A program made the position numbers and the translations under genes. Positions 1 through 64,000 of a stretch of DNA of 64,000 nt are shown here, one piece after another. The DNA is from an uncultured Acetobacteraceae bacterium (GTDB lineage Bacteria; Pseudomonadota; Alphaproteobacteria; Acetobacterales; Acetobacteraceae). The notes under the pieces were generated by a model, which saw only the letters and a program-made list of their open reading frames with translations, searched no databases and had not been told where the DNA came from. Each line of letters begins with the position of its first letter. Position 1 is the first letter of the stretch. The stretch is from positions 123,917 to 187,916 of the forward strand of contig CAIVPZ010000016.1 of NCBI GenBank assembly GCA_903907955.1, written 5' to 3'.

Positions 1-1179
1 GGTCAACTGGTCCTGATACACGGCCGCCTGTGCCTGGGTGACTGCCTGCCGGGCGGCCTCGATGTTCTGCACGTCGGTCTGGAGCAAACTCGCGGAAGCT
101 GGCGGTGCCGCAGCGGCCAGACCTGTCAGCGTCGTCATGTCGGCGTTCAGCGTGGGCGCGGCACTGGCGGCGGTGGGTGCGGCGGTGACGGCGGTGATGT
201 CGGCGGACACCGTCGGCGCGGCCGTGAGCGCGGTGGCGGTGGTGCTGCTTTGCAGGTCGATGGCCAGGTTGGATTGCGCCGTGGTCAGGGTGATGCTGGC
301 GTTGGTCAGCATGCTGCTGGCCGTCGCCAGGGTGCCGCTGGCGGATGTCAGGTTCGCCTCGGCGGTGACCAGGTTGCTGGTCGCTTTCGCGGTCGCGGCG
401 GCCTGCGTTGCCGTCTGCACGCCCAGGACGGGTGAGCTGCCGCCGTTGGTGGTGTCGGTGATCGACAATGCCCAGGGCGCGCTCTGGGTCGCTGATGTCG
501 CCGTGGGCGTCCAGGTCAGGGTGAGCTGGTGCAGCGTGCCCTGGCTGTCATACACCCCCACCTGCGAGGTCGGGGTCTGCACCTGGGTGTTGGTGGCGTT
601 CAGGACCACCATCGCGTTGCTGGAATTGAGGCCGAGGTGGTAGCCGGTGGGCAGATTGGCGTTCATCGTCATGGTCTGGGTCGCGACCGGGGCGTAGACG
701 CTCTGCGCCACCTGGATCGGCCGGATGTTGCTTTTGTCGAGCACGCCGGTGGTGGGATTGGCGGCCCAGCCGTTCAGATACAGCCCCGAATCATTGGTCA
801 GGTAGCCACTGGCGTTGAGCTGGAAGTCGCCGTCGCGGGTGTAGTACTGCTGGTTGGAAAACGTGGTCTGGCCGGTGGTGGAGACGTTGGCCGCCTTGCT
901 GACGTCGAAGAAGCCCTGGCCGCTGACCGCCAGGGCGAGCGTGTTGCTCGACTGCGTGATGGTTCCCTGCACCGTATTTTCATATCGCGGCGCCGCCACC
1001 ACCGTGCCGGGGTCGTTCACCTTGGCCGAGCTGGTCGTCAGGTAGTCCGAGAAACTAGTGCTGACGCCCTTGAAGCCGACGGTCTGGCTGTTGGCGATGT
1101 TGTCGCTGATGTTGCTGAACGCGGCCGACTGCGCTGCGAGGCCGCTGACGGCGGTATTCATGGCGCCAAGAATTGACAT
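1..1179 (-). CDS. flgE: flagellar hook protein FlgE, N-terminal ~393 codons; the gene continues beyond the window start
   Basis: The reverse complement from the ATG at 1179-1177 translates without stops as MSILGAMNTAVSGLAAQSAAFSNISDNIANSQTVGFKGV...DGDFQLNASGYLTNDSGLYLNGW. This is the flg_bb_rod N-terminal motif with GFK (hook/rod type, not the GYSR of FlgK). A T/S/A-rich variable middle domain follows. Not in the ORF track because it runs off the window. The overlapping plus-strand ORFs 38..643 and 529..1176 are shadow frames. Confidence 0.75.
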   Translation of the reverse strand, partial: MSILGAMNTAVSGLAAQSAAFSNISDNIANSQTVGFKGVSTSFSDYLTTSSAKVNDPGTVVAAPRYENTVQGTITQSSNTLALAVSGQGFFDVSKAANVSTTGQTTFSNQQYYTRDGDFQLNASGYLTNDSGLYLNGWAANPTTGVLDKSNIRPIQVAQSVYAPVATQTMTMNANLPTGYHLGLNSSNAMVVLNATNTQVQTPTSQVGVYDSQGTLHQLTLTWTPTATSATQSAPWALSITDTTNGGSSPVLGVQTATQAAATAKATSNLVTAEANLTSASGTLATASSMLTNASITLTTAQSNLAIDLQSSTTATALTAAPTVSADITAVTAAPTAASAAPTLNADMTTLTGLAAAAPPASASLLQTDVQNIEAARQAVTQAQAAVYQDQLT

Positions 1180-1531
1180 GGGGGTCTCCGGTCGGTGGCC
1201 TGGGGGCGGTGCGCCGCGACGGGCGCTGCGTGCGGCAACATGCTTGGCAGGAACCATGCCAGGCGCCGCGCCGCGCCACGCCTTGGCCCGGCAGGGCGCG
1301 CCTTGTGCCACCCGGCAGGTTGATCCCGGCAGGATCTGCCGGGCTGCGCGGCTGGCCGCCCCGATTCCTCTTGCTACGTCGTCCCTGGCGGTCCGGGAGT
1401 TTGCGAATGAATGCCCGCGACGCTCCGATCTTGCCAAAAAAGCTCAATGATATCAGAGTGCTTTCATTCACAAGTTCGATTGCTTCACAAGCTCTGAGCC
1501 GGGCTGGCGCAAGGCGGGTTCGGACGGTGGC
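1180..1531. promoter_or_regulatory. divergent flagellar intergenic region between flgE (minus) and fliK (plus), AT-richer than the flanking genes
   Basis: 352 bp between two divergent start codons. Contains AT-rich tracts such as aaaaagctcaatgatatcagagtgctttcattcacaag. No specific sigma motif recognised. Confidence 0.3.
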
Positions 1532-3214
1532 ATGGGCATGCCGCCTTGCTGGCACGGGGCATGCTTGGGCGGGCTGTCTGTGGGCAGGCATGCGCTGCCA
1601 GGGGAGACCAGCCCCCGCTTCCCGCTCCAGCGAGGAATCCCGATGCCTTCACTTGCCGTTGCCACTCCGGCTGCCTCCTTCGGTTCGGCCGCGCTACCGC
1701 CGGCCGCGGCGGTACTGCTCGCCGCGCCGTTCGCGGCACGGTTTGCCGGCATGCTCGATGCCGTGCCGGGGGCGGCGGCCGGGGGAGGGGCTGCGGCGGT
1801 GACGTCGTGCGGACTGCAACCGGCTGGCACGCAAGCCGTGACGGTCGATGCCGGCGGGGATTCCGGCGTCGCGGCGGCGACGCCGCATCCCCGGGGGGCG
1901 ATTCCGGCCTTGACCGGCGGCTCGGGCGAGGTCGCGCGGACGGCGCAGACCCGTTCGCCGTCGCGGCGGCCATCGGATGCCGAGCCGGATGCCGGCAGTG
2001 CGGCCGTTGTTGCCGCCGCGTCCTGGCCGGCCGGAATTGCGCTTGCCAGCGCGTTCCCCCTTGCCATCGTCGCGCCGGTGGTCACCGGTCAGGCCCCACC
2101 CCCGGCGACCGTATCTGATCTCATCGCGTCGCACGGCGAAGGCGGGAGCGGCATGTCGGCAGCCGCGCCGGCAGGTGGCCATCCCGGCGCGCTGCCTGGC
2201 GGCGGGACCGTCGGTTCCGGCATCGCCGCACCGGTGATCCAGCCTGCCGCAGTGCAGACCGGTGCCGACGGTGGCGTGCCATCTGCCGGCGCGCGGCTCG
2301 CCGCGATGGCGCCGCCCGGCACCGCCACCGCGATGCGCAAGGGCGGGACCGGCTGCGCCGCCGCCGCGGACATGCCCGCAACCGGGACGGCCGCGCCCAG
2401 CGCCGGCAATGCCGGGCCGGCACCGCAAGCCAATCCGGCGGCGGCAACCGCGCCGGTCAGTGCCGCCGCGGATGCCGGGTCGTCATGCGCGCCGGCCGGA
2501 TCGTCCGGCCGGCACCGGAGCGCCCCGGACAGCGACGCATCGAGGCCGGCCGCGATCGGCGGCACGCCGGAAAATTCGGCCGGCCAGCACCCGGGCGCCG
2601 TGTCCGCCCCGCTCCCCGAAACCCCGCTGCCGGCGCCCGCGCTGTCCGCCGGCGCGACCCCTGCCGCCGCGGCGCCGGCCACCACCGCGCCGGCCGCCAG
2701 CAGCGCGGCACCCGCGCCGGCCCAGCAGGCCATGCACGCGCTGGTGTCGCTCGGCAGCAGCCAGGGCACGCATCATGTGACGGTCCAGCTCGATCCGCAG
2801 GAACTCGGCCGCCTGCAGATCCGCATCGAACAGCCGCAGGACGGGCCGGCGCGGGTGGCGCTGACCGCTGAGCGGCCCGGGACACTCGATCTGCTGGTGC
2901 GCGACCAGGCCCAGCTGCGCCACGCGCTCGACCAGGCCGGCGTGCCGGCGGAGGGGCGCGCGCTCACCTTCCACCTTGCCGCCAGCGCACCCGACCCGCT
3001 TGCCGACGCGTCGCGCACCGCCCTTGCCTCGGGAACCTCCGGCAGCGCCGCCGGCGACCTCACCGGCGGCGGCCGTGGCGGCGCCCAGCAGGGACCGCAG
3101 CGCGACGGCGCTTCCGCCGGCCAGCCGCGCATGACCGGCGCCGCCGCCGATCCGCCAGCCGACATCCCCCGCGCGGCGCCTTGGCTGCGCGCCGGCATCG
3201 ACATCACCGCCTGA
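1532..3214 (+). CDS. fliK: flagellar hook-length control protein FliK
   Basis: Ala/Pro-rich low-complexity body. The C-terminal segment HHVTVQLDPQELGRLQIRIEQPQDGPARVALTAERPGTLDLLVRDQAQLRHALDQAG matches the Flg_hook domain of FliK. Immediately followed by flgD. The true start may be an internal ATG near 1640. Confidence 0.6.
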   Translation: MGMPPCWHGACLGGLSVGRHALPGETSPRFPLQRGIPMPSLAVATPAASFGSAALPPAAAVLLAAPFAARFAGMLDAVPGAAAGGGAAAVTSCGLQPAGTQAVTVDAGGDSGVAAATPHPRGAIPALTGGSGEVARTAQTRSPSRRPSDAEPDAGSAAVVAAASWPAGIALASAFPLAIVAPVVTGQAPPPATVSDLIASHGEGGSGMSAAAPAGGHPGALPGGGTVGSGIAAPVIQPAAVQTGADGGVPSAGARLAAMAPPGTATAMRKGGTGCAAAADMPATGTAAPSAGNAGPAPQANPAAATAPVSAAADAGSSCAPAGSSGRHRSAPDSDASRPAAIGGTPENSAGQHPGAVSAPLPETPLPAPALSAGATPAAAAPATTAPAASSAAPAPAQQAMHALVSLGSSQGTHHVTVQLDPQELGRLQIRIEQPQDGPARVALTAERPGTLDLLVRDQAQLRHALDQAGVPAEGRALTFHLAASAPDPLADASRTALASGTSGSAAGDLTGGGRGGAQQGPQRDGASAGQPRMTGAAADPPADIPRAAPWLRAGIDITA

Positions 3215-3227
3215 AGGGAACCCCCCC

Positions 3228-3881
3228 ATGAGCATCGCCAGCGTCGCCGCCACCAGCACCAGCAGCGCCACCACCAAGGACGCCGCGGCCTCGCTGTCGG
3301 GCAATCTCCAGGACTTCCTGAAGATGCTGATGACTCAATTGCAGAACCAGGACCCCACCAGTCCGATGGATACCCAGTCGTTCACCACCGAACTGGTGCA
3401 GTTCGCCAGCGTCGAGCAGCAGATCAACACCAACACCAGCCTGACCCAACTGATCTCGCTGACGCAATCCGACGGGCTGCTGCAGGCTTCCTCGCTGGTC
3501 GGGCAGACGGTGGCGGTTTCCGCCAGCCGGATGCCGTTGCAGAACGGCAGCGGCGGGCTGACCTTCACCGCCGGCAGCGCCGGCACGGCGAAGATCGCGA
3601 TCTCGACCACCGCCGGGGCTCCGGTGCTGAACACCACCGTCGACACCACGGCAGGCAGCAATGCCTGGACGTGGAACGGCAAGGATTCGCAGGGCAACGC
3701 GGTGGCCGACGGCTCGTACAACGTCACCGTCACCGGCACCGATTCGACCGGTGCCACCGTGTCGCTGCCGTTCGCCGTGTCCGGCAAGGTCACCGGCATT
3801 CAGAAAACGAGCACCGAGCTGGATCTGCTGCTCGGCGCGCAGAGCGCCAACATCACGACGCTGCAATCGGTTACGAAGTAG
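3228..3881 (+). CDS. flgD: flagellar hook assembly/capping protein FlgD
   Basis: LQDFLKMLMTQLQNQDPTSPMDTQSFTTELVQFASVEQQINT is the conserved FlgD N-terminal motif. A FlgD Ig-like C-terminal region follows. RBS gaagggaa upstream. Confidence 0.8.
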   Translation: MSIASVAATSTSSATTKDAAASLSGNLQDFLKMLMTQLQNQDPTSPMDTQSFTTELVQFASVEQQINTNTSLTQLISLTQSDGLLQASSLVGQTVAVSASRMPLQNGSGGLTFTAGSAGTAKIAISTTAGAPVLNTTVDTTAGSNAWTWNGKDSQGNAVADGSYNVTVTGTDSTGATVSLPFAVSGKVTGIQKTSTELDLLLGAQSANITTLQSVTK

Positions 3882-4842
3882 CTGGCAACAGCCCCCAGAA
3901 GCGGGCGATCTCGGCGGTGGCATCGATGCCGGCGTCGAGCACGAACGCCTCCCGGGCGGCATGCGCCACCGGGAAGCCGTGCGCCATGCCGTCGATGGTC
4001 CAGACCTCGACGGCATCCTGCCACACCCGGCGGCGCAGCCCCGGGCGGGGCGCCAGATCCTGGGTTGGAACCTCGCCCAGCCCGTGCAGCGCCACCCATT
4101 GCGCTTGCAGGTTCGCCGCGTTGGCGGGATCGACCACCCGGTCGGCGCCGCCCTGCCAGATCGAGATGCGGGGCCAGCCACCGCCATAGCCCGGCGGCGC
4201 CATGGCGCGCGCCCTGGCGGCCCAGCCCGGCCCGTCGAGATCGGCCCCGGCGATGTTCATGCGCGCCATCGCCGAGCGCATGTCGCTGGCGCTGCCCACC
4301 GGCAGCCCGGCCACCACCGCGCCGGCGGCGAACACGTCCGGATAGGCCGCCAGCAGGGCCGCCGCCATGGCGCCGCCGGCCGACAAACCGGCCACGTAGA
4401 CGTGCGCGCGGCTGCAGCCGAAGCGGACAATGGCCGCTTCCGCCATGGTGCGGATCGACAGCGCCTCGCCGGCGTTGCGGGCGATGTCGCCGGGGTCGAA
4501 CCAGTTGAAGCAGCGGCCAAGATTGTTGCCGGCGGCCTGTTCCGGCAGCAGCAGCGGCGCGCCCAGCCGGTTGGCCAGCGCGATCCAGCCGGCAGCGGCG
4601 GCGAAATCCGCGGCGTCCTGGCCGCAGCCGTGCAGCAGCACCAGCAGCGGCCCGCCGGGACGCGGCGGGACGGCCGGCACGTGCAGCTTCATGGTCAGCG
4701 CCCCGGGATTGGCGCCGAACGCCGCTTCCAGCACGCCTCCCCGGCGCGCATCGGCAGGCGGCGCCGGCTCCGGCGTCAGGCCGACGGTATCCAGGGCCCG
4801 GCGGATGCCGCCGGGCAGGTGGTCAAGCAGGGTCTTGAACAT
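3871..4842 (-). CDS. esterase of the PHB depolymerase family (alpha/beta hydrolase)
   Basis: The real start MFKTLLDHLPGG at 4842 lies inside track ORF 3871..4935. Motifs LLVLLHGCGQ and the nucleophile elbow GLSAGGAMA. Ends 11 nt before the flgD stop on the opposite strand. Confidence 0.65.
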   Translation of the reverse strand: MFKTLLDHLPGGIRRALDTVGLTPEPAPPADARRGGVLEAAFGANPGALTMKLHVPAVPPRPGGPLLVLLHGCGQDAADFAAAAGWIALANRLGAPLLLPEQAAGNNLGRCFNWFDPGDIARNAGEALSIRTMAEAAIVRFGCSRAHVYVAGLSAGGAMAAALLAAYPDVFAAGAVVAGLPVGSASDMRSAMARMNIAGADLDGPGWAARARAMAPPGYGGGWPRISIWQGGADRVVDPANAANLQAQWVALHGLGEVPTQDLAPRPGLRRRVWQDAVEVWTIDGMAHGFPVAHAAREAFVLDAGIDATAEIARFWGLLPATS

Positions 4843-4852
4843 GCGTCTCCGA

Positions 4853-5080
4853 TCAGGCGGTGTCAGACGGGGCGGCCGGCGTGGCGGCAGGGTTGCCGAT
4901 CGCCGCGGCGATCGCCTGCTGCACCACGTCCCCATCGCCGATATGGTTCGCCAGCAGCAGCACCAGCTTGGCGTCCAGCCGGCGCGACGCGTCCGGCGCC
5001 AGTCCGCGATGCGCTTCGACCAGTGCCTCGAACAGCGTGTCCGGGTCGGTCAGGCGGGGGGTGAGATCGAGCGTGCTCAT
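4853..5080 (-). CDS. DUF2783 small protein
   Basis: 75 aa, MSTLDLTPRLTDPDTLFEALVEAHRGL. This family is typically co-encoded with MhpA-type hydroxylases. Its start codon overlaps the stop of the upstream monooxygenase. Confidence 0.5.
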   Translation of the reverse strand: MSTLDLTPRLTDPDTLFEALVEAHRGLAPDASRRLDAKLVLLLANHIGDGDVVQQAIAAAIGNPAATPAAPSDTA

Positions 5081-6750
5081 GCCGGTATGCGCTGCCTTTC
5101 GTCGCCGGTGATGCCAAGCGCCCGCCGCCGCGCCGCCGCCACCGCGACGGCGTCGAAGCTGCGCCAGCGCGCCGCCACATGCTGGTCCGGCCGCAGCAGC
5201 ACCGCGGTGCCGGACTGCGCGTCATAGCGGGCGGCGGCCAGCCCCTCGCGGTCCCACAGCACGCCGTCGCCCTCGACCGGGCTGACGAACACCGAACGCA
5301 CCGGCCAGGCCCCCTGCCGCGTGCGGCCGGCGGGGGCGGTCAGCGCGGCGGCCGGCGCTTCGTCAGGGGTGCCGAACAGCAGCAGGGTGAAGCCGTCGGC
5401 GGTCAGGTGGCGCAGCAGCCAGTCCTCGCGCCCGTCGCAGACCACCGGGGCGTCGGCGGCCGGGGCGCCGGGGGGCAGGCCGCCGGTCCAGCTGCCGGCA
5501 TCCGGCGTGTTCAGCCGGCTGGCGCGCAGCACGGCGGGCTCCGACAGCCGCCCTGAATTGACCAGCGGGCGGGCGAAGGCGTGCTGTTCGGACAGTTCCA
5601 GCACGGCGTCGCGATAGGCCCGCGCCGCCTCGTTTTTGGGGGTGATGAAGTCGGTGCTGCGGGTGGAGGCGAGGATGTTCTCGTCGGCCGCCGCCGCGCG
5701 CTCCTCATCGTAGGTGTCCAGCAGCGTTTGCGGCGCGTCGCCGCGCAGCACGGCCAGCAGCTTCCAGGCCAGGTTGTCGGCGTCCTGCACGCCGGAATTG
5801 CCGCCGCGGGCGCCGAACGGGCTGACCTGATGGGCGGCGTCGCCCAGGAACAGGATGCGGCCGTGGCGGAATTTTTCCAGCCGCCGGCAGCGGAACGTGT
5901 AGATGCTCAGCCACTCCAGCTCGAACGGAACATCCGGGCCGAGCATGGCGCGGACCCGGGCGCAGACCCGGTCGGGCGCGCGTTCGGCCTCGGGGTCGCT
6001 GTCCCAGCCGAGCTGGAACTCGATGCGCCAGACGTCGTCGGCCTGCCGGTGCAGCAGCACCGAGCCGCCGCGGTGGAAGGGCGGGTCGAACCAGAACCAG
6101 CGCTCGGCCGGGAAGCCGGCCTTCATCAGCACGTCGGCGATCAGGAAGCGGTCGCGGAACACCTTGCCGACGAAAGGCAGACCCAGGGTCTCGCGCACGA
6201 AGCTGTGCGCGCCGTCGCAGGCCAGCACCCATTCGGCGGTCAGGCGGTAGCTGCCGCCCGGCACTTCGATCGTCAGATCCACCGCGTCGGGGCGGTTCTC
6301 CACCGCCACCACCCGGTTGCGCCAGCGCAGGTCAACCAGCCCGGTGGCCTGGCAGGCCTCCACCAGCCATTGTTCCAGGTAGTACTGCTGGAGGTTGACG
6401 AAGGCCGGGTACTGGTGCCCGGGTTCCGCCAGCAGGTCGAACGCGAAGATGCTGCGGTCGCCGAAAAACACCTGGCCGACATTCCAGGTCACGCCCTTGC
6501 CGAGCAGCCGCGCGCCGAGGCCGAGCCGGGCGTAGATCTCCAGCGTGCGCTTGGCGAACGAGATCGCGCGCGAGCCGACGCTGACCGTCTCGTCGTCATC
6601 GAGCAGCACCACCTGCTGGCCGCGATGGGCCAGGTCGAGCGCCGTGGTCAGCCCGACCAGCCCGCCGCCGACCACCACGACCTTGTGGCGGGCGCCGTCA
6701 TCGGTCGGCGGCACGTGCGCATAGTGGGGATGGACATAGGTGCTTTGCAT
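5077..6750 (-). CDS. FAD-dependent aromatic-ring monooxygenase (MhpA/PheA-TfdB-like hydroxylase)
   Basis: Start MQSTYVHPHY at 6750. GxGxxG motif VVVVGGGLVGLTTALDL, DG motif ACDGAHSFVR, and GD motif LGDAAHQVSPFGARGGNSGVQDA. The thioredoxin-like C-terminal domain is typical of this family. Confidence 0.7.
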   Translation of the reverse strand: MQSTYVHPHYAHVPPTDDGARHKVVVVGGGLVGLTTALDLAHRGQQVVLLDDDETVSVGSRAISFAKRTLEIYARLGLGARLLGKGVTWNVGQVFFGDRSIFAFDLLAEPGHQYPAFVNLQQYYLEQWLVEACQATGLVDLRWRNRVVAVENRPDAVDLTIEVPGGSYRLTAEWVLACDGAHSFVRETLGLPFVGKVFRDRFLIADVLMKAGFPAERWFWFDPPFHRGGSVLLHRQADDVWRIEFQLGWDSDPEAERAPDRVCARVRAMLGPDVPFELEWLSIYTFRCRRLEKFRHGRILFLGDAAHQVSPFGARGGNSGVQDADNLAWKLLAVLRGDAPQTLLDTYDEERAAAADENILASTRSTDFITPKNEAARAYRDAVLELSEQHAFARPLVNSGRLSEPAVLRASRLNTPDAGSWTGGLPPGAPAADAPVVCDGREDWLLRHLTADGFTLLLFGTPDEAPAAALTAPAGRTRQGAWPVRSVFVSPVEGDGVLWDREGLAAARYDAQSGTAVLLRPDQHVAARWRSFDAVAVAAARRRALGITGDERQRIPA

Positions 6751-7109
6751 TGGCCGCTCCGCCCGTTTACCGGACGATCTCCCCACTTTGTGCGCGCGTG
6801 GTTCCCGGACAGCGGGAGGCGCGGGACGCCGGTATGGCATGGCACTGCAACATCACGATCTGCCGCCCTGGAACTGGCCCGCCCCAGGCGCGCCGAACAG
6901 CATGGCCAGGTCGCTGGTCGCGGCGAATCCCGCCATGCGCTCACTTCCCCTCCGGTTCCGTCGCGGTCCCGGGAGGTGGTTTAGCAGACCTCGGCGGCGC
7001 GCGCCTGCCCCGCCGGGAGGCTGCGAACGATTATTGTTGCGTGCCCTCATGTAAATCCTTTCAAACGCTCCCACCTGCTATCCTGCGTATCACTCACTGG
7101 TGGTTACAA

Positions 7110-7676
7110 ATGAAAACAATCGGGGACACCTACACAGACGTCGGCACTTTCGAGGGTACCGAGGTCTCTCGCAACGCCGACGCCTTCCTGCTGGAGGAGT
7201 TTCTACCCTACGAACTCTCGGTCGCATCCGGCCGAACCTCCCGCCTGTTCGCCCGCCGTTTCGAGTCGGCGTTCGGGCTGAGCATCTCGGAGTGGCGGGT
7301 GATGGCCGTGGTGGGGCGGTTCGGCACCATCACGCCCAGCGCGGTGGCGGAACGCACCGACATGGACAAGGTGAAGGTCAGCCGCGCCACGGCAAGCCTG
7401 GTGGCGGCGAACCTGCTGGAGCAGGGGCCGGCGCCGCATGACGGCCGCGCCCGCCTGCTGCGCCTCACCCGCAAGGGCCGGGCGGTGCATGACGGCATCG
7501 TGCCGCTGGCGCTGGCGCTGGAGGCGCAGGTTGCCGCGGGGCTGACCGACGAGGAATGGACCACGCTGCGGAGCTGTCTGCGCCGCCTGCAGGAGCATGT
7601 GCGCACGCTGGAAAATGCGGCGCTCATGCAGGCCACTCACCGGCGCCTGCGGGACGTGCCGCACGCGATGAAGTGA
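7110..7676 (+). CDS. MarR-family transcriptional regulator, divergent from the monooxygenase operon
   Basis: Start MKTIGDTY at 7110. Winged-helix segment ISEWRVMAVVGRFGTITPSAVAERTDMDKVKVSRATASLVAANLLEQGPAPHDGRARLLRLTRKG. The 120 upstream codons of track ORF 6750..7676 look non-protein. Confidence 0.7.
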   Translation: MKTIGDTYTDVGTFEGTEVSRNADAFLLEEFLPYELSVASGRTSRLFARRFESAFGLSISEWRVMAVVGRFGTITPSAVAERTDMDKVKVSRATASLVAANLLEQGPAPHDGRARLLRLTRKGRAVHDGIVPLALALEAQVAAGLTDEEWTTLRSCLRRLQEHVRTLENAALMQATHRRLRDVPHAMK

Positions 7677-7684
7677 TGGGGGAA

Positions 7685-7712
7685 GGCCAGGGGGCAGTGC
7701 GGTCCCCTGGCC
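7685..7712. terminator. bidirectional hairpin between the convergent genes marR and bcp (degenerate REP-like)
   Basis: GGCCAGGGG-gcagtgcggt-CCCCTGGCC, a perfect 9-bp stem, between the marR stop (7676) and the bcp stop (7718). Confidence 0.4.
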
Positions 7713-7717
7713 ATTCT

Positions 7718-8182
7718 TCACAGCGCCGCCGCTGCCGCCGCCACATCCCGGGCATGGCCCTCGACCTTTACCTTGTGCCAGGCCCGGGCGATTTTTCCTG
7801 CCGCATCGACCAGAAAGGTCGAGCGTTCGATTCCCATGTACTTTTTTCCGTACATCGCCTTCTCGACCCACACGCCATACGCCTCGGCGGCGGCCTTGGT
7901 TTCGTCGGAGGCGAGCGGGAAGGTGAGGTTGTGTTTGGCGGCGAACTTCTCGATCGGCTTGATCGGGTCGGGTGACACGCCGATCACCTCCAGGCCGAGC
8001 TGCCCCAGTTGCGGCAACGCCTCCTGGAAGGCGCAGGCTTCCTTGGTGCAGCCGGAGGTATCGGCCTTCGGATAGAAATACAGGATGTATGGCCTGCCCA
8101 GCAGCGCCGCGCTGCTGACCGTGCGCCCGCCGCTCGCCGGCAACGCGAATGCGGGCGCCGCATCGCCCTCCTGAACGCTCAT
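7718..8182 (-). CDS. bcp: thioredoxin-dependent peroxiredoxin Bcp
   Basis: YFYPKADTSGCTKEACAF holds the peroxidatic Cys; overall AhpC/TSA fold. 154 aa. Its start codon overlaps the glnE stop by 1 nt. Confidence 0.8.
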   Translation of the reverse strand: MSVQEGDAAPAFALPASGGRTVSSAALLGRPYILYFYPKADTSGCTKEACAFQEALPQLGQLGLEVIGVSPDPIKPIEKFAAKHNLTFPLASDETKAAAEAYGVWVEKAMYGKKYMGIERSTFLVDAAGKIARAWHKVKVEGHARDVAAAAAAL

Positions 8183-11154
8183 CAGCCGATCTCCCCGACA
8201 TGCCGCACGAACAGTGCGCGAACATCCCGCGCCAGCATATCCAAGGTGGCGTGCAGGGCGGGCACGTCAACCGGGGCGGGATCGATCCCGGTGGCCGCAA
8301 CCGCGCGCAGCAGCGCCGCCTCGGCCGCCTCGGACAGTTTTCCCTTCGGCGAACTGCCATAGGTGATGCGCAGCAGCCCCTGCACGGTGCGCCACACCAG
8401 GTCGGCATGGATCAACAGACCGGCATCGTCCGCCGGCACCAGGCCGGCATCGCGCAGACTGGCCAAAGCGTGGCGGATGCCGGAATGCAAGATTCCTGGG
8501 TGGATGGGGGCATGCACCAGTTGCAGCGTCTGGGCGATGAACTCCACCTCGATCTGACCGCCCGGCCGCAGCTTCACATCCCACGGCCCGCCCGGCGGCA
8601 GGTCGCGCAGCAGCCGGGTGCGCATGGCGGCGGCGTCGGCGCGGATGCGGTCGGGCGGGCCGGCATTGGTGATGGCGGTGCGGATCGCCTGCTCGACGCG
8701 GGCGCGCAGCGCCGGCGGGCCGGCCACCACGCGGGCGCGGGTGAGCGCCATGCGTTCCCAGGTCCAGGCGCCGTTATGGTCCACCCCGGCGGCGTGGTAG
8801 CGCTCGAAGGCGCCGAGCGACACCGCCACCGGCCCCTTGTTGCCGGAGGGGCGCAGCCGCATGTCGATGGCGAACATCGGCCCCACCGCATCCGGCGCGG
8901 TGGCGGCGGCGACATAGGCGTGCACCGCGCGGATGAACCACTGGCTGGCCGGCAAGGGGCGCCGGCCGCTGCTTTCGGTGATGTCGGCCGGATGGTCGTA
9001 GATGAACATCAGGTCGAGGTCGGACCCGGCCATCATTTCGCGCGAGCCGGCCTTGCCGAGCAGCACCACCACCATGGCGCCGTCGCGCACCTGGCCGAAC
9101 CGCCCGGCGAAATCGTCCAGCACCCGCGCCAGCAGGGCGTCGAGCGCCGCATCGGCCACCGCCGAGCGCGCCTCGCCGGCGGTGTTGGCGTCGATGCGCC
9201 CCTCCATGGTGGCGACCGAGGTGGAGAAATCCTCGGCGCGGACGGTGGCGAGGATGATTCGGATCGCCTCCTCCAGCCCCCGCGCGTCGGCCAGCCGGGT
9301 GCCCAGCCGGCGGGCCACATCACCTTGCGCGGCCGGCCGCAGCAGCCCTTCCAGCGCCTCCGGCGTGCGGGCCAGGTAGTCGGCCAGCGACGGCGCGGCG
9401 CCGAGCACGCCGGCGGCCCGCTCCAGCAGCGCCGGGTTGCGCTGGAACAGCGACAGCAATTGCACCCCGGCGGGCAGGGTTGCCAGGAACGCATCGAACC
9501 GGGCGAAGGCGGCATCGGGCTGGGCCTGGCGGCCGAGCGCCGCCAGCAGGCCGGGCAGCACGGTGAGCATGAGTTCGCGGGCGCGCTGCGAGCGCATCGC
9601 CCGCACCCGGCCGGCCGACCAGCTGCGCACCGCCTCCACCACCAGACGGATATCGGTGTAGCCCATGGCGGCAAGCGCCGCCTGGGTGGCCGGCGGCGGG
9701 TCGCCGGTGCCGCTGAACTCGAGCGGCGCCGGCGCGCCTTCCTCCTCGGGGGCGGCCACGCCTTCGAACACGTGCAGGTAGTGCGCCTGCACCCGGGTCA
9801 TGTGGTCCAGCAGCACCGCCGCCAGCGCCGCCGCGTCGGGATAGCCCATGAAACAGGCGAACGCTTCGAGCTGGCGGCGCTTCTCGGGCAGCAGGTGGGT
9901 TTGCCGGTCGGCCACCATCTGCAGCCGGTGCTCGACCCGGCGCAGGAAGCCGTAGGCGGCGGCAAGCTCGCCGGCGGTTTCGGGGGCGAGGTGGCCGGCC
10001 TGCGCGAGCAGCGCCAGCGCGTCCAGCGTGCGCCGGGTGCGCAGCGTCCGGTCGCGGCCGCCCCAGACCAGCTGCTGGGTTTGCGCCAGGAACTCGATCT
10101 CGCGGATGCCGCCCTGGCCGAGCTTGACGTTGTGGCCGGCGAGGCGGGCGACCGGGTCCTGGTGGGTGCCGAGCCCGGTGCCCTTGTGCGCGTCGATGCG
10201 CCGCTTCATGGCGTGGATGTCGGCCAGGGCGGCGAAGTCGAGGTGGCGGCGCCAGACGAACGGGCGGATGGCGTCGAGAAAACCCTCGCCGAGGGCGCGG
10301 TCGCCGGCCACCGGGCGCGCCTTCAGCATAGCGGCGCGTTCCCAGTTCTGGCCCATGCTTTCATAATATGCGATGGCGGCCGGCAGGGCGATGCAGGGCG
10401 GCGTGGCGGACGGGTCGGGGCGCAACCGCAGATCGGTGCGGAACACATATCCGTCAGCGTCGCGCGCTTCCATCAAGGCCACTAGACCGCGCGCCATGCG
10501 GGAGTAGAAGGCGCCGGCGGCGTCGCCGTGACGGGTTGGCGAATCAGGGTCGTACAGCAGCACGAGGTCGATATCGCTGGAATAGTTCAGTTCGCGGGCG
10601 CCGAGTTTGCCCATGCCGAGGACGGTGAAGCCGGACCGGGGCGCGGGATCATCGGGATTCGCCAGGCGCAGTTCGCCGGACTCGTGCGCGGCCCGCAGCA
10701 GGTGGGCAACCGCGGCCTGCACCGCGGCGTCGGCAAGGTCGGACAGCGTCTCGGTAACGCGGATCAGATCCCACACCCCGCCGATATCGGCGATCGCGGT
10801 GACCAGGGCGATGACCCGCTTGGCGGCGCGCAGGGTGGCGGCCAGCGTCGCGCGCGGCGCGGTGAGCGGGCAGGCGGCGATCGCCGCCAGGGCGTTCCGC
10901 ACCAGCGGTTCGGGGCCGTCCCGGGTGAAGCTGCACAGCGAAGCCGCCTCGCGCACCGCGAGATCGGCCAGGTACGGGCTGTTGCCGCCCAGGCAGCGCA
11001 GCATGGCGCCGCCGGCCGGGGCGCCGGCGAGGCCGGCCTCGGCCGGACCGAGCGCGGCGAAGCGTTCCACCAGCCGCTCGGCGGCGGCGGGATCGAACGG
11101 GGCCGGCCAGTCCGCCGGGAGCTGAAAGCCGGGTGCGGGGGGCGTTGCGGTCAT
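8182..11154 (-). CDS. glnE: bifunctional glutamine synthetase adenylyltransferase/adenylyl-removing enzyme GlnE
   Basis: 990 aa with two nucleotidyltransferase domains (GMGKLGARELNYSSDIDL and LGKAGSREMMAGSDLDL) and GlnE helical domains. Confidence 0.85.
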   Translation of the reverse strand: MTATPPAPGFQLPADWPAPFDPAAAERLVERFAALGPAEAGLAGAPAGGAMLRCLGGNSPYLADLAVREAASLCSFTRDGPEPLVRNALAAIAACPLTAPRATLAATLRAAKRVIALVTAIADIGGVWDLIRVTETLSDLADAAVQAAVAHLLRAAHESGELRLANPDDPAPRSGFTVLGMGKLGARELNYSSDIDLVLLYDPDSPTRHGDAAGAFYSRMARGLVALMEARDADGYVFRTDLRLRPDPSATPPCIALPAAIAYYESMGQNWERAAMLKARPVAGDRALGEGFLDAIRPFVWRRHLDFAALADIHAMKRRIDAHKGTGLGTHQDPVARLAGHNVKLGQGGIREIEFLAQTQQLVWGGRDRTLRTRRTLDALALLAQAGHLAPETAGELAAAYGFLRRVEHRLQMVADRQTHLLPEKRRQLEAFACFMGYPDAAALAAVLLDHMTRVQAHYLHVFEGVAAPEEEGAPAPLEFSGTGDPPPATQAALAAMGYTDIRLVVEAVRSWSAGRVRAMRSQRARELMLTVLPGLLAALGRQAQPDAAFARFDAFLATLPAGVQLLSLFQRNPALLERAAGVLGAAPSLADYLARTPEALEGLLRPAAQGDVARRLGTRLADARGLEEAIRIILATVRAEDFSTSVATMEGRIDANTAGEARSAVADAALDALLARVLDDFAGRFGQVRDGAMVVVLLGKAGSREMMAGSDLDLMFIYDHPADITESSGRRPLPASQWFIRAVHAYVAAATAPDAVGPMFAIDMRLRPSGNKGPVAVSLGAFERYHAAGVDHNGAWTWERMALTRARVVAGPPALRARVEQAIRTAITNAGPPDRIRADAAAMRTRLLRDLPPGGPWDVKLRPGGQIEVEFIAQTLQLVHAPIHPGILHSGIRHALASLRDAGLVPADDAGLLIHADLVWRTVQGLLRITYGSSPKGKLSEAAEAALLRAVAATGIDPAPVDVPALHATLDMLARDVRALFVRHVGEIG

Positions 11155-11228
11155 GCGGCAGCAGGCTGGCGGTGAGTAGCGCCTTCGGTCAAGCGGTCCG
11201 TCGCATCCTCGGTCGGGCGCTCCGCCGC

Positions 11229-14200
11229 ATGTCCGAGCGGACCATGCGGTATGCCGGCGGCATGCTGCATCTGGCGCTGCAGTTGACCATCGGTCTGGCG
11301 TTCGTCGTGGTGCTGGCCGGCGGCGGGTTTGCCTGGCGGCTGGCGCAGGGGCCGCTGGAAATCGACTGGCTGACCCGCCGTGTGCAGGAAGCGGCCAATG
11401 CCGTCGGGCCGCCGACCCTGGTCATCGGCCGGGCGGCGCTGGCCTGGGAGGGGTTCACCCGCGGGGTCGATAGCCCGTTGAATATCCGGCTGACCGATCT
11501 GGCGCTGCTCGACGGCGCCGGCGTGCGGATCGCCGAGGTGCCGGTGGCCGACGTGTCGCTGTCCGCCGGCTGGCTGGTGCTGGGGCGCATCGTGCCGCGG
11601 GCGGTGGAGTTGCAGGGCGTCAGGCTGCGCGCCCAGCGCAGCGCTGACGGGCATGTCAGCGTCGATCTGGGCGGCGACGGCGATGACGCGGCGGCGCCCG
11701 ACGCAGCGGCAACCCGCGCCGCGCCGCCGTCAGACACGCCGTCCGCCGGGGCCGCGCTGCTGTCGGATCTGCTGCGGGAACTGGCCCGGCCGGCCGGGAC
11801 CGACAGCGGCGCGCAGGATTCGCTCTGGTCGCAAATTCATCGGGTGCGCATCAGCAATGCCGCCCTGACGGTGGACGACCGCCAGCTCGGCGCGACCTGG
11901 CGGGCAAGCCAGGTCGGGCTCGACGTGGTTCGCCTTGGCGGGGGCGGGGCGGAGGCGAATGCCGAACTGATGCTGTCGCTGGGCGGGGAGCGCCTGCAGG
12001 CAACCGCCCATGCCACCCTGCCGGCCGGTGGCGGTCGCGCCGACGTGCAGGCGCATCTGGCGCCGGTGGTTCCGGCGCGGCTGGCGGAACTGGCCCCCGG
12101 GCTGGCGGCGCTGCGGATGCTGGACGCACCGGTGATGCTGTCCGCCACCGCGACGATGGGGGCGGATCTGATCCCGGCGGAGGTGAAGCTGCAGGCGCGG
12201 GTCGGCGCCGGACGCCTTCAGCTGGGTGACGGGAGCATGCCGCTGATCGGCGCCCTGGCCGACGCGGAAGGATCGCTGACCACCGCGATGGTGCGGCTGC
12301 AACGGCTGGAGGTGGCGCCCCGGCCGGATGGTCCCCGGACGGTGCTGCGCGGCAACCTGCTGGGGGTACGCGCCGGCGGCCGGCTGGCGGCCAACATCAT
12401 CGTCGAGCTGGACCGGGTTGCCTTCGCCGACCTTCCCGAACTGTGGCCGGAAGGGGTGGGCGGTCGCGGCACCCGCCCATGGATCACCGCAAACATCACC
12501 GGCGGGACCGCCGGCAACGGCCGCATCGAGGTGCACCTGACCGCACCGGCGGATCTGTCGGATGTCCAGGTGAACAGCCTGTCGGGCGGCATCGAGGGGC
12601 AGGACCTGACGGTGCACTGGCTGAGCCCGGTGCCGCCGATGGAGCATGTCAACGGCAAGCTGGCGTTCCTCTCGCCCGACGATCTGGAGATCGGGGTGAC
12701 CAGCGGGCGCCAGGCCGGCGAGGGCAAGGGGGGCGCAAATCTCGCGCTGCAGTCCGGCTGGGTGCGCATCAGCGGGCTGTCGGCGCGGCACCAGTTCATG
12801 ACCATCGATGCCGACCTCGCCGGGCCGGTGCCCGACCTGCTGGCCGTGCTGAAGCACCCGCGGCTGCACCTGCTCGACCGCCGCCCGATGGACCTGCGCG
12901 ACCCGGCCGGCACCGTGACCGGCCGGCTGACGCTGACCCGGCTGCCGCTGGAGGCCAACCTGACGGTGGACGATGTCCATATCCAGGCCAGCGGCAAGCT
13001 GACCCGGCTGCATCTTGGCGGCATCGCCGGCGGACGCGACATCGACCAGGGCACGCTGCAGTTCGATGCGTCCAATGACGGGCTGAAGCTGCGCGGCACG
13101 GCGCTGCTCGCCAGCATCCCCTCGCAGTTTCAGGTCGATCTCGATTTCCGCAACGGCGGCCCTTCCCAGGTGCTGCAGAAAGTGAGCGTGACCGGCACTG
13201 CCACCGCGCGCGAGCTGGCGATCGCCGGCCTGGACACCGCCGGCCTGCTGGAGGGACCGGCGGCGTTGCAGGCGACGCAGCTGTCGCGCCGCGACGGCCG
13301 CGGCGAGGTGCTGGTGCGGGCCGACCTTGGCCGCGCGGTGCTGCAGGTGCCGCGGCTGAACTTCCGCAAGCCGGCCGCCCAGCCGGCGACCGCCGAACTG
13401 CACATGACCATGAACGACGAGCGGATCACCGGCATCGACCGGCTGCGGATCGACGGCGCGGGAATCGCCGTGGCGGGGCGGGTGGTGTTCGCCGACGGGA
13501 TGGCGCAGACCGTGCAGCTTGACCGCGTCCGGCTGGGCGAGGCGACCGAGGCGAGCGGTGAGCTGCGTATTCCCGGCCGGCCCGGTGCCCCCTGGGTCGC
13601 CAGCCTGACCGGCCGCAGCATCGATGCCTCCGCCGAGTTCGGCCGTGGTGAGGCCGCCCCGCGACCGGGCGCGGAGGAGGCGGACCGGCAAGGGCCGCCC
13701 TGGCGGGTTGAGGCGCATTTCGACCGGGTGGTGCTGGGCGGGGAGGGGCGGGTGCTGAGCACGGTTGCCGCCACCGCCGAGAGCGATGGCCGGGTCATCC
13801 GGCAGGCGAAGCTGACCGGCCAGACCGGTGCCGGCGCCGCCTTGCGCCTGGAGATCGTGCCCGATCGCGTCACCCGCACGCTGATCGGCTCCGCCGAGGA
13901 TGCCGGCGGGTTGCTGGGCGCGCTCGGTCTGCTGGACGACATGGTCGGCGGCCGGCTGACCATCCGCGCCACCTATGACGATCGCGCGGCCGGCCATCCG
14001 CTGGAGGGAAGCACCGAAATCGTCGATTTCCGCATGCGCAACGCCCCGGCGCTGGCCAAGCTGCTGCAGGCCATGACGCTGTACGGGCTGGTCGAGACGC
14101 TGCAGGGCCAGGGCCTCGGGTTCAACCGCCTGATCGCTCCGTTCCGGCTGTCGCGCGACGGGCTGGACCTGACCGATGCGCGGGCGTTCAGCGCCTCGCT

Positions 14201-14513
14201 GGGCATGACCGCGAAGGGCCGGGTGGACCTGGCCCGGCATACCATCGCGCTTGAGGGCACGATCGTGCCGGCGTATTTCTTCAACACGCTGCTGGGCAAT
14301 ATCCCGCTGATCGGCCGGTTGTTCAGCCCGGAGCGCGGCGGTGGCGTGTTCGCCGCCACCTACGCCATGACCGGCTCGCTTGACGATCCGGCGGTGTCGG
14401 TGAACCCGCTGGCGGCGCTGACACCGGGCTTCCTGCGCGGGCTGTTCGGTGTGCTCGACAACCTGACCGGCAGCAGCATGTCCGGGCCGCAGAGCCCGGC
14501 GGCGCCGAACTGA
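11229..14513 (+). CDS. AsmA/YhdP-like large envelope protein (DUF3971 type)
   Basis: N-terminal TM segment MLHLALQLTIGLAFVVVLAGGGFAW, then about 1,050 aa of beta-rich repeats. The C-terminal region (IVPAYFFNTLLGNIPLIGRLF) resembles the AsmA-like C-terminus. Start chosen at an internal ATG of track ORF 11133..14513. Confidence 0.55.
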   Translation: MSERTMRYAGGMLHLALQLTIGLAFVVVLAGGGFAWRLAQGPLEIDWLTRRVQEAANAVGPPTLVIGRAALAWEGFTRGVDSPLNIRLTDLALLDGAGVRIAEVPVADVSLSAGWLVLGRIVPRAVELQGVRLRAQRSADGHVSVDLGGDGDDAAAPDAAATRAAPPSDTPSAGAALLSDLLRELARPAGTDSGAQDSLWSQIHRVRISNAALTVDDRQLGATWRASQVGLDVVRLGGGGAEANAELMLSLGGERLQATAHATLPAGGGRADVQAHLAPVVPARLAELAPGLAALRMLDAPVMLSATATMGADLIPAEVKLQARVGAGRLQLGDGSMPLIGALADAEGSLTTAMVRLQRLEVAPRPDGPRTVLRGNLLGVRAGGRLAANIIVELDRVAFADLPELWPEGVGGRGTRPWITANITGGTAGNGRIEVHLTAPADLSDVQVNSLSGGIEGQDLTVHWLSPVPPMEHVNGKLAFLSPDDLEIGVTSGRQAGEGKGGANLALQSGWVRISGLSARHQFMTIDADLAGPVPDLLAVLKHPRLHLLDRRPMDLRDPAGTVTGRLTLTRLPLEANLTVDDVHIQASGKLTRLHLGGIAGGRDIDQGTLQFDASNDGLKLRGTALLASIPSQFQVDLDFRNGGPSQVLQKVSVTGTATARELAIAGLDTAGLLEGPAALQATQLSRRDGRGEVLVRADLGRAVLQVPRLNFRKPAAQPATAELHMTMNDERITGIDRLRIDGAGIAVAGRVVFADGMAQTVQLDRVRLGEATEASGELRIPGRPGAPWVASLTGRSIDASAEFGRGEAAPRPGAEEADRQGPPWRVEAHFDRVVLGGEGRVLSTVAATAESDGRVIRQAKLTGQTGAGAALRLEIVPDRVTRTLIGSAEDAGGLLGALGLLDDMVGGRLTIRATYDDRAAGHPLEGSTEIVDFRMRNAPALAKLLQAMTLYGLVETLQGQGLGFNRLIAPFRLSRDGLDLTDARAFSASLGMTAKGRVDLARHTIALEGTIVPAYFFNTLLGNIPLIGRLFSPERGGGVFAATYAMTGSLDDPAVSVNPLAALTPGFLRGLFGVLDNLTGSSMSGPQSPAAPN

Positions 14514-14566
14514 GAGTTTGCCGGCGCTCCCGAAACGACCCCTCCTGGCGAAAGGGCCGCCGCAAG

Positions 14567-15274
14567 ATGCAGTGTGTGAAGGCTCTCCTGTTCGATGTCT
14601 TCGGCACCGTGGTGGACTGGCGCGGCAGCCTGATCGACGAGCTGACCGCCTTCGGCGCGGCGCACGGCGTCGATGCCGACTGGACCGGTCTGGCCGATGC
14701 CTGGCGGGGCGCCTATGTGCCGTCGATGGAGCGGGTGCGCCGGGGTGAACTGCCCTGGACCAACCTCGACGCGCTGCACCGCGCCGCGCTGGAGCGGCTG
14801 GTGGCCGCGTCCGGCATCCGCGGGCTGGGGGCCGCGGAACTGGACCAGCTGACCCATGCCTGGCACCGGCTGCGCCCCTGGCCCGATTCGGTGCCCGGGC
14901 TGACCCGGCTGAAGACGCGCCATGTCATCGCGACGCTGTCGAACGGCAACGTGGCGCTGCTGGTGAACATGGCCAAGCACGCCGGCCTGCCCTGGGACAT
15001 GGTGTGCGCGGCCGAGCTGTTCCGCCACTACAAGCCCGACCCCGAAACCTATCTGGGGGCCGCCCGCCTGCTCGGGCTGGCGCCCGGCGAGGTGATGATG
15101 GTGGCGGCGCACAATGCCGACCTGCACGCCGCCCGCAGCTGCGGGCTGAAGACTGCGTTCCTGCCGCGCCCGGCCGAATACGGGCCGCACCAGGTTGCCG
15201 ATTTCACCGCCGACAGCGACTGGACGGTGGTGGCGGCCGATATCGGGGACCTGGCCCAGCGGATGGGGGCCTGA
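14567..15274 (+). CDS. haloacid dehalogenase type II (HAD-superfamily hydrolase)
   Basis: DVFGTVVDW catalytic motif I, then motif II/III residues (SNGN...K...D). 235 aa. Confidence 0.7.
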   Translation: MQCVKALLFDVFGTVVDWRGSLIDELTAFGAAHGVDADWTGLADAWRGAYVPSMERVRRGELPWTNLDALHRAALERLVAASGIRGLGAAELDQLTHAWHRLRPWPDSVPGLTRLKTRHVIATLSNGNVALLVNMAKHAGLPWDMVCAAELFRHYKPDPETYLGAARLLGLAPGEVMMVAAHNADLHAARSCGLKTAFLPRPAEYGPHQVADFTADSDWTVVAADIGDLAQRMGA

Positions 15275-16617
15275 TGGTGGCGGTCGCGCCCCACAGCCTG
15301 CGGCTGGCGCGACCGGTGGCGGGGCTGAACCATGTCATCGCCTACGGTCAGTCGCTGGCCACGGGATGGGAGGGCTGGCCGGCGCTGTCGCGGCAGCCAC
15401 GCGGCGATTCGCTCATGCTGGGTCGCAGCGTGCGGCCGGAAAGCGAGAACGCGCCACACTTCGCGCCGGTGGGGGGGGCGGCGCTGCATCCGCTGGTCGC
15501 CACCGTGCAGGACACTTCCACCGGCGTCCTGCTGACCGAGGCGCAGGTGGCGGGCTTGCCGGCGGGCAACGTGGCGCTGGGCGAGACGGTGCTGGAGGGG
15601 GCGGTCAACGCCTATCGCAGCGGTCTGCTGGCGGTGCGTGGCCCCGCTTCGGTGCCTGCCCGGGTGCTGGCCAGCGCCTGCGGCGTGGGCGGGCGAACGC
15701 TGGAGGCGTTGTCGCGCGGCGCGCGGCCGGACCTGTTCAACCGGCTGCGCGACTGCGTCGGACTGGCGAAACAGGCGGCTGCCGCCGGCGGCCAGCGCTA
15801 CCAGGTGCTGGCGCTGCTGCTGCTGCAAGGCGAGCAAAACGCCTCGGCAACGGATGGCGGCACCGCCGACCGTGCCGCCTATCGGGCGCTGCTGGTGCGG
15901 CTGTATCACGACCTGGTGGCGGAGCTGGCGCACGGCATCGCCGGGCAGGAAATGCCGCCGGCGCTGTTCATCTACCAGACCGGCGGCGCCTATGCCTGCG
16001 ACGAGCTGGGCGTGGCGATGGGGCAGCTCGACGTGGCGCTCGGCCTGCCCGGCTGCTTCATGGCCGGGCCGGCCTACCCGGTCACCGACAAGGGCGGCCA
16101 CCTGGATGCCAACGGCTATCGCTGGCTGGGCGCGCAGTTCGGCAAGGTGATGCACCTTGTGCTGACGTTGGGGGAGGCGTGGCGGCCGCTGCATCCGCGC
16201 GCGGCGGCGTTGGACGGGCAGATCGTGCGGGTGCGGTTCGCCGTGCCGGTGGCGCCGCTGGTCTGGGGCCGGCCGTTCGCCGGGCACCGGCCGGTCGATG
16301 TGGCGGATCGCGGCTTCACCGTCATGGACGCCGAGGGGCTGGTGCCGGTGCAGGGGGTGGCGCTGACCGGGCCGGACTCGCTGGACGTGATGCTGGCCCG
16401 ACCGCCGCGCGGCCCGACCACGCTGCGCTATGCCGACCGCCGCCATGGTGGGATGGGCGCGCTGCATGACAGCGATGCCACGGTTGCGCAGGACAGCTAC
16501 GAATTCGACCCGCGCACCGGCCACGCGCCTTCGGCCGCGGTGCCGGAGCTGGTCGGTCGTCCCTATCCGCTGATGAACTGGTGCGTGGCCTTCAATATTC
16601 CCGTCAATCCGGGCTGA
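15274..16617 (+). CDS. hypothetical protein, possibly an SGNH/sialate-O-acetylesterase-like hydrolase
   Basis: Start MVAVAPHS overlaps the HAD stop (ATGA). [15 protein letters not shown] resembles the GQSN(M)xG block of DUF303/SGNH esterases. No other motif recognised. Confidence 0.4.
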
Positions 16618-17851
16618 GCCGCACCAGCCGGTGGTGCTTGCGGCCGGACGAGAGTTTTATTCCATCCCGCAGCGCCGCCTCGGGCACCAGGTGCCCCTCA
16701 TCGGTCACCGCCACGTCGTCGAGCCGCGCGCCGCCGCCGCGCACCAGGCGGCGCGCCTCGGCATTGCTGGCGGCGAGGCCGGCGAGGACCAGCAGGCGGA
16801 ATGCCGGGATGCCCCCGGCGGCCTCTCCGGCCGGGATGGTCACCAGCGGCAGGGTGTCGGCGTCGCTGCCTTCCTCAAAGGTGCGGCGGGCCGCCTCGGC
16901 GGCGGCCTCGGCGGCTTCGCGGCCGTGCAGCAGGGCGGTGGCCTCGGTTGCCAGCACCTTCTTGGCCGCGTTGATCTCCGCACCGCCGAGCGATTCCAGC
17001 CGGGCGATCTCGGCGAGCGGCAACTCGGTGAACAGGCGGAGAAAACGTCCGACATCAGCGTCTTCGGTGTTGCGCCAGAACTGCCAGTAGTCGAACGGCA
17101 CCAGCCGGTCGGCGGTGAGCCACACCGCGCCCTGCGCGGTCTTGCCCATCTTGGCGCCGGAGGCGGTGGTGATCAGCGGCGTGGTCAGCCCGAACACGGT
17201 CGCGCTCTCGGTGCGGCGCACCAGATCCACGCCGGAGACGATGTTGCCCCACTGGTCCGACCCGCCCATCTGCAGGGTAACCCCGTGGCGGCGGAACAGT
17301 TCGCGGAAATCGTAGCTCTGCAGGATCATGTAGTTGAATTCGAGGAAGGTCAGCGGCTGCTCGCGGTCCAGCCGCAGCCGCACCGAGTCGAAGGTGAGCA
17401 TGCGGTTGACGGTGAAGTGGACGCCGACGTCGCGCAGCAGCGGGATGTAGCCGAGCGCGCCGAGCCAGACGTTGTTGTCGAGCATGATGGCGTCGGCCGG
17501 GCCGTCGCCGAAGGTCAGGAACGGGGCAAAGCAGCGGCGGATGCCCGCCATGTTGGCGGTGATCTGATCGTCGGTCAGCATCTGCCGGGTTTCGTCCTTG
17601 CCCGACGGATCGCCGATGCGGGTGGTGCCGCCGCCCATCAGCACCACCGGGCGGTGGCCATGGCGCTGCATCAGGCGCAGCAGCATGATCTGGGTGAGGC
17701 TGCCCACGTGCAGGCTGTCGGCGGTGCAGTCGAAACCGATATAGCCAGGGACGATCCCCGCCTGCAGGGCCGCCTGCAGGCCCTCGGTGTCGGTGCACTG
17801 GTGGACGAAGCCGCGCGCGGTGGCGTCGTGGAGGAACTCGGCGGTCGGCAT
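16604..17851 (-). CDS. tyrS: tyrosine--tRNA ligase
   Basis: Start [19 protein letters not shown]-type motif region [14 protein letters not shown] and KMSKS-type KMGKT. C-terminal S4-like domain. Confidence 0.85.
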
Positions 17852-17906
17852 GATGGACGGGTCCGGGGCTGCTCGGGGCAGACCGGCTAGCACAGGAGCA
17901 GAACGG

Positions 17907-19031
17907 ATGGAAATGCTGCGCGCCATCGGGCTGATGAGCGGCACCTCGCTCGATGGCGTCGATGCCGCCTGGCTGGAGACCGACGGTGTGCTTGTCGGCC
18001 GCCTGGGGCCGTCGCTGACGCTGCCCTACGATGCTGCGCTGCGCGCCGATCTGCGTCGCCTGCTGGACCGGGCGCCGGCGCTGCCCCGCGACGATGCCGG
18101 CGTGGCCGAGATCGCCGCGCGGCTGACTGAGCGGCATGTCGAGGCGGTGCGGGCGATCGGCATGCCGGCGGACATCGTGGGATTCCATGGCCAGACCATC
18201 CTGCACCGGCCGGACCGGCGGCTGACCTGGCAGATCGGCGACGCGGATTTACTGGCGCGCGCCACCGGGCTGCGCGTGGCCTGGGATTTCCGCAGCGCGG
18301 ATGTGGCCGCCGGCGGCGAAGGGGCGCCGCTCGTGCCGGCCTACCACGCCGCCCTGGCAGCAAAGCTGCCGCTTCCCCTGGCGGTGCTGAACATCGGCGG
18401 GGTGGCCAACGTGACCTTCATCGGCGCGGACGGCGCGTTGCTGGCCTGCGATACCGGGCCGGGCAACGGTCCCCTCGACGATTGGGCTGCGTGCCACGCC
18501 AGCCTGGCGTGCGACCGTGACGGCGTGCTGTCGGCGGCGGGGCGGGTCGATGCCGGGGTGCTGGCGCGGTTGCTGGCCGACCCCTGGTTCCGCCGTCCGA
18601 TGCCCAAGTCGCTGGACCGGCTGGCGTTCGGCGCGACGCTGGCGGCGAGCGGGCTGGACGCGCTGGCCGCTTGTGATGGCGCGGCGACGCTGGTGGCCTT
18701 CATCGCCGGGGCGGTGGCGCGAATCCCCTTGCCGGAGATGCCGCGGCGCTGGCTGGTGTGCGGCGGCGGGCGGCACAATCCCAGCATCATGGCGGCGCTG
18801 CGGGCGCGGTTGGGCGCGGTGGCGCCGGTGGAGGACGTCGGCTGGGACGGCGACGCGCTGGAGGCACAGTGCTTCGGCTTTCTTGCCGTGCGGGTGCTGC
18901 GCGGGCTGGCGTTGAGTTTTCCGGGCACGACGGGGGTGGGGCGCCCCTTGCCGGGGGGGCGGATTCAGGAAGGCCAGGGCTCTGCCCTGGACCCGCAAGG
19001 GGTCAGGGGACCCCTTGACCCCATGCCGTAA
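17907..19031 (+). CDS. anmK: anhydro-N-acetylmuramic acid kinase AnmK; the last ~20 codons read through a REP-like element
   Basis: Start [19 protein letters not shown], the AnmK N-terminal signature, at an internal ATG of track ORF 17787..19031. The C-terminus ...[19 protein letters not shown] is encoded by the double-hairpin repeat at 18974-19017. Confidence 0.8.
18974..19017. repeat. REP-like double-hairpin element, copy 2, orientation B
   Basis: CCAGGGC-tct-GCCCTGG, acccgc, AAGGGGTC-aggg-GACCCCTT. Same architecture as the copies at 23615, 35902 and 49471, with compensatory stem changes. Confidence 0.5.
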
Positions 19032-19049
19032 GCAAACGCCTTGGCCGCC

Positions 19050-19715
19050 TCAGTCGGCGGCCAGGGCCATTAAGCGTCGCGCCATGGTCTTGCGCACATA
19101 GTCCTCGACATGTTCGGCGATGATGTCGGCATGGCTGGCGAAAACGTGGTCGCCCCCGGCCAGCACGCGGTAATCGACCGAAACGCCCTTCTGGGTGTTC
19201 AACTTGTCGACCAGTTTCTTGACGGCAGGCTCCGGCACGAGTTCGTCGGTGTCACCGTGCAGCATGAGGCCGCCGCATGGACACGGTGCCAGGAAGCCGA
19301 AATCGTAGTGGTTGGCGGGCGGCGCAACGCTGACCCAGCCCGAGATTTCCGGGCGGCGCATGAGCAGTTGCATGCCGATGAAGGCGCCGAAGGAGTAGCC
19401 GGCGATCCACAGCCCGCCCGAATTGGGGTTGACCGTCTGCATCCAGTCGAGCGCCGCGGCGGCGTCGCCGATCTCGCCGATGCCGCCGTCGTAACGCCCC
19501 TGGCTGCGCCCGACGCCGCGAAAGTTGAAGCGCATCACCGAAAAACCGAGGCGCTGAAACGCCTGGTAGTTCGTATACGTGATGCGGTTGTTCATGGTGC
19601 CGCCATGCAGCGGATGCGGATGCAGCAGCAAAGCCAGCGGCGCCCCCGCTTCCTTCGAGTGATGGTAGCGACCTTCCAACCGGCCGTCAGGGCCGGCGAA
19701 CATGACTTCAGGCAT
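19050..19715 (-). CDS. alpha/beta-fold hydrolase (dienelactone-hydrolase-like)
   Basis: Start MPEVMFAGPDGRLEGRY. HPHPLHGG and the nucleophile elbow GYSFGA. 221 aa. Confidence 0.6.
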   Translation of the reverse strand: MPEVMFAGPDGRLEGRYHHSKEAGAPLALLLHPHPLHGGTMNNRITYTNYQAFQRLGFSVMRFNFRGVGRSQGRYDGGIGEIGDAAAALDWMQTVNPNSGGLWIAGYSFGAFIGMQLLMRRPEISGWVSVAPPANHYDFGFLAPCPCGGLMLHGDTDELVPEPAVKKLVDKLNTQKGVSVDYRVLAGGDHVFASHADIIAEHVEDYVRKTMARRLMALAAD

Positions 19716-20490
19716 GGCGTTCCGAAATCCGTTTCCTGTTCGCGCCGGCCGGGACCGACCGGGCTGAGACCCTAGCGAAGCGACCGGTCCGCTGTTGCCG
19801 ACCGGGAGCATGGATGTGTGATGGCAATCGCTTACCCGCCGACACCACCAATTCGACCAGATCAGCTGCGCCCGGCATCAGATGGGCATGGCCTTCGCGT
19901 TTCGGGTATGCCCATTGCAGGGAAGAGTCATGCAAATAGGCATGATCCTTGCCAGATAGCGAGTCCGATGCGTGGCGATACGCGAAATCTTGACCCCGTG
20001 GCTGCGGAATGCTTGCCTGCACGCGGCACCGGGTTAGATCGGCGGCCACGTGGGGGCGTGACCCCGTTTCGAACTGAACCGTCCTGAACGCATCCGTTGA
20101 CGCCAACGACCTGCCCCGCACGCCATCACCGCTCCTGTCGATAGCTAACTGATTCGGTACCGCTCCGGGCGGGGACGCGACCCCGAAGCGGAGCCGACTA
20201 TAGGTCGGCCGGCGCAGCTTTCATAACGGAAATGTGGCATGGGGTTCATGTTTTTGTGGAATTTTGTCAACCGGCTCAGGAACGGGATCCGCTGGCGGGT
20301 TCGTGCATGACCGCGTTGTTCCGCCGCCTCGGGAGGTGCGCTCCGATCTGGCGTCGCATTGCCGATGTGCGGTGGCGGGCGCATCTGTATTTGCCGGCAC
20401 GGCCGTTGGCCCGGATCGGGCGTTTCCCGACCGGGATTGACCGCCGCCCGGCGCGATCCGGGACGATCCAGCCCGCAGCGGAGTAGGCCC

Positions 20491-20973
20491 ATGCAGCTTT
20501 CCACCCGCGCCCGCTACGCCGTCATGGCGATGGTCGAACTGGCCTGGCGCGAACAGCCCGGCGCCAAAGGCACGGGGAGCCTGGCACCGGTTACCCTGGC
20601 GCAGATCGCGGCCAGCCAGCAATTGAGTCTTTGCTACCTGGAGCAGCTGTTTGGCGGGCTGCGCCGGGCCGGCCTGGTGCTGTCGGCCCGCGGCCCTGGC
20701 GGCGGCTACCGGCTCAGCCGGCCGGCAGCCGATATCGTGGTGGCCGAAATCGTCGATGCCGTGGAGGAGCCGACCCGCGCCACCCGCTGCACCGGCGAAG
20801 GCGGCTGCATGCGCGGCGATGACGGCGAACTGACGCAGTGCCGCACGCATGATCTGTGGGCCGAACTCGGTCAGCAGATCCGCCTGTTCATGTCCGGCAT
20901 CAGCCTGGCCGACGTGGTGCAGGGGCAGGTCGCCGGGCGCGCCAGCCGGCCGGTTCCGCCGGGGGGGGCATGA
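20491..20973 (+). CDS. iscR: Rrf2-family transcriptional regulator (IscR-like)
   Basis: MQLSTRARYAVMAMVELA Rrf2 N-terminal HTH. Cys residues later in the protein (CTGEGGCMRGDDGELTQC) are consistent with a cluster-binding IscR. Internal ATG of track ORF 20359..20973. Confidence 0.7.
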   Translation: MQLSTRARYAVMAMVELAWREQPGAKGTGSLAPVTLAQIAASQQLSLCYLEQLFGGLRRAGLVLSARGPGGGYRLSRPAADIVVAEIVDAVEEPTRATRCTGEGGCMRGDDGELTQCRTHDLWAELGQQIRLFMSGISLADVVQGQVAGRASRPVPPGGA

Positions 20974-22058
20974 CCGGTCTCGACGCCAACGCGACCGAGA
21001 AGCTGCGCCCTGAGGCGCGGCAGGCGGTGCTGGCGGCGCTTGATCTCGGCGGCAATCCGGCTTCGGTGCATGCCGCCGGGCGGGCAGCAAGGCGGCTGCT
21101 GGAGGAAGCGCGGGAGACCATCGCGGTTCGCTTCGGCGGCCGGCCGGCCGATCTGGTGTTCACCTCCGGCGGCACCGAGGCCGATGCGCTGGCGGTGCAC
21201 GCGCTGGGCGCCGGACGCCGGCTGATCGTGGGGGCCACCGAGCATGACGCCGTGCGCACCGCCGCTGGCGGCGCCGCGGTGCTGCCGGTGGACGGCGACG
21301 GGGTGGCCGATCTGGCGGCGCTGCGCCGGCTGCTGGGCGAGGGCGGCCCGGCGCTGGTCTGCCTCATGCTGGCCAACAACGAGACCGGCACGCTGCACCC
21401 GGTCGCCGAGGCGGCCGGGCTGTGCCGGCAGGCGGGCGCGCTGCTGCATGTGGATGCGGTGCAGGCGGCCGGGCGGATCGCCGTCGATTTCGCCGCCCTG
21501 GGGGCGGACAGCCTGGCGCTGTCGTCGCACAAGCTGGGCGGGCCGCCGGGCGCCGGCGCGCTGCTGGTGGCGCCGGCGCTGTCGGCCGGGCTGGCGCCGC
21601 TGATTGCCGGTGGCGGACAGGAGCGCGGGCGTCGCGGTGGCACCCCGCCGCTGCCGGCGATCGCCGGGTTTGCCGCCGCCGCCCTGGTGGCGCGCGGGGC
21701 CGCGGCGCTGGCGCCGCTGCGGGATGAAGCCGAGCGCGGCGCAATGGAGGCCGGCGCCGTTGCCCTGGGGGCCGGCGCGCCGCGCCTGCCCAACACAAGC
21801 TGTCTGGCGCTGCCCGGGGTGCGGGCGGACACCCAGGTGATCGCCCTTGATCTGGCCGGCGTGCAGGTTTCCGCCGGGGCGGCCTGCAGTTCCGGCAAGG
21901 TTGCCCGCAGCCATGTGCTGGACGCCATGGGGGCGGGCGCGCTGGCCGGCCAGGCGATCCGGGTGTCGCTGCCCTGGTGCGCCGGGCCGGCGGAGGTGGA
22001 CGCCTTCCTGCGTGCCTACCGGGCGATGGCGGAACGGCTTTCCCGCCGGGCGGCCTGA
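20970..22058 (+). CDS. cysteine desulfurase (class V aminotransferase, NifS-like)
   Basis: Start MTGLDANA overlaps the iscR stop (ATGA). PLP-lysine motif SSHKLGGPPGAGAL and active-site Cys region AGAACSSG. Confidence 0.7.
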   Translation: MTGLDANATEKLRPEARQAVLAALDLGGNPASVHAAGRAARRLLEEARETIAVRFGGRPADLVFTSGGTEADALAVHALGAGRRLIVGATEHDAVRTAAGGAAVLPVDGDGVADLAALRRLLGEGGPALVCLMLANNETGTLHPVAEAAGLCRQAGALLHVDAVQAAGRIAVDFAALGADSLALSSHKLGGPPGAGALLVAPALSAGLAPLIAGGGQERGRRGGTPPLPAIAGFAAAALVARGAAALAPLRDEAERGAMEAGAVALGAGAPRLPNTSCLALPGVRADTQVIALDLAGVQVSAGAACSSGKVARSHVLDAMGAGALAGQAIRVSLPWCAGPAEVDAFLRAYRAMAERLSRRAA

Positions 22059-22073
22059 CCCTACATCAGCCGC

Positions 22074-23252
22074 ATGCCGTATTGCCCCGACCTGCCCGTC
22101 TACCTGGACAACCAGGCCACCACGCCGTGCGATTCGCGCGTGCTTGCCGCCATGCTGCCCTGGTTTGCCGAGCGGTTCGGCAACCCGCACAGCGTCGAGC
22201 ATGCGATGGGACGGCAGGCCGAGGCGGCGGTGGAGCAGGCGCGCGCGCAGGTGGCGGGGCTGATCGGGGCGGAGCCGCGCGAGGTGGTGTTCACCTCGGG
22301 TGCCACCGAGAGCAACAACATCGCCATCAAGGGCGCCGCCCGCCATGCCGCCGCCGGCGATCCACGGCGCCGGGTGGTGACGGTGGCAACCGAGCACAAA
22401 TGCGTGCTGGAGTCGGTGGCCGACCTGCGGGCCGAAGGTTTTGATCCCGTGCTGCTGCCGGTGCGGCCGGACGGGCTGCTCGACACGGCGGTGCTGGCCC
22501 GCGCGCTGGCTGTGCCGACGCTGCTGGTCAGCGTGATGGCGGTGAACAACGAGACCGGCGTGGTGCAGGACCTGGCCGGGCTGGCGGCGCTGGCCCGGGG
22601 GACGGGGGCGCTGTTCCACACCGATGCGGCGCAGGGCTTCGGCAAGATCCCGCTCGATGTGGGTGCGCTGGGCATCGATCTGCTGTCGGTCAGCGGCCAC
22701 AAGGTTTACGGCCCGAAGGGGGTGGGGGCGCTGTATGTGCGCCGGCGCCCGCGGGTGCGGCTGGCGCCGCTGTTTTCCGGCGGCGGGCAGGAGCGGGGCC
22801 TGCGCGCCGGCACGCTGCCGGTGCCGCTGATTGTCGGGCTGGGCGAGGCGGCCCGGCTGGCGCAGGGCGAAATGGCGGCGGAGGCGGTGCGCCTTGCCGG
22901 GCTGCGCGACCGGCTTCTGGCGCGGCTGACGGCGGCGTTGCCGGGGATCGTGGTGAACGGCAGCCTTGAATCGCGCATACCGGGCAACCTGAACATTACC
23001 TTCCCGGCCGCCGGTGCCGCCGCGCTGATGGCGGCGGTGCCGGAACTTTGTTTGTCCACCGGCTCGGCCTGTTCCTCGGCTGAGCTGGAGCCTTCCTATG
23101 TGCTGCGCGCATTGGGGCTGTCGGATGCCGCCGCTTCACGCACCTTGCGGATCGGGATCGGACGCTTTACCTCCCCGGCCGAAATCGACTTCGCGGCGGC
23201 GGCTCTGGTCCGCGCGCACGTCGAGGTCGCGCATGCACAGATCGAGGCCTGA
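22074..23252 (+). CDS. iscS: cysteine desulfurase IscS
   Basis: [15 protein letters not shown]-terminal signature, [21 protein letters not shown]-Lys motif, and STGSACSS active-site loop. Confidence 0.75.
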
Positions 23253-23259
23253 CCAATCC

Positions 23260-23592
23260 ATGCCCAGGATGACCTTCATCGAGCGCGACGGTTCGCGCCG
23301 CGACGTGGATGCACCGCTCGGCCTGTCCGTGCTGGAGGTCGCGCACAAGAATGGGGTGGATATCGAGGGCGCCTGCGAGGGGTCGCTGGCCTGCTCGACC
23401 TGCCACGTGATCGTCGATCCGGGCTGGTTCGCCCGGCTGGCGAAGCCGACCGAGGACGAGGAGGACATGCTCGATCTGGCGTTCGGGCTGGAGAAGACTT
23501 CCCGGCTGGGCTGTCAGATCGTGATGACCGAGGCGCTGGACGGGCTTGTGGTGCGCCTGCCGGCGGCCACGCGCAACGCGGCCGGCGACTGA
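23260..23592 (+). CDS. fdx: 2Fe-2S ferredoxin (adrenodoxin/Fdx type)
   Basis: [50 protein letters not shown]...LGCQ carries the four cluster Cys in Fdx spacing. Internal ATG of track ORF 23098..23592. Confidence 0.75.
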
Positions 23593-23614
23593 GCGCTTTT
23601 TTCGGAATGGGGTG

Positions 23615-23657
23615 CAGGGGGCCACTGCCCCCTGCCGGGTCCAGGGCAGCGCCCTGG
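23615..23657. repeat. REP-like double-hairpin element, copy 3, orientation A
   Basis: CAGGGGGC-cact-GCCCCCTG, ccgggt, CCAGGGC-agc-GCCCTGG. Located between the fdx stop and the mnmA start. Identical over about 52 bp to the copy at 35902. Confidence 0.55.
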
Positions 23658-23685
23658 CCTTTATTCTTGTTGTCGGGATGCACCC

Positions 23686-24753
23686 ATGCGCGTGCTGGTA
23701 GCCATGTCCGGCGGCGTGGACAGCAGCGCCGTCGCCGGCCTGCTGGCCGAGGCCGGCCACGAGGTGATCGGCGTCACCCTGCAACTGTACGACCACGGCC
23801 AGGCGTCCGCCCGCAAGGGGGCCTGCTGTGCCGGCCAGGACATCCATGATGCGCGCCGGGTGGCCGACCATCTGGGCATCCCCCATTACGTCATCGACGC
23901 CGAGGCAAGGTTCCGCGCGGCGGTGATTGCCGACTTTGCCGACGCCTATGCGCGCGGCGAGACTCCGGTGCCGTGCGTGCGCTGCAACCAGACGGTGAAG
24001 TTCACCGATCTGCTGGCACTGGCCGATGATCTGGGCGCCGAGGCTTTGGCCACCGGCCATTACGTGCGCCGTGTGGAAGGGCCGGAGGGGGCGGAGTTGC
24101 ACCGCGCCGCCGACCCGGCGCGCGACCAGAGCTGGTTCCTGTTTGCCACCACGCGGGCGCAACTGGCGCGCACGCTGTTTCCGCTCGGCGGCATGCCGGA
24201 CAAGGCGGCGGTGCGGGCGGTGGCGGCCAGGCTGGGGCTGCCGGTGGCCAGCAAGCCGGATAGTCAGGACATCTGTTTCGTGCCGCAGGGCAGCTACGCC
24301 GATGTGGTGGCCCGGCTGCACCCGGAGGCGGCCGAGTCGGGCGATATCGTCACCATTGCGGGCGAGGTGGTCGGCCGACACGACGGCATCGCCCGCTACA
24401 CGGTGGGGCAGGCGAAGCGACTGGGTGTGGCGGCGCAGGCGGGCGGGGTGCGGCGCGTGGTGGTGGCGCTGGACGGCGCGCGGCGGCGGGTGGTGGTCGG
24501 GCCGGCCGGCGGCGGCACGCGGCTGGTCGCGCTGCGCGAGGTGAACTGGCTGACCGAGGAGCGGGCGCTGCGCTGTGCGGTGAAGCTGCGGGCAAGGGAT
24601 TCGCTGCATCCGGCCGGGATTGTGCCGACCGCGGATGGCGCGGAGGTGCATCTCGATGCCCCGGCGCTGCCGGCGCCCGGACAGGCCTGTGTATTCTATG
24701 ACGGCAGCCGGGTGCTGGGGGGCGGGTTCATCCGGCCGCCGGCGGCGGGTTGA
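23686..24753 (+). CDS. mnmA: tRNA 2-thiouridine(34) synthase MnmA
   Basis: [17 protein letters not shown]-loop motif, catalytic Cys region VPCVRCN, and C-terminal beta-barrel. 355 aa. Confidence 0.85.
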
Positions 24754-24806
24754 GGTTGACTTCGGCGGTGGGGAAGCGGTATTTCCCCGCCCCTCCGCGA
24801 TGGGAT

Positions 24807-24881
24807 GGCGGCGTAGCTCAGCGGTAGAGCAGGGGAATCATAATCCCTTGGTCGGTGGTTCAAATCCGCCCGCCGCTACCA
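24807..24881 (+). tRNA. tRNA-Met (anticodon CAT), elongator type
   Basis: Cloverleaf folded by hand: acceptor GGCGGCG/CGCCGCT; D-arm GCTC-agcggta-GAGC; anticodon stem GGGGA/TCCCT with loop aTCATAa; T-arm GGTGG-ttcaaat-CCGCC; discriminator A; CCA encoded. A T-rich tract follows (gggtttgtttttc). Confidence 0.75.
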
Positions 24882-25090
24882 TCCGGGTTTGTTTTTCAAG
24901 CAGTTCTGCCGATCCTGCGGCGCGCAAACTGACACCGGCTGCCAGGCGACCAAACCTTGGGCCGGCGGTGGAATCTGCCGCGGCTTTTCTCAGAGCCTGA
25001 AAAACCATCGAACTTGAAAAAGAACGCCCGCTGACATCATAGAGTTTTCCGTCATCGTTCGACGGCTTGCGGGCATTCTTTTCCAAACTC

Positions 25091-26509
25091 TCAGCCCGGT
25101 TCGGGGGCGGCGAAGGGCTGCGCGACCTCCAGCGTGCGGGCCGCCCGCAGCACCAGATCGTCACGGTAGATCGCTGCCACGATCTGCACCGAGCGCGGCA
25201 GGCCGTTGGCGGCGCAGCCCATCGGCACGGTGATGGCGGGCTGGCGGGTGAGGTTGAAGGGGAAGGTCCACGGCGCCCAGTCCATCCACACCGCTTCGAT
25301 CGGGTCGCCGAGCGGCGCGTCGGTCAGTGGCGGCAGGCCGGGCACGGTGGGGCACAGCACCAGGTCGTAGCGCTGGTGCAGCCGGGCCATGGCATGCGCG
25401 GTGGCGATGCGCAGCGCCTCCATCTCCAGGATGTCGCTGGCGGGCACGCCCTGGTGTGCCGCCGCCACCTCCAGCAGGCCCGGGTCGAGCATGTGGTGGC
25501 GGGTCTCGGGGAAGCCGCCGACCAGGCGCAGCAGGGCCGCGCCCCGCAGGCGGCAGAACAGATCCCGCGTGTCGGGCAGCTCCGGATCGGCCTCCTCGAC
25601 CTCGGCGCCGGCTTCGGTGAGCAGTTGGGCGGCCAGTTCGACGGCGGCGATGCCTTCCCAGTCCACCGGCGCGTCGAAGCCGGGGCGGCGCAGCACCGCC
25701 ACCCGCATCTCGGCGACCCCGTCCTCGATGCCGGTGCGCCAGTCGCGGGGCTCGCCGTGCGCCCCGGCATGGGCTTCCGGGGGCAGGCTGAACGGGTCGC
25801 GCAGGTCGAAGCCGGCGATGGCGGAGAGCATCAGGGCGGCGTCGCGCACGGTGCGGGTGATCGGACCGGCCGCCGCCACCGGGGCGAGGGCGCCGAGCGG
25901 CCATTGCGGCACCCGGCCGAAGGTTGGCTTCAGCCCGACCACGCCGCACCAGGCGGCGGGGATGCGGATGGAGCCGCCGGCATCGGTGGCGAGATGCAGC
26001 GGTCCGAACCCGGCGGCGGCGCCGGCGGCGGCGCCGCATGAGGAGCCGCCCGCGGTGTGCAGCTTGTTCCAGGGGTTGCGGGTGATGCCGTGCAGCGGGC
26101 TGTCGCCCGGCGACTTCCAGCCGAACTCGGTGGTGGTGGTCTTGCCGATCACCACGGCGCCCTGCTGCTTGAGGCCAAGCACCGACGGCGCGTCGTCGGC
26201 CACCGGGGCCGGGTCGGTCAGGCGCGAGCCGCGGCGGGTGGGGAAGCCGGCCAGGTCGATCAGGTCCTTCACCGTTACCGGCACGCCGTCCAGCGCCCCG
26301 CGCGGCCGGCCGGCCCGCCAGCGCGCCTCGCTTTCGCCGGCCGCCTCCAGGCTGCGCGGGTTCATCACCGCGAAGGCGTTGATCCCGGGGTTGAGGCGGG
26401 CGATGCGCTCGGTCACCGCCTTCAGCACCTCGACAGGGCTGAGCGCGCGGCGGGCATAGTGCGCGAGGAGTTCCTCGGCCGGCATCAGGGCGGGATCGGT
26501 GGCTGTCAT
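25091..26509 (-). CDS. amidase (amidase-signature family)
   Basis: Start MTATDPALMPAEELLAHY, an internal ATG of track ORF 25091..26902. AS signature GGSSCGAAAGAAAGFGPLHLATDAGGSIRIPAAWCGVVGLKPTFGRV with the Ser-cisSer-Lys triad context. Confidence 0.75.
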   Translation of the reverse strand: MTATDPALMPAEELLAHYARRALSPVEVLKAVTERIARLNPGINAFAVMNPRSLEAAGESEARWRAGRPRGALDGVPVTVKDLIDLAGFPTRRGSRLTDPAPVADDAPSVLGLKQQGAVVIGKTTTTEFGWKSPGDSPLHGITRNPWNKLHTAGGSSCGAAAGAAAGFGPLHLATDAGGSIRIPAAWCGVVGLKPTFGRVPQWPLGALAPVAAAGPITRTVRDAALMLSAIAGFDLRDPFSLPPEAHAGAHGEPRDWRTGIEDGVAEMRVAVLRRPGFDAPVDWEGIAAVELAAQLLTEAGAEVEEADPELPDTRDLFCRLRGAALLRLVGGFPETRHHMLDPGLLEVAAAHQGVPASDILEMEALRIATAHAMARLHQRYDLVLCPTVPGLPPLTDAPLGDPIEAVWMDWAPWTFPFNLTRQPAITVPMGCAANGLPRSVQIVAAIYRDDLVLRAARTLEVAQPFAAPEPG

Positions 26510-26604
26510 GGTGTTTTCCAGGGGCGCGGTATTGCAGGTCCGGGGCTTCCAGCGCCCGGGGAACCTGCGCAGCATAGGCACCGGCACGGCGGAGGAAACC
26601 CCGA

Positions 26605-26697
26605 ATGACGGCAACGATAGCACAGATCGCGCCGGCGGATATGGCGCGGTGGGGCTGGGAGCAGGCGGGCCGGAGTCTGGCCGGCGGCCGATGCTGA
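26605..26697 (+). CDS. candidate 30-aa leader peptide upstream of, and overlapping, the small membrane ORF
   Basis: MTATIAQIAPADMARWGWEQAGRSLAGGRC. RBS ggaggaaa 7 nt upstream. Its stop lies inside ATGCTGA, which holds the start of the next ORF. GC3 about 75 percent. Not in the track (below 60 aa). Confidence 0.25.
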   Translation: MTATIAQIAPADMARWGWEQAGRSLAGGRC

Positions 26698-26921
26698 TCT
26701 GGCTGCGGGCCAATCCGCTGGCCGGGCGGCTGCTGGTCAAGCTGGCGGTGGCGCTGCCGCTGGGGCTTGGCTGCGGCGTGCTGCTGGCCTGGCTGTGCGA
26801 TGTGCTCGGGCTGTCGCAGAACCTGGCGGCGGTGGGGGCCGCGGTGGTGGCGGTGGCGGCGGCGACGCGGCTCGCCGCCCGCGTTGCCGACCATCTGGGC
26901 ATCCCCGAGCCGGAGAGCTGA
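26691..26921 (+). CDS. small two-TM membrane protein (76 aa), hypothetical
   Basis: [76 protein letters not shown]. Two hydrophobic helices. GC3 above 90 percent. In frame within track ORF 26499..26921. Divergent from the amidase gene. Confidence 0.35.
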   Translation: MLIWLRANPLAGRLLVKLAVALPLGLGCGVLLAWLCDVLGLSQNLAAVGAAVVAVAAATRLAARVADHLGIPEPES

Positions 26922-26945
26922 GGGCGGGCGGCGACGAATGGTAAC

Positions 26946-27791
26946 CTACCTGGCCGCTGGCAGCGCCCGCGCCCAGCGCAGCCCTTCCTCCACCCAGCCT
27001 GCCGCCATCTCGTGCCCGCCCGGGTGCAGGCACAATTGCAGCGTGTGACGTGTGCTGCAGGACCATACCTCGCAGGCCAGTCCGCCGCTCTGCGCCGGCC
27101 GCTCGGGCGGCGCCGTGCACCGGTTGGTCTCGCGCCAGATGTCGAAGCCGCGCGCGATGTCGGCCTGCCGCCAGCGGTCGAGGATCGCCCGCCCGGCCAG
27201 CGGCACCATGGGGTCGGCGGCGCCGTGCACGTGGCGCAGATTGACCGGCGCGGTGCAGGCGGTCGGCATGCGTTCCCAGAACCCGCCGGCGAAGGGCAGA
27301 AAGGCGGTGAAGCCCAGCGGCGCGAAACAGGCCATGTCCCACACCATCGAGGCGCCCTGGCTGAATCCGCCCAGCACGATCAGCCGCGCATCGACGGGAT
27401 AATGCCGCTTCACCTCGGCCAGCACGTTCTGCAGGAATGCGCGGTCGTCGCGCGCCTGGCTGGGTGATCCCTGGTGCGACCAGGTGCGGTTCAGACCGTC
27501 CGGTGCCACCAGCAGGAAGCCGAGCTTGCCGGCCGGCCCCGCGACCTGCTGATCGCCCACGATGTCGGCGCCCTCGCTGGTGTAGCCGTGCAGGAACATC
27601 AGCACCGGCAGCTTCGCGTGGCCGTCCCATGCCGGCGGCGCCAGCACGCGATAGGTGCCCCCGCCGGGCAGCCGGCACGGGTCGCAGGGCTCGGCCGCGC
27701 CGGCGATGCCCGGCCGCGCGGCGAGCGGCCATGCGAGCATGGACAGCGCGAGCAGCAGAAAAAAGCCAAACGCGGGGCGCATCAGCTTCAT
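26946..27791 (-). CDS. secreted esterase of the PHB depolymerase family (second paralog in the window)
   Basis: Start MKLMRPAFGFFLLLALSMLAWPLAA, a signal peptide. LMFLHGYTSEG and nucleophile elbow GFSQGASM. Start codon overlaps the stop of the upstream phosphoesterase. Confidence 0.65.
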   Translation of the reverse strand: MKLMRPAFGFFLLLALSMLAWPLAARPGIAGAAEPCDPCRLPGGGTYRVLAPPAWDGHAKLPVLMFLHGYTSEGADIVGDQQVAGPAGKLGFLLVAPDGLNRTWSHQGSPSQARDDRAFLQNVLAEVKRHYPVDARLIVLGGFSQGASMVWDMACFAPLGFTAFLPFAGGFWERMPTACTAPVNLRHVHGAADPMVPLAGRAILDRWRQADIARGFDIWRETNRCTAPPERPAQSGGLACEVWSCSTRHTLQLCLHPGGHEMAAGWVEEGLRWARALPAAR

Positions 27792-28462
27792 TCCTCCCCC
27801 GGCAGGTCGATCCACGACAGGTGTCCGCCTTTGCCCGCGCCGGTGTCGACGAACACCGCCCGGCCGCCGGCCGCTCCATGTCTGGTCCAGGGCCGGCCGT
27901 CGGTGCTGCGGATGTCGTGGCCGCAATAGACGGTCAGTCCCGCCGGGATGCGGTCCACCCAGTCCAGCAGCCGCTCGGGGTAGCCGTCCGGCTGGCGGCG
28001 TCCGGTGGTCTGGCCGAACAGCGCACGCGCCAACGGCCCCTCGACCTTGCCGCCGAAGCGCGGCGGTTGCTGGTACAGCATGGAGGTGTGAAAGCCGCCA
28101 TGCACGAAGAAGGCGCGGCCCCGCCTGAGCCAGGCCGGCGCCTGCGCGATCGCCGCGAGGACGCGGCTGCGCAGGGCCGTGTCCAGTTGCGCCGCCGTTG
28201 CCAGCAGCGTCGCGTCTGTCTTCACCGCCCGGCCGGACAGCAGCCGCGCCAGCTTGTGGTCGTGGTTGCCGAGCAGGAACAGGCCGCGCCCCCCCTCCAG
28301 CAGGTCGAGCGCGATGCGCAGCACGCCGGCACTGTCGGTGCCGCCATCGACCAGGTCGCCGAGTTGCACCACGAACCGGTCGGTCTGCGCCGCCAGCGCG
28401 AAGGCCCGCGCATCGCCGTGCACGTCGCCGACCACGCGCAGAGGGATGCCGGCGGGGATCAC
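27788..28462 (-). CDS. calcineurin-like metallophosphoesterase (ApaH/PP1-like)
   Basis: VVGDVHGDARAF, QLGDLVDGG and LGNHD metal-binding motifs. 224 aa. Confidence 0.65.
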   Translation of the reverse strand: MIPAGIPLRVVGDVHGDARAFALAAQTDRFVVQLGDLVDGGTDSAGVLRIALDLLEGGRGLFLLGNHDHKLARLLSGRAVKTDATLLATAAQLDTALRSRVLAAIAQAPAWLRRGRAFFVHGGFHTSMLYQQPPRFGGKVEGPLARALFGQTTGRRQPDGYPERLLDWVDRIPAGLTVYCGHDIRSTDGRPWTRHGAAGGRAVFVDTGAGKGGHLSWIDLPGEE

Positions 28463-28666
28463 GCCGGGGCCGCGCCGCCGGACTCAGTCAGGCAGAGGAC
28501 CTGGCCACTGAATGAGTCCGTCTCCGGGTGCAGCACAGCCCTGGGTGGTTCCATTGCAGAATGGTGAAAAGACGGCGGTCGGGTTGACCGGGTATCGCAT
28601 AACAGGCGGTCTGAACAGCAAACGAAAGGCTGTGCCGAGGCGCGCGGGCCGCGTGGGTGGCGGCTT

Positions 28667-30073
28667 TCACGACGCGGCGAGCGCCGCGAAGGCCGCCAGT
28701 GCCCGGGCCCGTCCGGCGGCGAGATCGACGATCGGGGCCGGGGTGGAGTGGCCGATCCGCACGCCGGCCTGGGCCAGCACCGCGGCGGGCGCGGTCCAGG
28801 GGGCGTGCACCCAGCGGTCGGGCAGGGCGGCCAGTTCGGGCAGGAAGCGGCGCACATAGGTGCCGTCCGGGTCGAATTTCTGGCCCTGCAGCACCGGGTT
28901 GAAGATGCGGAAGTATGGGGCCGCATCGGCGCCGCTGCCCGCCACCCACTGCCAGGAGGCGGCGTTGCTGGCGAGGTCGGCATCCACCAGCGTGTCCCAG
29001 AACCAGGCCGCGCCGTCCTGCCAGGGCAGCAGCAGGTGCTTCACCAGCAGGCTGGCGGCGATCATGCGCACGCGGTTGTGCATCCAGCCGGTCTGCCAGA
29101 GCTGGCGCATGCCGGCATCCACGATCGGCAGCCCGGTGCGGCCGCGCTGCCAGGCGCGCAGGGCGGCGGGGTCGTGGCGCCAGGGCATGCGGCGGAAGGC
29201 GGGGCGCAGCGGTGCCTCGGGCAGCGTGGGGTGATGCCAGAGCAGGTGGGCGGAGAATTCCCGCCAGAGGAGTTCGTCGGTCCAGCGCGCTACGCCGGGG
29301 CCGGCGCCGGCGGCGTGCCAGAGCTGGCGGGCGGAGACCTCGCCGAACGCCAGATGCGGCGACAGCATGGAGGTGCCGTCGGTTCCGGGGCGGTCGCGCG
29401 CATGGTCGTAGGCGGCGAGGGCGGCGGCGGTGAAGGTTGCCAGCCGCGCCTGGGCGCCGGCCTCGCCGGGGGTCCAGGTGTCGCGCAGGCCGTCCGCCCA
29501 GTCCGGGCGGGTGGGCAGCAGGTTCCAGGCTTGCAGCCGGTCGGAGGCGGGGGGCGGTGGGGCCGGGATGTGCGCGGGGGCCGGCAGCGGCGGCGCAAGC
29601 GGGGCGTGGGCGCGGCAGGCGCGGGCGAACGGGGTGAACACGCTGTAGGGGGCGCCCGCCTGGGTGCGGATGGCGGCGGGGTCGAACAGGGTGGTGGTGC
29701 GGTGCAGGTGGAGCGGCACGCCGGCGGCGCGTTCCAGGTCCGCGGTTGCCGCGCGCGCCCAGGGTTCGAACGGCTGGCCGGCATGCATGGCGACGGCTTT
29801 GGTTTCGCGCACGAGGTCCGGCAGCACCTGCGCGAGGGGGCCGCGGCGCAGCACCAGCGGCGCGCCGGCGCGGGCCAGGGCGGCGGTGAGGGCGGCGAGG
29901 CTGTGGTGCAGCCACCAGCGGCTGGCGCCGCCGGGCGCACAGGTGCCGGGGGTGGTTTCGTCGAGAACATACACCGGCAGCACCGGGCGTCCGCTGGCCA
30001 GGGCGGCGGCGAGGGCGGGGTTGTCGGCCAGCCGCAACTCGCGGCGCAGCCAGAGGAGGACGGGGGCGGTCAT
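28667..30073 (-). CDS. phrB: deoxyribodipyrimidine photolyase (CPD photolyase)
   Basis: Start MTAPVLLWLRRELRLADNPAL at 30073. The FAD-binding C-terminal domain has WREFSAHLL, MHNRVRMIAASLLVKHL and WQWVAGSG motifs. Track ORF 28667..31204 (845 aa) is an upstream read-through of this gene. Confidence 0.8.
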   Translation of the reverse strand: MTAPVLLWLRRELRLADNPALAAALASGRPVLPVYVLDETTPGTCAPGGASRWWLHHSLAALTAALARAGAPLVLRRGPLAQVLPDLVRETKAVAMHAGQPFEPWARAATADLERAAGVPLHLHRTTTLFDPAAIRTQAGAPYSVFTPFARACRAHAPLAPPLPAPAHIPAPPPPASDRLQAWNLLPTRPDWADGLRDTWTPGEAGAQARLATFTAAALAAYDHARDRPGTDGTSMLSPHLAFGEVSARQLWHAAGAGPGVARWTDELLWREFSAHLLWHHPTLPEAPLRPAFRRMPWRHDPAALRAWQRGRTGLPIVDAGMRQLWQTGWMHNRVRMIAASLLVKHLLLPWQDGAAWFWDTLVDADLASNAASWQWVAGSGADAAPYFRIFNPVLQGQKFDPDGTYVRRFLPELAALPDRWVHAPWTAPAAVLAQAGVRIGHSTPAPIVDLAAGRARALAAFAALAAS

Positions 30074-30316
30074 GCGGCGTGAAGTTGTTTGTTGGCGCGG
30101 GTCTGTCCAGTGGGTTGTTCCGGCGCCATCTTGCGGCGGCGCCCCGGGGCTGGCTGGGAGTGGACGGGGTGGCGCTTCGCTTACCCACCCTGCGGCTTGC
30201 TGCGGCTTGCTGTTCCGGCGGAAGCAGGGCGCGGGGCCGGTTCGGTTTTTTCGTCGACTCGGGCAACGTGTATCGGCCAGAAAGAGCAAAGCCGCGCCGC
30301 ATCGAAGGAGACTGCC

Positions 30317-31192
30317 GTGATCAAGACCTCGGGTGTATCTGGGGGCGGTGTCGGGGTGGCGATCCCGACCCTGCCGGTACGCTGGCTTTACCGGTTTGCT
30401 TCGACCAACGCTTTCACCGAGCGCGGATTGTACCTGAACCTGGGCTACTGGGCCGAGGCGCAGACCATCGACGCGGCCTGCGAAGCGATGGTCGAGCTGG
30501 TCGGCCGGACGGCCGGCCTCACCAGTGACGACGAGGTCGTGGATGTCGGCTTCGGGTTCGCCGAACAGGATATTTTCTGGACCCGGCGCTTCGCCCCACG
30601 ACGCATCATCGGCGTGAACATCACGCCTGAACAGGTCCGGGTGGCACGGGAGCGCGTCCGGCGGCTCGGCCTGGAGGAGCGGATCGATCTGCGCGAAGGT
30701 TCGGCCACCGCGACCGGGCTGCCCGACGCCTGTTGCGACGTGGTCACCGCGGTCGAATGCGCCTTTCATTTCGATACCCGCGAGCGTTTTTTTGCCGAGG
30801 CCGCCCGCCTGCTGCGGCCGGGCGGGCGCCTTGTTCTTGCCGACTCGATCCCGGCCGGGCCCGATCCCAATCCGTGGCGGCACCCGTTGCGGGCGCTTCT
30901 GTCCGGCGCCGCCCGCGCCGCACTTGCAGTACCGCGCGCCAATGTCTATCCGCGCGAGGTGTACGCCGCGAAGCTGGCCGCAGCCGGGTTCGAGGCGGTG
31001 CGGGTGGAATCGATCCGGGACCAGGTGTTCCCGGGCTGGCACCGCGCTGTGGTTGAGGACCCCGGGCTGCGCCGGCGGCTTGGCCTTGGGGGACGGCTGC
31101 TTCGCCGCATTCCCGAGGCGAAGCTGTATGGATCGTTCGATTACGTCCTGGCCGTGGCGCGTCGGCAAAGCACGAAGGAGACAGGCAAATAG
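30317..31192 (+). CDS. class I SAM-dependent methyltransferase
   Basis: GTG start at 30317 preceded by AAGGAG at a 6-nt spacer. LNLGYWAE...VVDVGFGFAEQ is a Methyltransf_11-type motif I, and LRPGGRLVLAD is the post-II motif. Divergent from phrB. Confidence 0.65.
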   Translation: MIKTSGVSGGGVGVAIPTLPVRWLYRFASTNAFTERGLYLNLGYWAEAQTIDAACEAMVELVGRTAGLTSDDEVVDVGFGFAEQDIFWTRRFAPRRIIGVNITPEQVRVARERVRRLGLEERIDLREGSATATGLPDACCDVVTAVECAFHFDTRERFFAEAARLLRPGGRLVLADSIPAGPDPNPWRHPLRALLSGAARAALAVPRANVYPREVYAAKLAAAGFEAVRVESIRDQVFPGWHRAVVEDPGLRRRLGLGGRLLRRIPEAKLYGSFDYVLAVARRQSTKETGK

Positions 31193-31396
31193 GTGCCGCG
31201 CCACGGAGGCACGAAACGACCGCCGCTTTGGGCCGACGTGGCAAACGCCATCACCGTTGGTGGTATCGTGGGCGGGCCATGCCAGCGCCCCCCAGGCGAT
31301 CGGCCCTTGATCCGTCGCTTCGGGCGCCGATGACCCGCATGGTCACCCTCGCCGATTTGCGGGCCGGACTCCCTCATCGGCGGTGCTCAATGCCCG

Positions 31397-32605
31397 CTAC
31401 TTCTTGCCGGCAGCACCCGCCGGCTCGGATTTCAGCCATCCCACGAGGCTGCCCCACAGATCGGACGGCACCAGCCAGAGTCCGGAAACCGTGCTGGGAA
31501 GCTGGCCGTTCCATTTGGTGGTGGCGTCCAGCAGCGCCTTGGTTTGCAGGGTGGACAGCACCGGCGCGATCTTTTCCGCGGTGTAGCGGTCGTTCACCGC
31601 CTGCTGCACGTCCTTGTCGAAGCCCAGCGTGCCGGCCCAGCCGATATAGTCCAGCGTAATGCCCTTGGTGGCAAAGAACGCCGCCGCGTTCCTTTCGACC
31701 GCCTCCAGCATCGCGTTCACCTCCTTGTTGACGTTGTCGAAGGTGCGGGCGCCGATTTCGTGGCACACCAGCGCCTGCACCTTGCCGCGGCCGACCGTGT
31801 CCATCACCTCGGCGAGGTTCTTGCCGTAATAGACCGAGGTGAAAATCACCGCCGGATTGCTGCGGTCGCCCTGCGGCGGCTTGACGCCGAACCAGTAGAG
31901 GAAACGGGCGGCGTTTTCCTCGGTGACCGAGGCGGCGATGGAGATTTCGGCGGTGACGTTCAGTCCTTCCTGGCTCTGGCAGGGGAAGGATTCGTTCCTC
32001 GACGACGTGCCACGCTCACCCGCCCCCACCCATTCGCGGTTGTAGGGGGTGCGGTCGACCACGATCAGCCGCCCGGTCGGGACGTAGTAATCCGACCACA
32101 GGCTGCCGGAACCGGAGAACTTGGCGTGCGGGATGAGGAATCGTTTCGCGGCGATCTTGTTCGCCTCGAGGTATTCCATCGAGCCGAATTTCGCCTGGGT
32201 GTCCCTGGTCGCGCCGACATCCGGGATGAAGAACGCGGACTCGTTGGGCAGGATGAAATACGCCTCGGCGTAGTCGGTCTTGTCGTAGTAGGCGCGTGCG
32301 TCGGTGCCCGCCAGCAGCAGGCAGCCCATCAACATGGCGGCCGGGAACCGCCTGGCCCAGCCGTTTTTCAGCGGCTTCCACCAGATCGCCGCGAGGACGA
32401 GCAGCAGCGCCAGCACCGGCAGGCCCAGCCCGCCGAAGAACCGCACGCCATAGGCCGCTTGCGTATAGGCGAGCGCGCTGTTGTCGAACTGCCGCGCCGC
32501 GATCTGGCCGGAGAGCAAGGTGGCCGCCGGATTGAGCAGGAAGTTGACCCATCCATACAGCAGGATGGCGATCGCCGACGCCATGCCCCGAAACGCCACG
32601 TTCAT
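31397..32605 (-). CDS. membrane protein with an N-terminal 2-TM anchor and a large extracytoplasmic domain (SPFH/band-7-like fold is a guess)
   Basis: Start MNVAFRGMASAIAILLYGWVNFLL, an internal ATG of track ORF 31397..33094. A second TM is LPVLALLLVLAAIWW. No catalytic motif recognised. Confidence 0.4.
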   Translation of the reverse strand: MNVAFRGMASAIAILLYGWVNFLLNPAATLLSGQIAARQFDNSALAYTQAAYGVRFFGGLGLPVLALLLVLAAIWWKPLKNGWARRFPAAMLMGCLLLAGTDARAYYDKTDYAEAYFILPNESAFFIPDVGATRDTQAKFGSMEYLEANKIAAKRFLIPHAKFSGSGSLWSDYYVPTGRLIVVDRTPYNREWVGAGERGTSSRNESFPCQSQEGLNVTAEISIAASVTEENAARFLYWFGVKPPQGDRSNPAVIFTSVYYGKNLAEVMDTVGRGKVQALVCHEIGARTFDNVNKEVNAMLEAVERNAAAFFATKGITLDYIGWAGTLGFDKDVQQAVNDRYTAEKIAPVLSTLQTKALLDATTKWNGQLPSTVSGLWLVPSDLWGSLVGWLKSEPAGAAGKK

Positions 32606-32702
32606 GATGGTTTCCCTGTGCGCGGTTGCAGTCGCATTGTCGCCCGCGGATGATCCGCCGCCGGTACGGCCGCCTCCCACAACTGGTGTACCGTGGGCAC
32701 GT

Positions 32703-33449
32703 CTACGAATCAAATGACCGATCGTTTGGTTGTCCAGACAGCAGGTCCGGCGACGGGGGGCGGTGTGGCGCGCCGCCGGTACGTACCGGCGCATACGGGA
32801 AGCTGAACAGCCGCTCCCGCCCGAGCAGGAATACCCGCCCGCCGCGGGGAAACAACCCGGCGATTGCCGGGTCGCGCACGTCGAGGCCGCCGGTGTAGGC
32901 GCCGAATGCCGGCAGCAGCACCCGCCGCGCGTCGGCGACGAAGCATGCCCGCGATACCACCGTGCCGCGCACCGGCACCTGGGCCTTCGGATGGAAATGC
33001 CCGGAGATCTCGCCGGCGGCGCCGGCCACCGCTTCATGGCGGAACACCAGCGGCCCGGCCCGCCATTCCGCCACCGACACGCCGCCGATGCCATCGGTCG
33101 GGGTGGGGTCGTGGTTGCCCAGCACCCAGACGAATGCCGTTGCTGCCGTCATCGCCGCCAGCCGGGCCGCGTCCACCGCCAGCAGGCGCGACGGGCCGCG
33201 CGGGTCGTGGAAGGAATCGCCCAGCGCCACCACGGTGCGCGGCGCGTGCCGGCGCAGCAGCGCGGCGAGCCGGTCCAGCGTGGCCCGCGTGTCCCAGGGC
33301 GGCAGCAGCGCGCCGCGCGCGGCGGCGGCCGAGCCTTTCTCCAGGTGCAGGTCGGCCACTGCCAGCAGGCGTTGTGCCGGCCAGACCAGGGCGCCGTCGG
33401 GGTCGAGCATCAGCCGTTCGCCGGCCAGGTGCAGGGGGGCGAGCGTCAT
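32703..33449 (-). CDS. pdeM: ligase-associated DNA damage response endonuclease PdeM (metallophosphoesterase)
   Basis: Start MTLAPLHLAGERLMLDP. VADLHLEKG, ALGDSFHD, LGNHD and GHFHP motifs match the PdeM family. No lhr or ligase gene adjacent. Confidence 0.6.
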   Translation of the reverse strand: MTLAPLHLAGERLMLDPDGALVWPAQRLLAVADLHLEKGSAAAARGALLPPWDTRATLDRLAALLRRHAPRTVVALGDSFHDPRGPSRLLAVDAARLAAMTAATAFVWVLGNHDPTPTDGIGGVSVAEWRAGPLVFRHEAVAGAAGEISGHFHPKAQVPVRGTVVSRACFVADARRVLLPAFGAYTGGLDVRDPAIAGLFPRGGRVFLLGRERLFSFPYAPVRTGGAPHRPPSPDLLSGQPNDRSFDS

Positions 33450-33492
33450 GGGGTGTTGCGGCGAGGGGGCGGCATGGTGCCTGGGGCGCCGG

Positions 33493-35367
33493 CTATGCCG
33501 AGGCCGCCTCCAATGCCTCGGCGGCCTCCAGCCATTCGGACTCGGCGGCTTCGGTTGCGCGGGCGATGGCGGCGAGGCGGGTCTGGGCGGCGGTGACCTC
33601 GGCGGCGCGGCCGGGTACATACAGGGCGGGATCGGCGAGCTTCGCTTCGATCCTGGCGCGTTCATCCGCCAGTTTGGCGATGCGTTGCTCGGCGTCGCGG
33701 GCGCGGCGGCGCAGCGGGGCGGTGGCGGCGCGGGCTTCGGCGCGTTCGCGGCGGTCCTCGCGGCGGGTGGGGGCGGCGTCGGGCTTCGCGGCGGGGCGGG
33801 CGCGCTCGGCCAGCAGGGCGCGGTAGTCGTCGAGGTCGCCGTCGAAGGGCTGCACCGTGCCGTCGGCGACCAGCCAGAGGCGGTCGGCGACCAGTTCCAC
33901 CAGATGCGGGTCGTGGGTGATCAGCAGCACCGCGCCCTCGAAATCGGCGAGCGCGCGCACCAATGCCTCGCGGGCGTCGATGTCGAGGTGGTTGGTGGGT
34001 TCGTCCAGGATCAGCAAATGCGGCGCCTCGCGGGTGGCCAGCGCCAGCAGGAGGCGGGCCTTCTCGCCGCCGGAGAGGCTGCTGACCGGCGTTGCGGCGC
34101 GGTCGGCGTCGAGGCCGAAGCGGGCAAGCTGGGCGCGCACCTGGGCGATGGCGGCGCGCGGCAGGGCGCGGACCATGTGGTCCACGGGGGTCTCGGCGGG
34201 CACCAGCTCATCGGCCTGGTGCTGGGCGAAGTAGCCGACCTTGAGCTTGGGGCCGCGGCGCAGCTCGCCGGACAGCGGCGCCAGCCGGCCGGCGATTAGC
34301 TTGGCCAGGGTGGACTTGCCGTTGCCGTTGGCGCCGAGCAGGGCGATGCGGTCGTCCATGTCCACGCGCAGAGACAGGCCGCGCAGCACCGGGCGGCCGT
34401 CATAGCCGGCGGAAACCTGGTCGAGGGCCAGGATGGGCGGGGCGATCTGGACCGGTTGGGGGAAGTCGAAATGGGTGGGCGAGTCTTCGACCACCGCTTC
34501 GATGGCCGGCAGTTTGGCGATCGCCTTCAGCCTTGCCTGGGCCTGGCGGGCCTTGGTGGCCTTGGCCCGGAAGCGATCGACAAAGGCCTGCATGTGGGCG
34601 CGCTGGGCGGCGACCTTGGTGGCCATGGCGGTTTGCTGCATCGCCCGCTCGGTGCGGATGCGGACGAATTCCTCATAGCCGCCGGGGGTGAGGGTGATCT
34701 TGCCGCGGTCGAGATGGGCGATGGCGTGCACGCAGCGGTCGAGCAGGCCGCGGTCGTGTGAGACGATGATGGCGGCGCCGGGAAATCTCGCCAGCCAGGT
34801 TTCCAGCCAGAGGGTGGCTTCGAGGTCCAGGTGGTTGGTGGGTTCGTCGAGCAGCAGCAGGTCGGGGGCGGCGAACAGGGCGGTGGCCAGGGCCACGCGC
34901 ATGCGCCAGCCGCCGGAGAAGGTGCCGATCGGGCGGGCCTGGGCGGCGGCGTCGAAGCCGAGGCCGGCGAGGATGCTGGCGGCGCGGGCGGGGGCGCTGT
35001 CGGCGCCGATGGCGCGCAGGCGCTCGTGGATTTCGTCGAGGCGGTGCGGGTCGGCCGATTCGTGTTCGGCTTCGGCGAGCAAGGCGAGGCGTTCGGGGTC
35101 GCCTTGCAGGACGATGTCGGTGAGGGTGAGGTCGCCATCTGGGGCTTCCTGCTTGACCTGGCCGAGGCGGGCGCGGCTGGCCAGCCGGATGTCGCCGCCA
35201 TCGATCGCGAGGTCGCCGGCGATGGCTTTGAGAAGTGTGGATTTTCCGGCGCCGTTGCGGCCGAGCAGGCCGATGCGGCGGCCGGCGTCGATGGCGAGGT
35301 CGGCGCCGTCGAGCAGGGTGCGTCCGCCGAGGCGGATGGTGATTCCGGTGAGGGTGAGCAGGCTCAT
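33493..35367 (-). CDS. ABC-F family ATPase (EttA/Uup-like translation factor)
   Basis: Two ABC domains (GRNGAGKST...LSGGWRMRVALA...LLLDEPTNHLD and GANGNGKST...LSGGEKARL...LILDEPTNHLD) joined by a charged linker. No TM domain. Confidence 0.8.
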   Translation of the reverse strand: MSLLTLTGITIRLGGRTLLDGADLAIDAGRRIGLLGRNGAGKSTLLKAIAGDLAIDGGDIRLASRARLGQVKQEAPDGDLTLTDIVLQGDPERLALLAEAEHESADPHRLDEIHERLRAIGADSAPARAASILAGLGFDAAAQARPIGTFSGGWRMRVALATALFAAPDLLLLDEPTNHLDLEATLWLETWLARFPGAAIIVSHDRGLLDRCVHAIAHLDRGKITLTPGGYEEFVRIRTERAMQQTAMATKVAAQRAHMQAFVDRFRAKATKARQAQARLKAIAKLPAIEAVVEDSPTHFDFPQPVQIAPPILALDQVSAGYDGRPVLRGLSLRVDMDDRIALLGANGNGKSTLAKLIAGRLAPLSGELRRGPKLKVGYFAQHQADELVPAETPVDHMVRALPRAAIAQVRAQLARFGLDADRAATPVSSLSGGEKARLLLALATREAPHLLILDEPTNHLDIDAREALVRALADFEGAVLLITHDPHLVELVADRLWLVADGTVQPFDGDLDDYRALLAERARPAAKPDAAPTRREDRRERAEARAATAPLRRRARDAEQRIAKLADERARIEAKLADPALYVPGRAAEVTAAQTRLAAIARATEAAESEWLEAAEALEAASA

Positions 35368-35460
35368 GCGCGGGATGTAGCGGGGGGCAAGGGTTGCGGC
35401 TAGGCGGGGCGTGCTCTAAAGCGCCGCGCCTATCACCGCCGAATTCTGAAGGAGCTTTCC

Positions 35461-35883
35461 ATGGCGACCGAGCGCACGCTTTCCATCCTCAAGCCGGACG
35501 CCACGCGGCGCAACCTGACCGGGAAGATCAACGCGAAGTTCGAGGCGGCCGGGCTGCGCATCGTGGCGCAGAAGCGGCTGCAGCTCTCGGTGGCGCAGGC
35601 CGAGGCGTTCTATGGCGTGCACCGCGAGCGCGGGTTTTTCCGCGATCTGGTGACCTTCATGGTGTCCGGCCCGGTGGTGGTGCAGGTGCTGGAAGGCGAG
35701 GGGGCGGTGGCGGCCAACCGCGAGATCATGGGGGCCACCAACCCGGCCAATGCCGCGCCGGGCACGGTGCGTGCAGAGTTCGCCGAGAGCATCGAGGCCA
35801 ATTCGGTGCATGGCTCGGACAGTGCCGAGAACGCCGCTGTTGAGATCGCGTTCTTTTTCGCGGGCATCGAGATCGTAGGCTGA
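35461..35883 (+). CDS. ndk: nucleoside-diphosphate kinase
   Basis: [23 protein letters not shown]...[20 protein letters not shown] with the active-site His in NxxHGSD. Confidence 0.9.
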
Positions 35884-35901
35884 ATCTATCGGAGCGGGGT
35901 G

Positions 35902-35944
35902 CAGGGGGCCACTGCCCCCTGCCGGGTCCAGGGCAGCGCCCTGG
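35902..35944. repeat. REP-like double-hairpin element, copy 4, orientation A, between the convergent genes ndk and purN
   Basis: CAGGGGGC-cact-GCCCCCTG, ccgggt, CCAGGGC-agc-GCCCTGG. Identical to copy 3. Confidence 0.55.
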
Positions 35945-35950
35945 CCTTCC

Positions 35951-36574
35951 TTACTTCGGCGCGGGGTTAATGAGCGCTGCGTCCGGCGGCGGTAAAATTG
36001 CCGTCCCCTCGATGAAAGCCCGCAGCGCCAGCGGGTAGAGCAAGTGTTCCTGCGCCAGCACGCGGGCAGCAAGCGTCTGCGCGTCGTCGCCCGGCAGCAC
36101 CGGCACGGCTGCCTGGCCGAGGATGGGGCCGTCGTCCATGGCCTCGGTGACCAGGTGCACGGTGCAGCCGTGCAGCCTGACGCCGGCGGCGAGCGCGCGG
36201 GCGTGGGTGTCCAGGCCGGGGAAGGCGGGCAGCAGGCTGGGGTGGATGTTGAGCATCCGGCCGGCGTAGCGGCCGACCAGATACGGAGTCAGCAGGCGCA
36301 TGTAGCCGGCGAGGCAGATGATCTCGATGCCGGCCGTGTCCAGCGCTTCGGCCAGGCCGGCCTCGTGGGCGGCGCGGTCGCGCCGGTACGGGCGGTGGTC
36401 CACGGCGGCGGTGGCAATGCCGGCGGCGCGCGCGGTGTCCAGGCCCGGGGCGTCCGGATTGTTCGACAGCACCAGGGCGATGACGGCCGGGTAGGCTGGG
36501 TCGGCGGCGGCGCGGAGCAGCGAGGCCATGTTGGAGCCGCGTCCGCTGATCAGGATGCCGACCCGGCGTTTCAC
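35951..36574 (-). CDS. purN: phosphoribosylglycinamide formyltransferase PurN
   Basis: GTG start; [20 protein letters not shown]. Formyl-transferase motif [10 protein letters not shown]. Start overlaps the purM stop (GTGA). Confidence 0.8.
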
Positions 36575-37638
36575 GCCGGGGGGTCCAGCGGCCAGCCGGG
36601 CGGAATGTAAATCCCGGCTTCCGGTGGTGTCCCGGCCTTGGCTTTCTCGATGCTGCCGATTTCGAATACGGTTTCGCCCGTCTTTTCCAGCACGGCGCGC
36701 GCGGCCTGGGGCTCGGCGGTGACGATCGCCATGCCGATGCCGCAGTTGAACACCCGCAGCATTTCGTCGGCGGCAACACCGCCGGTTTGGGCCAGCCAAG
36801 TGAACACCGGCGGAACCGCCCAGCTCCCGGCATGGAGTACGGCCTCGGTGCCGGCCGGCAGCACCCGGGGAAGATTGCCGAGGAGTCCGCCGCCGGTAAT
36901 GTGAGCCGCGGCCTTGAGCAGCCCGGCATGGTGCAGGGCGAGCAGGGAGCGGACATAGATGCGGGTGGGGACCAGCAGAGCTTCCCCCAGCGTGGCCTCG
37001 GGGGCGAACGGGGCGGGCGTCGCCCAGCCCGCTTCGGTGGTCTCGACGATGCGGCGGACGAGGGAAAAGCCGTTGGAATGCACGCCGCTGCTGGCCAGGC
37101 CGAGCACGGTGTCGCCGGGCGCGACACCCTTCGGCAGCAGGTCGCCGCGTTCGGCGGCGCCGACCGCGAACCCCGCGAGGTCGTAGTCGCCGGCGGCGTA
37201 CATGCCGGGCATCTCGGCGGTTTCGCCGCCGGCGAGGGCGCAGCCGGCGAGGCGGCAGCCATTGGCGATGCCGGCAATGACGCGGGCGGCCTGCTCGACC
37301 GAGAGCTGGCCGGTGGCGAAATAGTCGAGGAAGAACAACGGCTCGGCGCCCTGGACCACGAGGTCGTTGACGCACATGGCGACCAGGTCGATGCCGACGG
37401 TGTCGTGGTGGCCGGTGTCGATGGCGATGCGCAGCTTGGTGCCGACCCCATCGGTGGAGGACACCAGCACGGGGTCGCGGAAGCCGGCCGCCCGGGGGTC
37501 GAACAATGCGGCGAATCCGCCGACGCCGCCGAGCACGCCGGGGCGGGCGGTGGCGCGGGCGAGCGGCTTGATCCGCTCGACCAGGGCGTCACCGGCGTCG
37601 ATGTCCACGCCGGCGGCGCGATAGGTCATGCTTGCCAT
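36571..37638 (-). CDS. purM: phosphoribosylformylglycinamidine cyclo-ligase PurM (AIR synthetase)
   Basis: [25 protein letters not shown]-terminus and DGVGTKL signature. 355 aa. Internal ATG of track ORF 36571..38280. Confidence 0.85.
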
Positions 37639-37717
37639 GCCGGACCTCGTTAAGATGCGGCCATGACCATATGGACCATGGCAGGATTGGGGGCAGGATC
37701 GGGGCGCGCAAACAACC

Positions 37718-38329
37718 ATGGCGACCGCGCGGGCGCAACCTGCGCCGGCGGGGGGCGGTGCGATGCCTGACGGTGCCCCGCTGCCGCGGCCGCTGGGGAC
37801 CGCGGTGATCAACCTGCCGAACATGATCACGTTCGCGCGGCTGTGTGCCGTGCCGGCGGCGGTGTGGCTGGTGCTGCACGGCCGTTTCGCGGCGGCGTTC
37901 TGGGTGTTCGTGGCGGCGGGCGTATCGGACGCGGTGGACGGGTGGCTGGCGCGGCGCAACGGGCCGACCATCGTTGGCACCGTGCTCGACCCGGTGGCGG
38001 ACAAGACGCTGCTGGTGTCGATGTATGTGACGTTGGCGGCGGTGAACCAGTTGCCGGACTGGCTGGCGATCCTGGTGGTGTTCCGCGACCTGCTGATCGT
38101 CGGCGGCATCCTGGTGCTGGGGGTGACCGGGCAGAAAGTGGCGATCCGGCCGCTGCTGGTCTCCAAGCTGAACACGCTGTTGCAGATCGTGCTGGTGGCG
38201 CTGACGCTGGCCATGGCGGCGACCGGATGGGGCTGGCCGCTGGTGACGCTGGTGCTGGCCTGGGCGGTGGCGGCGAGCACGCTGGCCTCGGGGGCTGCCT
38301 ATGTGTGGACGGGAGCGCGGGCGCGATGA
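37718..38329 (+). CDS. CDP-alcohol phosphatidyltransferase (PgsA-like)
   Basis: PNMITFARL...[12 protein letters not shown]...G...LDPVADK matches the CDP-OH_P_transf motif D-G-x2-AR-x8-G-x3-D-x3-D. Multi-TM. 203 aa. Confidence 0.6.
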
Positions 38330-39498
38330 GCCCGCCGGCCGTCATCCCCGCCCGGCTGCCCGGGTCGGCGCCGCCCGGGACCGGTGAGGCCTGGGCCGAC
38401 GAGAACGGGCGCGGAACGACCCGCATGCAGCGGCTGGCGATCCTGGCCGCGCTGCTGGTGGGCATCTGGGTGTTGCTGCAACTGTTCGCCGCGGTGCTGC
38501 TGCCGTTCGTGGCGGCGGCCGGGACCGCCTATTTCCTCGACCCGCTGGCCAGCCGGCTGACCCGGGTCGGCGTGCCGCGCGGGGCGGCGGCGCTGCTGAT
38601 GATCGTGGCGCTGATGGCGGTCGGGTTGCTGTTCGCCCTGCTGCTGTATCCGCTCATTCTGGCGCAGATCGGCGTGCTGATCAGTCGTTTGCCCGCCTAT
38701 GTCGGCGCGATCCGCGGCTTTGCCACCGACGTGATCACCCATTTGCAGGAGCGGCTGGGGCCGGAATTCGTTGACGAGAAATTGCGCGACCTGGTGGCCG
38801 GGCAGGCCGGGGCGATGCTGGCGGTGGTGGTGACGGCGATCAGCCGGCTGATCGGCGGCAGCTTTGCGCTGTTCAACGTGATGACGCTGCTGCTGGTGAC
38901 GCCGGTGGTGGCGTTCTACCTGCTGCGCGACTGGCCTGTGCTGCTTGAGCAGATCGACGGCTGGCTGCCGCGCCGCTATGCCGGCGCGCTGCGGGAGCAG
39001 GGGCGCGAGGTGGACCGCATCCTGTCGGCCTGGCTGCGGGGGCAGGCGATGTGCTGCATCGTGCTGGCGTTGTTCTATGCCACTGCGTTGTCGGTGGTGG
39101 GGCTTGATCTCGGCCTGATCGTCGGGCTGGCGGCCGGGGCGCTGTCGTTCATCCCCTATGTGGGCACGATCACCGGGGCGGTGACCTCGATCGGGCTGGC
39201 CCTGGCGCAGTTCGCCACCTGGACCGAGGTGCTGATGGTGGTGGGGGTCTTCATCGCCGGGCAGAGCCTGGAGGGTTACGTGATCTACCCGCGCTTCCTG
39301 GGCGACCGGGTGGAACTGCACGCGGTGTGGGTGATCTTCGCGTTGTTCGCCGGCGGGGCGGCGTTCGGCTTCGTCGGCGTGTTGCTGGCGGTGCCGGTTG
39401 CGGCGGTGATCGGCGTGCTGTGCCGGTTCTGGCTGCGCCGCTACCTGCAGAGCCCGCTGTACCTGGAACCGCCATCGCGGCAGGAGAATGAGCTCTGA
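38326..39498 (+). CDS. AI-2E family transporter (PerM/YhhT-like permease)
   Basis: About 8 TM helices. Start overlaps the pgsA-like stop (ATGA). Typical AI-2E C-terminal region GLLLAVPVAAVIGVL. In frame within track ORF 37843..39498. Confidence 0.7.
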   Translation: MSPPAVIPARLPGSAPPGTGEAWADENGRGTTRMQRLAILAALLVGIWVLLQLFAAVLLPFVAAAGTAYFLDPLASRLTRVGVPRGAAALLMIVALMAVGLLFALLLYPLILAQIGVLISRLPAYVGAIRGFATDVITHLQERLGPEFVDEKLRDLVAGQAGAMLAVVVTAISRLIGGSFALFNVMTLLLVTPVVAFYLLRDWPVLLEQIDGWLPRRYAGALREQGREVDRILSAWLRGQAMCCIVLALFYATALSVVGLDLGLIVGLAAGALSFIPYVGTITGAVTSIGLALAQFATWTEVLMVVGVFIAGQSLEGYVIYPRFLGDRVELHAVWVIFALFAGGAAFGFVGVLLAVPVAAVIGVLCRFWLRRYLQSPLYLEPPSRQENEL

Positions 39499-39527
39499 GC
39501 GATTCCGCCCTGGGTGGTGTTGTCCCG

Positions 39528-40256
39528 ATGCCGCGCCAACTGGCGCTGCCGTTTCCGCACGCGCTGCACTTCCGGGCGGAGGAGTTCCTGGCGGCCGCTT
39601 CCAATGCCGAGGCGCTGGAATGGCTGCGCAATACCGGGTCGTGGCCATTGGGGCGGTTGGCACTTTGGGGGCCGGAGGGGTGCGGCAAGACCCATCTGCT
39701 GCATCTTTGGGCGCAGCAGCATGGCGCCGACCTGCTGGCGGGGCCGCTGCTGGCGGCGCGGCTGCCGGAGGGACCGGTGGCGGTGGATGATGCGGACGCG
39801 GCACCGGAGCGGCCGTTGCTGCACCTGCTGAACGCTGCCGGCGAGGCAGGGCTGCCGGTGTTGCTGGCCGGTCGGGCAGCGCCGGCGCGGTGGAACCCGG
39901 CGCTGCCCGATCTCGCCAGCCGGTTGCGCGCGACCACCGCGGTGCGGATTGGCCCGGCAGAGGATGAATTGCTGCGCAGCCTGCTGGCGCGGTTGCTGGC
40001 CGAGCGGCAACTGGCGGTCGTCGAGCCCCTGCAGGACTGGCTGAGGCTGCGCCTGCCGCGCTCGCAGGCGGCGATCCGGGAGGCGGTGGCCCGGCTGGAC
40101 CATGCCGCGCTGGCCTCCGGCGGGCGGGTTACCCGGGCGCTCGCCCAGGCCGTCGCGGCGGGGCTGCAGGGGGAGGGGTCGGCAGACTGGCCGGAGGATG
40201 ACGTTTTCGCCAATTCTGGTGTGATCGCCTCGCCGGGGGCGGGCATGCTCCTGTAG
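39528..40256 (+). CDS. hdaA: DnaA-related regulatory inactivator HdaA
   Basis: QLALPFPHALHFRAEEFLAAASNAEALEWL...LALWGPEGCGKTHLLHL: Walker A in a DnaA-like AAA+ core, short N-terminus as in Hda. 242 aa. Confidence 0.65.
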   Translation: MPRQLALPFPHALHFRAEEFLAAASNAEALEWLRNTGSWPLGRLALWGPEGCGKTHLLHLWAQQHGADLLAGPLLAARLPEGPVAVDDADAAPERPLLHLLNAAGEAGLPVLLAGRAAPARWNPALPDLASRLRATTAVRIGPAEDELLRSLLARLLAERQLAVVEPLQDWLRLRLPRSQAAIREAVARLDHAALASGGRVTRALAQAVAAGLQGEGSADWPEDDVFANSGVIASPGAGMLL

Positions 40257-40265
40257 GGTTGGCGG

Positions 40266-42512
40266 ATGAACCAGTTCGATTCCATGCATGTTCCGGGGCC
40301 CGGCGCGACCGTTGCGGTTCCCGATGTGTTGCTCGCCACGCCGGTGGAGACTCCGGCCGGGGCGGGGATTGCGGCAACCGACCCGGAGCGGTTCATCAAC
40401 CGCGAGCTGTCCTGGCTGGACTTCAACCAGCGCGTGCTGGAGGAGGCGGAGAATCCGCGCCACCCGCTGCTGGAACGGCTGCGCTTCGTGTCCATCAGTG
40501 CCGCCAACCTGGACGAGTTCTGGTCGGTGCGCGTGGCCGGGCTGATCGGGCAGGCGAAGGCGGGGGTGACCGCGCCCTCGCCGGACGGGCGCACGCCGGC
40601 GCAGCAATTGCAGGAGGTGGAGGCGCGGGCGCAGCGGCTGATGGCCGATCAGCACCGGGTTTGGGTGCAGCTCCGCGGGCTGCTGGCCGGCGCCGGGATC
40701 GAGCTGTGCGAGCCGACGACGCTGAGCGGCATTGACAGCCAGTGGCTCGAGATCTGGTTCATGGAGCGGGTGTTCCCGGTGCTGACGCCGCTGGCGGTGG
40801 ACCCGGCGCACCCGTTTCCGTTCATTCCCAACATGGGCCTGGTGATGGCGCTGGCGCTGGAGCGGGTCGAGGACGCGCACCGGATGCGCGCGCTGATCCC
40901 GTTGCCGAGCCAGATCGAGCGCTTCGTGCGGCTGCCCGCCGGTGGCGGGCCGATCCGCTTCGTCATGCTGGAGCATCTGGTGGTGCTGTTCCTGCACCGG
41001 CTGTTTCCGGGCTTCCGGTTGCGGGGCCACGGGATGTTCCGGCTGATCCGCGACACCGACGTGGAATACGAGGAGGAGGCGGAGGACCTGGTGCGGTCCT
41101 ACGAAACCGCGTTGAAGCGGCGGCGGCGGGGGGTGGCGATCCACCTGTCGGTCGAGGCGGCGATGCCGGTGCATCTGCGCGAGCTGGTGATCGACGAGCT
41201 GGAGGCGTCGAGCCAGGACGTCTACACGCAGGATGGCATTCTTGGGATCGCGGACCTCAAGCAGCTGATCGTCGATGACCGGCCGGATCTGCTGTTCCTG
41301 CCCTATACGCCGCGCTTCCCCGAGCGGATCCGGGATTTCGCCGGGGACTGCTTCGCCGCGATCCGCGCCAAGGACATCATCGTTCACCACCCGTTCGAGA
41401 GCTTTGACGTGGTGGTGCAGTTCCTGCGCCAGGCCGCGCAGGACCCTAGCGTGGTGGCGGTGAAGCAGACGCTGTACCGCACCAGCCGCGACAGCCCGAT
41501 CGTCAAGGCGCTGATCGAGGCGGCGGAGGCCGGCAAGTCGGTCACCGCCCTGGTGGAACTGCGCGCGCGGTTTGACGAGGAGGCGAACATCCGGCTGGCG
41601 CGGTCGCTGGAATCGGCCGGGGTGCAGGTGGTGTATGGGTTCACCCAGCTGAAGACGCACGCCAAGCTGAGCCTGGTGGTGCGCCGCGAGGGTGGGACCG
41701 TGCGGTCCTATGCGCATTTCGGCACCGGCAACTACCACCCGATCACCGCGCGCATCTACACCGACCTGTCGTTCTTCACCTGCGACCCCGACCTGACGCG
41801 CGATTCGGCGCGGCTGTTCAACTATATGACCGGCTATGCGCGGCCGGAGCGGATGGACGCGGTGGCGTTCAGCCCGCTCACCATCCGGCCCACGCTGGAG
41901 CAGATGATCGACCGCGAAATCGCGTTCGCGCGGGAGGGGCGGCCGGCGACGATCTGGCTGAAGCTGAACAGCCTGGTGGACGACGCGCTGATCGACCGGC
42001 TGTATGCCGCTTCGTGCGCCGGGGTGAAGGTGCTGGCGGTGGTGCGCGGCATCTGCTGCCTGCGGCCCGGCGTGCCGGGGTTGTCGGACAATATCCGGGT
42101 GAAGTCGATCGTCGGCCGCTTCCTGGAGCACAGCCGGATCTGCGCCTTCGGCAACGGCCACAGGCTGCCGAGCCGGCATGCCCGGGTCTTTATCAGTTCG
42201 GCGGACTGGATGACCCGCAACATGGACTGGCGGGTGGAGACGCTGGTGCCGATCCACAATGAAACCGTGCACCGGCAGGTGCTGGACCAGATCATGGTGG
42301 TGAACCTGCGCGACACGGAGCAGTCCTGGGAGCTGGGAGCCGACGCGGCGTGGCGCCGCGTCGGGCCGGTGCTGGCGCGCAAGCGGGTGTCGGCGCATGA
42401 CTATTTCATGACCAACCCGTCGCTGTCGGGCCGCGGTTCGGCGCTGCACGGCACGGGGGTGGCGGGGGCCGCGGAGACGTTGCGGCGGCAGGATCGGATG
42501 TTGGAAGACTGA
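40266..42512 (+). CDS. ppk: polyphosphate kinase 1
   Basis: N-terminal [19 protein letters not shown]...[17 protein letters not shown], and the two PLD-like HKD C-terminal domains (HAKLSLVV...). Confidence 0.85.
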
Positions 42513-42617
42513 TGCCGCCGGTGTCGCGCGCCGGGATGGCGGGGCGGTCGCGCGCCAGAACCAGCAGAAGAAGGGGATTGACGCGCATGCGCGAGCCGGG
42601 CACGCGTTCCGCCTGAC

Positions 42618-44135
42618 ATGCCATACACGCCGCCCCCCGACCTTCCGCGCTGCGCCATGGTCGATCTCGGTTCGAATTCCGTTCGCCTGGTTATCTACGA
42701 GGGGCGCGGCCGTAATCCGGTGGCGATCTTCAACGAGAAGGCGGTGCTGCGGCTGGGCCGCGGGCTGCAGTCCACCGGCCTGCTGAACGCCGAGGGAGAA
42801 GCGGCGGCGCTGACGGTGATGAACCGCTACAAGGCCATCGCGCAGGCCATGGGGGCGCAGCCGTTCGAGGTGCTGGGAACCGCCGCGGTGCGCGATGCCG
42901 AGAACGGCCGGGCCTTCGTGGCGACCCTGCAGGCGCGGATGCCGGGCGTGCCGGTCCGCATTCTGTCCGGCGAGGAGGAGGCGGCGCTGGCCGCCGAGGG
43001 ATTGCTGTGCGGCATCCCGACCGCCGACGGCATCCTGGCTGATATCGGCGGCGGCTCGCTGGAGCTGGTGCGGCTGGAGCGCGGGCAGCGCGGGGTGGCG
43101 AAGACGCTGCGCCTGGGGGTGATCCGGCTGGCCGAGCGGTGCGGCGGCGATCTCGCGCAGGCGCGCGCGATGGTGGAGGCCGACCTGGCGGGGGTGCCCT
43201 GGCTGGCGGAGGCTGCCGGGCGCGATCTGTATCTGGTGGGCGGGGCGTGGCGGGCGCTGGCGCGCATCCACATCGCCCAGACCAGCTATCCGCTGAACAT
43301 GGTGCACCATTACACCATCGGGCGTGAGGAGGCGCGCGACCTGACCGGGGTGGTTGCCGGGGCATCGCGCCGCGCGTTGGAGCGCATGCCCGGGGTGCCG
43401 CGGCGGCGGATCGATGACCTGCCGTTCGCCGCGGTGGTCCTGCGCCGGGTGTTGCGCAGCACCGGGGCGCGGCGCGTGGTGTTCAGCGCCAACGGGCTGC
43501 ACGAGGGCTGGTACGCCTGCCTGCTGTCGCCGGCGGAGCGGGCACGGGACCCGCTGCTGGCGGCGGGACAGGAAGCCGCGCGCCGGTTCGGCCGCGACCC
43601 GGCATTGCCGCCGGCGCTGCTGGCGTGGACCGACCCGCTGTTTCCCGGCGAGGCCGGTGAGGCGCGGCGGTTGCGCGAAGCGGCGTGCTGGATGTCGGAT
43701 ATCGGTAGCCATGAGCACCCGGAATACCGGGCCGAGCAGGCTTTCCTGCGCGTGCTTCGGCTGTCCAGCATCGGGCTGGACCACCATGCGCGCGCCTTCC
43801 TGGGGCTGACGCTGGCGCTGCGCTATGAGGCCGAGCCGGGCGCGGCGTTTCTGGCCACCGCGGACATGCTGCTGGGTGAGGAAGCGAAGCGCCGGGCGAC
43901 CATCCTGGGGGTGGCGATGCGGCTGGCCTACACGCTTTCGGCCGGCACGCCGGACCTGCTGACGGGGACGCAACTGCTGGTGAGCGACCTGCTGACGTTG
44001 CGGCTGGCCGAGGACACCGGTGTGTTTTCCGGCGACAACCTGACGCGGCGGCTGGAACGGCTGGGTGAGGCGATGGGGCTGCAAACGACGACCGAGGTGG
44101 CGCCGCTGGCCGCCGCAGATCGGCCGGCGGCTTAG
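42618..44135 (+). CDS. ppx: exopolyphosphatase / guanosine pentaphosphate phosphohydrolase (Ppx/GppA family)
   Basis: MVDLGSNSVRLVIYE ASKHA-fold N-terminus, DIGGGSLEL, and a C-terminal HD-like region. Confidence 0.8.
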   Translation: MPYTPPPDLPRCAMVDLGSNSVRLVIYEGRGRNPVAIFNEKAVLRLGRGLQSTGLLNAEGEAAALTVMNRYKAIAQAMGAQPFEVLGTAAVRDAENGRAFVATLQARMPGVPVRILSGEEEAALAAEGLLCGIPTADGILADIGGGSLELVRLERGQRGVAKTLRLGVIRLAERCGGDLAQARAMVEADLAGVPWLAEAAGRDLYLVGGAWRALARIHIAQTSYPLNMVHHYTIGREEARDLTGVVAGASRRALERMPGVPRRRIDDLPFAAVVLRRVLRSTGARRVVFSANGLHEGWYACLLSPAERARDPLLAAGQEAARRFGRDPALPPALLAWTDPLFPGEAGEARRLREAACWMSDIGSHEHPEYRAEQAFLRVLRLSSIGLDHHARAFLGLTLALRYEAEPGAAFLATADMLLGEEAKRRATILGVAMRLAYTLSAGTPDLLTGTQLLVSDLLTLRLAEDTGVFSGDNLTRRLERLGEAMGLQTTTEVAPLAAADRPAA

Positions 44136-44188
44136 AGCGCTTGCAGGCTGACCGTAAACGGTCAGCGCGCTCTAGCTCTTTGTTTTGG
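44133..44188 (+). terminator. intrinsic terminator of ppx
   Basis: TAGAGCGC..CTGACCG-taaa-CGGTCAG..GCGCTCTA hairpin starting in the ppx stop codon, followed by GCTCTTTGTTTTGG. Confidence 0.5.
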
Positions 44189-44338
44189 CGAGCAACTTTA
44201 TCGGCCGGCTGTCGCTGGTCTGGCCGATGTTGCTCTAGCGAACCATCGGCCAGACCGGTCGATTCAGGTGCGTGCCGGGACCAGGCGCAGAAGCGCGGCG
44301 GCCGATGACAGCCAGCTTGAACAGGCTCCAGGCCGGGG

Positions 44339-45526
44339 TCAGTTCGCCGCCGCGATCAGCTTGATGCGCTTGCCTTCCACCCCGAGGGCGATGCGGCCCT
44401 GCTTGAGCGCCTGGGCGTCGGCGCCGAACACCTCATGGCGCCAGCCGTGCAGCACCGGCACGTCGGGCGCATCCTCGGATGCAAGGCGGTCGATGTCGTC
44501 GCTGGAGGCGACAAGTTTGGGGGCCACGTGGTGCTGCTCGCATTTGGCGGCGAGCAGCACCTTCAGCAGCGAAACCAGGGCGGGCGACGGGCGCTGGCCG
44601 TCACGCGTGCTGGGGGCTGATGGCAGCGCATCCTCGGGCAGGGCGCGGGCCTCGGCGACGGCGGCGAGCAGGCTGGCGCCGATGCGTCCTTCGGCGAAAC
44701 CGCGGGTGATGCCGCGGGCGCGGGCCAACTGGTCGGGTGTCTCAGGGGCGGTGGCGGAGAGCTCCAGCAGTGTCTCGTCCTTGAGCATCCGGCTGCGCGG
44801 GATGTTGGCGCGCTGGGCCTCGCGCTCGCGCCAGGCGGTGATGGCGCGCAGCACGCCCAGCATGCGGCGGTTGCTGGTGCGCGGGCGCAGCCGCTCCCAC
44901 AGCACTTCGGGGTCGGGGCGGTAGGTCGCGGGGTCGGCGAGCAGCGCCATCTCCTCGGCCACCCACTCGAGTCGCCCATCCTTCTCCAGCCGTGCCAGCA
45001 GGCGTTCATAGACGCGGCGCAGATGGGTGACGTCGGCGGCGGCGTAGTTGATCTGGGCGGGTGAGAGCGGCCGGGCGGACCAGTCGCTGAAGCGGTGGGC
45101 CTTGTCGATGTGTCCGCCGGTCAGGGCGGAGACGAGGGAGTCGTAGCCGACCTGGTCGCCAAAGCCGGCCACCATGGCGGCGACCTGGGTGTCGAACAGC
45201 GGGCGGGGGACGTCGCCGAAACGGAGGACGAAAATCTCGATGTCCTGCCGGGCGGCGTGGAACACCTTTTCGACCGCGGTGTCGGCGAGCAGGGCGCCGA
45301 GCGGGGCGAGGTCCAGGCCGGGGGCGAGGGCGTCGACCACGGCAACTTCCGATTCGCTGGCAAGCTGGACCACGCAGAGTTCTGGCCAGTATGTGCGCTC
45401 GCGCATGAACTCGGTGTCGACGGTGACGAAACGCTGGGTGCGCAGGCGGGAGCAGAGCACATCCAGCTCGGCGGTGTCGGTGACCAGGAGGGGCGGCGGG
45501 AATTCCGCGCGGGCATTGCGAGGCAT
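44339..45526 (-). CDS. rnd: ribonuclease D
   Basis: DEDDy 3'-5' exonuclease motifs (VTVDTEFMRE and YAAADVTHL), followed by an HRDC domain. Confidence 0.8.
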   Translation of the reverse strand: MPRNARAEFPPPLLVTDTAELDVLCSRLRTQRFVTVDTEFMRERTYWPELCVVQLASESEVAVVDALAPGLDLAPLGALLADTAVEKVFHAARQDIEIFVLRFGDVPRPLFDTQVAAMVAGFGDQVGYDSLVSALTGGHIDKAHRFSDWSARPLSPAQINYAAADVTHLRRVYERLLARLEKDGRLEWVAEEMALLADPATYRPDPEVLWERLRPRTSNRRMLGVLRAITAWREREAQRANIPRSRMLKDETLLELSATAPETPDQLARARGITRGFAEGRIGASLLAAVAEARALPEDALPSAPSTRDGQRPSPALVSLLKVLLAAKCEQHHVAPKLVASSDDIDRLASEDAPDVPVLHGWRHEVFGADAQALKQGRIALGVEGKRIKLIAAAN

Positions 45527-45652
45527 GGATTGGTTCTACACGCCTGAACGGTGCCGAGGAAAGCCGGCCCGTGGAATTGCGACACCGCTGGACACGCTGG
45601 TGCCGCCGTTGTAGCCCCCGCTGCTGACGCGGCATGACAAGGTGAGGGGGCG

Positions 45653-46585
45653 ATGGGAACGACTCTTGAGCACGCTCTGGCCGCGCATGCCGATGTGTGG
45701 ATCGATCTGAACAAGCCGGACGAGGCGCGGCTGTGCGAGGTGGAGGTGGCCACCGGGCTGAGCCTGCCCCGGCTTGAGGACCTGCAGGAGATCGAGAGCT
45801 CCAGCCGGCTCTATGTGGACGGGGGCGCCTTGTTCATGAGTTTCCCGGTGCTCACGCCGTACCTGCCCGGTGAGCCGACGCGGTCGGTGCCGGTGGGCCT
45901 CGTGCTGCAGCCTGGGCGGCTGGTCACGCTGCATTACGCTGACGCGCCGATCTTCGACCAGGCGATCGAGCGGGCGCGGGTCATCGCCCCGCGCGCGAAG
46001 GCCAGCGAGATTTTCGTCACCGTGGTCGAGGAGGTGGTCGAGCGGGTCGCCGACGTGCTGGAGCGGGCCAACGAGGAAATGGACCGGATCAGCCAGCAGA
46101 TATTCCGCGAGGCGCCTGACAAGGGCGGCGTGACCGAGCAGATGCGGCGCACGCTGCGCAGCATCGGGCGGATCGGCGAACTGGTGAGCAAACTGCGGGA
46201 GACCATGCTGGGCATCAGCCGGATGCTGCCGTTCCTGGCCGCCCAGGCCGGCTGGATGGCCGACGAGTTGAAGCCGCGGCTGGAGACGGTGCGGCTCGAT
46301 GTGCGCAGCCTGCTCGACCATGACACCCACCTGAGCCAGCGTGTGCAGTTCCTGCAGGAGGCGACGCTGGGTTTCATCAATATCGAACAGAGCAGCATCA
46401 TCAAGATCATGACGGTGGTGTCGGTCGTGGCCATGCCGCCGACGCTGATCGCCAGCATCTATGGGATGAACTTCGAAAATATGCCCGAGCTGCATTGGGC
46501 GTGGGGATACCCGTTCTCGCTGGCATTGATTGTGATCAGCGCGGTGCTGCCGCTGCTGTGGTTCCGCGCCCGCCGCTGGCTGTGA
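45653..46585 (+). CDS. corA: magnesium/cobalt transporter CorA
   Basis: C-terminal TM1 with the YGMNF signature (IASIYGMNFENMPEL) and a second TM helix. Confidence 0.8.
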   Translation: MGTTLEHALAAHADVWIDLNKPDEARLCEVEVATGLSLPRLEDLQEIESSSRLYVDGGALFMSFPVLTPYLPGEPTRSVPVGLVLQPGRLVTLHYADAPIFDQAIERARVIAPRAKASEIFVTVVEEVVERVADVLERANEEMDRISQQIFREAPDKGGVTEQMRRTLRSIGRIGELVSKLRETMLGISRMLPFLAAQAGWMADELKPRLETVRLDVRSLLDHDTHLSQRVQFLQEATLGFINIEQSSIIKIMTVVSVVAMPPTLIASIYGMNFENMPELHWAWGYPFSLALIVISAVLPLLWFRARRWL

Positions 46586-46592
46586 CCCGGGA

Positions 46593-46644
46593 TTGACGTT
46601 CTCCCTTTGACTTGCGCCCCTTGACTTGCCCCCCCTTGACTTGC
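46593..46644. repeat. four tandem direct repeats containing TTGAC(TTGC) at 14-15 bp spacing in the corA-aspS intergenic region
   Basis: gaTTGACgttctccct, tTTGACTTGCgcccc, TTGACTTGCCcccccc, TTGACTTGCCagggg. Followed by a G-run and the aspS ATG at 46695. Confidence 0.5.
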
Positions 46645-46694
46645 CAGGGGGCGGGGGGTTGTCTGCCGGCCCTCTGAACCCCGGGACGAGCCCC

Positions 46695-48479
46695 ATGCAC
46701 GCCTATCGGACCCATACATGTGGCGCCCTGCGCGCCAGCGACGCCGGCCAGCCTGCCCGCCTGTCGGGATGGGTGCACAGCAAGCGGGACCATGGCGGGC
46801 TGCTGTTCATCGACCTGCGCGACCATTTCGGCATGACGCAGATCGTGTTCGCGGCGGGGTCGGCGGCCTTCGAGACGATGGACCATGTGCGGCCGGAGAG
46901 TGTGATCACGGTGACCGGCACGGTGGTGCTGCGCGAGCCGGGCACGGTGAACCCGAAGCTGCCATCCGGCGAGGTGGAGTTGCGGGCGGCCGAGGTGGTG
47001 GTGCAGTCGGCGGCGGACGTGCTGCCCATGCAAGTGGCGGGCGAGGAGAAGTATCCGGACGAGATCCGCCTGAAATACCGCTTCATCGACCTGCGCCGGG
47101 ACCGCGTGCACCGCAATATGATGCTGCGCGCAGGCGTGATCTCCAGCATCCGCCGGCGCATGATCGAGGCCGGGTTCACCGAGTTCCAGACGCCGATCCT
47201 GACCGCTTCGTCGCCCGAGGGCGCGCGCGACTTCCTGGTGCCGGCACGGCTGCACCCGGGCAAGTTCTATGCGCTGCCGCAGGCGCCGCAGCAGTTCAAG
47301 CAGCTCATCATGGTGGCCGGGTTCGACCGCTACTTCCAGATCGCGCCGTGCTTTCGCGATGAGGCGAGCCGGGCGGACCGCTCGCCAGGCGAGTTCTACC
47401 AGCTTGATTTCGAGATGAGCTACGTCACCCAGGAGGACGTGTTCGCCACCATCGAGCCGGTGATTGCCGGCGTGTTCGAGGAGTTCGCCGAGGGACGCGG
47501 GGTGACCAGGCCGCCGTTTCCGCGGATTCCCTATGAGGAAGCGATGCTGCTCTACGGCACCGACAAGCCGGACCTGCGCAACCCGCTACGGGTGACCGAC
47601 GTGACGGCGCAGTTTGCCGGGTCCGGGTTCGGGCTGTTTGCCAAGATTGCGGCCTCCGGCGGGGTGGTGCGGGCCATTCCGGCGCCGGGCACGGCGGCCA
47701 ATCCGCGCAGCTTCTTCGATAAGCTGAACGAGTGGGCGCGCGAGCAGGGGGCCGGCGGGCTGGGTTATATCGTGTTTGAGGCCGACGGGCCGAAGGGGCC
47801 GATCGCGCGCAACCTGGAGCCGGAACGGGCCGAGGCGATCCGGCTGGCCTGCGGGGTGCAGCCTGGCGATTCGGTGTTCTTTGCCGCCGGCAAGCGCGAC
47901 GAGGCGCCGAAATTTTCGGGGGCGGTGCGCACCAAGCTGGGCCATGATCTCGGGCTGATCGGGCAGGGGCGCTTTGATTTCTGCTGGATCACCGATTTCC
48001 CGATGTACGAGATGAATGAGGAGTCGGGGCAGATCGATTTCAGCCACAACCCGTTCAGCATGCCGCAGGGCGGCATGGAGGCGCTGCTTACGCAGGACCC
48101 GCTGACCATCAAGGCGTTCCAGTACGATATCATCTGCAACGGGGTCGAGCTGTCCTCCGGGGCGATCCGCAACCACCGGGCGGATATCATGGTGAAGGCA
48201 TTCGAGATTGCCGGGTACTCGGCGGACGATGTGGAGGCGCGGTTCGGTGGCATGCTGAACGCATTCCGCTATGGCGCGCCGCCGCATGGCGGATCGGCGC
48301 CGGGGATTGATCGCATCGTCATGCTGCTGGCCGATGAGCCGAACATCCGCGAGGTGATCCTGTTCCCGCTGAACCAGCAGGGCGAGGATCTGATGATGGG
48401 GGCGCCGGCTGGGGTGCCGGCAGCGCGGCTCAAGGAATTGTCGCTGAAGCTCGACTTGCCGCCCAAGGCGAAGGGGTAA
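46695..48479 (+). CDS. aspS: aspartate--tRNA ligase
   Basis: [48 protein letters not shown]-fold N-terminus. Class II motifs FRDE (motif 2) and [14 protein letters not shown] (motif 3). Internal ATG of track ORF 46626..48479. Confidence 0.85.
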
Positions 48480-48654
48480 CTGTCCTGGCCGGCAGGTTTT
48501 GGCGTGTGGCTCCGTCCTTGATCGGCTGACCGCGTCGTAGCCTTCTGGCTTTGGGTGGGGCCCGGGGTAACGCCTTTGGTGGCGCGGCGTCTGCGCGCTG
48601 GCGTTGGCGCGCGACCGTACCTATCTTGCCACGACTGCACCCCGGAGTATCCGC

Positions 48655-49449
48655 ATGCGCTTTCCCGCCCTGACCGTTCTGGCTGCGCTGCTGATCGGCG
48701 TTGTGCCGGCCGCCGCGGCGGACCAGGCCCTGCCGCTGGCTGCTCATCGCGCGCTGTATCAGTTGACGCTGGAGCAGTCGCGCGGCGCCGAGGTGGTGGG
48801 CGCAACCGGAACCATGGCATTCGAGATCCTTGACGCCTGTGATGGCTGGGCGACGCACCAGCGGCTTGAGATGACGGTCAGCAACCGCGACGGCCAGGAT
48901 ATCGAGATGCTGTCAGACTACACGACCTGGGAAAGCAAGGATGGCTTGAGCATGCGATTTCGCATGCGGCAGACCACCGAGTCAGCGGTGACCAGCGAGG
49001 TGGCGGGCGATGCCACGCTGGAACGGCAGGGCGGGCCGGGCGAGGTGCACTACCGTTTGCCTGAGCCGGGCACGAAGATGCTGTCGCCAGGAACGCTGTT
49101 TCCGATGGCCCATACCGAGGCGATACTGGCGGCAGCGCGCGCGGGCAGGAAGTTCATTGCCCTGCCGCTGTTCGATGGCACCGGCGAGAAGGGGGGGCAG
49201 GACAGTTCGGTGACGATCACCGGTTGGGGCGGACCGAAGGCCGGCAAGTGGCCGGAACTCTCGGGACTGTCCAGTGGACGGGTGCACGTTGCCTTCTTTG
49301 ACCGCGATGCCAGTAGCCAGCTGCCTGACTATGAAGTGAGCATGCGCTACTGGGATAATGGCGTGGCGGATGATCTGAGCATGGATTTCGGTGATTTCGT
49401 TATGAAGGGGACACTGAGCAAGCTTGCGATGCTGCAGCCCGGTTGCTGA
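48655..49449 (+). CDS. DUF1849 / cell-envelope-integrity EipB-like periplasmic protein
   Basis: Start MRFPALTVLAALLIGVVPAAAA is a signal peptide. YQLTLEQSRG...FEILDACDGW... matches the DUF1849 family. Function by analogy to Brucella EipB only. Confidence 0.5.
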   Translation: MRFPALTVLAALLIGVVPAAAADQALPLAAHRALYQLTLEQSRGAEVVGATGTMAFEILDACDGWATHQRLEMTVSNRDGQDIEMLSDYTTWESKDGLSMRFRMRQTTESAVTSEVAGDATLERQGGPGEVHYRLPEPGTKMLSPGTLFPMAHTEAILAAARAGRKFIALPLFDGTGEKGGQDSSVTITGWGGPKAGKWPELSGLSSGRVHVAFFDRDASSQLPDYEVSMRYWDNGVADDLSMDFGDFVMKGTLSKLAMLQPGC

Positions 49450-49470
49450 GGGGCGTTGGATGGAGAAAGC

Positions 49471-49514
49471 CCAGGGCGCTGCCCTGGACCCGCCAGGGGG
49501 CAGTGGCCCCCTTG
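49471..49514. repeat. REP-like double-hairpin element, copy 5, orientation B
   Basis: CCAGGGC-gct-GCCCTGG, acccgc, CAGGGGGC-agtg-GCCCCCttg. Reverse complement of copies 3 and 4. Confidence 0.55.
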
Positions 49515-49589
49515 ACCCCATTCTATAAGAAATCATTGGGTTGCAAGGGGTGATTTCCCCCAACCACCAAGCGGTGCAGCGTGTGGTGC

Positions 49590-49623
49590 GAAAAGAAGAA
49601 GGCCCGCTGCAGGGCAGCGGGCC
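49590..49623 (-). terminator. intrinsic terminator of the RTX-like gene
   Basis: GGCCCGCTG-caggg-CAGCGGGCC. On the minus strand it is followed by TTCTTCTTTTCG. Lies 29 nt after the stop of 49652..51616. Confidence 0.55.
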
Positions 49624-49651
49624 TTGATGGAGGGATGACCGAGCGCGTTGG

Positions 49652-51616
49652 TCAGGCGATGGTGCCGGGCTGAATGGTGCCGGCTTTGATGACGAAGTCG
49701 TTGGTCAATGAGATCGTGCTGTGATCCGTGCCGTAACCGGCGAACTTGATGGTAACGCCATCGCTGAGGGTGACAAGTGTGTAGCCGCTGCTGCCGGTGC
49801 CGTAGGCGTGTTCGCCGGTGATGGTGGCGGTCGTCGTGTTGGCGGGCGAGAACAGGTCGATCTTGTCGGAGCCTTGGACGAAGTCGGTGATGGTGATGGT
49901 GGTGTTCTGGGCATGCAGGTTGATGTCCACGAACTGGTCGTTGCCCTTGCCGCCGGTGAGGGTTTCGTTGCCGGTGCCGAAAATGAAGGTGTCCGCGCCG
50001 ACGCCGCCAACCAGCGTCTCGGGCGCGGCGCCGGTAAGATCACTGCCGATCAGCGTGTCGTTGCCCTTGCTGGCGGCTTGGATGTAGGTCGTGTAGGCGC
50101 CCGCCTGCAGGGTGTCGCCGCTGCCGCCGCCGAAGATCGACACGGCGCCGACGAGCAGATTCTTGCCCGATGTCCCGCCGTACTCTGCCTTCAATACTCC
50201 GCCGCTGGCGGAGCCGCCGCCGAACACGGTCTGGCTGCCACCTGAAACCGTGACGACCACATTGTTTGCTGTGAAGCCGGTGGAGGCAACGGGCACACCG
50301 TTCCAGTCGGTTTGCGAGACGGTGCCGAAGTAGAGAACGTTATTACCTGATGGCTTGATGAAGTAGGTGGTGGTGGCGTTATCAGAGCCGGTAATAAGAA
50401 GCCTTTTGCCGGCAGCGGTTGTACTATCCGTAACAACAAGGCCCGTGTCAGTCTTTAGCGTAACATTCTGGGCCGCAAGGACGGAGGCGGCCAGAGCCGT
50501 CGAGGCGAAGCTGACGGTGTCGGCACCGCTGAAGGTAATGCGGGCGCCAGCGCCGGCGTCGCCGACGGAGAAGTTTCCTCCGGCGAGATTCACAGTGGTC
50601 GAACCGCCCAGGCGGATTGTGTCGCTGCCAGTGCCTTGGAGCACAAAACGGTTGCCGCCGGTCAGCGACAGGGTGTCGCCAGTGGCAACATCCACGAGAA
50701 GGGGCTGGGTCTTGTTGGTGTAGGTGATGGTCTCGGTGGCGTTGGCGGTCGTGTTGACCGTGGTTTGGCCGGTGCCACTGCCACCGATCGAGAGGTCGCC
50801 GGCAGCGGCCTGGTTGACCTGCACGGCAACGTTGCCGGCATAGATCGAGCCGCTGCCGAGAGCGGTAATGGTGTCGGTATGGGGGGGGGCGGACCCTTGG
50901 ATGTTGACCGCAGCGCCGCCGAGCAGGCTGACGTTGATGCCGACAGCGCTGGTGATGACATCGGATTTGCCGGCGGCGGTCAGGCTGGGGACGGCTGGCG
51001 GAGTCGTTTTCGGGTTGGCGCTGTAGGGAACGATATCGAAGTTGCCGCCCGCCATGGTGACGGCGCCGGAACCGCCGACGGTGGCGTAGCCGCCCGTGAT
51101 GATTACGTTGCCGCCGAGATCGTGCAGCAGCACACCGGCACAACCGGCGATAACGTCGAGGTATCCCGAGTAAGCATTGATGGTGGCGGAGCCGAGTGTG
51201 GCGTTGACGGTGGTGCCTGGTGCGGTGGGCGACGTACCGCCGGCGTCAATGTAGTAGGATTCACCGAAATGGCTACCGTTTTTCAGAAGATTGCCGCCGA
51301 TGCTGTCGCCGCTGAAATAGATGCCCTGGTTTTTGCCGACAGCGGTGTAGGTAATATGATCGCCGGCCCCGGGAAGGGTGCCGCCACCGAGAACGCTGGC
51401 GTTGGCGGCGGTGCCGACGACATTGGCGCCGGCATGATAAAGGACGATGCCGTGCGCCTTGGTGGTGACGGCACCCGGGGGGTCGAAGTACTGGTCGCTT
51501 GCTGGAAGATTGCTGATAGCGCTGCCGGCCGACTGGGCGATGGTTCCCAACTGGTCGGTGGTGAACGGTATGGTCACCGTGCCATTTGCGCCTACAACCG
51601 TAACGTTGAACGCCAT
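49652..51616 (-). CDS. large secreted beta-helical repeat protein with a C-terminal RTX-like module; putative type I secretion substrate (adhesin or S-layer-like)
   Basis: 654 aa, Gly/Thr/Ser/Val-rich, and no N-terminal signal peptide (MAFNVTVVGANG). The C-terminal GGVGADTFIFGTGNETLTGGKGNDQF resembles GGxGxDxx hemolysin-type Ca-binding repeats, then an acidic/hydrophobic tail typical of T1SS signals. No T1SS genes in the window. Confidence 0.55.
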   Translation of the reverse strand: MAFNVTVVGANGTVTIPFTTDQLGTIAQSAGSAISNLPASDQYFDPPGAVTTKAHGIVLYHAGANVVGTAANASVLGGGTLPGAGDHITYTAVGKNQGIYFSGDSIGGNLLKNGSHFGESYYIDAGGTSPTAPGTTVNATLGSATINAYSGYLDVIAGCAGVLLHDLGGNVIITGGYATVGGSGAVTMAGGNFDIVPYSANPKTTPPAVPSLTAAGKSDVITSAVGINVSLLGGAAVNIQGSAPPHTDTITALGSGSIYAGNVAVQVNQAAAGDLSIGGSGTGQTTVNTTANATETITYTNKTQPLLVDVATGDTLSLTGGNRFVLQGTGSDTIRLGGSTTVNLAGGNFSVGDAGAGARITFSGADTVSFASTALAASVLAAQNVTLKTDTGLVVTDSTTAAGKRLLITGSDNATTTYFIKPSGNNVLYFGTVSQTDWNGVPVASTGFTANNVVVTVSGGSQTVFGGGSASGGVLKAEYGGTSGKNLLVGAVSIFGGGSGDTLQAGAYTTYIQAASKGNDTLIGSDLTGAAPETLVGGVGADTFIFGTGNETLTGGKGNDQFVDINLHAQNTTITITDFVQGSDKIDLFSPANTTTATITGEHAYGTGSSGYTLVTLSDGVTIKFAGYGTDHSTISLTNDFVIKAGTIQPGTIA

Positions 51617-52153
51617 GCGAGATCCCTCCGGGCGAGATCGATTCAGTCAGACTAATCGGACCAACCGAGCTGGGAATTCATTAGAAAGTAGATAGCGCCG
51701 CAACCCTATTGGCCGTCATCACGGCCGGCGGTAGATTGCTTCGCAACCATCAAGTTGCCTGTCATCGACAGGGAAACAGGATAAGCAAGATCCCCTACCA
51801 TCCGGTAAACAGTGAGCCGCCAATCCGTAGAGCGCGCTCAGGGGGGCAGCTTGGGATTACCCTGCGCTCGGACGCGATTAGCTATTGTTAAGCGCTTCTT
51901 AGGGCATCGCGGAACCGTTGCGCAAGGTTTATCGCGTATCCGGGCATGAGAAAAAACAAAAAAACTGATTGACGGCGCGCATGGTGTTTCGGGGCCGGCG
52001 CGATTGCGCGTACAAAGTAGGCGCTTCGTGCGGAAATGCGCCACCGGATTGCCCGGATTATATCGGAGTGCCTAAAGGATGTGCATCTGTACCGTAATCT
52101 TGGGGCGGGAACAAACGGAGCACCAGCGGCCGGACCGGGCTGAAAAGGTCACT

Positions 52154-52546
52154 TCAATTATCTGTTTTATCCCGCAACGATGGGTGGGGCGGCTCCGGGG
52201 TGCTGGAAAGGCGAGCGAGGCGGACGGCGGTGCGGACCAGCAAGGCGCGGTCATCGGGCGTGCAGTCGCGGTAGGCACGCAGCAGTGCCATTTCGTCGCC
52301 AAGCAGCGGCAGTGGAGGGCCGCCGGCTTCCGGCTCACCGGTGAGCAGGTAGGCCGCGCTGGTGCCGAGGAAGCGGGCGATGCGCGCCAGGTTGCCGCCG
52401 ACCTGGCCGGCGCGGCCGGTCTCCCACTGGGCGACGGCGCTCCGGGTGACGCCGACGGCGCGCGCCAACTGGTCCTGGGTGAGGCCCTGGGCGAGGCGGG
52501 CGGCGCGGATGCGGGCGCCGAGCTCGGCGGTTGGTGGATCGGTCAT
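52154..52546 (-). CDS. XRE-family (Cro/CI-type) HTH transcriptional regulator; putative repressor of the phage-like element
   Basis: LTQDQLARAVGVTRSAVAQWETGRAGQVGGNLARIARFLG is a classic XRE HTH. A C-terminal extension is present. Transcribed away from the structural genes. Confidence 0.7.
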   Translation of the reverse strand: MTDPPTAELGARIRAARLAQGLTQDQLARAVGVTRSAVAQWETGRAGQVGGNLARIARFLGTSAAYLLTGEPEAGGPPLPLLGDEMALLRAYRDCTPDDRALLVRTAVRLARLSSTPEPPHPSLRDKTDN

Positions 52547-52592
52547 GCGAACGACATAGGTGAAGAATTCTAACGGCGCAATGTCAGGCTTG

Positions 52593-52619
52593 TTGACATG
52601 CGTAAGTTAGTAGGACTAA
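52593..52619. promoter_or_regulatory. divergent switch region with a TTGACA box and the palindrome TTAGTAGGACTAA (candidate operator)
   Basis: TTGACA at 52593-52598, followed 8 nt later by the perfect inverted repeat TTAGT-agg-ACTAA at 52607-52619. Lies between the XRE start (52546) and the plus-strand ORF at 52649. Confidence 0.35.
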
Positions 52620-52648
52620 CGTCTGGCCGTCAGAGCAAGAGGTTTCCC

Positions 52649-52948
52649 ATGGCGGCAAGCATCGAGACCTGGACGGCTCCCTCCGATTTCCGGCTGCGTC
52701 GGATGCGCCTGGAAGGCGCGTCGTGGGAGGCAATCGCTGAGGCGCTGGCAGTCAGTCCGCAGGCGGCGCGCGTGCGCGCGGATCGGATCGCGGCACGCCG
52801 GCCGTCGCCTGGCCTGACCGCGACCGAGGATCCGGCGCGCGAGCCGCTGCCAGCGGGGCATCCGCGGGCCTGGGGCGTGCTGACGCAGGGAACCTGGCTG
52901 GCCGGAACGCGCTATCCGACGCCGGCGATGATGGGGTGCGTGGCGTGA
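52649..52948 (+). CDS. small hypothetical protein with a GcrA-N-terminal-like HTH segment
   Basis: Start MAASIETWTAPSDFRLRRMRLEGASWEAIAEALAVSPQAARVRADRIA, RBS aagagg. Loosely resembles the W-T-x-E-R...EG-x-S-x2-IA-x2-LG...R pattern of the GcrA N-terminal domain. Internal ATG of track ORF 52598..52948. Confidence 0.3.
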   Translation: MAASIETWTAPSDFRLRRMRLEGASWEAIAEALAVSPQAARVRADRIAARRPSPGLTATEDPAREPLPAGHPRAWGVLTQGTWLAGTRYPTPAMMGCVA

Positions 52949-53460
52949 AGCCGGCGGTGATGAGCGCGGGCGGCGGCGAGGCATCGGCCGATCCGGCATC
53001 GCGTGGCGCGAACCGGAGGGGCGGGACTGCGGGAAGGGAAGGTGTCCATGACGCGCAACTGGTGGTGGCGCGCCTGGAAGAGGCGGGGCGGACCCTGCTG
53101 GCACTGCCCCCGGGCGGGTATTCGACCGGCATGCGGCTGAATGTGGCTGCCCTGGTGCGCCATATGATCGCGGCAGGGGAGGGGGAGCCGGTGCCCGCCC
53201 GGTTGCATCCATCGGTCCCCTCGGCAGCGGTGATTACCCGCATGGACGAGGCTCTGGGATGGATTCCGCTGATCCCGCGTGACCGCAGCGTTCTCCGCCG
53301 CATTGTTGGTGCCCGGTCGCTGGTCAACCCGATGACCGACCGGCATCTGTATCCGTGGCGGCGGCTGGGGGTGATGCTCGGTGCCGACCACAAGGCGGTG
53401 CAGCGCTGGCATGCCCAGGGAGTGGACATGATCGTTGCGGCGTTGAACGCGGCCGGCTGA
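52936..53460 (+). CDS. hypothetical protein with a C-terminal HTH-like segment (possible late-gene activator; unassigned)
   Basis: 174 aa. Overlaps the preceding ORF by 13 nt. C-terminal LYPWRRLGVMLGADHKAVQRWHAQGVDMIVAAL resembles a sigma-region-4/LuxR-type HTH. Confidence 0.3.
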   Translation: MRGVKPAVMSAGGGEASADPASRGANRRGGTAGREGVHDAQLVVARLEEAGRTLLALPPGGYSTGMRLNVAALVRHMIAAGEGEPVPARLHPSVPSAAVITRMDEALGWIPLIPRDRSVLRRIVGARSLVNPMTDRHLYPWRRLGVMLGADHKAVQRWHAQGVDMIVAALNAAG

Positions 53461-53529
53461 CCCAACAAGGCCCGGAATGCCCGGCTATTGGGCATTTCGG
53501 GCCGGCGGCGTGGCGCGCGGGTGGTGTGT

Positions 53530-53895
53530 CTATGGCAGCAGGGTTGTTTCGACGCGCGGCAGACGGAATGCGGCGTGGCAGCGTGGCGTGGCGTAGGTGC
53601 CGGTGGCGGCCGCGCCGTCGAGGCGGCCGGTGACGGTGAGCGTGAAGGGAGGGGCCGCGGTGGCGGAGTGGCTCTGCTGGTCGTGCCGGGAGGGATTGGT
53701 GACCAGCGATCCGGTGAAGCTGCCGTCGGGTGCCACGGTGCCGGAAATGACCAAAACTCCATCGGACGGCGAAAAGCTGAAGCCGGCGGCCTGGCGCACC
53801 AACGTTGCCCGTGCGCCTGATCCTGCCCCGCAAGCCGGCAGATCGCCCGCATAGCGGCTTTCAGCGGCGAGCGGCATGCCGCAGCCGGCTGCCAT
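53530..53895 (-). CDS. hypothetical protein, possibly a lipoprotein (spanin-like is a guess)
   Basis: The in-frame upstream codons read LSRLLALAAASCL-MAAGCGMPLAA, i.e. a signal-peptide-like hydrophobic stretch with a possible lipobox AAGC, but no canonical start codon lies upstream of the ATG at 53895. Directly downstream of the RlpA-like gene. Confidence 0.25.
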   Translation of the reverse strand: MAAGCGMPLAAESRYAGDLPACGAGSGARATLVRQAAGFSFSPSDGVLVISGTVAPDGSFTGSLVTNPSRHDQQSHSATAAPPFTLTVTGRLDGAAATGTYATPRCHAAFRLPRVETTLLP

Positions 53896-53930
53896 GAGGC
53901 AACTGGCTGCGGCGAGGGCGAGAAGGCGGC

Positions 53931-54500
53931 TCAGAGCGGGGTGAGCGTGACCATGGCCACGCCGCGTTCGAGGATGCCGAGTTCGCGGGCGGCGGCGCGC
54001 GAGAGATCAATGATCCGCTTTCGCGTGCCCGGCCGGTCGTTGATGGTAACCACAACGTCGCGCCCGCTGTCGACCAGGGTCACACGGACCCGGGTGCCGA
54101 TCGGGAGACTGGCGTGGGCGGCGGTGAGGGCGTCCTGGTCGTAGACGTCGCCGCTGCTGGTGCGGTTGCCGTGCCAGCGCTGGCCACCGTACCACGAGGC
54201 GATGCCGGTCTGGTGCGTGCCGGAGGCTGCCGGACGTTCCTCGAGGAAGGCTGCGGTGCGGTAGGGGGCGACACGCGCAGGCGCATGCGCTGCGGCGGGG
54301 TGGACGGTGGGGGTGCGGCGCAAGCGCTGGGCGTGCACGACCTGATGTGGGCTTTGGCGAGTCTGAGCGGACTTTCGGTGCTTGCTGCCAAGGGTCGGTC
54401 CCGGGGTGTCATGGATGTGGGACGCGACTGCCACATTGGGCCCCATCAGCAGCACTGAAGCCACTACGCCCGAAAGGGCGGTCCTCGTGAGATCGATCAT
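53931..54500 (-). CDS. RlpA-like lytic transglycosylase (double-psi beta-barrel) with a signal peptide
   Basis: Start MIDLTRTALSGVVASVLLMGPNVAVA (signal peptide). IASWYGGQ...GNRTSSGDVYDQDALTAAHASLPIGTRVRVTLVDSGRDVVVTINDRPG is the RlpA DPBB domain. Internal ATG of track ORF 53931..54689. Confidence 0.6.
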   Translation of the reverse strand: MIDLTRTALSGVVASVLLMGPNVAVASHIHDTPGPTLGSKHRKSAQTRQSPHQVVHAQRLRRTPTVHPAAAHAPARVAPYRTAAFLEERPAASGTHQTGIASWYGGQRWHGNRTSSGDVYDQDALTAAHASLPIGTRVRVTLVDSGRDVVVTINDRPGTRKRIIDLSRAAARELGILERGVAMVTLTPL

Positions 54501-54944
54501 CAAACGTATTCCCGTTCCGTTGCCATGTCCCGGAGGTCGGGACGTGGTCATGATGGAACCGCCGTACCCAAAAATGGGGCGGGCGGCAATGGTGCGGATC
54601 AAACGGCGCATCGAGCCAAGGAAACGCACCTTGATCAAACCCGGAAATGTGGCTGAATTAAGACTCGGGCCGAAGGCTTCTGGCGGCATCGCCGATCATG
54701 ACTGGGGCTGGCCCGCCTATGCCCGGAAGGACTGCCGAACTTTCCCGTAAGGACAGTGGGTTACGGAGCGTTACGTACGCGATCGAGAGGATCGCGGAAA
54801 ATAATCCGCACAGACTGAAAAAATTCCTTGCCCAAACGCCCCGGTTCAGGGTATAGGTTTCGCCATGATCGGCGGCGTGCGCGGACGGAGGTCCGGCACG
54901 CCGCTTTGCGTTTCAACCCCGATAGCGAGGCTCGGACCCGGTGC

Positions 54945-56300
54945 ATGGCAGGGCCGTTGCTGCGATTGCCGGATTGGGCGAATACGGCGCTCGCGCCGTT
55001 GGCGCCGGCGGCGCACCACTTGCTCCTGCTGGCGAAGCTGGAGCGGCTGGAGGCCGGAGAGATCGACCGGCTGATGGTGCTGATGCCGCCCGGCAGTGCC
55101 AAGTCAACCTATGTATCTGTTCTGTTCCCGGCGTGGTGGCTGCATCGCCGGCGCCGCAGCTCGGTGATCGCGGCATGCCATACGGCGGATCTGGCCGAGC
55201 ATTTCGGGCGGCAGGTGCGCCGGCTGGTGAGCGAGCATGCAGATGTGCTGGGCTATGGGCTGGCGGCCGGCGACCGCGCGGCAGGGCGCTGGGCGACGAC
55301 CGACGGCGGCACCTATTTCGCCACCGGGGTGCGTGGGCCAATCACCGGACGCCGGGCCGACCTGGTGGTGATCGATGACCCCATCAAGAGCCATGCCGAG
55401 GCAGACAGCGCGCTGCACCGCGACCACGCGTGGGACTGGTACCGCAGCGATCTGGTGACCCGGCTGCGGCCGGGGGCGCGGGTGGTGGTGGTGATGACGC
55501 GCTGGCACCCCGACGACCTCGGGGGGAGGCTGTTGGAGTGCGACCCGGGTTGGGACGTGCTGCGGCTGCCGGCGCTGGCGGAGGCGGGCGATCCGCTCGG
55601 GCGGGCGCCTGGCGAGGCGCTCTGGCCCGAGTGGGAGGATCTCGCCGCGCTGGAGCGCAAGCGGGCATTGGTGGGCGGGCGGATGTGGTCGGCGCTGTTT
55701 CAGCAGTCGCCGCGGCGCGATCACGGGACGCTGTTTCCGGTCGGGAAGATCGATGTGGTCGAGGCGGTGCCGGCGGATATGGGCAGCGTGCGCGCCTGGG
55801 ACCTGGCGGCGACGGCGCAGGGTGATGGGCGCGATCCGGACTGGACGGTCGGGCTGAGACTCGGGCGCGAGCCGTCGGGGCGCTTTCTGGTGTCGGACGT
55901 GGTGCGCCTGCGGGGCGGACCGCATGAGGTGGAGGAGGCGATCGTGGCGACCGCACACCAGGATGGACGTGCGGTGCCGGTCGGCCTGCCGCAGGACCCC
56001 GGCCAGGCTGGCAAGCATCAGGTGGCGTGGCTGGCCACCCGGCTGGCCGGGCACCGGGTGGTCGCGTCTGCCGAGACGGGGGCCAAGCTGACCCGCGCGC
56101 TGCCGGTGGCGGCACAGGTGGAGGCCGGCAATCTGCGGCTGCTGCGCGGCGGATGGAACCGCGCCCTGCTGGACGAGCTGCGCGACTTTCCGCACGGGCG
56201 CAAGGACGACCAGGTGGACGCGCTGTCCCGTGCCTTCTCGATGCTGGCCGATACGCCGCCGCCGGTGCGGCGCCTGCACCTGCCGATCATGTGCCGCTGA
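54945..56300 (+). CDS. phage terminase large subunit
   Basis: ATPase Walker-A-like MVLMPPGSAKST and Walker B/coupling VVIDDPIKSHAEAD. Nuclease domain VVVMTRWHPDDLGG...DDQVDALS. 451 aa. Internal ATG of track ORF 54828..56300. Confidence 0.75.
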   Translation: MAGPLLRLPDWANTALAPLAPAAHHLLLLAKLERLEAGEIDRLMVLMPPGSAKSTYVSVLFPAWWLHRRRRSSVIAACHTADLAEHFGRQVRRLVSEHADVLGYGLAAGDRAAGRWATTDGGTYFATGVRGPITGRRADLVVIDDPIKSHAEADSALHRDHAWDWYRSDLVTRLRPGARVVVVMTRWHPDDLGGRLLECDPGWDVLRLPALAEAGDPLGRAPGEALWPEWEDLAALERKRALVGGRMWSALFQQSPRRDHGTLFPVGKIDVVEAVPADMGSVRAWDLAATAQGDGRDPDWTVGLRLGREPSGRFLVSDVVRLRGGPHEVEEAIVATAHQDGRAVPVGLPQDPGQAGKHQVAWLATRLAGHRVVASAETGAKLTRALPVAAQVEAGNLRLLRGGWNRALLDELRDFPHGRKDDQVDALSRAFSMLADTPPPVRRLHLPIMCR

Positions 56301-56313
56301 GGCAGAGGAACCA

Positions 56314-57705
56314 ATGTTCGAAACCATCTGCGGACTGATTCCGCGCGATCCGGACTACGACGAGCGCACCCGCCGACTGGACATCCTGAAACGGGTGCTG
56401 GAAGGCCGGCTTTACGACTCGTTGCCGTTCGAATTTCATGAGGAACGCAGTGCGGCCGGCGAATATGTGCCGCTGCGCCTGCGGCGGCCTTCGGTGCGCT
56501 ATCCGCTGGCGCGCATTGTCGTCGATGACAGCGTGTCGCTGGTGTTTGGCGACGGGCATTTCCCGATGCTGGACAGCGAGGACGCAGCGGTGCGTGCGGC
56601 GCTCGCCGACATCGCCAAGGAAGCCGGGCTTAACCGGGTGATGCTGGACGCGGTGCTGCGCGGCTCGGTGGGGTCGGTGGCCATCCAGCTTCGGATGCTG
56701 CGCGGGCGGGTTTTCCTGCAGGTGCTGGAGACGACCTATCTGACGCCGCGCTGGGATCCGGAGGAACCGGATACGCTGCAGAGTGTGACCGAAGAGTACA
56801 AGGTGCCGGGTCGGGTGCTGGCGGCGCAGGGATATACGCTGGCCGATGCGGCCTCGGCCTACTGGTTCATGCGGCGCTGGGACGCCGAGACCGAGACCTG
56901 GTTCGAACCGTGGCCGGTGGGGCAGCAATGCGTGCCGGTGGTCGATGAGACGCGCACGGTGCGGCACGGGCTGGGTTTCGTGCCGCTGGTGTGGATCCGC
57001 AACCTGCCGGGCGGCGACCGGGTGGACGGTGCCTGTACCTTCCGTCCGGCGATCGAGACCGCGATCGAGATCGACTACCAGCTCAGCCAGGCCGGAAGGG
57101 GACTGAAATACAGCTCCGATCCCACGCTGCTGGTGCGCGAGCCGGCGGCGATGGAGGGCGAACTGATCCGCGGTGGCGGCAACGCGCTGGTGGTGTCCGA
57201 AAAGGGCGACGCCAAGCTGCTGGAGATCAATGGCACCGCGGCGGCGGCGGTGATCGATTACGTGCGCACTTTGCGCGAGCTGGCGCTGGAAGGCGTGCAC
57301 GGCAACCGTGCCTCCGCCGAGCGGCTGTCGGGGGCGCAGTCGGGGCGTGCGCTGGAGATGATGAACCAGGGGCTGGTGTGGCTCGCCGACAACCTGCGGG
57401 TCAGTTACGGCGCCGGGTTGCTGGAGCTGGCGCGCATGGTGATCCGCGCTTCCAACCGCTACGCGCTGCGCACGCATGGGGAACGGATTCCGCCGCTCGA
57501 TCCCTCGGCGCGGGTCGGTCTGAAATGGCCGCGTTGGTACTCGCCGACGGCTGAAGACAGGCTGCGCGACGCGCAGACGCTGCGCGTGCTGGCCGGCTCC
57601 GGCACCATCTCGAGAGAGACGGCGCTCAAGTGCATCGCCGACGTCTACGACATCGAGGACGCACCGGCGGAACTCGCCCGAATTGCAGCCGAGAGGACGC
57701 CATGA
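56314..57705 (+). CDS. phage portal protein
   Basis: 463 aa immediately after the terminase. Conserved central region GLGFVPLVWIRNLPGG...LSQAGRGLKYSSDPTLL and a C-terminal helical crown. Position and size are typical of a portal. Confidence 0.6.
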   Translation: MFETICGLIPRDPDYDERTRRLDILKRVLEGRLYDSLPFEFHEERSAAGEYVPLRLRRPSVRYPLARIVVDDSVSLVFGDGHFPMLDSEDAAVRAALADIAKEAGLNRVMLDAVLRGSVGSVAIQLRMLRGRVFLQVLETTYLTPRWDPEEPDTLQSVTEEYKVPGRVLAAQGYTLADAASAYWFMRRWDAETETWFEPWPVGQQCVPVVDETRTVRHGLGFVPLVWIRNLPGGDRVDGACTFRPAIETAIEIDYQLSQAGRGLKYSSDPTLLVREPAAMEGELIRGGGNALVVSEKGDAKLLEINGTAAAAVIDYVRTLRELALEGVHGNRASAERLSGAQSGRALEMMNQGLVWLADNLRVSYGAGLLELARMVIRASNRYALRTHGERIPPLDPSARVGLKWPRWYSPTAEDRLRDAQTLRVLAGSGTISRETALKCIADVYDIEDAPAELARIAAERTP

Positions 57706-58097
57706 CCGAAGACGATCCGGCCAGTGTGCCGGCCGAGGATGCCGAAGCGCGTGCGGTGGATCTGCAGCGCCGTCTGACGGAGCTGGAAACGCAGAGCCGG
57801 CAACGCCTGATCAGGGCGGAGTTGAAGGCCGAGGCGGTGCGCGCCGGGATGGTGGACCTTGACGGTCTGAAACTGGTGGATCCAGGCACGCTCAGCATCG
57901 ATGAGGTGGGCGAGGTGCAGGGGGCGGCAACGCTGATGCAGTCGCTGCGGCGTGCGAAGCCGTGGCTGTTCGGCGGTGCGAGCACTTCCAGCGCGGCGAC
58001 GCCGCCGCCTGCGCAGGTGCTGCGCACCCGGCGGGCGACCGAAATGACGGCTGAGGAATGGCTCGCCGCGCGCGCCGATCTGCTGCGCCGGCGCTGA
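57702..58097 (+). CDS. putative phage scaffolding/head-assembly protein (coiled coil, GP20-like)
   Basis: 131 aa. The ATG overlaps the portal stop (ATGA). Acidic N-terminus, coiled-coil RRLTELETQSRQRLIRAELKAEAVRAGMVDLDGLKLVD, basic C-terminus. Sits between portal and capsid. Confidence 0.45.
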   Translation: MTEDDPASVPAEDAEARAVDLQRRLTELETQSRQRLIRAELKAEAVRAGMVDLDGLKLVDPGTLSIDEVGEVQGAATLMQSLRRAKPWLFGGASTSSAATPPPAQVLRTRRATEMTAEEWLAARADLLRRR

Positions 58098-58204
58098 GGA
58101 TTCCCGGCGCTGCGCCGCCCTGGCGCTGAGGACTTCCGACAGACTGACCGGCCGGACCCCCGCGGCGATGGGCGCGCGGGATTGCACAACCACGAGAGTA
58201 GAGC

Positions 58205-59527
58205 ATGGGCATCCAGAATTTTCCCGCCGCGCTGCAGCCGATCATCCAGCAGGGCTTTCTCGAGCGTGAGTTCGAGGAAGCGCTGCACAGCCGGCTGGGC
58301 TATCGGGCGGTGGCCGACCGCGAGGAGTTTTCGGTGGGCATCGGCGAGACGCTGACCAAGACGCGCGCCGGACTGAAGCCGAGCGTGACGGTGCCGATCC
58401 TGCCTTCGACCAACACCAACCTGGACAACGGACTGACGCCGCAGAACTTCACCGTCGAACAATACACCATCACGATCAACCATTACGCGGCCACTACCGA
58501 CCTGAACATGGTGACCAGCCGCGTGGGCATCGCCAGTCAGTTCCTGCTGAATGCGGCGATCAACGGCGAGCAGGCCGCGCGCAGCCTGGACGAGATCGCG
58601 CGGAATGCACTGTTCGCCGCGTATTTCGGCGGCAACACGCGGGTTCGCTCGACGCTGGCATCGCCCGGCCCGACCGTGGCGGTGGACGACATCCGCGGCT
58701 TCCAGACGGCCTTCGTCAACGGTGTGCAGACGCCGGTTGGCGGAGCGGCGTCGCTGACCGTGACGGTCGGATCGAATGCCTACACTCTGGTCGGGGCGAG
58801 CGCCGACGGGGTGAATGCATCGACCACGCCGGGCGGCATTTCCGGCACGCTGACCTTCTCCGGGTCGGTGTCGGCGGCTGATGCGACCGCGCTCAATACG
58901 GTGACGGCGGCGACCGCAAGCGCGGTGGTGCGGCCGAACGGGCGCGGCAACACCGCTGCGCTGCAGAGCGGCGATACGCTCACCATGGGGTCGCTGCTGA
59001 ACGCGGTGGCGCTGTTGCGGTTGAACGCGGTGCCGGAGATCGACGGCGTGTTCAACTGCTACCTCGATCCGGTCTCGGCGCGGCAGTTGTTCGCCGACAA
59101 CGACTTCCGGCAGTTGTTCACCGGCGCCACTTCGGCCAACCAGGTGTTCCGCAAGGGGATGGTCAACGACTTCCTCGGGCTGCGCTTCATCCCGACGACC
59201 GAGGCCTATGTGCAGTCGCATCCGACGATCACCGGCGGGGTGGTGCGCCGGCCGATCGTGTGTGGCAAGGGGGCGCTGATCGAGGGCGACTATGCCGGGA
59301 TGGCGGCGGCGGATGTGGCGCCGAAGGACAGCATCATCTCGGTGGTGGACGGGGTGGCGATGGTGACGCGCGAGCCGGTCGACCGGCTCCAGCAGATCAT
59401 CGCGCAGTCCTGGTACTGGATCGGCGGGTTCTGCACCCCGTCGGATACTACGACATCGCCGACCACGATTCCGACCGCAACCAATGCCACCTTCAAGCGG
59501 GCGGTGATGATCGAGCATATCGGCTGA
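58205..59527 (+). CDS. phage major capsid protein
   Basis: 440 aa directly after the scaffold-like gene. Beta-rich with a Gly/Thr/Ala-rich surface region. NCYLDPVSARQLFADNDFRQLF is a typical capsid assembly motif region. No prohead protease gene in the module. Confidence 0.6.
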   Translation: MGIQNFPAALQPIIQQGFLEREFEEALHSRLGYRAVADREEFSVGIGETLTKTRAGLKPSVTVPILPSTNTNLDNGLTPQNFTVEQYTITINHYAATTDLNMVTSRVGIASQFLLNAAINGEQAARSLDEIARNALFAAYFGGNTRVRSTLASPGPTVAVDDIRGFQTAFVNGVQTPVGGAASLTVTVGSNAYTLVGASADGVNASTTPGGISGTLTFSGSVSAADATALNTVTAATASAVVRPNGRGNTAALQSGDTLTMGSLLNAVALLRLNAVPEIDGVFNCYLDPVSARQLFADNDFRQLFTGATSANQVFRKGMVNDFLGLRFIPTTEAYVQSHPTITGGVVRRPIVCGKGALIEGDYAGMAAADVAPKDSIISVVDGVAMVTREPVDRLQQIIAQSWYWIGGFCTPSDTTTSPTTIPTATNATFKRAVMIEHIG

Positions 59528-59656
59528 CGACGGGCGATCAACAGGCGCGCGTCAGCGCGATTCATCAGACGCAAGCGCAGCGCGATGGCGGACGGGGCAG
59601 GCAGCGCTGTCCGCCGTCGTGCTGGCATGCGGTATTCGTGCGGCGGGAGCGACGAC

Positions 59657-60031
59657 ATGGCGTTCAGCGAGGCCGAGAAGACAGATATCCGCCGCTTCTG
59701 CGGCTATCCGGCGCACGGGGTGGGCGGACTGCTGCAGGGGTGGCGATTCTACCAGGTTTACGGGCTGCTGGAATACCGTCTGCTGTACCTGAGCGGCGCG
59801 GAGGAGGCGGTGGCGCGGCAGTACCTCACCACGCTGTCGGCGCTCGAGCGGGCGGTGGTTGAGGCGAGCGGCAACCTTGATACCGATCAGGCGGCGACCT
59901 GGACGCACAACCGCGATGAAGTGCGCGACCGGGTTCGCCTGTTCGACGACTGGCGGCGGCGGCTGGCCGGCTTCATGGGCGTGCCGGCCGGACCAGCGCT
60001 CGGCAATGGCGGCATTGCGCTGGTGGTATGA
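59657..60031 (+). CDS. hypothetical phage protein (head completion or neck candidate)
   Basis: Start MAFSEAEKTDIRRFCGYPAH. 124 aa. Position between capsid and sheath. Internal ATG of track ORF 59585..60031. Confidence 0.35.
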   Translation: MAFSEAEKTDIRRFCGYPAHGVGGLLQGWRFYQVYGLLEYRLLYLSGAEEAVARQYLTTLSALERAVVEASGNLDTDQAATWTHNRDEVRDRVRLFDDWRRRLAGFMGVPAGPALGNGGIALVV

Positions 60032-60678
60032 TGAGCGAGCGGTGGCTTAGCGAGAAGGTATGGCGCGGCCTGGGAAGGGCGGCGCGTGTGATCGGCCAGA
60101 AGACGGATGCGTATCGGCCGAGCGATATCGCCGATCCGTTGTTGCCGGCGAACCGTTACCTGCAGTTGCCGGCTTCGTTCAGCCGGCCACGCATAGGGGC
60201 CGCGCGCGCCGGCGGCGGCGGCGAGGCCTTCTGGGAGGGGGTGTTTGACGCCGCCTATACGCGGCCGGGCGACTACCTGGTGCGGGCGGATGGCGGCATC
60301 TGGTTCATTGCGGTGCAATCGCCGATGCAGGTGCCCCTGTGCGTGCAGGCGCTCCGGCGGTTAAGCTTCGCGCGCCCATCCGGTCCGGTGAGCGCCGGGG
60401 CGAATTCGTATGGCGGTGTGGCGCGCGGCACCGCCTCCGCCGTGTTGACCAACTGGCCGGCGGCGATGGCGACACCCGCGGCGAGGGGGCAGATCGAACT
60501 GGCGACCGCAACAACGCTGCCGCAGGCGGTATGGTCGGTGCTGCTGCCGCCGCTGGAATGGCTCGCCCTGTTGCCTGGCGATACGATGACCGACGATTTG
60601 GGGCGCGCCGGCGTGGTTGATGTTGCCGAATACACCGAACGGGGCTGGCGGCTGGTGGTGCGGCAGTCGGCGTCCTGA
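60028..60678 (+). CDS. hypothetical phage protein (neck or tail-completion candidate)
   Basis: 216 aa. Start overlaps the previous stop (ATGA). High GC3. Confidence 0.35.
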   Translation: MMSERWLSEKVWRGLGRAARVIGQKTDAYRPSDIADPLLPANRYLQLPASFSRPRIGAARAGGGGEAFWEGVFDAAYTRPGDYLVRADGGIWFIAVQSPMQVPLCVQALRRLSFARPSGPVSAGANSYGGVARGTASAVLTNWPAAMATPAARGQIELATATTLPQAVWSVLLPPLEWLALLPGDTMTDDLGRAGVVDVAEYTERGWRLVVRQSAS

Positions 60679-60797
60679 GGCGTGCGGCACCGGAGCGCGT
60701 TGCGTTGCGGTGCGGTTGCCGGCTGCGCAGGCCAGCACCGCCAGGACGGGCCGACGCGTTGCACGGCCGACGAAAGTTCCAGCAAGGGAGAGCAAAG

Positions 60798-61007
60798 ATG
60801 CCAGGGTATGTCCTTTGGCTCGACAGCACGACGACGCCGCCAACGGCGACGATCGCGCAGATCCCCGATCCGTTGCCTGGCAGCAACATGCCGATCGGTG
60901 CCTGCCGCGCGACGCAGCCGACAGCGAATGCGCGCTGCATCGGCACCCTCGGCACGAACACAAACGATACCAACCTGCCGCTGCACCGCTGGACGCCCGT
61001 GCTGTGA
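60798..61007 (+). CDS. small hypothetical phage protein (69 aa)
   Basis: MPGYVLWLDSTTTPPTATIAQIPDPLPGS.... RBS gggagag 6 nt upstream. In frame within track ORF 60705..61007. Confidence 0.3.
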   Translation: MPGYVLWLDSTTTPPTATIAQIPDPLPGSNMPIGACRATQPTANARCIGTLGTNTNDTNLPLHRWTPVL

Positions 61008-61077
61008 CGCCTGCCATCGACGGTCATCGCCGCTGAGGCTTGCGCGCTGAGGCACACACCACGGAGATCCCGAGAAG

Positions 61078-61908
61078 ATGGCCGACCAGTCCGATGTCGC
61101 GACCGCCCTGGTCTCGGCGATCACCACGATCCTGTACCCCAACGGGGCGGCGTCCGTCGGTCTGCTCGCGCAGACCGTGAAAATATATCGCGGTTGGCCG
61201 AACACGGCGTCGCTGCGGACGGACCTGGCGGCGAATTCGCTGAATGTCACTGTGTTCCCGATAGCGGACACCGCGCGCAACACGACCCGCTGGGCGGATG
61301 GCCTGGTGCCGACAAGCAGCGTGACGCCGCCGCTGACGGTGAGCGTAAGCGGCACGAGCGCGATCTTCGGCGGGTCGGCGGATGCGGGACAACTCGCCGG
61401 GCTGCTGGTGGATTCGATGGCGGTCGTGCATCGGACGGTGGCGGCCGATACACCGGAACTGGTGGCGGCGACGCTCGGGCAGTTGATTCGTACGAAGCGC
61501 ATTGCATTGGTGAGTGGCGCGACGGTGACGGTGCCTGGCGCGGGGCTGCTGCTGGGCCGGGTGGTGGCGGATCAGCCGGTGCTGCGTTGGACACGGAGCC
61601 AACAGCAGCAGTTCCGGATCAGTTGCTGGTGCCCGGACCCGGCTTCGCGCGACAGCGTTGCCTCGGTGATCGACACCGCGCTGTCGCCGCACAGCTTCCT
61701 CGCGTTTAACGACGGCAGCACGGGGCGTTTGCGCTACGTGGGGACGACGGAATTCGACCAGAGCCAGGATGCGGCCCTGTACCGGCGCGACCTGGTCTAT
61801 TCGGTGGACTACCTGACGATAGTTTCCGACGTGCTGCCATCGATGATCTTCGGTGACACGACGCTCGCGCCGCTCGGTTCGGGCAATGTGAAAACCCTGC
61901 TCAGTTGA
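61078..61908 (+). CDS. hypothetical phage structural protein (tail-completion or sheath-initiator candidate)
   Basis: 276 aa, immediately upstream of the sheath gene. No motif recognised. Confidence 0.35.
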   Translation: MADQSDVATALVSAITTILYPNGAASVGLLAQTVKIYRGWPNTASLRTDLAANSLNVTVFPIADTARNTTRWADGLVPTSSVTPPLTVSVSGTSAIFGGSADAGQLAGLLVDSMAVVHRTVAADTPELVAATLGQLIRTKRIALVSGATVTVPGAGLLLGRVVADQPVLRWTRSQQQQFRISCWCPDPASRDSVASVIDTALSPHSFLAFNDGSTGRLRYVGTTEFDQSQDAALYRRDLVYSVDYLTIVSDVLPSMIFGDTTLAPLGSGNVKTLLS

Positions 61909-61921
61909 ACGGGAGTTTGCA

Positions 61922-62083
61922 ATGACCATCCAACTCGTCGTGGTGCGTCCTTTCGGGACGTACGCAAAGGGCGACGCGATCGGGGATGCTGCCTCGATCG
62001 CAACGATATTGGCATCCGAGCAGGCGACCAGCGTGGTGCGGGTTCAGCTGCCGGCGCCGAGCCAGCCGAAGCAGGGAGGCTAA
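61922..62083 (+). CDS. small hypothetical phage protein (53 aa); not in the supplied ORF track
   Basis: MTIQLVVVRPFGTYAKGDAIGDAASIATILASEQATSVVRVQLPAPSQPKQGG. RBS gggag 5 nt upstream. Stop 3 nt before the sheath ATG. Fills the gap between 61908 and 62087 exactly. Confidence 0.4.
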   Translation: MTIQLVVVRPFGTYAKGDAIGDAASIATILASEQATSVVRVQLPAPSQPKQGG

Positions 62084-62086
62084 GGG

Positions 62087-63685
62087 ATGCCGATTGTTCA
62101 ACAGGGTAGCGTCAATACCACCGCGCTGGTGGTGCCCGATCTGTATGTGCAGATCGTTCCGCCGCAGAACCTTGTGCTCAACGGTGTGCCGACCAACGTG
62201 GTGGGCATGGTGGGCACGGCGAGCTGGGGACCGGTGGGGCAGCCGGTGATCGTGGCTACCATGGCCGACTATGCGTACACGTTCGGGCCGATCGTGGCGC
62301 GGCTGCAAGACATGGGTACGCAGGTGGCGACCGCGGTGCAGCAGGGGGCGGCCAACTTCCGCTGCGTGCGGGTGACCGACGGCACGGATATGGCGGCACA
62401 GTTCCTGCTGCCAAACACCAACTTCGTGTTCACGGCGCTGTACACGGGGAGTTTGGGTAGCCAGATATCGGTGACGATGACCACGGGATCGCAGGCCGGG
62501 ACGTGGCGGCTGACCGTATCGCTGCCTGGCGGGGCGATCGAGGTGTTCGACAACATTGGCAGCAGCACGATCGGTGACAGCGAAACCGCCATCTGGCAGA
62601 GTTTCTGGCAGAACCTGGCGGCGGCGGTGAACAACGGGCAGGGGCCGCAGCGCGGGCCGAGCCAGATCGTGGTGGCGAATGCCGCCGGCAGCACGGCGGT
62701 GCTGACGCAGGGATTCAGCTACACCTTCGCGACCGGCCCGGCCGGCAGCGACGGCGCCAATGTGACCGCGGGCAACCTGGTGGGCGTGGATCAGGTGCCG
62801 CGGCGCGGTATGTATGCCCTGCGCGGGCAGGGCTGCAGCATTGCCGCGCTGGCCGATGCCACCGATCCCTCGCAGTGGACCACCCAGGCGGCGTTCGGAC
62901 TGTCCGAGGGGATCTACATGATCCTGGCCGGGCCGAGCGGCGATACCATCACCAACGCGATCGCGGCGAAACATGCTGCCGGGCTCGATACCTATGCCTG
63001 CAAGCTGATGTTTGGCGACTGGCTGTGGTGGAACGACCAGGTGAACGGCACGTTGCGGCTGGTTTCGCCGCAGGGTTTCGTGGCGGGGCGGCTGGCCAAC
63101 CTGTCGCCCGAGCAGTCGAGCCTGAACAAGCCGCTCTACAGCGTGGTGGGCAGTCAGAAATCCGGCGCGCCGGGGTCTGGGCAGGCGAGCGCCTACAGCA
63201 GCGCCGAGTTGCAGACGCTGTTCCAGGCCGGCATCGACGTGATTTCCAACCCGCAGCCCGGCGGATACTATTGGGGCGTCCGGTGCGGCCACAACAGTGC
63301 GTCCGGCGCGGCCACCAGCGGCGACAACTACACGCGGCTGACCAACTACATCGCCGCCACGCTGGCGGCCGGGATGGGGCAGTATGTGGGGCAGGTGGTG
63401 AACGCCACGTTGTTCCAGCGCATCCGCGCGACGCAGCTGAGCTTCCTGCAGGGGATGCTGTCGCAGGGGATGCTCGGCAGCACCGACGGCAGCCTGCCGT
63501 TCAGCGTGATCTGCAATGCCAGCAACAACCCGCTGTCGCGGACCTCGCTCGGCTATGTGCAGTCCGATGCGCAGGTGCAGTACCAGGCAATCAACGAGAA
63601 GTTCATCGTCAACATCGAAGGCGGCCAGACCGTTGCGGTTACGCAGCGGACGCTGGGGAATGCGTCCGGCGCGCGCGCGGCGTAA
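62087..63685 (+). CDS. phage tail sheath protein (contractile tail)
   Basis: N-terminal LVVPDLYVQIVPPQNLVLNGVPTNVVGMVGTASWGPVGQPVIV matches the sheath pattern (PGVY..E....G.ts.agfvG....GP). C-terminal GYYWGVRCGHNS and RLTNYIAATLA resemble the sheath C-terminal domain. 532 aa. Confidence 0.7.
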   Translation: MPIVQQGSVNTTALVVPDLYVQIVPPQNLVLNGVPTNVVGMVGTASWGPVGQPVIVATMADYAYTFGPIVARLQDMGTQVATAVQQGAANFRCVRVTDGTDMAAQFLLPNTNFVFTALYTGSLGSQISVTMTTGSQAGTWRLTVSLPGGAIEVFDNIGSSTIGDSETAIWQSFWQNLAAAVNNGQGPQRGPSQIVVANAAGSTAVLTQGFSYTFATGPAGSDGANVTAGNLVGVDQVPRRGMYALRGQGCSIAALADATDPSQWTTQAAFGLSEGIYMILAGPSGDTITNAIAAKHAAGLDTYACKLMFGDWLWWNDQVNGTLRLVSPQGFVAGRLANLSPEQSSLNKPLYSVVGSQKSGAPGSGQASAYSSAELQTLFQAGIDVISNPQPGGYYWGVRCGHNSASGAATSGDNYTRLTNYIAATLAAGMGQYVGQVVNATLFQRIRATQLSFLQGMLSQGMLGSTDGSLPFSVICNASNNPLSRTSLGYVQSDAQVQYQAINEKFIVNIEGGQTVAVTQRTLGNASGARAA

Positions 63686-63694
63686 CAGGAGGAC

Positions 63695-64000
63695 ATGGTG
63701 ACGAGCACGAACTTTTCGGTCGGTCGCGACTGCCAGCTGGTGGTGTTGGGGCCGTATGGTCGGATCGACCTGACCTATGTGACGGCGTTCGAGAGCCGGC
63801 AACTGACTGCGCCGGTGCGCGTTGATTGCATTGACGGCACGCAAATGGCGGCCGAGTTGCCCAAGGGGTGGGAAGGCCATTTTGAGCTGGAGCGCGGATC
63901 GCCGGCGGCGGACGATTTTATTGCCCAGACCGAGGCTGCGTTCTTTGCCGGCCGGGCGGTGCCGGCGGGCAAGCTGTACCAGTATGTGAGCGAAAGGGAC
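63695..64000 (+). CDS. phage tail tube protein (5' part; continues beyond the window end)
   Basis: ATG at 63695 with RBS aggagga. MVTSTNFSVGRDCQLVVLGPYGRIDLTYVTAFESRQL. Small beta-rich protein directly after the sheath, as in Mu/P2-type tails. Confidence 0.5.
   Translation, partial: MVTSTNFSVGRDCQLVVLGPYGRIDLTYVTAFESRQLTAPVRVDCIDGTQMAAELPKGWEGHFELERGSPAADDFIAQTEAAFFAGRAVPAGKLYQYVSERD

Follow-up and report, generated by a model that had tools for sequence, protein, structure and literature searches.

A dispersed family of GGGT-tagged double-hairpin repeats at gene 3′ ends in an uncultured Acetobacteraceae bacterium and other hosts

The double hairpins of an uncultured Acetobacteraceae bacterium described here probably belong to a REP-like, non-autonomous, mobile family of hairpin repeats. 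The building unit of this family is a stem-loop with an unpaired GGGT tag on its 5′ side, and in the source genome two such tagged units in direct tandem, followed by a short tail, make up a fixed module. Several phyla harbor the family, whose copies are carried by chromosomes, a plasmid, and predicted viral contigs and have been gained and lost at gene 3′ ends.

Four double-hairpin copies in the window

A covariance model of the family recovered exactly four full copies (78 to 86 bits, E 1e-23 to 1e-25) in the window, i.e., the whole stretch of 64,000 nucleotides that was analyzed. They lie at the four sites put forward in the original prediction, and the next independent match of the model in the window scores 13.6 bits. 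The 21-nt core GGGTCCAGGGCAGCGCCCTGG has four matches in the window with at most one mismatch, versus 0.02 expected by chance, and the first hairpin has three, versus 0.03 expected. All four copies are single and unpaired, two on the plus and two on the minus strand; this lack of strand bias gives no sign here of replication-linked insertion.

Each copy follows the same plan, namely, a GGGGT tag, a 9-bp hairpin (stem arms GCAGGGGGC/GCCCCCTGC), a CGGGT tag, a 7-bp hairpin (CCAGGGC-AGN-GCCCTGG), and a CCTTnCTT tail. The element had been described as about 45 bp long, with an 8-bp first stem and a 6-nt spacer. In the sequence, the first stem measures 9 bp, the spacer is the 5-nt CGGGT, and the element extends over about 62 bp once its conserved flanks (yGGAAT-GGGGT at the 5′ side and CCTTnCTT at the 3′ side) are counted. 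The two hairpin units, of 22 and 17 nt with stems of 9 and 7 bp, are REP palindromes in the broad sense, share one orientation in each copy, and are separated by the 5 nt of the linker tag. Predicted folds of the double-hairpin copies are very stable (−37 to −40 kcal/mol).

Copy A (positions 23604 to 23667, plus strand; 85.6 bits, E 1.4e-25; RNA fold of −39.1 kcal/mol) consists of hairpin 1 at 23614 to 23635, with a 9-bp stem and the loop CACT, and hairpin 2 at 23641 to 23657 (CCAGGGC-AGC-GCCCTGG), flanked and joined by the head GGAAT-GGGGT, the linker CGGGT, and the tail CCTTTATT. It lies between the plus-strand genes fdx (stop at 23592) and mnmA (start at 23686), which carry the Pfam domains Fer2 and tRNA_Me_trans, respectively. 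Copy B (35891 to 35954, plus strand; 85.6 bits), with hairpin 1 at 35901 to 35922 and hairpin 2 at 35928 to 35944, is identical to copy A over 53 bp (approximately 52 bp had been given previously). This copy takes up the 67 nt that separate the convergent genes ndk (stop at 35883; Pfam NDK) and purN (minus strand; Pfam Formyl_trans_N), and the purN stop codon (35951 to 35953, minus strand) falls inside its tail, CCTTCCTTAC. Copy C (18964 to 19027, minus strand; 83.0 bits) carries hairpin 2 at 18974 to 18990 and hairpin 1 at 18996 to 19017 (CAAGGGGTC/GACCCCTTG). The compensatory changes attributed to this anmK copy were recovered, with three pairs altered on both sides relative to copies A and B (G-C to C-G, C-G to A-T, and G-C to T-A). 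Copy D (49461 to 49524, minus strand; 78.1 bits), with hairpin 2 at 49471 to 49487 and hairpin 1 at 49494 to 49513, has one A/G mismatch at the second pair. It occupies a convergent intergenic region past the stop (49449) of the eipB-like gene (Pfam EipB_like), beside a canonical terminator hairpin (49599 to 49625) that is followed by a T-rich run on the minus strand and serves the minus-strand gene. The flanks of the four copies are unrelated to one another. Placement immediately after a stop codon, claimed for all copies, holds for three of them (at distances of 22, 18, and 21 nt from fdx, ndk, and the eipB-like gene, respectively) and fails for copy C, which is embedded in the final 19 codons of the anmK frame, with the stop codon (19029 to 19031) beyond the element and a convergent hydrolase gene (19050 to 19811, minus strand) after it.

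A single 11-bp hairpin between the convergent marR and bcp genes (GGCCAGGGGGC-AGTGCG-GTCCCCTGGCC; 7685 to 7712, strand uncertain) had been counted as a fifth, degenerate copy. The hairpin itself is real, with a stable predicted fold on the plus strand (−32 kcal/mol, z = −4.6), and it is bordered by the head-like GAAGG and the tail-like CCATTC. Its scores against the two-hairpin covariance model are low (10.7 and 10.3 bits on the two strands, E 0.2 to 0.3) and lend membership no statistical support; its status as a one-hairpin relative of the family is therefore plausible but unproven. Comparable one-hairpin forms were seen at the anmK 3′ end in two of the fetched loci (L194 and L207).

Structural conservation, family size and host range

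Consistently with the original prediction, what the copies keep is structure rather than sequence. A hairpin is found directly 5′ of CGGGT in 113 of 125 copies from the fetched loci, with stems mostly of 8 to 9 bp and loops of 3 to 4 nt, and these 113 hairpins display 62 different arm sequences. Across 148 distinct copies, both-sided (compensatory) changes affect 14 of the 16 pairs, and 99.4% of pair cells are paired, a level reached by none of 500 shuffles. Hairpin 2 is, unlike hairpin 1, almost invariant in sequence; this invariance is partly built in, because the loci were fetched by the exact pattern of hairpin 2, and model-found copies show compensated variation in this stem (CG to UA/GC and AU to GC), as does the Rhodovastum variant CGAGGGC/GCCCTCG. 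On the GGGT strand, G-T wobbles outnumber A-C mismatches (15 versus 3; 18 versus 6 over 88 distinct variants), a difference that, being counted on related copies, is only suggestive of folding of one strand. Two further structures were considered and rejected. An outer helix, or terminal inverted repeat, around both hairpins is hinted at by the consensus, yet its pairing equals that of the shuffled control in every register, and a G-quadruplex reading of the G-runs was dropped because Methylobacterium copies do not conserve them.

A scan of public genomes with the exact second-hairpin pattern, by which the family loci were also fetched, returned at least 120 loci. Among the matches listed, most are from Acetobacteraceae or Rhodospirillales, and the other hosts include Methylobacterium, Magnetococcus, Desulfovibrionaceae, Clostridia, Acidobacteriota, and further groups. 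Some of the non-proteobacterial matches, i.e., those in Firmicutes, Acidobacteriota, and Victivallaceae, may stem from mis-binned contigs. The covariance model yielded 194 matches in 662 kb of fetched loci and 87 more in another 288 kb, 20 viral contigs included. Density reaches 5 matches within 20.7 kb of the Rhodovastum atsumiense chromosome, and is 4 copies per 64 kb in the window. Exact 22-mers are common to different phyla, and the number of hairpin units per array ranges from 1 to 7 between taxa. A high copy number is further inferred from the frequent ending of contigs inside the element (L230, L231, L103, L022, L062, and L080).

No Rfam family reached its gathering score at the elements; the sole above-threshold match in the window is a tRNA, and at copy A the nearest approach is by Clostridiales-2, whose 16.3 bits stay well below its gathering score of 58.6. 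The exact core sequences were absent from the searchable full texts of the literature, and keyword searches yielded general REP papers only. The double-hairpin family was thus not found in the papers searched, although mobile palindromic repeats of a REP-like kind are ordinary. More speculatively, GGGT-tagged units might constitute a third large super-family of tagged palindromic repeats beside the GTAG and CGTC groups, with either a dedicated enzyme to copy it or a conserved host factor to maintain it. Such a super-family would span at least Alphaproteobacteria, Magnetococcia, Desulfobacterota, Betaproteobacteria, Firmicutes, and Acidobacteriota with the nearly invariant unit CGGGTCCAGGGCAGNGCCCTGG, and identification of its partner would then expose a new mobilization system for miniature DNA repeats.

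Placement at gene ends, gain and loss

For placement counts, genes were called with the rule GC3 > GC1 > GC2, and the flanking genes in the window were checked by Pfam. The fetched loci gave 23 convergent, 39 tandem (21 + 18), and 4 divergent placements, which bears out the predicted location at gene 3′ ends, mostly between convergent or same-direction neighbors. The tandem cases reveal no preferred orientation relative to the upstream gene (21 versus 18), and placements scored as inside a gene were, in the sample examined, restricted to the ends of reading frames and never touched protein cores. Of the best 150 matches, 52 are paired, forming 25 head-to-head pairs, 1 tail-to-tail pair, and no tandem pair. 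Head-to-head partners often differ in their first hairpin, so that a pair need not fold as one long hairpin.

The anmK/hydrolase junction documents turnover of copies. In four loci (L145, L146, L149, and L222) only 9 to 15 nt separate the two stop codons and no element is present, whereas the window has one copy and L150 has two, arranged head-to-head. The site is thus empty in the closest relatives, occupied once in the window, and occupied twice in L150, from which it follows that copies have been gained and lost. Reading of the anmK frame through copy C adds about 18 residues relative to the ..GRIxEP* end of the protein in relatives; the protein has 414 residues, and its AnmK Pfam domain stops at residue 387. 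In the one pair of filled and empty anmK sites that was compared, no direct duplication flanks the insertion. Unrelated hairpins occupy the same anmK 3′ position in other taxa. The eipB site is empty in L103. At ndk/purN, the 67-nt spacing recurs in five other assemblies of the source species, and copy B is present in all of the same-species assemblies and in L230, the closest relative with DNA. A relative with 94% PurN identity carries it, it is kept in a sister species, and gene spacing suggests that a third relative likewise has it.

Mobility, rival explanations and known repeat classes

New copies probably pass through a single-stranded stage with the GGGT strand folded, and a nuclease or transposase acting in trans probably recognizes the tag plus hairpin; the precedent would be RAYT, the HUH/Y1 enzyme that acts on GTAG-tagged REPs. 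A specific RAYT-type mechanism for the GGGT family is nevertheless rather doubtful. Neither the window nor 1.27 Mb of fetched DNA yielded a RAYT or IS200-like gene in searches by blastp with E. coli RayT, with a profile built from 120 enterobacterial RAYTs, and with the HUH...Y motif. This negative result is weak because RAYTs are single-copy and only about one would be expected in a 1.27-Mb sample, and the profile is not diverse because the RayT database search gave only enterobacterial relatives among the matches listed. A tblastn search of RAYT against plasmids produced homologues from other taxa and no Acetobacteraceae or Methylobacterium matches. Clustering of the proteins encoded near copies uncovered no recurrent transposase-like family; the top shared clusters include an ABC-transporter ATPase, a histidine kinase, and a short-chain dehydrogenase. 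Copies would persist where they are harmless, i.e., past stop codons and between convergent or same-direction genes. Once transcribed, their very stable hairpins (about −38 kcal/mol) may block 3′ exonucleases or weakly stop transcription, an effect that would be a by-product and not the reason for the family to exist. We consider such a role at the RNA level possible, though somewhat less likely than not.

The location and stability of the hairpins could instead mean that the elements are primarily intrinsic or bidirectional terminators or stabilizers of mRNA 3′ ends, selected gene end by gene end, their likeness reflecting a shared functional optimum. Copies do lie at gene 3′ ends throughout, avoid divergent regions, and fold at −37 to −40 kcal/mol; a simple terminator scan accepts hairpin 2 of copy A together with the CCTTTATTCT that follows it, a T-run closes a related copy on Pseudomonas plasmids, and other taxa have unrelated hairpins at the anmK 3′ position. 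We consider this explanation unlikely, since convergence cannot produce the 53-bp identity of unlinked copies or exact 22-mers across phyla. Moreover, most copies have no U-run after the last hairpin on either strand (the tail reads CCTTnCTT and the other strand ACCCCAT), the scan flags only one of the four window copies (copy A), copy D adjoins a separate canonical terminator, the closest relatives manage without an element at the anmK site, and orientation is indifferent to the upstream gene (21 versus 18). A secondary effect on RNA is compatible with the mobile-repeat explanation. Mobility of another type, that of a MITE whose terminal inverted repeats (AAGnAAkGG ... CCTTnCTT) are recognized by a DDE transposase, would suit a short, dispersed, non-autonomous element whose head flank has a consensus, A-n-G-g-A-A-t-G-G, similar to the CCTTnCTT tail in reverse complement. 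Head and tail, however, pair no better than shuffled controls in any register (0.52 versus 0.50 to 0.55), the anmK insertion (one site pair) is not flanked by a direct duplication, no transposase-like family recurs beside copies, and a range of 1 to 7 units between taxa is more in keeping with arrays of units than with an element of fixed make-up between inverted repeats, all of which makes a DDE-driven origin quite improbable.

Hairpin 2 (CCAGGGC-N3-GCCCTGG) is also a perfect 7-3-7 inverted repeat, nearly invariant where hairpin 1 is not, as would befit a double-stranded site to which a protein dimer binds, such as a regulator or a factor of the nucleoid or gyrase type; the copies would then be a set of binding sites and not a mobile element. 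DNA gyrase binds E. coli REPs. Published work on REPs describes binding of E. coli REPs by host proteins, with recruitment of integration host factor and a proposed role in supercoiling. We regard this explanation as very improbable, given that the invariance of hairpin 2 stems in part from the exact-pattern fetch and gives way to compensated variation in model-found copies, that copies sit at gene ends and not at promoters, and that the adjoining hairpin 1 conserves shape only. Binding of host proteins could be a secondary property of the mobile repeat. Taken alone, the window shows only four copies, which might be due to a local duplication or a chance resemblance confined to the region. The chance expectation of 0.02 matches, the unrelated flanks of the four copies, and the hundreds of copies in other genomes leave that idea with practically no credit: the counts obtained for the check that the original prediction had set itself (at least 120 loci in public genomes and 194 model matches in 662 kb) refute it in favor of a dispersed family.

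REP-like repeats shape bacterial genomes, in that they disrupt assemblies, lengthen or shorten reading frames, and can alter mRNA stability; to our knowledge, the origin and the copying enzymes of those outside Gammaproteobacteria are largely unknown. The GGGT family offers an explanation for spurious "hypothetical proteins" and C-terminal extensions (AnmK here), as well as for contig breaks in metagenome assemblies of Acetobacteraceae. Among its assets, the parts of the element (tag, variable hairpin, tag, constant hairpin) are readily told apart, its hosts are very diverse, and a site filled in this genome can be compared with its empty counterparts in close relatives. In Rhodovastum atsumiense G2-11, a cultured host with a complete genome (OW485601.1), both the mobilizing enzyme and any RNA effect are directly testable.

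Classification of the elements as REP/BIME type stands for its first half, a REP-like dispersed family, and falls for the second, as the units are in direct tandem and not in alternating inverted order. The GTAG REPs and REPINs mobilized with RAYT in E. coli, Pseudomonas, and Stenotrophomonas (Nunvar 2010, PMC2817692; Bertels & Rainey 2011, PMC3116915) are, like the GGGT elements, short GC-rich stem-loops with a conserved unpaired 5′ tag, located in extragenic positions after genes, with compensatory stem changes and some G-T pairs; their high copy number probably has its counterpart in the GGGT family. Inverted pairs, a feature of REPINs, are likewise frequent among GGGT copies in other genomes (25 head-to-head pairs in the best 150 matches). 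The tag is different, however. The RAYT-linked REPs displayed from Table 1 of PMC2817692 all carry GT[AG]G, and none of those published sequences matches ours, whose tag is GGGT (GGGgT or CGGGT). Furthermore, the GGGT module comprises two different hairpins in direct tandem, in arrays of up to 7 units elsewhere, and its hosts are mainly Alphaproteobacteria and groups outside Gammaproteobacteria.

According to Di Nocera et al. 2013 (PMC3733652), the CGTC REPs share with GGGT elements the alphaproteobacterial hosts, stems of 8 to 9 bp, loops of 4 to 5 nt, a tagged end and a short tail, an occurrence mostly as head-to-head dimers, and the lack of a known dedicated transposase. CGTC REPs have a CGTC or TGTC/CCTC tag, an A-T stem start, and a CCA tail, whereas GGGT elements have a GGGT tag, a C-G/G-C start, and a CCTT tail. 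The paper states that CGTC repeats are missing in Acetobacteraceae. A CGTC-like hairpin is nested in some GGGT-family copies elsewhere (L047, L051, L072, L087, and L098).

The composite, modular, intergenic make-up of GGGT elements, in which different palindromic units are combined, recalls the BIMEs of E. coli. There, inverted Y and Z REPs alternate with defined linkers, while GGGT units stand in direct tandem with a 5-nt tag between them. Translation of the anmK copy as protein is reminiscent of Rickettsia palindromic elements (RPE) and intragenic REPs, but, unlike RPE, the GGGT family touches only the ends of reading frames and not protein cores in the sample examined. TRIT of mycobacteria is a conserved dispersed terminator-like motif. 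With intrinsic terminators at large, GGGT elements have in common a stable GC-rich hairpin right after stop codons, often between convergent genes; they are set apart from them by the missing U-run, by two hairpins with conserved unpaired tags, and by the evidence of insertion and loss.

Architecture and conserved shape of the element

The double-hairpin element is a dispersed, shape-keeping repeat that is gained and lost. Sequence inspection confirmed its four predicted copies in the window: A (23604-23667, plus strand), B (35891-35954, plus), C (18964-19027, minus), and D (49461-49524, minus). The GGGT-bearing strand reads, in order, a weakly conserved yGGAAT head, GGGGT, hairpin 1 (9-bp stem and 4-nt loop), CGGGT, hairpin 2 (CCAGGGC-AGN-GCCCTGG), and a CCTTnCTT tail, beyond which conservation drops off. 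Because of this tag/hairpin plan and the fading conservation past the tail, we delimit the element as two direct-tandem units of GGGT tag plus stem-loop, ~62 bp in all and without coding capacity. Copies A and B match exactly across 53 bp. Three base pairs of hairpin 1 differ in C relative to both, each with compensation, and hairpin 1 of D contains one mismatch. The 21-nt core GGGTCCAGGGCAGCGCCCTGG has 4 matches in the window with at most one mismatch (0.02 expected), and the hairpin 1 sequence has 3 with at most three mismatches (0.03 expected). When a covariance model derived from 28 members of the family was applied unfiltered to the entire window, it returned exactly copies A to D, at 78 to 86 bits; the next independent match scored 13.6 bits. 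A stable hairpin does exist at 7685-7712, where a fifth, degenerate copy had been proposed, but its score was only ~10 bits whichever strand was read (E 0.2-0.3) and it was not counted as a member; it is possibly a one-hairpin relative of the family.

Hairpin 1 keeps its shape as its sequence varies. Of 125 copies collected through the hairpin 2 pattern, 113 carry a perfectly paired hairpin (G-T pairs allowed) directly upstream of the CGGGT tag, mainly with stems of 8 to 9 bp and loops of 3 to 4 nt. These upstream hairpins comprise 62 distinct arm sequences, those in Clostridia including AT-rich examples; this count, taken from raw sequence, is independent of the model. In an alignment of 150 hits, itself fitted to the covariance model, 99.4% of the pair cells are paired, and both sides have changed in 14 of the 16 pairs; neither shuffled nor slid-register controls came near the observed pairing. 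Hairpin 2 is nearly invariant in part because loci were fetched by its pattern. It does vary, with compensation, in model-found copies and in a Rhodovastum copy (CGAGGGC/GCCCTCG).

Distribution across genomes, plasmids, and viral contigs

Scanning a collection of species-representative genomes for one hairpin 2 sequence, CGGGTCCAGGGCAGNGCCCTGG, yielded at least 120 loci, and the majority of those listed are Acetobacteraceae or Rhodospirillales assemblies. Isolates listed are Methylobacterium, Methylorubrum, Gluconacetobacter johannae, Neoroseomonas, and Solidesulfovibrio aerotolerans, while Magnetococcus, Desulfovibrionaceae, Nitrosovibrio, Clostridia/Oscillibacter, Acidobacteriota, and Victivallaceae are represented by assembly label alone. 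Two "Janthinobacterium" contigs carry copies of the Acetobacteraceae type and are probably mis-binned. The covariance model found 194 matches in 662 kb of genome loci and 5 in 20.7 kb of Rhodovastum chromosome. A Rhodovastum plasmid also carries the element (91% identity), as do 20 predicted viral contigs, often with several copies each, and two Pseudomonas plasmids carry a variant with a terminal T-run. On one of the Pseudomonas plasmids (Pseudomonas sp. Z8, NZ_CP107550.1; locus L144, 2496-2555), a related double hairpin lies between umuC and a replication-initiator gene, upstream of tandem repeats resembling iterons; it terminates in GATTTTT, and no other copy seen has a clear T-run.

Direct tandem arrays of 3 to 7 GGGT-tagged hairpin units occur in Desulfovibrionaceae and in one assembly each of Acidobacteriota and Proteobacteria (fetched loci L001, ~1480-1670; L036, ~7620-7770; L118, 695-845; and L058, ~6610-6750). 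Another variant has an extra hairpin of ~27 nt with CGTC-like ends, GTCGTGCGC...GCGTGACG, between hairpins 1 and 2 (L047, 2151-2231; L051, 2569-2657; L072; L087, 48-123; and L098, 5974-6061 and 7881-7968); possibly the element here harbors a nested CGTC-type REP. Many metagenomic contigs end within the element (L230 and L231, at 1870; L103, L022, L062, L080, L087, and L090), as would be expected if assembly breaks at a high-copy repeat.

Gene context, gain, and loss

Pfam bore out the predicted identities of the neighboring genes (AnmK, alpha/beta hydrolase, 2Fe-2S ferredoxin, MnmA, NDK, EipB-like, MarR, and Bcp-type peroxiredoxin), and that of PurN was likewise confirmed. Copy A sits between fdx and mnmA, which run in the same direction, at 22 nt from the end of the former and 24 nt from the start of the latter, and convergent gene pairs flank copies B, C, and D; the purN stop codon falls within the tail of B. 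At 75 nt from copy D, a 12-bp GC-rich minus-strand hairpin (49591-49625; AAGGCCCGCTGC-AGG-GCAGCGGGCCTT) is followed on that strand by CTTCTTTT and resembles a canonical intrinsic terminator, which would serve the minus-strand gene 49652-51616. The window also holds an AT-rich 60-nt inverted repeat pair unrelated to the hairpin family (1439-1498/24989-25048; 77% complementary in a genome of 70% GC), with one arm (24989-25048) just 3′ of the sole tRNA gene (24807-24878).

Across loci, a heuristic gene caller that relies on codon-position GC content and recovers the Pfam-verified genes of the window placed copies between convergent genes in 23 cases, same-direction genes in 39, and divergent genes in only 4; promoter-only regions are therefore avoided. 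Copies called inside genes sit at reading-frame ends. In same-direction cases, the GGGT strand matches the gene strand in 21 and opposes it in 18, so orientation relative to transcription is irrelevant. Genes facing the tail usually stop ~0 to 30 nt from it, and stop distances of head-facing genes are more variable. Of the 150 best hits, 52 are closely paired, 25 of the 26 pairs being head-to-head and one tail-to-tail; copies A to D are all unpaired.

The window derives from an uncultured freshwater Acetobacteraceae species whose nearest named relative is Rhodovastum atsumiense (81% PurN identity). Among 80 metagenomic anmK loci fetched for site comparison, the closest relatives that share the convergent hydrolase gene (L145, L146, L149, and L222; 75 to 84% AnmK identity) are element-free, with stops 9 to 15 nt apart, and their AnmK ends in ..GRI(T/A)EP*. 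The window site has a single element, copy C, within the last 19 codons of reading frame 17907-19031. Because the frame runs through copy C and the relatives end at that motif, the native stop has been replaced and ~18 residues added to the predicted protein. The corresponding site contains two head-to-head elements in L150, family-type single hairpins in L194 and L207, and what looks like a deletion remnant in L148. The eipB site is element-free in L103. Identical Ndk and PurN with equal gene spacing recur in several metagenome assemblies; a relative whose PurN is 94% identical retains the ndk/purN copy and, by gene spacing, another at 86% probably does too. The Rhodovastum ndk/purN intergenic region contains different copies in opposite orientation. 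From these filled, empty, and double sites it follows that copies arise, outlast species-level divergence, and get lost.

Other features accompany these sites. A small hairpin across the hydrolase-gene stop codon (19042-19063; TGGCCGCC-TCAGTC-GGCGGCCA) is conserved in element-free L145, L146, and L149 and is thus older than the copy C insertion. Just downstream of anmK, two other Alphaproteobacteria (L191 and L203) carry 2 to 3 copies of a different hairpin, CTCTCCCGC-TTCG-GCGGGAGAG, which looks like a separate REP-like family. In the Rhodovastum atsumiense chromosome (L232, 10722-10880), a 52-residue frame with a hydrophobic C-terminal half separates purN from the elements that lie upstream of ndk; it has no counterpart in the window's ndk/purN interval.

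Folding strand, mobilization, and relation to known repeats

The folding strand is probably the GGGT strand, on which G-T wobbles outnumber A-C mismatches by 15 to 3 in one count and 18 to 6 in another, an excess that is suggestive only. Since orientation relative to transcription is random while the fold is strand-specific, the selected form would be single-stranded DNA rather than RNA. Hairpins of a calculated ~-38 kcal/mol make an RNA-level effect on read-through or upstream mRNA stability plausible; classical termination is disfavored because there is no U-run. Copying would require a trans-acting enzyme that recognizes the tag together with the hairpin. The closest precedent is RAYT, the transposase acting on GTAG-tagged REPs and REPINs; its involvement here is conceivable but rather doubtful, since the tag differs and a narrow query set found no RAYT in the window or in 1.27 Mb of fetched DNA, its plasmid matches coming from other taxa and none from Acetobacteraceae.

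The element behaves like a REP. MITE-type terminal inverted repeats and target duplication were not seen, as judged from one clean filled/empty site pair. Its units stand in direct tandem, which excludes a BIME. No Rfam family matched it, and its core sequence is absent from the searchable literature. Its GGGT tag differs from those of both published super-families, GTAG and CGTC. A 2013 survey reports Acetobacteraceae to be without CGTC repeats and notes that palindromic repeat families lacking conserved terminal motifs exist, many more being likely (PMC3733652). The double-hairpin element is best classed as a new family of an already known kind, and the GGGT-tagged family might possibly constitute a third tagged super-family with a mobilizing partner of its own.

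Follow-up and report, generated by a model that had tools for sequence, protein, structure and literature searches.

An Acetobacteraceae head and contractile-tail gene cluster, most likely a host-owned particle maker

PBSX of Bacillus subtilis is a chromosomal defective prophage, or phibacin, that neither excises nor replicates and has neither an integrase nor a replication module. Its Xre repressor lies beside the late genes, and the sigma-like protein Xpf activates the genes for the head, the contractile tail, and lysis. In PBSX the two terminase subunits are retained and the lysis cassette is complete; its particles have small heads, package 13 kb, and kill. RcGTA and CcGTA, the latter being the gene transfer agent (GTA) of Caulobacter, belong to the siphovirus type; their capsid is of the HK97 kind, and they have a protease. 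In CcGTA, a repressor governs a two-gene operon of small activators, one of which contacts sigma70, while the other, a sigma-like HTH protein, works as an antiterminator at the structural cluster's promoter; the operon contains an early terminator, and the regulator genes lie apart from the cluster (PMC11150451).

Two further systems belong to the Acetobacteraceae. phiAO1, which lacks an integrase, yields mitomycin-induced myovirus-like particles in an Acetobacter (PMC8566455). In the Sphagnum core virome, 'shared phage-like contigs' are Acetobacteraceae chromosomal regions without excision or replication modules that carry gpV/W/J baseplate, packaging, and lysis genes and are present in every sample (PMC12142844). 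Finally, homologous structural genes are found in the Ralstonia phages Raharianne, Hyacinthe, and Albius (Rahariannevirus) and the Komagataeibacter phages phiKX1 and phiKX2, whose complete genomes are 46-54 kb (Raharianne 46 kb, phiKX1/2 53 kb).

Switch and structural genes within the window

The locus lies at the right end of a 64,000-nucleotide stretch of DNA (the window) from an uncultured Acetobacteraceae bacterium. It had been predicted to run from an XRE repressor to a tail tube (52154-64000), and each gene was found at its place:

52154-52546, minus strand: repressor of the XRE family, 130 aa, at the element's left end (HTH_3 1.5e-14; phrog_4 'transcriptional repressor' 8e-17)
52547-52648, strand unassigned: switch region; divergent promoter-like sites, inverted repeat TTAGT-N3-ACTAA (sequence)
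52649-52948, plus strand: r99, small protein whose N-terminal HTH is GcrA-like (profile search)
52960-53460, plus strand: DUF6362 protein, 166 aa (PF19889 4e-07; phrog_6836 5e-16)
53530-53895, minus strand: conserved 121-aa ORF, a lipoprotein in relatives (orthologues 29-67% identity)
53931-54500/54689, minus strand: RlpA-like DPBB lytic transglycosylase (DPBB_1 2.6e-21)
54818-54857, plus strand: conserved late promoter-like element (alignments of relatives)
54864-54914, plus strand: leader terminator-like element, consisting of invariant CATGATCGGCGGCGTG, a hairpin, and a U-rich tail (alignment, folding)
54945-56300, plus strand: terminase large subunit TerL, 451 aa (Terminase_6N/6C; phrog_38 1.2e-96)
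56314-57705, plus strand: portal, 463 aa (SPP1_portal 9e-12)
57702-58097, plus strand: scaffold-like protein, 131 aa (Phage_scaffold 3e-06, weak, below the Pfam cut-off)
58205-59527, plus strand: major capsid, 440 aa (phrog_1357 4.9e-35)
59657-62083, plus strand: five head-completion or neck ORFs of 124, 215, 69, 276, and 53 aa (PHROGs, synteny)
62087-63685, plus strand: contractile tail sheath, 532 aa (phrog_23 9e-47)
63695-64000, cut by the window end, plus strand: tail tube-position protein, 142 aa in full (phrog_12993 2e-20)

Host genes directly adjoin XRE on its left, both in the window copy and in relatives. The switch holds a minus-strand promoter-like site (TCAACA-18-TAGAAT, 52596-52567) and a plus-strand TTGACA (52593-52598), and its inverted repeat may serve as the operator. 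The C-terminus of r99 is conserved (GHPxxWxxxTxGTxLxGxxYP). A profile built from 18 r99 orthologues matches the GcrA chains 7ye1_G (E=0.0023) and 5yiu_A (0.02), and seven of the 18 weakly match Pfam GcrA; r99 is thus a candidate late-gene activator. The C-terminal half of the DUF6362 protein resembles sigma region 4 (sigma-4/Q21-like), which makes this protein a candidate activator or antiterminator. The pairing of r99 with DUF6362 is constant in the loci examined. As had been claimed, no primase, helicase, initiator, or integrase was matched between the switch and TerL.

The label of lipoprotein originally given to the 121-aa ORF (dN/dS 0.33-0.39) fits relatives, with a lipobox signal in distant members, more clearly than it fits the window copy, which has no obvious signal peptide. 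The RlpA-like gene, divergent from TerL, forms a conserved boundary on the left of the structural genes and sits next to TerL on the upstream side also in loci whose regulators are missing or unlinked. The gap preceding TerL, put at 440 bp in the original prediction, measures 444 bp (54501-54944), holds no small terminase, and is judged non-coding because relatives carry indels there. Within it, the late promoter-like element, in which GAA-N6-TTCC overlaps TTGCCC (54828-54833), followed by an 18-nt spacer and TATAGG (54852-54857), occurs once per locus and always before TerL. The leader hairpin is 15 bp and GC-rich (54871-54905; MFE -32.3 kcal/mol, z -2.3), and its stem is conserved, with compensatory changes at 3 of 11 pairs. 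Owing to a bulge in its stem, it was missed by a simple scan for terminators; a relative's leader (L240) has a clear hairpin plus TTTTTT.

HMM searches (Pfam, PHROG) assigned the structural proteins, and most of these resemble Raharianne. Identity to the Raharianne protein is 55% for the portal (dN/dS 0.07-0.09), 48% for the scaffold-like protein (gp26), 62% for the major capsid (52% to that of phiKX; dN/dS 0.09-0.10), 56% for the sheath, and 35% for the tube-position protein (gp37, the gene after the Raharianne sheath), whose complete gene is present in an overlapping metagenome contig (L001). Three of the five neck ORFs match PHROGs of unknown function (phrog_14539, 14605, 13532), and the five have syntenic homologues in Raharianne and phiKX2; they had been described as small, which does not fit the two of 215 and 276 aa. 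From portal through scaffold, capsid, neck, sheath, and tube to baseplate, the order is that of Raharianne/phiKX, at 27-62% identity. TerL (dN/dS 0.105-0.127) belongs to a different family, with no homology to TerL of phiKX or Raharianne, and is 51% identical to that of phiAO1. As predicted, the cluster is not of the RcGTA type: it contains no detectable prohead protease or match to RcGTA families, and its structural genes are unrelated to those of RcGTA/CcGTA.

Extent, inheritance, and selection

Structural genes that are clearly those of real temperate myoviruses, together with an XRE switch typical of prophages, would suit an ordinary temperate prophage, of which the window holds the regulatory and structural arm, with the modules for integrase, replication, and lysis situated beyond it on the right. 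This alternative, already raised in the original prediction, is contradicted by what lies on either side and is scarcely credible. The right half was rebuilt from three overlapping metagenome contigs (L001, L149, L148) that are 100% identical to the window and to each other in the overlaps. The element spans 25.2 kb, from 52154 to about 77325 in coordinates continuing those of the window, so that the window holds its left 12 kb (52154-64000) and it ends about 13 kb beyond. The tube is followed by chaperone-position ORFs, a tape measure of 319 aa (636-742 aa in Raharianne/phiKX), baseplate genes of the gpD/gpV/gpW/gpJ/gpI type, polysaccharide-lyase-type fibres, and a 754-aa beta-helix protein. 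The lysis-type end comprises p118, p137 (TM plus coiled coil), p75 (two TM segments), and two lipoproteins; these holin-like and lipoprotein genes close the element, and host genes (MarR, S24 regulator, PQQ, NUDIX, PhoU/PHO4, HU) follow directly. Five GTDB MAGs pass in the same way from lysis genes into host genes, and many relatives, like the window copy, are bounded by host genes and free of integrase, replication genes, and att repeats. Independent metagenome annotations give identical gene calls for the cluster. Several ORFs of the element are without known function.

Across the rebuilt 25.2 kb, searches found no integrase or recombinase of any family, nor any genes for replication or recombination, att repeats, or candidate small terminase. 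Raharianne/phiKX have replication genes, an integrase or transposase, recombination genes, and a gene before TerL. phiAO1 (LC644971), a 34-kb sequence with host-type genes interspersed, has an 87-aa ORF before TerL that is homologous to the ORF at this place in subfamily B of the element's family. However, it differs in its DUF2184 capsid and tail genes, DUF6362 was not detected in it, and what it has in common with the element is confined to TerL, Gp77, part of a fibre, and one lipoprotein. The Sphagnum contigs have host-gene flanks, such as DHOD, also seen in one relative (L234), and, as described, are like the element.

The layout is not a one-off deletion, as it recurs in hundreds of Acetobacteraceae contigs, and sheath relatives number 443 in IMG/VR. 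In 36 of 38 DUF6362 loci the order is XRE, r99, DUF6362, [lipo/RlpA], TerL, with no other genes between. These relatives are mostly MAG or metagenome contigs, in which misassembly is possible. In several related species the element lies after aspS-eipB, to the right of eipB on contigs whose aspS is 90% and eipB 79-84% identical; a contig designated L088 shares the right flank (m424 77%, MarR 91%). Even between lineages with TerL identities of only 62-69%, the genes on the left flank (MFS, TetR, MTase, and 'big') are orthologous. No strain-variable absence was seen among contigs with identical eipB or XRE. The synonymous divergence of the element (dS 0.42-1.2) matches that of the flanking host genes (0.33-0.94), although partial saturation or codon bias may have influenced these dS values. 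Purifying selection acts on the cluster as strongly as on aspS (dN/dS 0.07-0.13 for TerL, portal, capsid, and tube versus 0.09-0.11), and the overall range for structural genes (0.07-0.2) is on par with housekeeping neighbours.

Furthermore, the regulators are separable from the structural cluster, with both intact in a close relative. In MAG MFD00082.bin.1.22, XRE-r99-DUF6362 sits at the eipB locus of a 3.28-Mb contig, with host genes after it (L231; also L232, L233); an intact tail and lysis cluster (L092) lies about 0.28 Mb away on the same contig. In a sister assembly (L236), RlpA, the promoter, and TerL through tube adjoin rpmE, hsp20, and purEK, and the late promoter motif is kept in the split genome. 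Elsewhere the regulators occur without TerL (L234) or as an inverted module (L240-242). Split junctions were seen in at least three independent assemblies.

These observations bear on two other explanations. The first is a still-mobile, non-canonical phage or helper-dependent element that replicates and integrates by means of the host, a helper, or its own unrecognised genes, so that the shared locus would be due to reinsertion at a specific site and not to vertical inheritance. The family has a very wide distribution, some flanks differ, several ORFs are without known function, and the head could hold more than 25 kb. Nevertheless, att repeats and recombinases of any family are absent, the dS of element and host agree, flank synteny is kept at deep divergence, and regulators that are inverted or 0.3 Mb away would be intolerable for a packaged mobile genome; the explanation is therefore very improbable. 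Some horizontal movement is possible, however. The right flanks differ in two relatives (L084, L085: sulfotransferase, dnaE2, imuB), and a third (L161, aspS 92%) has no element within 10 kb of eipB; therefore, loss or relocation does occur.

The second is a functionless cryptic remnant that is decaying and being lost. The window copy lacks the GH108 endolysin and the small terminase present in relatives, its 121-aa ORF has no counterpart of the relatives' signal peptide, and its tape measure is half-length and of low complexity. Yet the short tape measure is common across the family and thus no private lesion, the structural ORFs are all intact in the window copy and in dozens of relatives, their dN/dS equals that of housekeeping neighbours, and the cluster has been kept at one locus across dS of about 0.5-1, staying intact even when parted from its regulators. 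Decay is accordingly unlikely. The window copy itself could be functionally impaired, because it has neither the endolysin nor a candidate small terminase.

The explanation that best accounts for these results, and is probably correct, is that the cluster is domesticated, vertically inherited, and host-maintained, its ancestor being a temperate myovirus with structural genes of the Raharianne/phiKX type. The functions lost from the ancestral phage are integration/excision, replication, and recombination and, within this subfamily, any small terminase that can be recognised.

A possible control circuit and its product

The arrangement suggests how the cluster may be controlled. XRE would repress the divergent r99-DUF6362 operon; upon derepression, r99 and DUF6362 would act in trans on the single conserved promoter before TerL, activating transcription and allowing it to read through the leader hairpin. 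Such logic would be analogous to that of RogA/GafY/GafZ in the Caulobacter GTA or of Xre/Xpf in PBSX. By layout, XRE, the GcrA-like r99, and the sigma-4-like DUF6362 compare with the CcGTA/RcGTA regulators (RogA, GafY/GafZ, GafA), and as in CcGTA there are a conserved promoter, a leader hairpin, and, in a relative, unlinked regulators. The likeness to PBSX, a Firmicute system with no detected sequence relationship to the element, consists of the layout and the sigma-4-like DUF6362; unlike PBSX, the element has no small terminase, the window copy has no endolysin, and the regulators can be unlinked.

The late operon of about 23 kb, from TerL through the fibres to the holin-like and lipoprotein genes, would then be expressed. 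TerL would package chromosomal DNA, in situ or at random; the DNA would have to be chromosomal because the element cannot excise or replicate. The particles may thus be a GTA-like or PBSX-like product. The capsid protein equals in size that of the 46-53-kb phages, and the head might accommodate the entire 25-kb cluster; for this reason, the GTA criterion of a capacity smaller than the cluster cannot be asserted.

It is also conceivable, though less probable than not, that the domesticated particle is a killer, a PBSX- or tailocin-like bacteriocin, rather than an agent of DNA transfer. The contractile tail, the polysaccharide-lyase-type fibres, the XRE repressor with a sigma-like late factor, and the nearby S24 (SOS-type) regulator parallel PBSX. 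Nonetheless, constraint is among the strongest on TerL, portal, and capsid (dN/dS 0.07-0.13), which argues that DNA-filled heads matter, an argument limited by the fact that PBSX likewise keeps its head and packages DNA.

The cluster carries nothing for its own copying or movement, it descends with the chromosome, and selection maintains it intact; most likely, therefore, it belongs to the host and makes GTA- or PBSX-like particles, of a lineage not yet characterised. Judged from its genes, this host-maintained system would build DNA-packaging heads with short contractile tails.

Extent and borders of the element

The gene content of the element was taken from an ORF listing, from Pfam and PHROG scans that included all of the flank genes, and from a gene caller based on codon log-odds. 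Every gene named in the original prediction was recovered where it had been placed, and independent gene calls on public contigs with the same DNA agree with those of the window. The exact sheath protein is present on contigs from 39 sample blocks. Upstream of the element lie ordinary chromosomal genes (ppk, ppx, rnd, corA, aspS, eipB), and the GC content of the element is slightly under the chromosomal level. Within the window the features are:

52154-52546, minus strand: XRE repressor (HTH_3, 1.5e-14)
52649-52948, plus strand: r99, a small GcrA-like ORF (ORF listing)
52960-53460, plus strand: DUF6362 protein (profile scans)
Between DUF6362 and the RlpA-like gene, minus strand: conserved 121-aa ORF (ORF listing)
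53931-54500, minus strand: RlpA-like gene (DPBB_1)
54818-54914: late promoter-like motif and leader hairpin, directly upstream of TerL
3' of a 444-bp gap, co-directional: TerL (Terminase_6N/6C; phrog_38, 1e-96)
After TerL: portal (SPP1_portal match)
After the portal: scaffold-like protein (profile scan)
After the scaffold-like protein: major capsid (phrog_1357, 5e-35)
Between capsid and sheath: five ORFs
After the five ORFs: tail sheath (phrog_23, 9e-47)
3' of the sheath: tube-position ORF, truncated at the window end

The sequence to the right was recovered by a homologue search with the downstream protein and by exact look-up, and the window and public contigs L001, L149 and L148 were joined via 100%-identical overlaps. 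The reconstruction totals 85.6 kb, of which the element occupies 25.2 kb with its right end at about 77325. In numbering that continues that of the window, the added features are:

Directly after the tube: three small ORFs
64978-65937: protein at the tape-measure position, 319 aa, 52% Ala+Pro+Gly
After the tape measure: baseplate genes of gpD, gpV, gpW, gpJ and gpI type
Fibre region: 372-aa fibre, Gp77, and a 754-aa beta-helix (pectate-lyase-type) protein
Right-end ORFs: p118, p137 (TM segment and coiled coil), p75 (two TM segments), and two lipoproteins
Right flank, in order: 424-aa methyltransferase-like gene, MarR, S24 CI/LexA-like regulator, PQQ protein, NUDIX, PhoU/PHO4, HU

The original prediction had allowed for another reading, in which the cluster is simply the structural arm of a larger prophage that continues to the right of the window. 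Extension in that direction did yield the tail, baseplate and fibres. However, the element then ends and host genes follow, and the Pfam and PHROG scans of its 25.2 kb found no integrase, excisionase, transposase, replication or recombination genes. An exact-repeat search of the left junction (49.4-52.7 kb) against the right junction (76-82 kb) returned only a 15-mer (49498/80925), which is not a credible att repeat because a match of that length is expected by chance at this GC content. The larger prophage is thus refuted.

Other places where autonomy genes might lie were also considered. Left of XRE, the related contig L152 has an MFS transporter, a TetR gene, a radical SAM gene and one unassigned gene, and the window has an RTX-like protein, so that no hidden integrase or replication module is found there. 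At the right edge, the 424-aa gene has no Pfam match, is methyltransferase-like rather than a recombinase, and belongs to a flank shared with relative L088. The sole tRNA of the window, tRNA-Met at 24807-24881, is far from the element and was rejected as an integration target; in Komagataeibacter phage phiKX2 a tRNA-Met adjoins the integrase, and that of the window has no connection with the element.

The RTX-like protein (49652-51616, minus strand) is a repeat protein of 654 aa, rich in Gly, Thr and Ala, whose C-terminus matches RTX/serralysin-C weakly. It lies where the GC content of the window is lowest (0.62) and fills a variable slot between eipB and XRE that is occupied by MFS, TetR and radical-SAM genes in relatives; homologues (28-50% identity) fill this slot in L103, L104 and L108. 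On the other side, 2.3 kb right of the element, is the S24 CI/LexA-like repressor (phrog_4, 3e-27; 79611-80264, minus strand, L148 9053-9706), and beside it a 126-aa ORF without known function (80494-80874, plus strand, L148 9936-10316). Both are missing from the corresponding flank of L088, and they could represent an input from the SOS response, or what is left of another element. An S24 gene has also been reported on one such contig in a Sphagnum virome study (PMC12142844).

Phage origin, packaging and inheritance

Searches with the sheath and capsid returned seven phage records only, including Ralstonia phages Raharianne, Hyacinthe and Albius (46 kb) and Komagataeibacter phages phiKX1 and phiKX2 (53 kb). 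The nearest relatives found are proteobacterial phages; from portal through baseplate, the Raharianne and phiKX phages have collinear homologues at 27-62% identity, and the element is derived from a myovirus. It is not, however, a complete phage of the Raharianne or phiKX type. Those genomes, of about 46-54 kb, have genes for a replication initiator and for DnaB or a nuclease between switch and terminase. They also encode an integrase or transposase, RecET and long tape measures, and have an additional gene ahead of TerL. The 25.2-kb element has none of these. Furthermore, their TerL is not homologous to that of the element, whose nearest TerL among phage records (51%) is that of the Acetobacter "phage" phiAO1.

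The similarity of the tape-measure protein to those of the phage relatives (636 aa and 742 aa) is confined to its two ends. The short form is common to close relatives (L004, L084, L085, L088, L090, L092), and in more distant members the space at this position is about as short, without detectable homology; this suggests that the tail of the particle is shortened. The capsid protein is of the same size as in the 46-53-kb phages, and therefore head capacity may exceed 25 kb.

The non-coding gap of roughly 440 bp that was noted before the head genes measures 444 bp and is strongly conserved, and, as had been claimed, no small-terminase candidate was found in this copy or in its subfamily. In a more distant subfamily, termed B (TerL 54-64% identical), an ORF of 80-90 aa lies between promoter and TerL and is homologous to a phiAO1 ORF overlapping the TerL start. 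It is a small-terminase candidate; confirmation as TerS was rejected, since the 87-aa ORF of subfamily B has only a weak match to phrog_15261, whose function is unassigned. A lysin, too, had no match anywhere in the 85.6 kb. Five relatives (L084, L085, L088, L090, L092) have a GH108 + PG_binding_3 endolysin between p137 and p75 that is missing in the organism of the window, where a spacer of about 240 nt (75630-75865) takes the place of a gene of about 550 nt; a fragment of the p89 ORF persists at 76787-76885. The copy in the window may be handicapped by this loss. The RlpA-like gene forms a left edge of the cluster that is conserved throughout the family, and it may act in release of the particle.

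A metagenome scan with eipB recovered contigs on which aspS is 90% and eipB 79-83% identical; each of them has the element right of eipB, after 2.4-5.8 kb of variable host genes. All contigs with identical eipB or XRE carry the element, and the right flank of L088 is that of the window. In addition, the MFS, TetR, methyltransferase and "big" genes beside XRE are orthologous at 38-84% across lineages whose TerL are only 62-69% identical.

Divergence was estimated by the Nei-Gojobori method. Against related contig L150, dS is 0.46-0.94 for host genes and 0.47-1.2 for the element, and dN/dS is 0.105 for TerL, 0.086 for portal, 0.092 for capsid and 0.109 for aspS. Against a genome in which regulators and structural genes are split, dS is 0.33-0.66 for host genes, 0.52-0.64 for regulators and 0.42-0.67 for structural genes, with dN/dS of 0.07-0.32. 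The agreement of dS between element and host, together with low dN/dS, is as predicted by vertical descent under purifying selection, in a small sample of pairwise comparisons. A conserved position after aspS and eipB under purifying selection, which the original prediction had named as a sign of domestication, is therefore seen in related species. Loss and relocation also occur, since L161 (aspS 92%) has no element within 10 kb of eipB and right flanks differ in some genomes. L161 was rejected as a clean empty site because its genes right of eipB do not match the right flank of the window.

Taken together, these results support the preferred reading of the original prediction, a domesticated particle-producing element. 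The cluster is non-autonomous and derived from a myovirus, is inherited vertically and is maintained by selection.

The family, its probable regulators and the late promoter-like motif

The family appears to be abundant. In IMG/VR there are 443 sheath relatives at 72% identity or higher. Further counts are 2802 clusters for DUF6362 and over 5000 close ones for TerL, and the bacteria concerned come from bog, soil and lake. A DUF6362 scan gave 38 loci, and all except two have the order XRE (minus), r99 (plus), DUF6362 (plus), then a lipoprotein and sometimes RlpA (both minus), then TerL (36/38); TerL begins 0.7-2 kb past DUF6362 and is 54%-90% identical. The layout recurs family-wide and is not a one-off deletion. 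Many IMG/VR "viral contigs" of the family (L004-L083, L103-L140) are 22-29 kb long, with a start 16-19 nt ahead of r99 that suggests provirus trimming; hundreds of such "viral genomes" appear to be trimmed copies of a non-autonomous chromosomal cluster.

The species of the window is not among GTDB representatives (the nearest is at about 85% nucleotide identity); GTDB genomes with the family are Acetobacteraceae MAGs, Limobrevibacterium and one Asaia MAG. In these, a GH108 endolysin and small genes for membrane proteins or lipoproteins come after the fibres, and then host genes: sulfotransferase, dnaE2 and imuB, or MarR and aldo-keto reductase, or a helicase. Further members have host-type genes immediately 5' of RlpA-TerL, and one distant member has a 206-aa gene inserted between TerL and portal (L237 11419-12039, minus strand). 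Cluster copies at 78-86% identity are assigned to a "Mycobacterium sp." MAG (L086, L087; P0072), and one family TerL to a "Bryobacteraceae" MAG (P0179); this probably reflects misbinning, not transfer between phyla.

In the window the regulators directly adjoin the structural cluster. In MAG MFD00082.bin.1.22, a 3.28-Mb contig reads corA-aspS-eipB-MFS-TetR-MTase-519aa-XRE-r99-DUF6362 (L231; L232 and L233 are identical) and then passes into host genes (D-Glu cyclase, acyl-CoA dehydrogenase, glycosyltransferase, cbb3 oxidase genes); an intact sheath-to-lysis cluster (L092) lies about 0.28 Mb away on the same contig. A sister assembly (L236) has the full cluster from RlpA, TerL, portal, scaffold and capsid to tube, with gene lengths nearly equal to those of the window and the late promoter motif kept, adjoining rpmE, hsp20, purE and purK. 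Elsewhere, XRE-r96-DUF6362 is followed by DHO dehydrogenase, with no TerL (L234), or the trio is inverted and separated from RlpA-TerL by three other genes (L240-242). Such separation would not be tolerated by a genome that has to be packaged and to travel in one piece, but it is compatible with a host regulon.

The gap before TerL contains, in order, GAA-N6-TTCC overlapping TTGCCC, an 18-nt spacer, TATAGG, an invariant CATGATCGGCGGCGTG, a hairpin and a U-rich tail. Across the family the promoter motif occurs once per locus, always 5' of TerL. The hairpin (15 bp, GC-rich, -32.3 kcal/mol, z -2.3) shows compensatory changes in its inner stem among relatives, and in L240 it is unmistakable and followed by T6; a simple terminator scan did not call it because the stem is bulged. 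In the simplest scheme that these features suggest, XRE would repress r99-DUF6362, whose products would then activate the late promoter and finally carry RNA polymerase past the leader terminator. This scheme resembles the Xre and Xpf control of PBSX. For the Caulobacter GTA, the same logic has been shown experimentally with RogA, GafY and GafZ (PMC11150451), whereas here it is read from sequence.

Nature and significance of the element

In layout and logic the element is nearest to PBSX and to the GTA regulatory scheme. The likeness to PBSX, one of layout only, lies in an XRE repressor and a DUF6362 protein with a sigma-4-like C-terminal half beside head, contractile-tail and lysis genes, without integration or replication genes. 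However, PBSX has both terminase subunits and a holin/endolysin cassette, whereas the copy in the window has neither a TerS candidate nor an endolysin. Membership of the RcGTA type was rejected, as the original prediction had argued from the sheath and missing protease: NCBIfam and Pfam searches returned no RcGTA family, no prohead protease was found, and a contractile sheath is present, whereas the RcGTA type has an HK97-type capsid, a prohead protease and a non-contractile tail.

Hallmarks of a GTA are nonetheless found: chromosomal phage-like structural genes without replication, excision or integration genes of their own, over the full 25.2-kb reconstruction; trans-acting or host-integrated control with dispersible genes, as in the split, unlinked and inverted layouts of relatives; and, in a small sample, vertical inheritance with purifying selection, from the shared aspS-eipB locus, an element dS close to that of the host, and dN/dS of 0.07-0.2. 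Domestication as a particle-producing element is supported by lost autonomy genes, shared locus, co-divergence and purifying selection, and we consider it probable that the element is domesticated and non-autonomous.

The particles might transfer DNA, might kill, or might do both; transfer and killing are each proposed tentatively, with little difference in probability between them. The sheath is contractile, but the element is not an R-type tailocin, because the head genes (TerL, portal, scaffold, capsid) are retained under strong constraint. As a tentative synthesis, the element might belong to an independently domesticated, myovirus-derived GTA family, widespread in peat, soil and lake Acetobacteraceae and at present mis-scored as "provirus" by viral databases, in which a repressor-controlled GcrA-like activator and a sigma-4-like antiterminator would act in trans on one leader-terminated promoter, and in which a terminase without small subunit (in this subfamily) would package host DNA.

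To our knowledge, only a handful of independent phage-to-host domestications still make DNA-filled particles (RcGTA-type, BaGTA, VSH-1, Dd1, VTA, PBSX), and among these we know of none that is contractile in Alphaproteobacteria and none for Acetobacteraceae. Omata et al. (2021) induced myovirus-like particles without integrase (phiAO1) from an Acetobacter (PMC8566455). The 34.1-kb phiAO1 record (LC644971) has catalase, SOD, peroxiredoxin, sorbosone dehydrogenase and MutT among its structural genes and no integrase; it resembles a further particle cluster from a chromosome, or host DNA that had been packaged, more than it does the genome of a phage. In addition, the 2025 Sphagnum virome found Acetobacteraceae phage-like regions without excision and replication modules in every sample (PMC12142844). 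Both studies touch the family and neither characterises it; a search for literature on DUF6362 or a contractile GTA in Alphaproteobacteria returned nothing beyond them.

Because phiAO1-type integrase-less particles are mitomycin-inducible in cultured acetic acid bacteria, the hypothesis is directly testable, and the naturally split versions offer a ready-made genetic dissection of the cluster's control. The family places DUF6362, and a small GcrA-like protein, in a functional setting for the first time. It inflates counts of "prophages" and of the "core virome", and in bog, soil and lake communities it could be an important, so far overlooked means of gene exchange or of antagonism.
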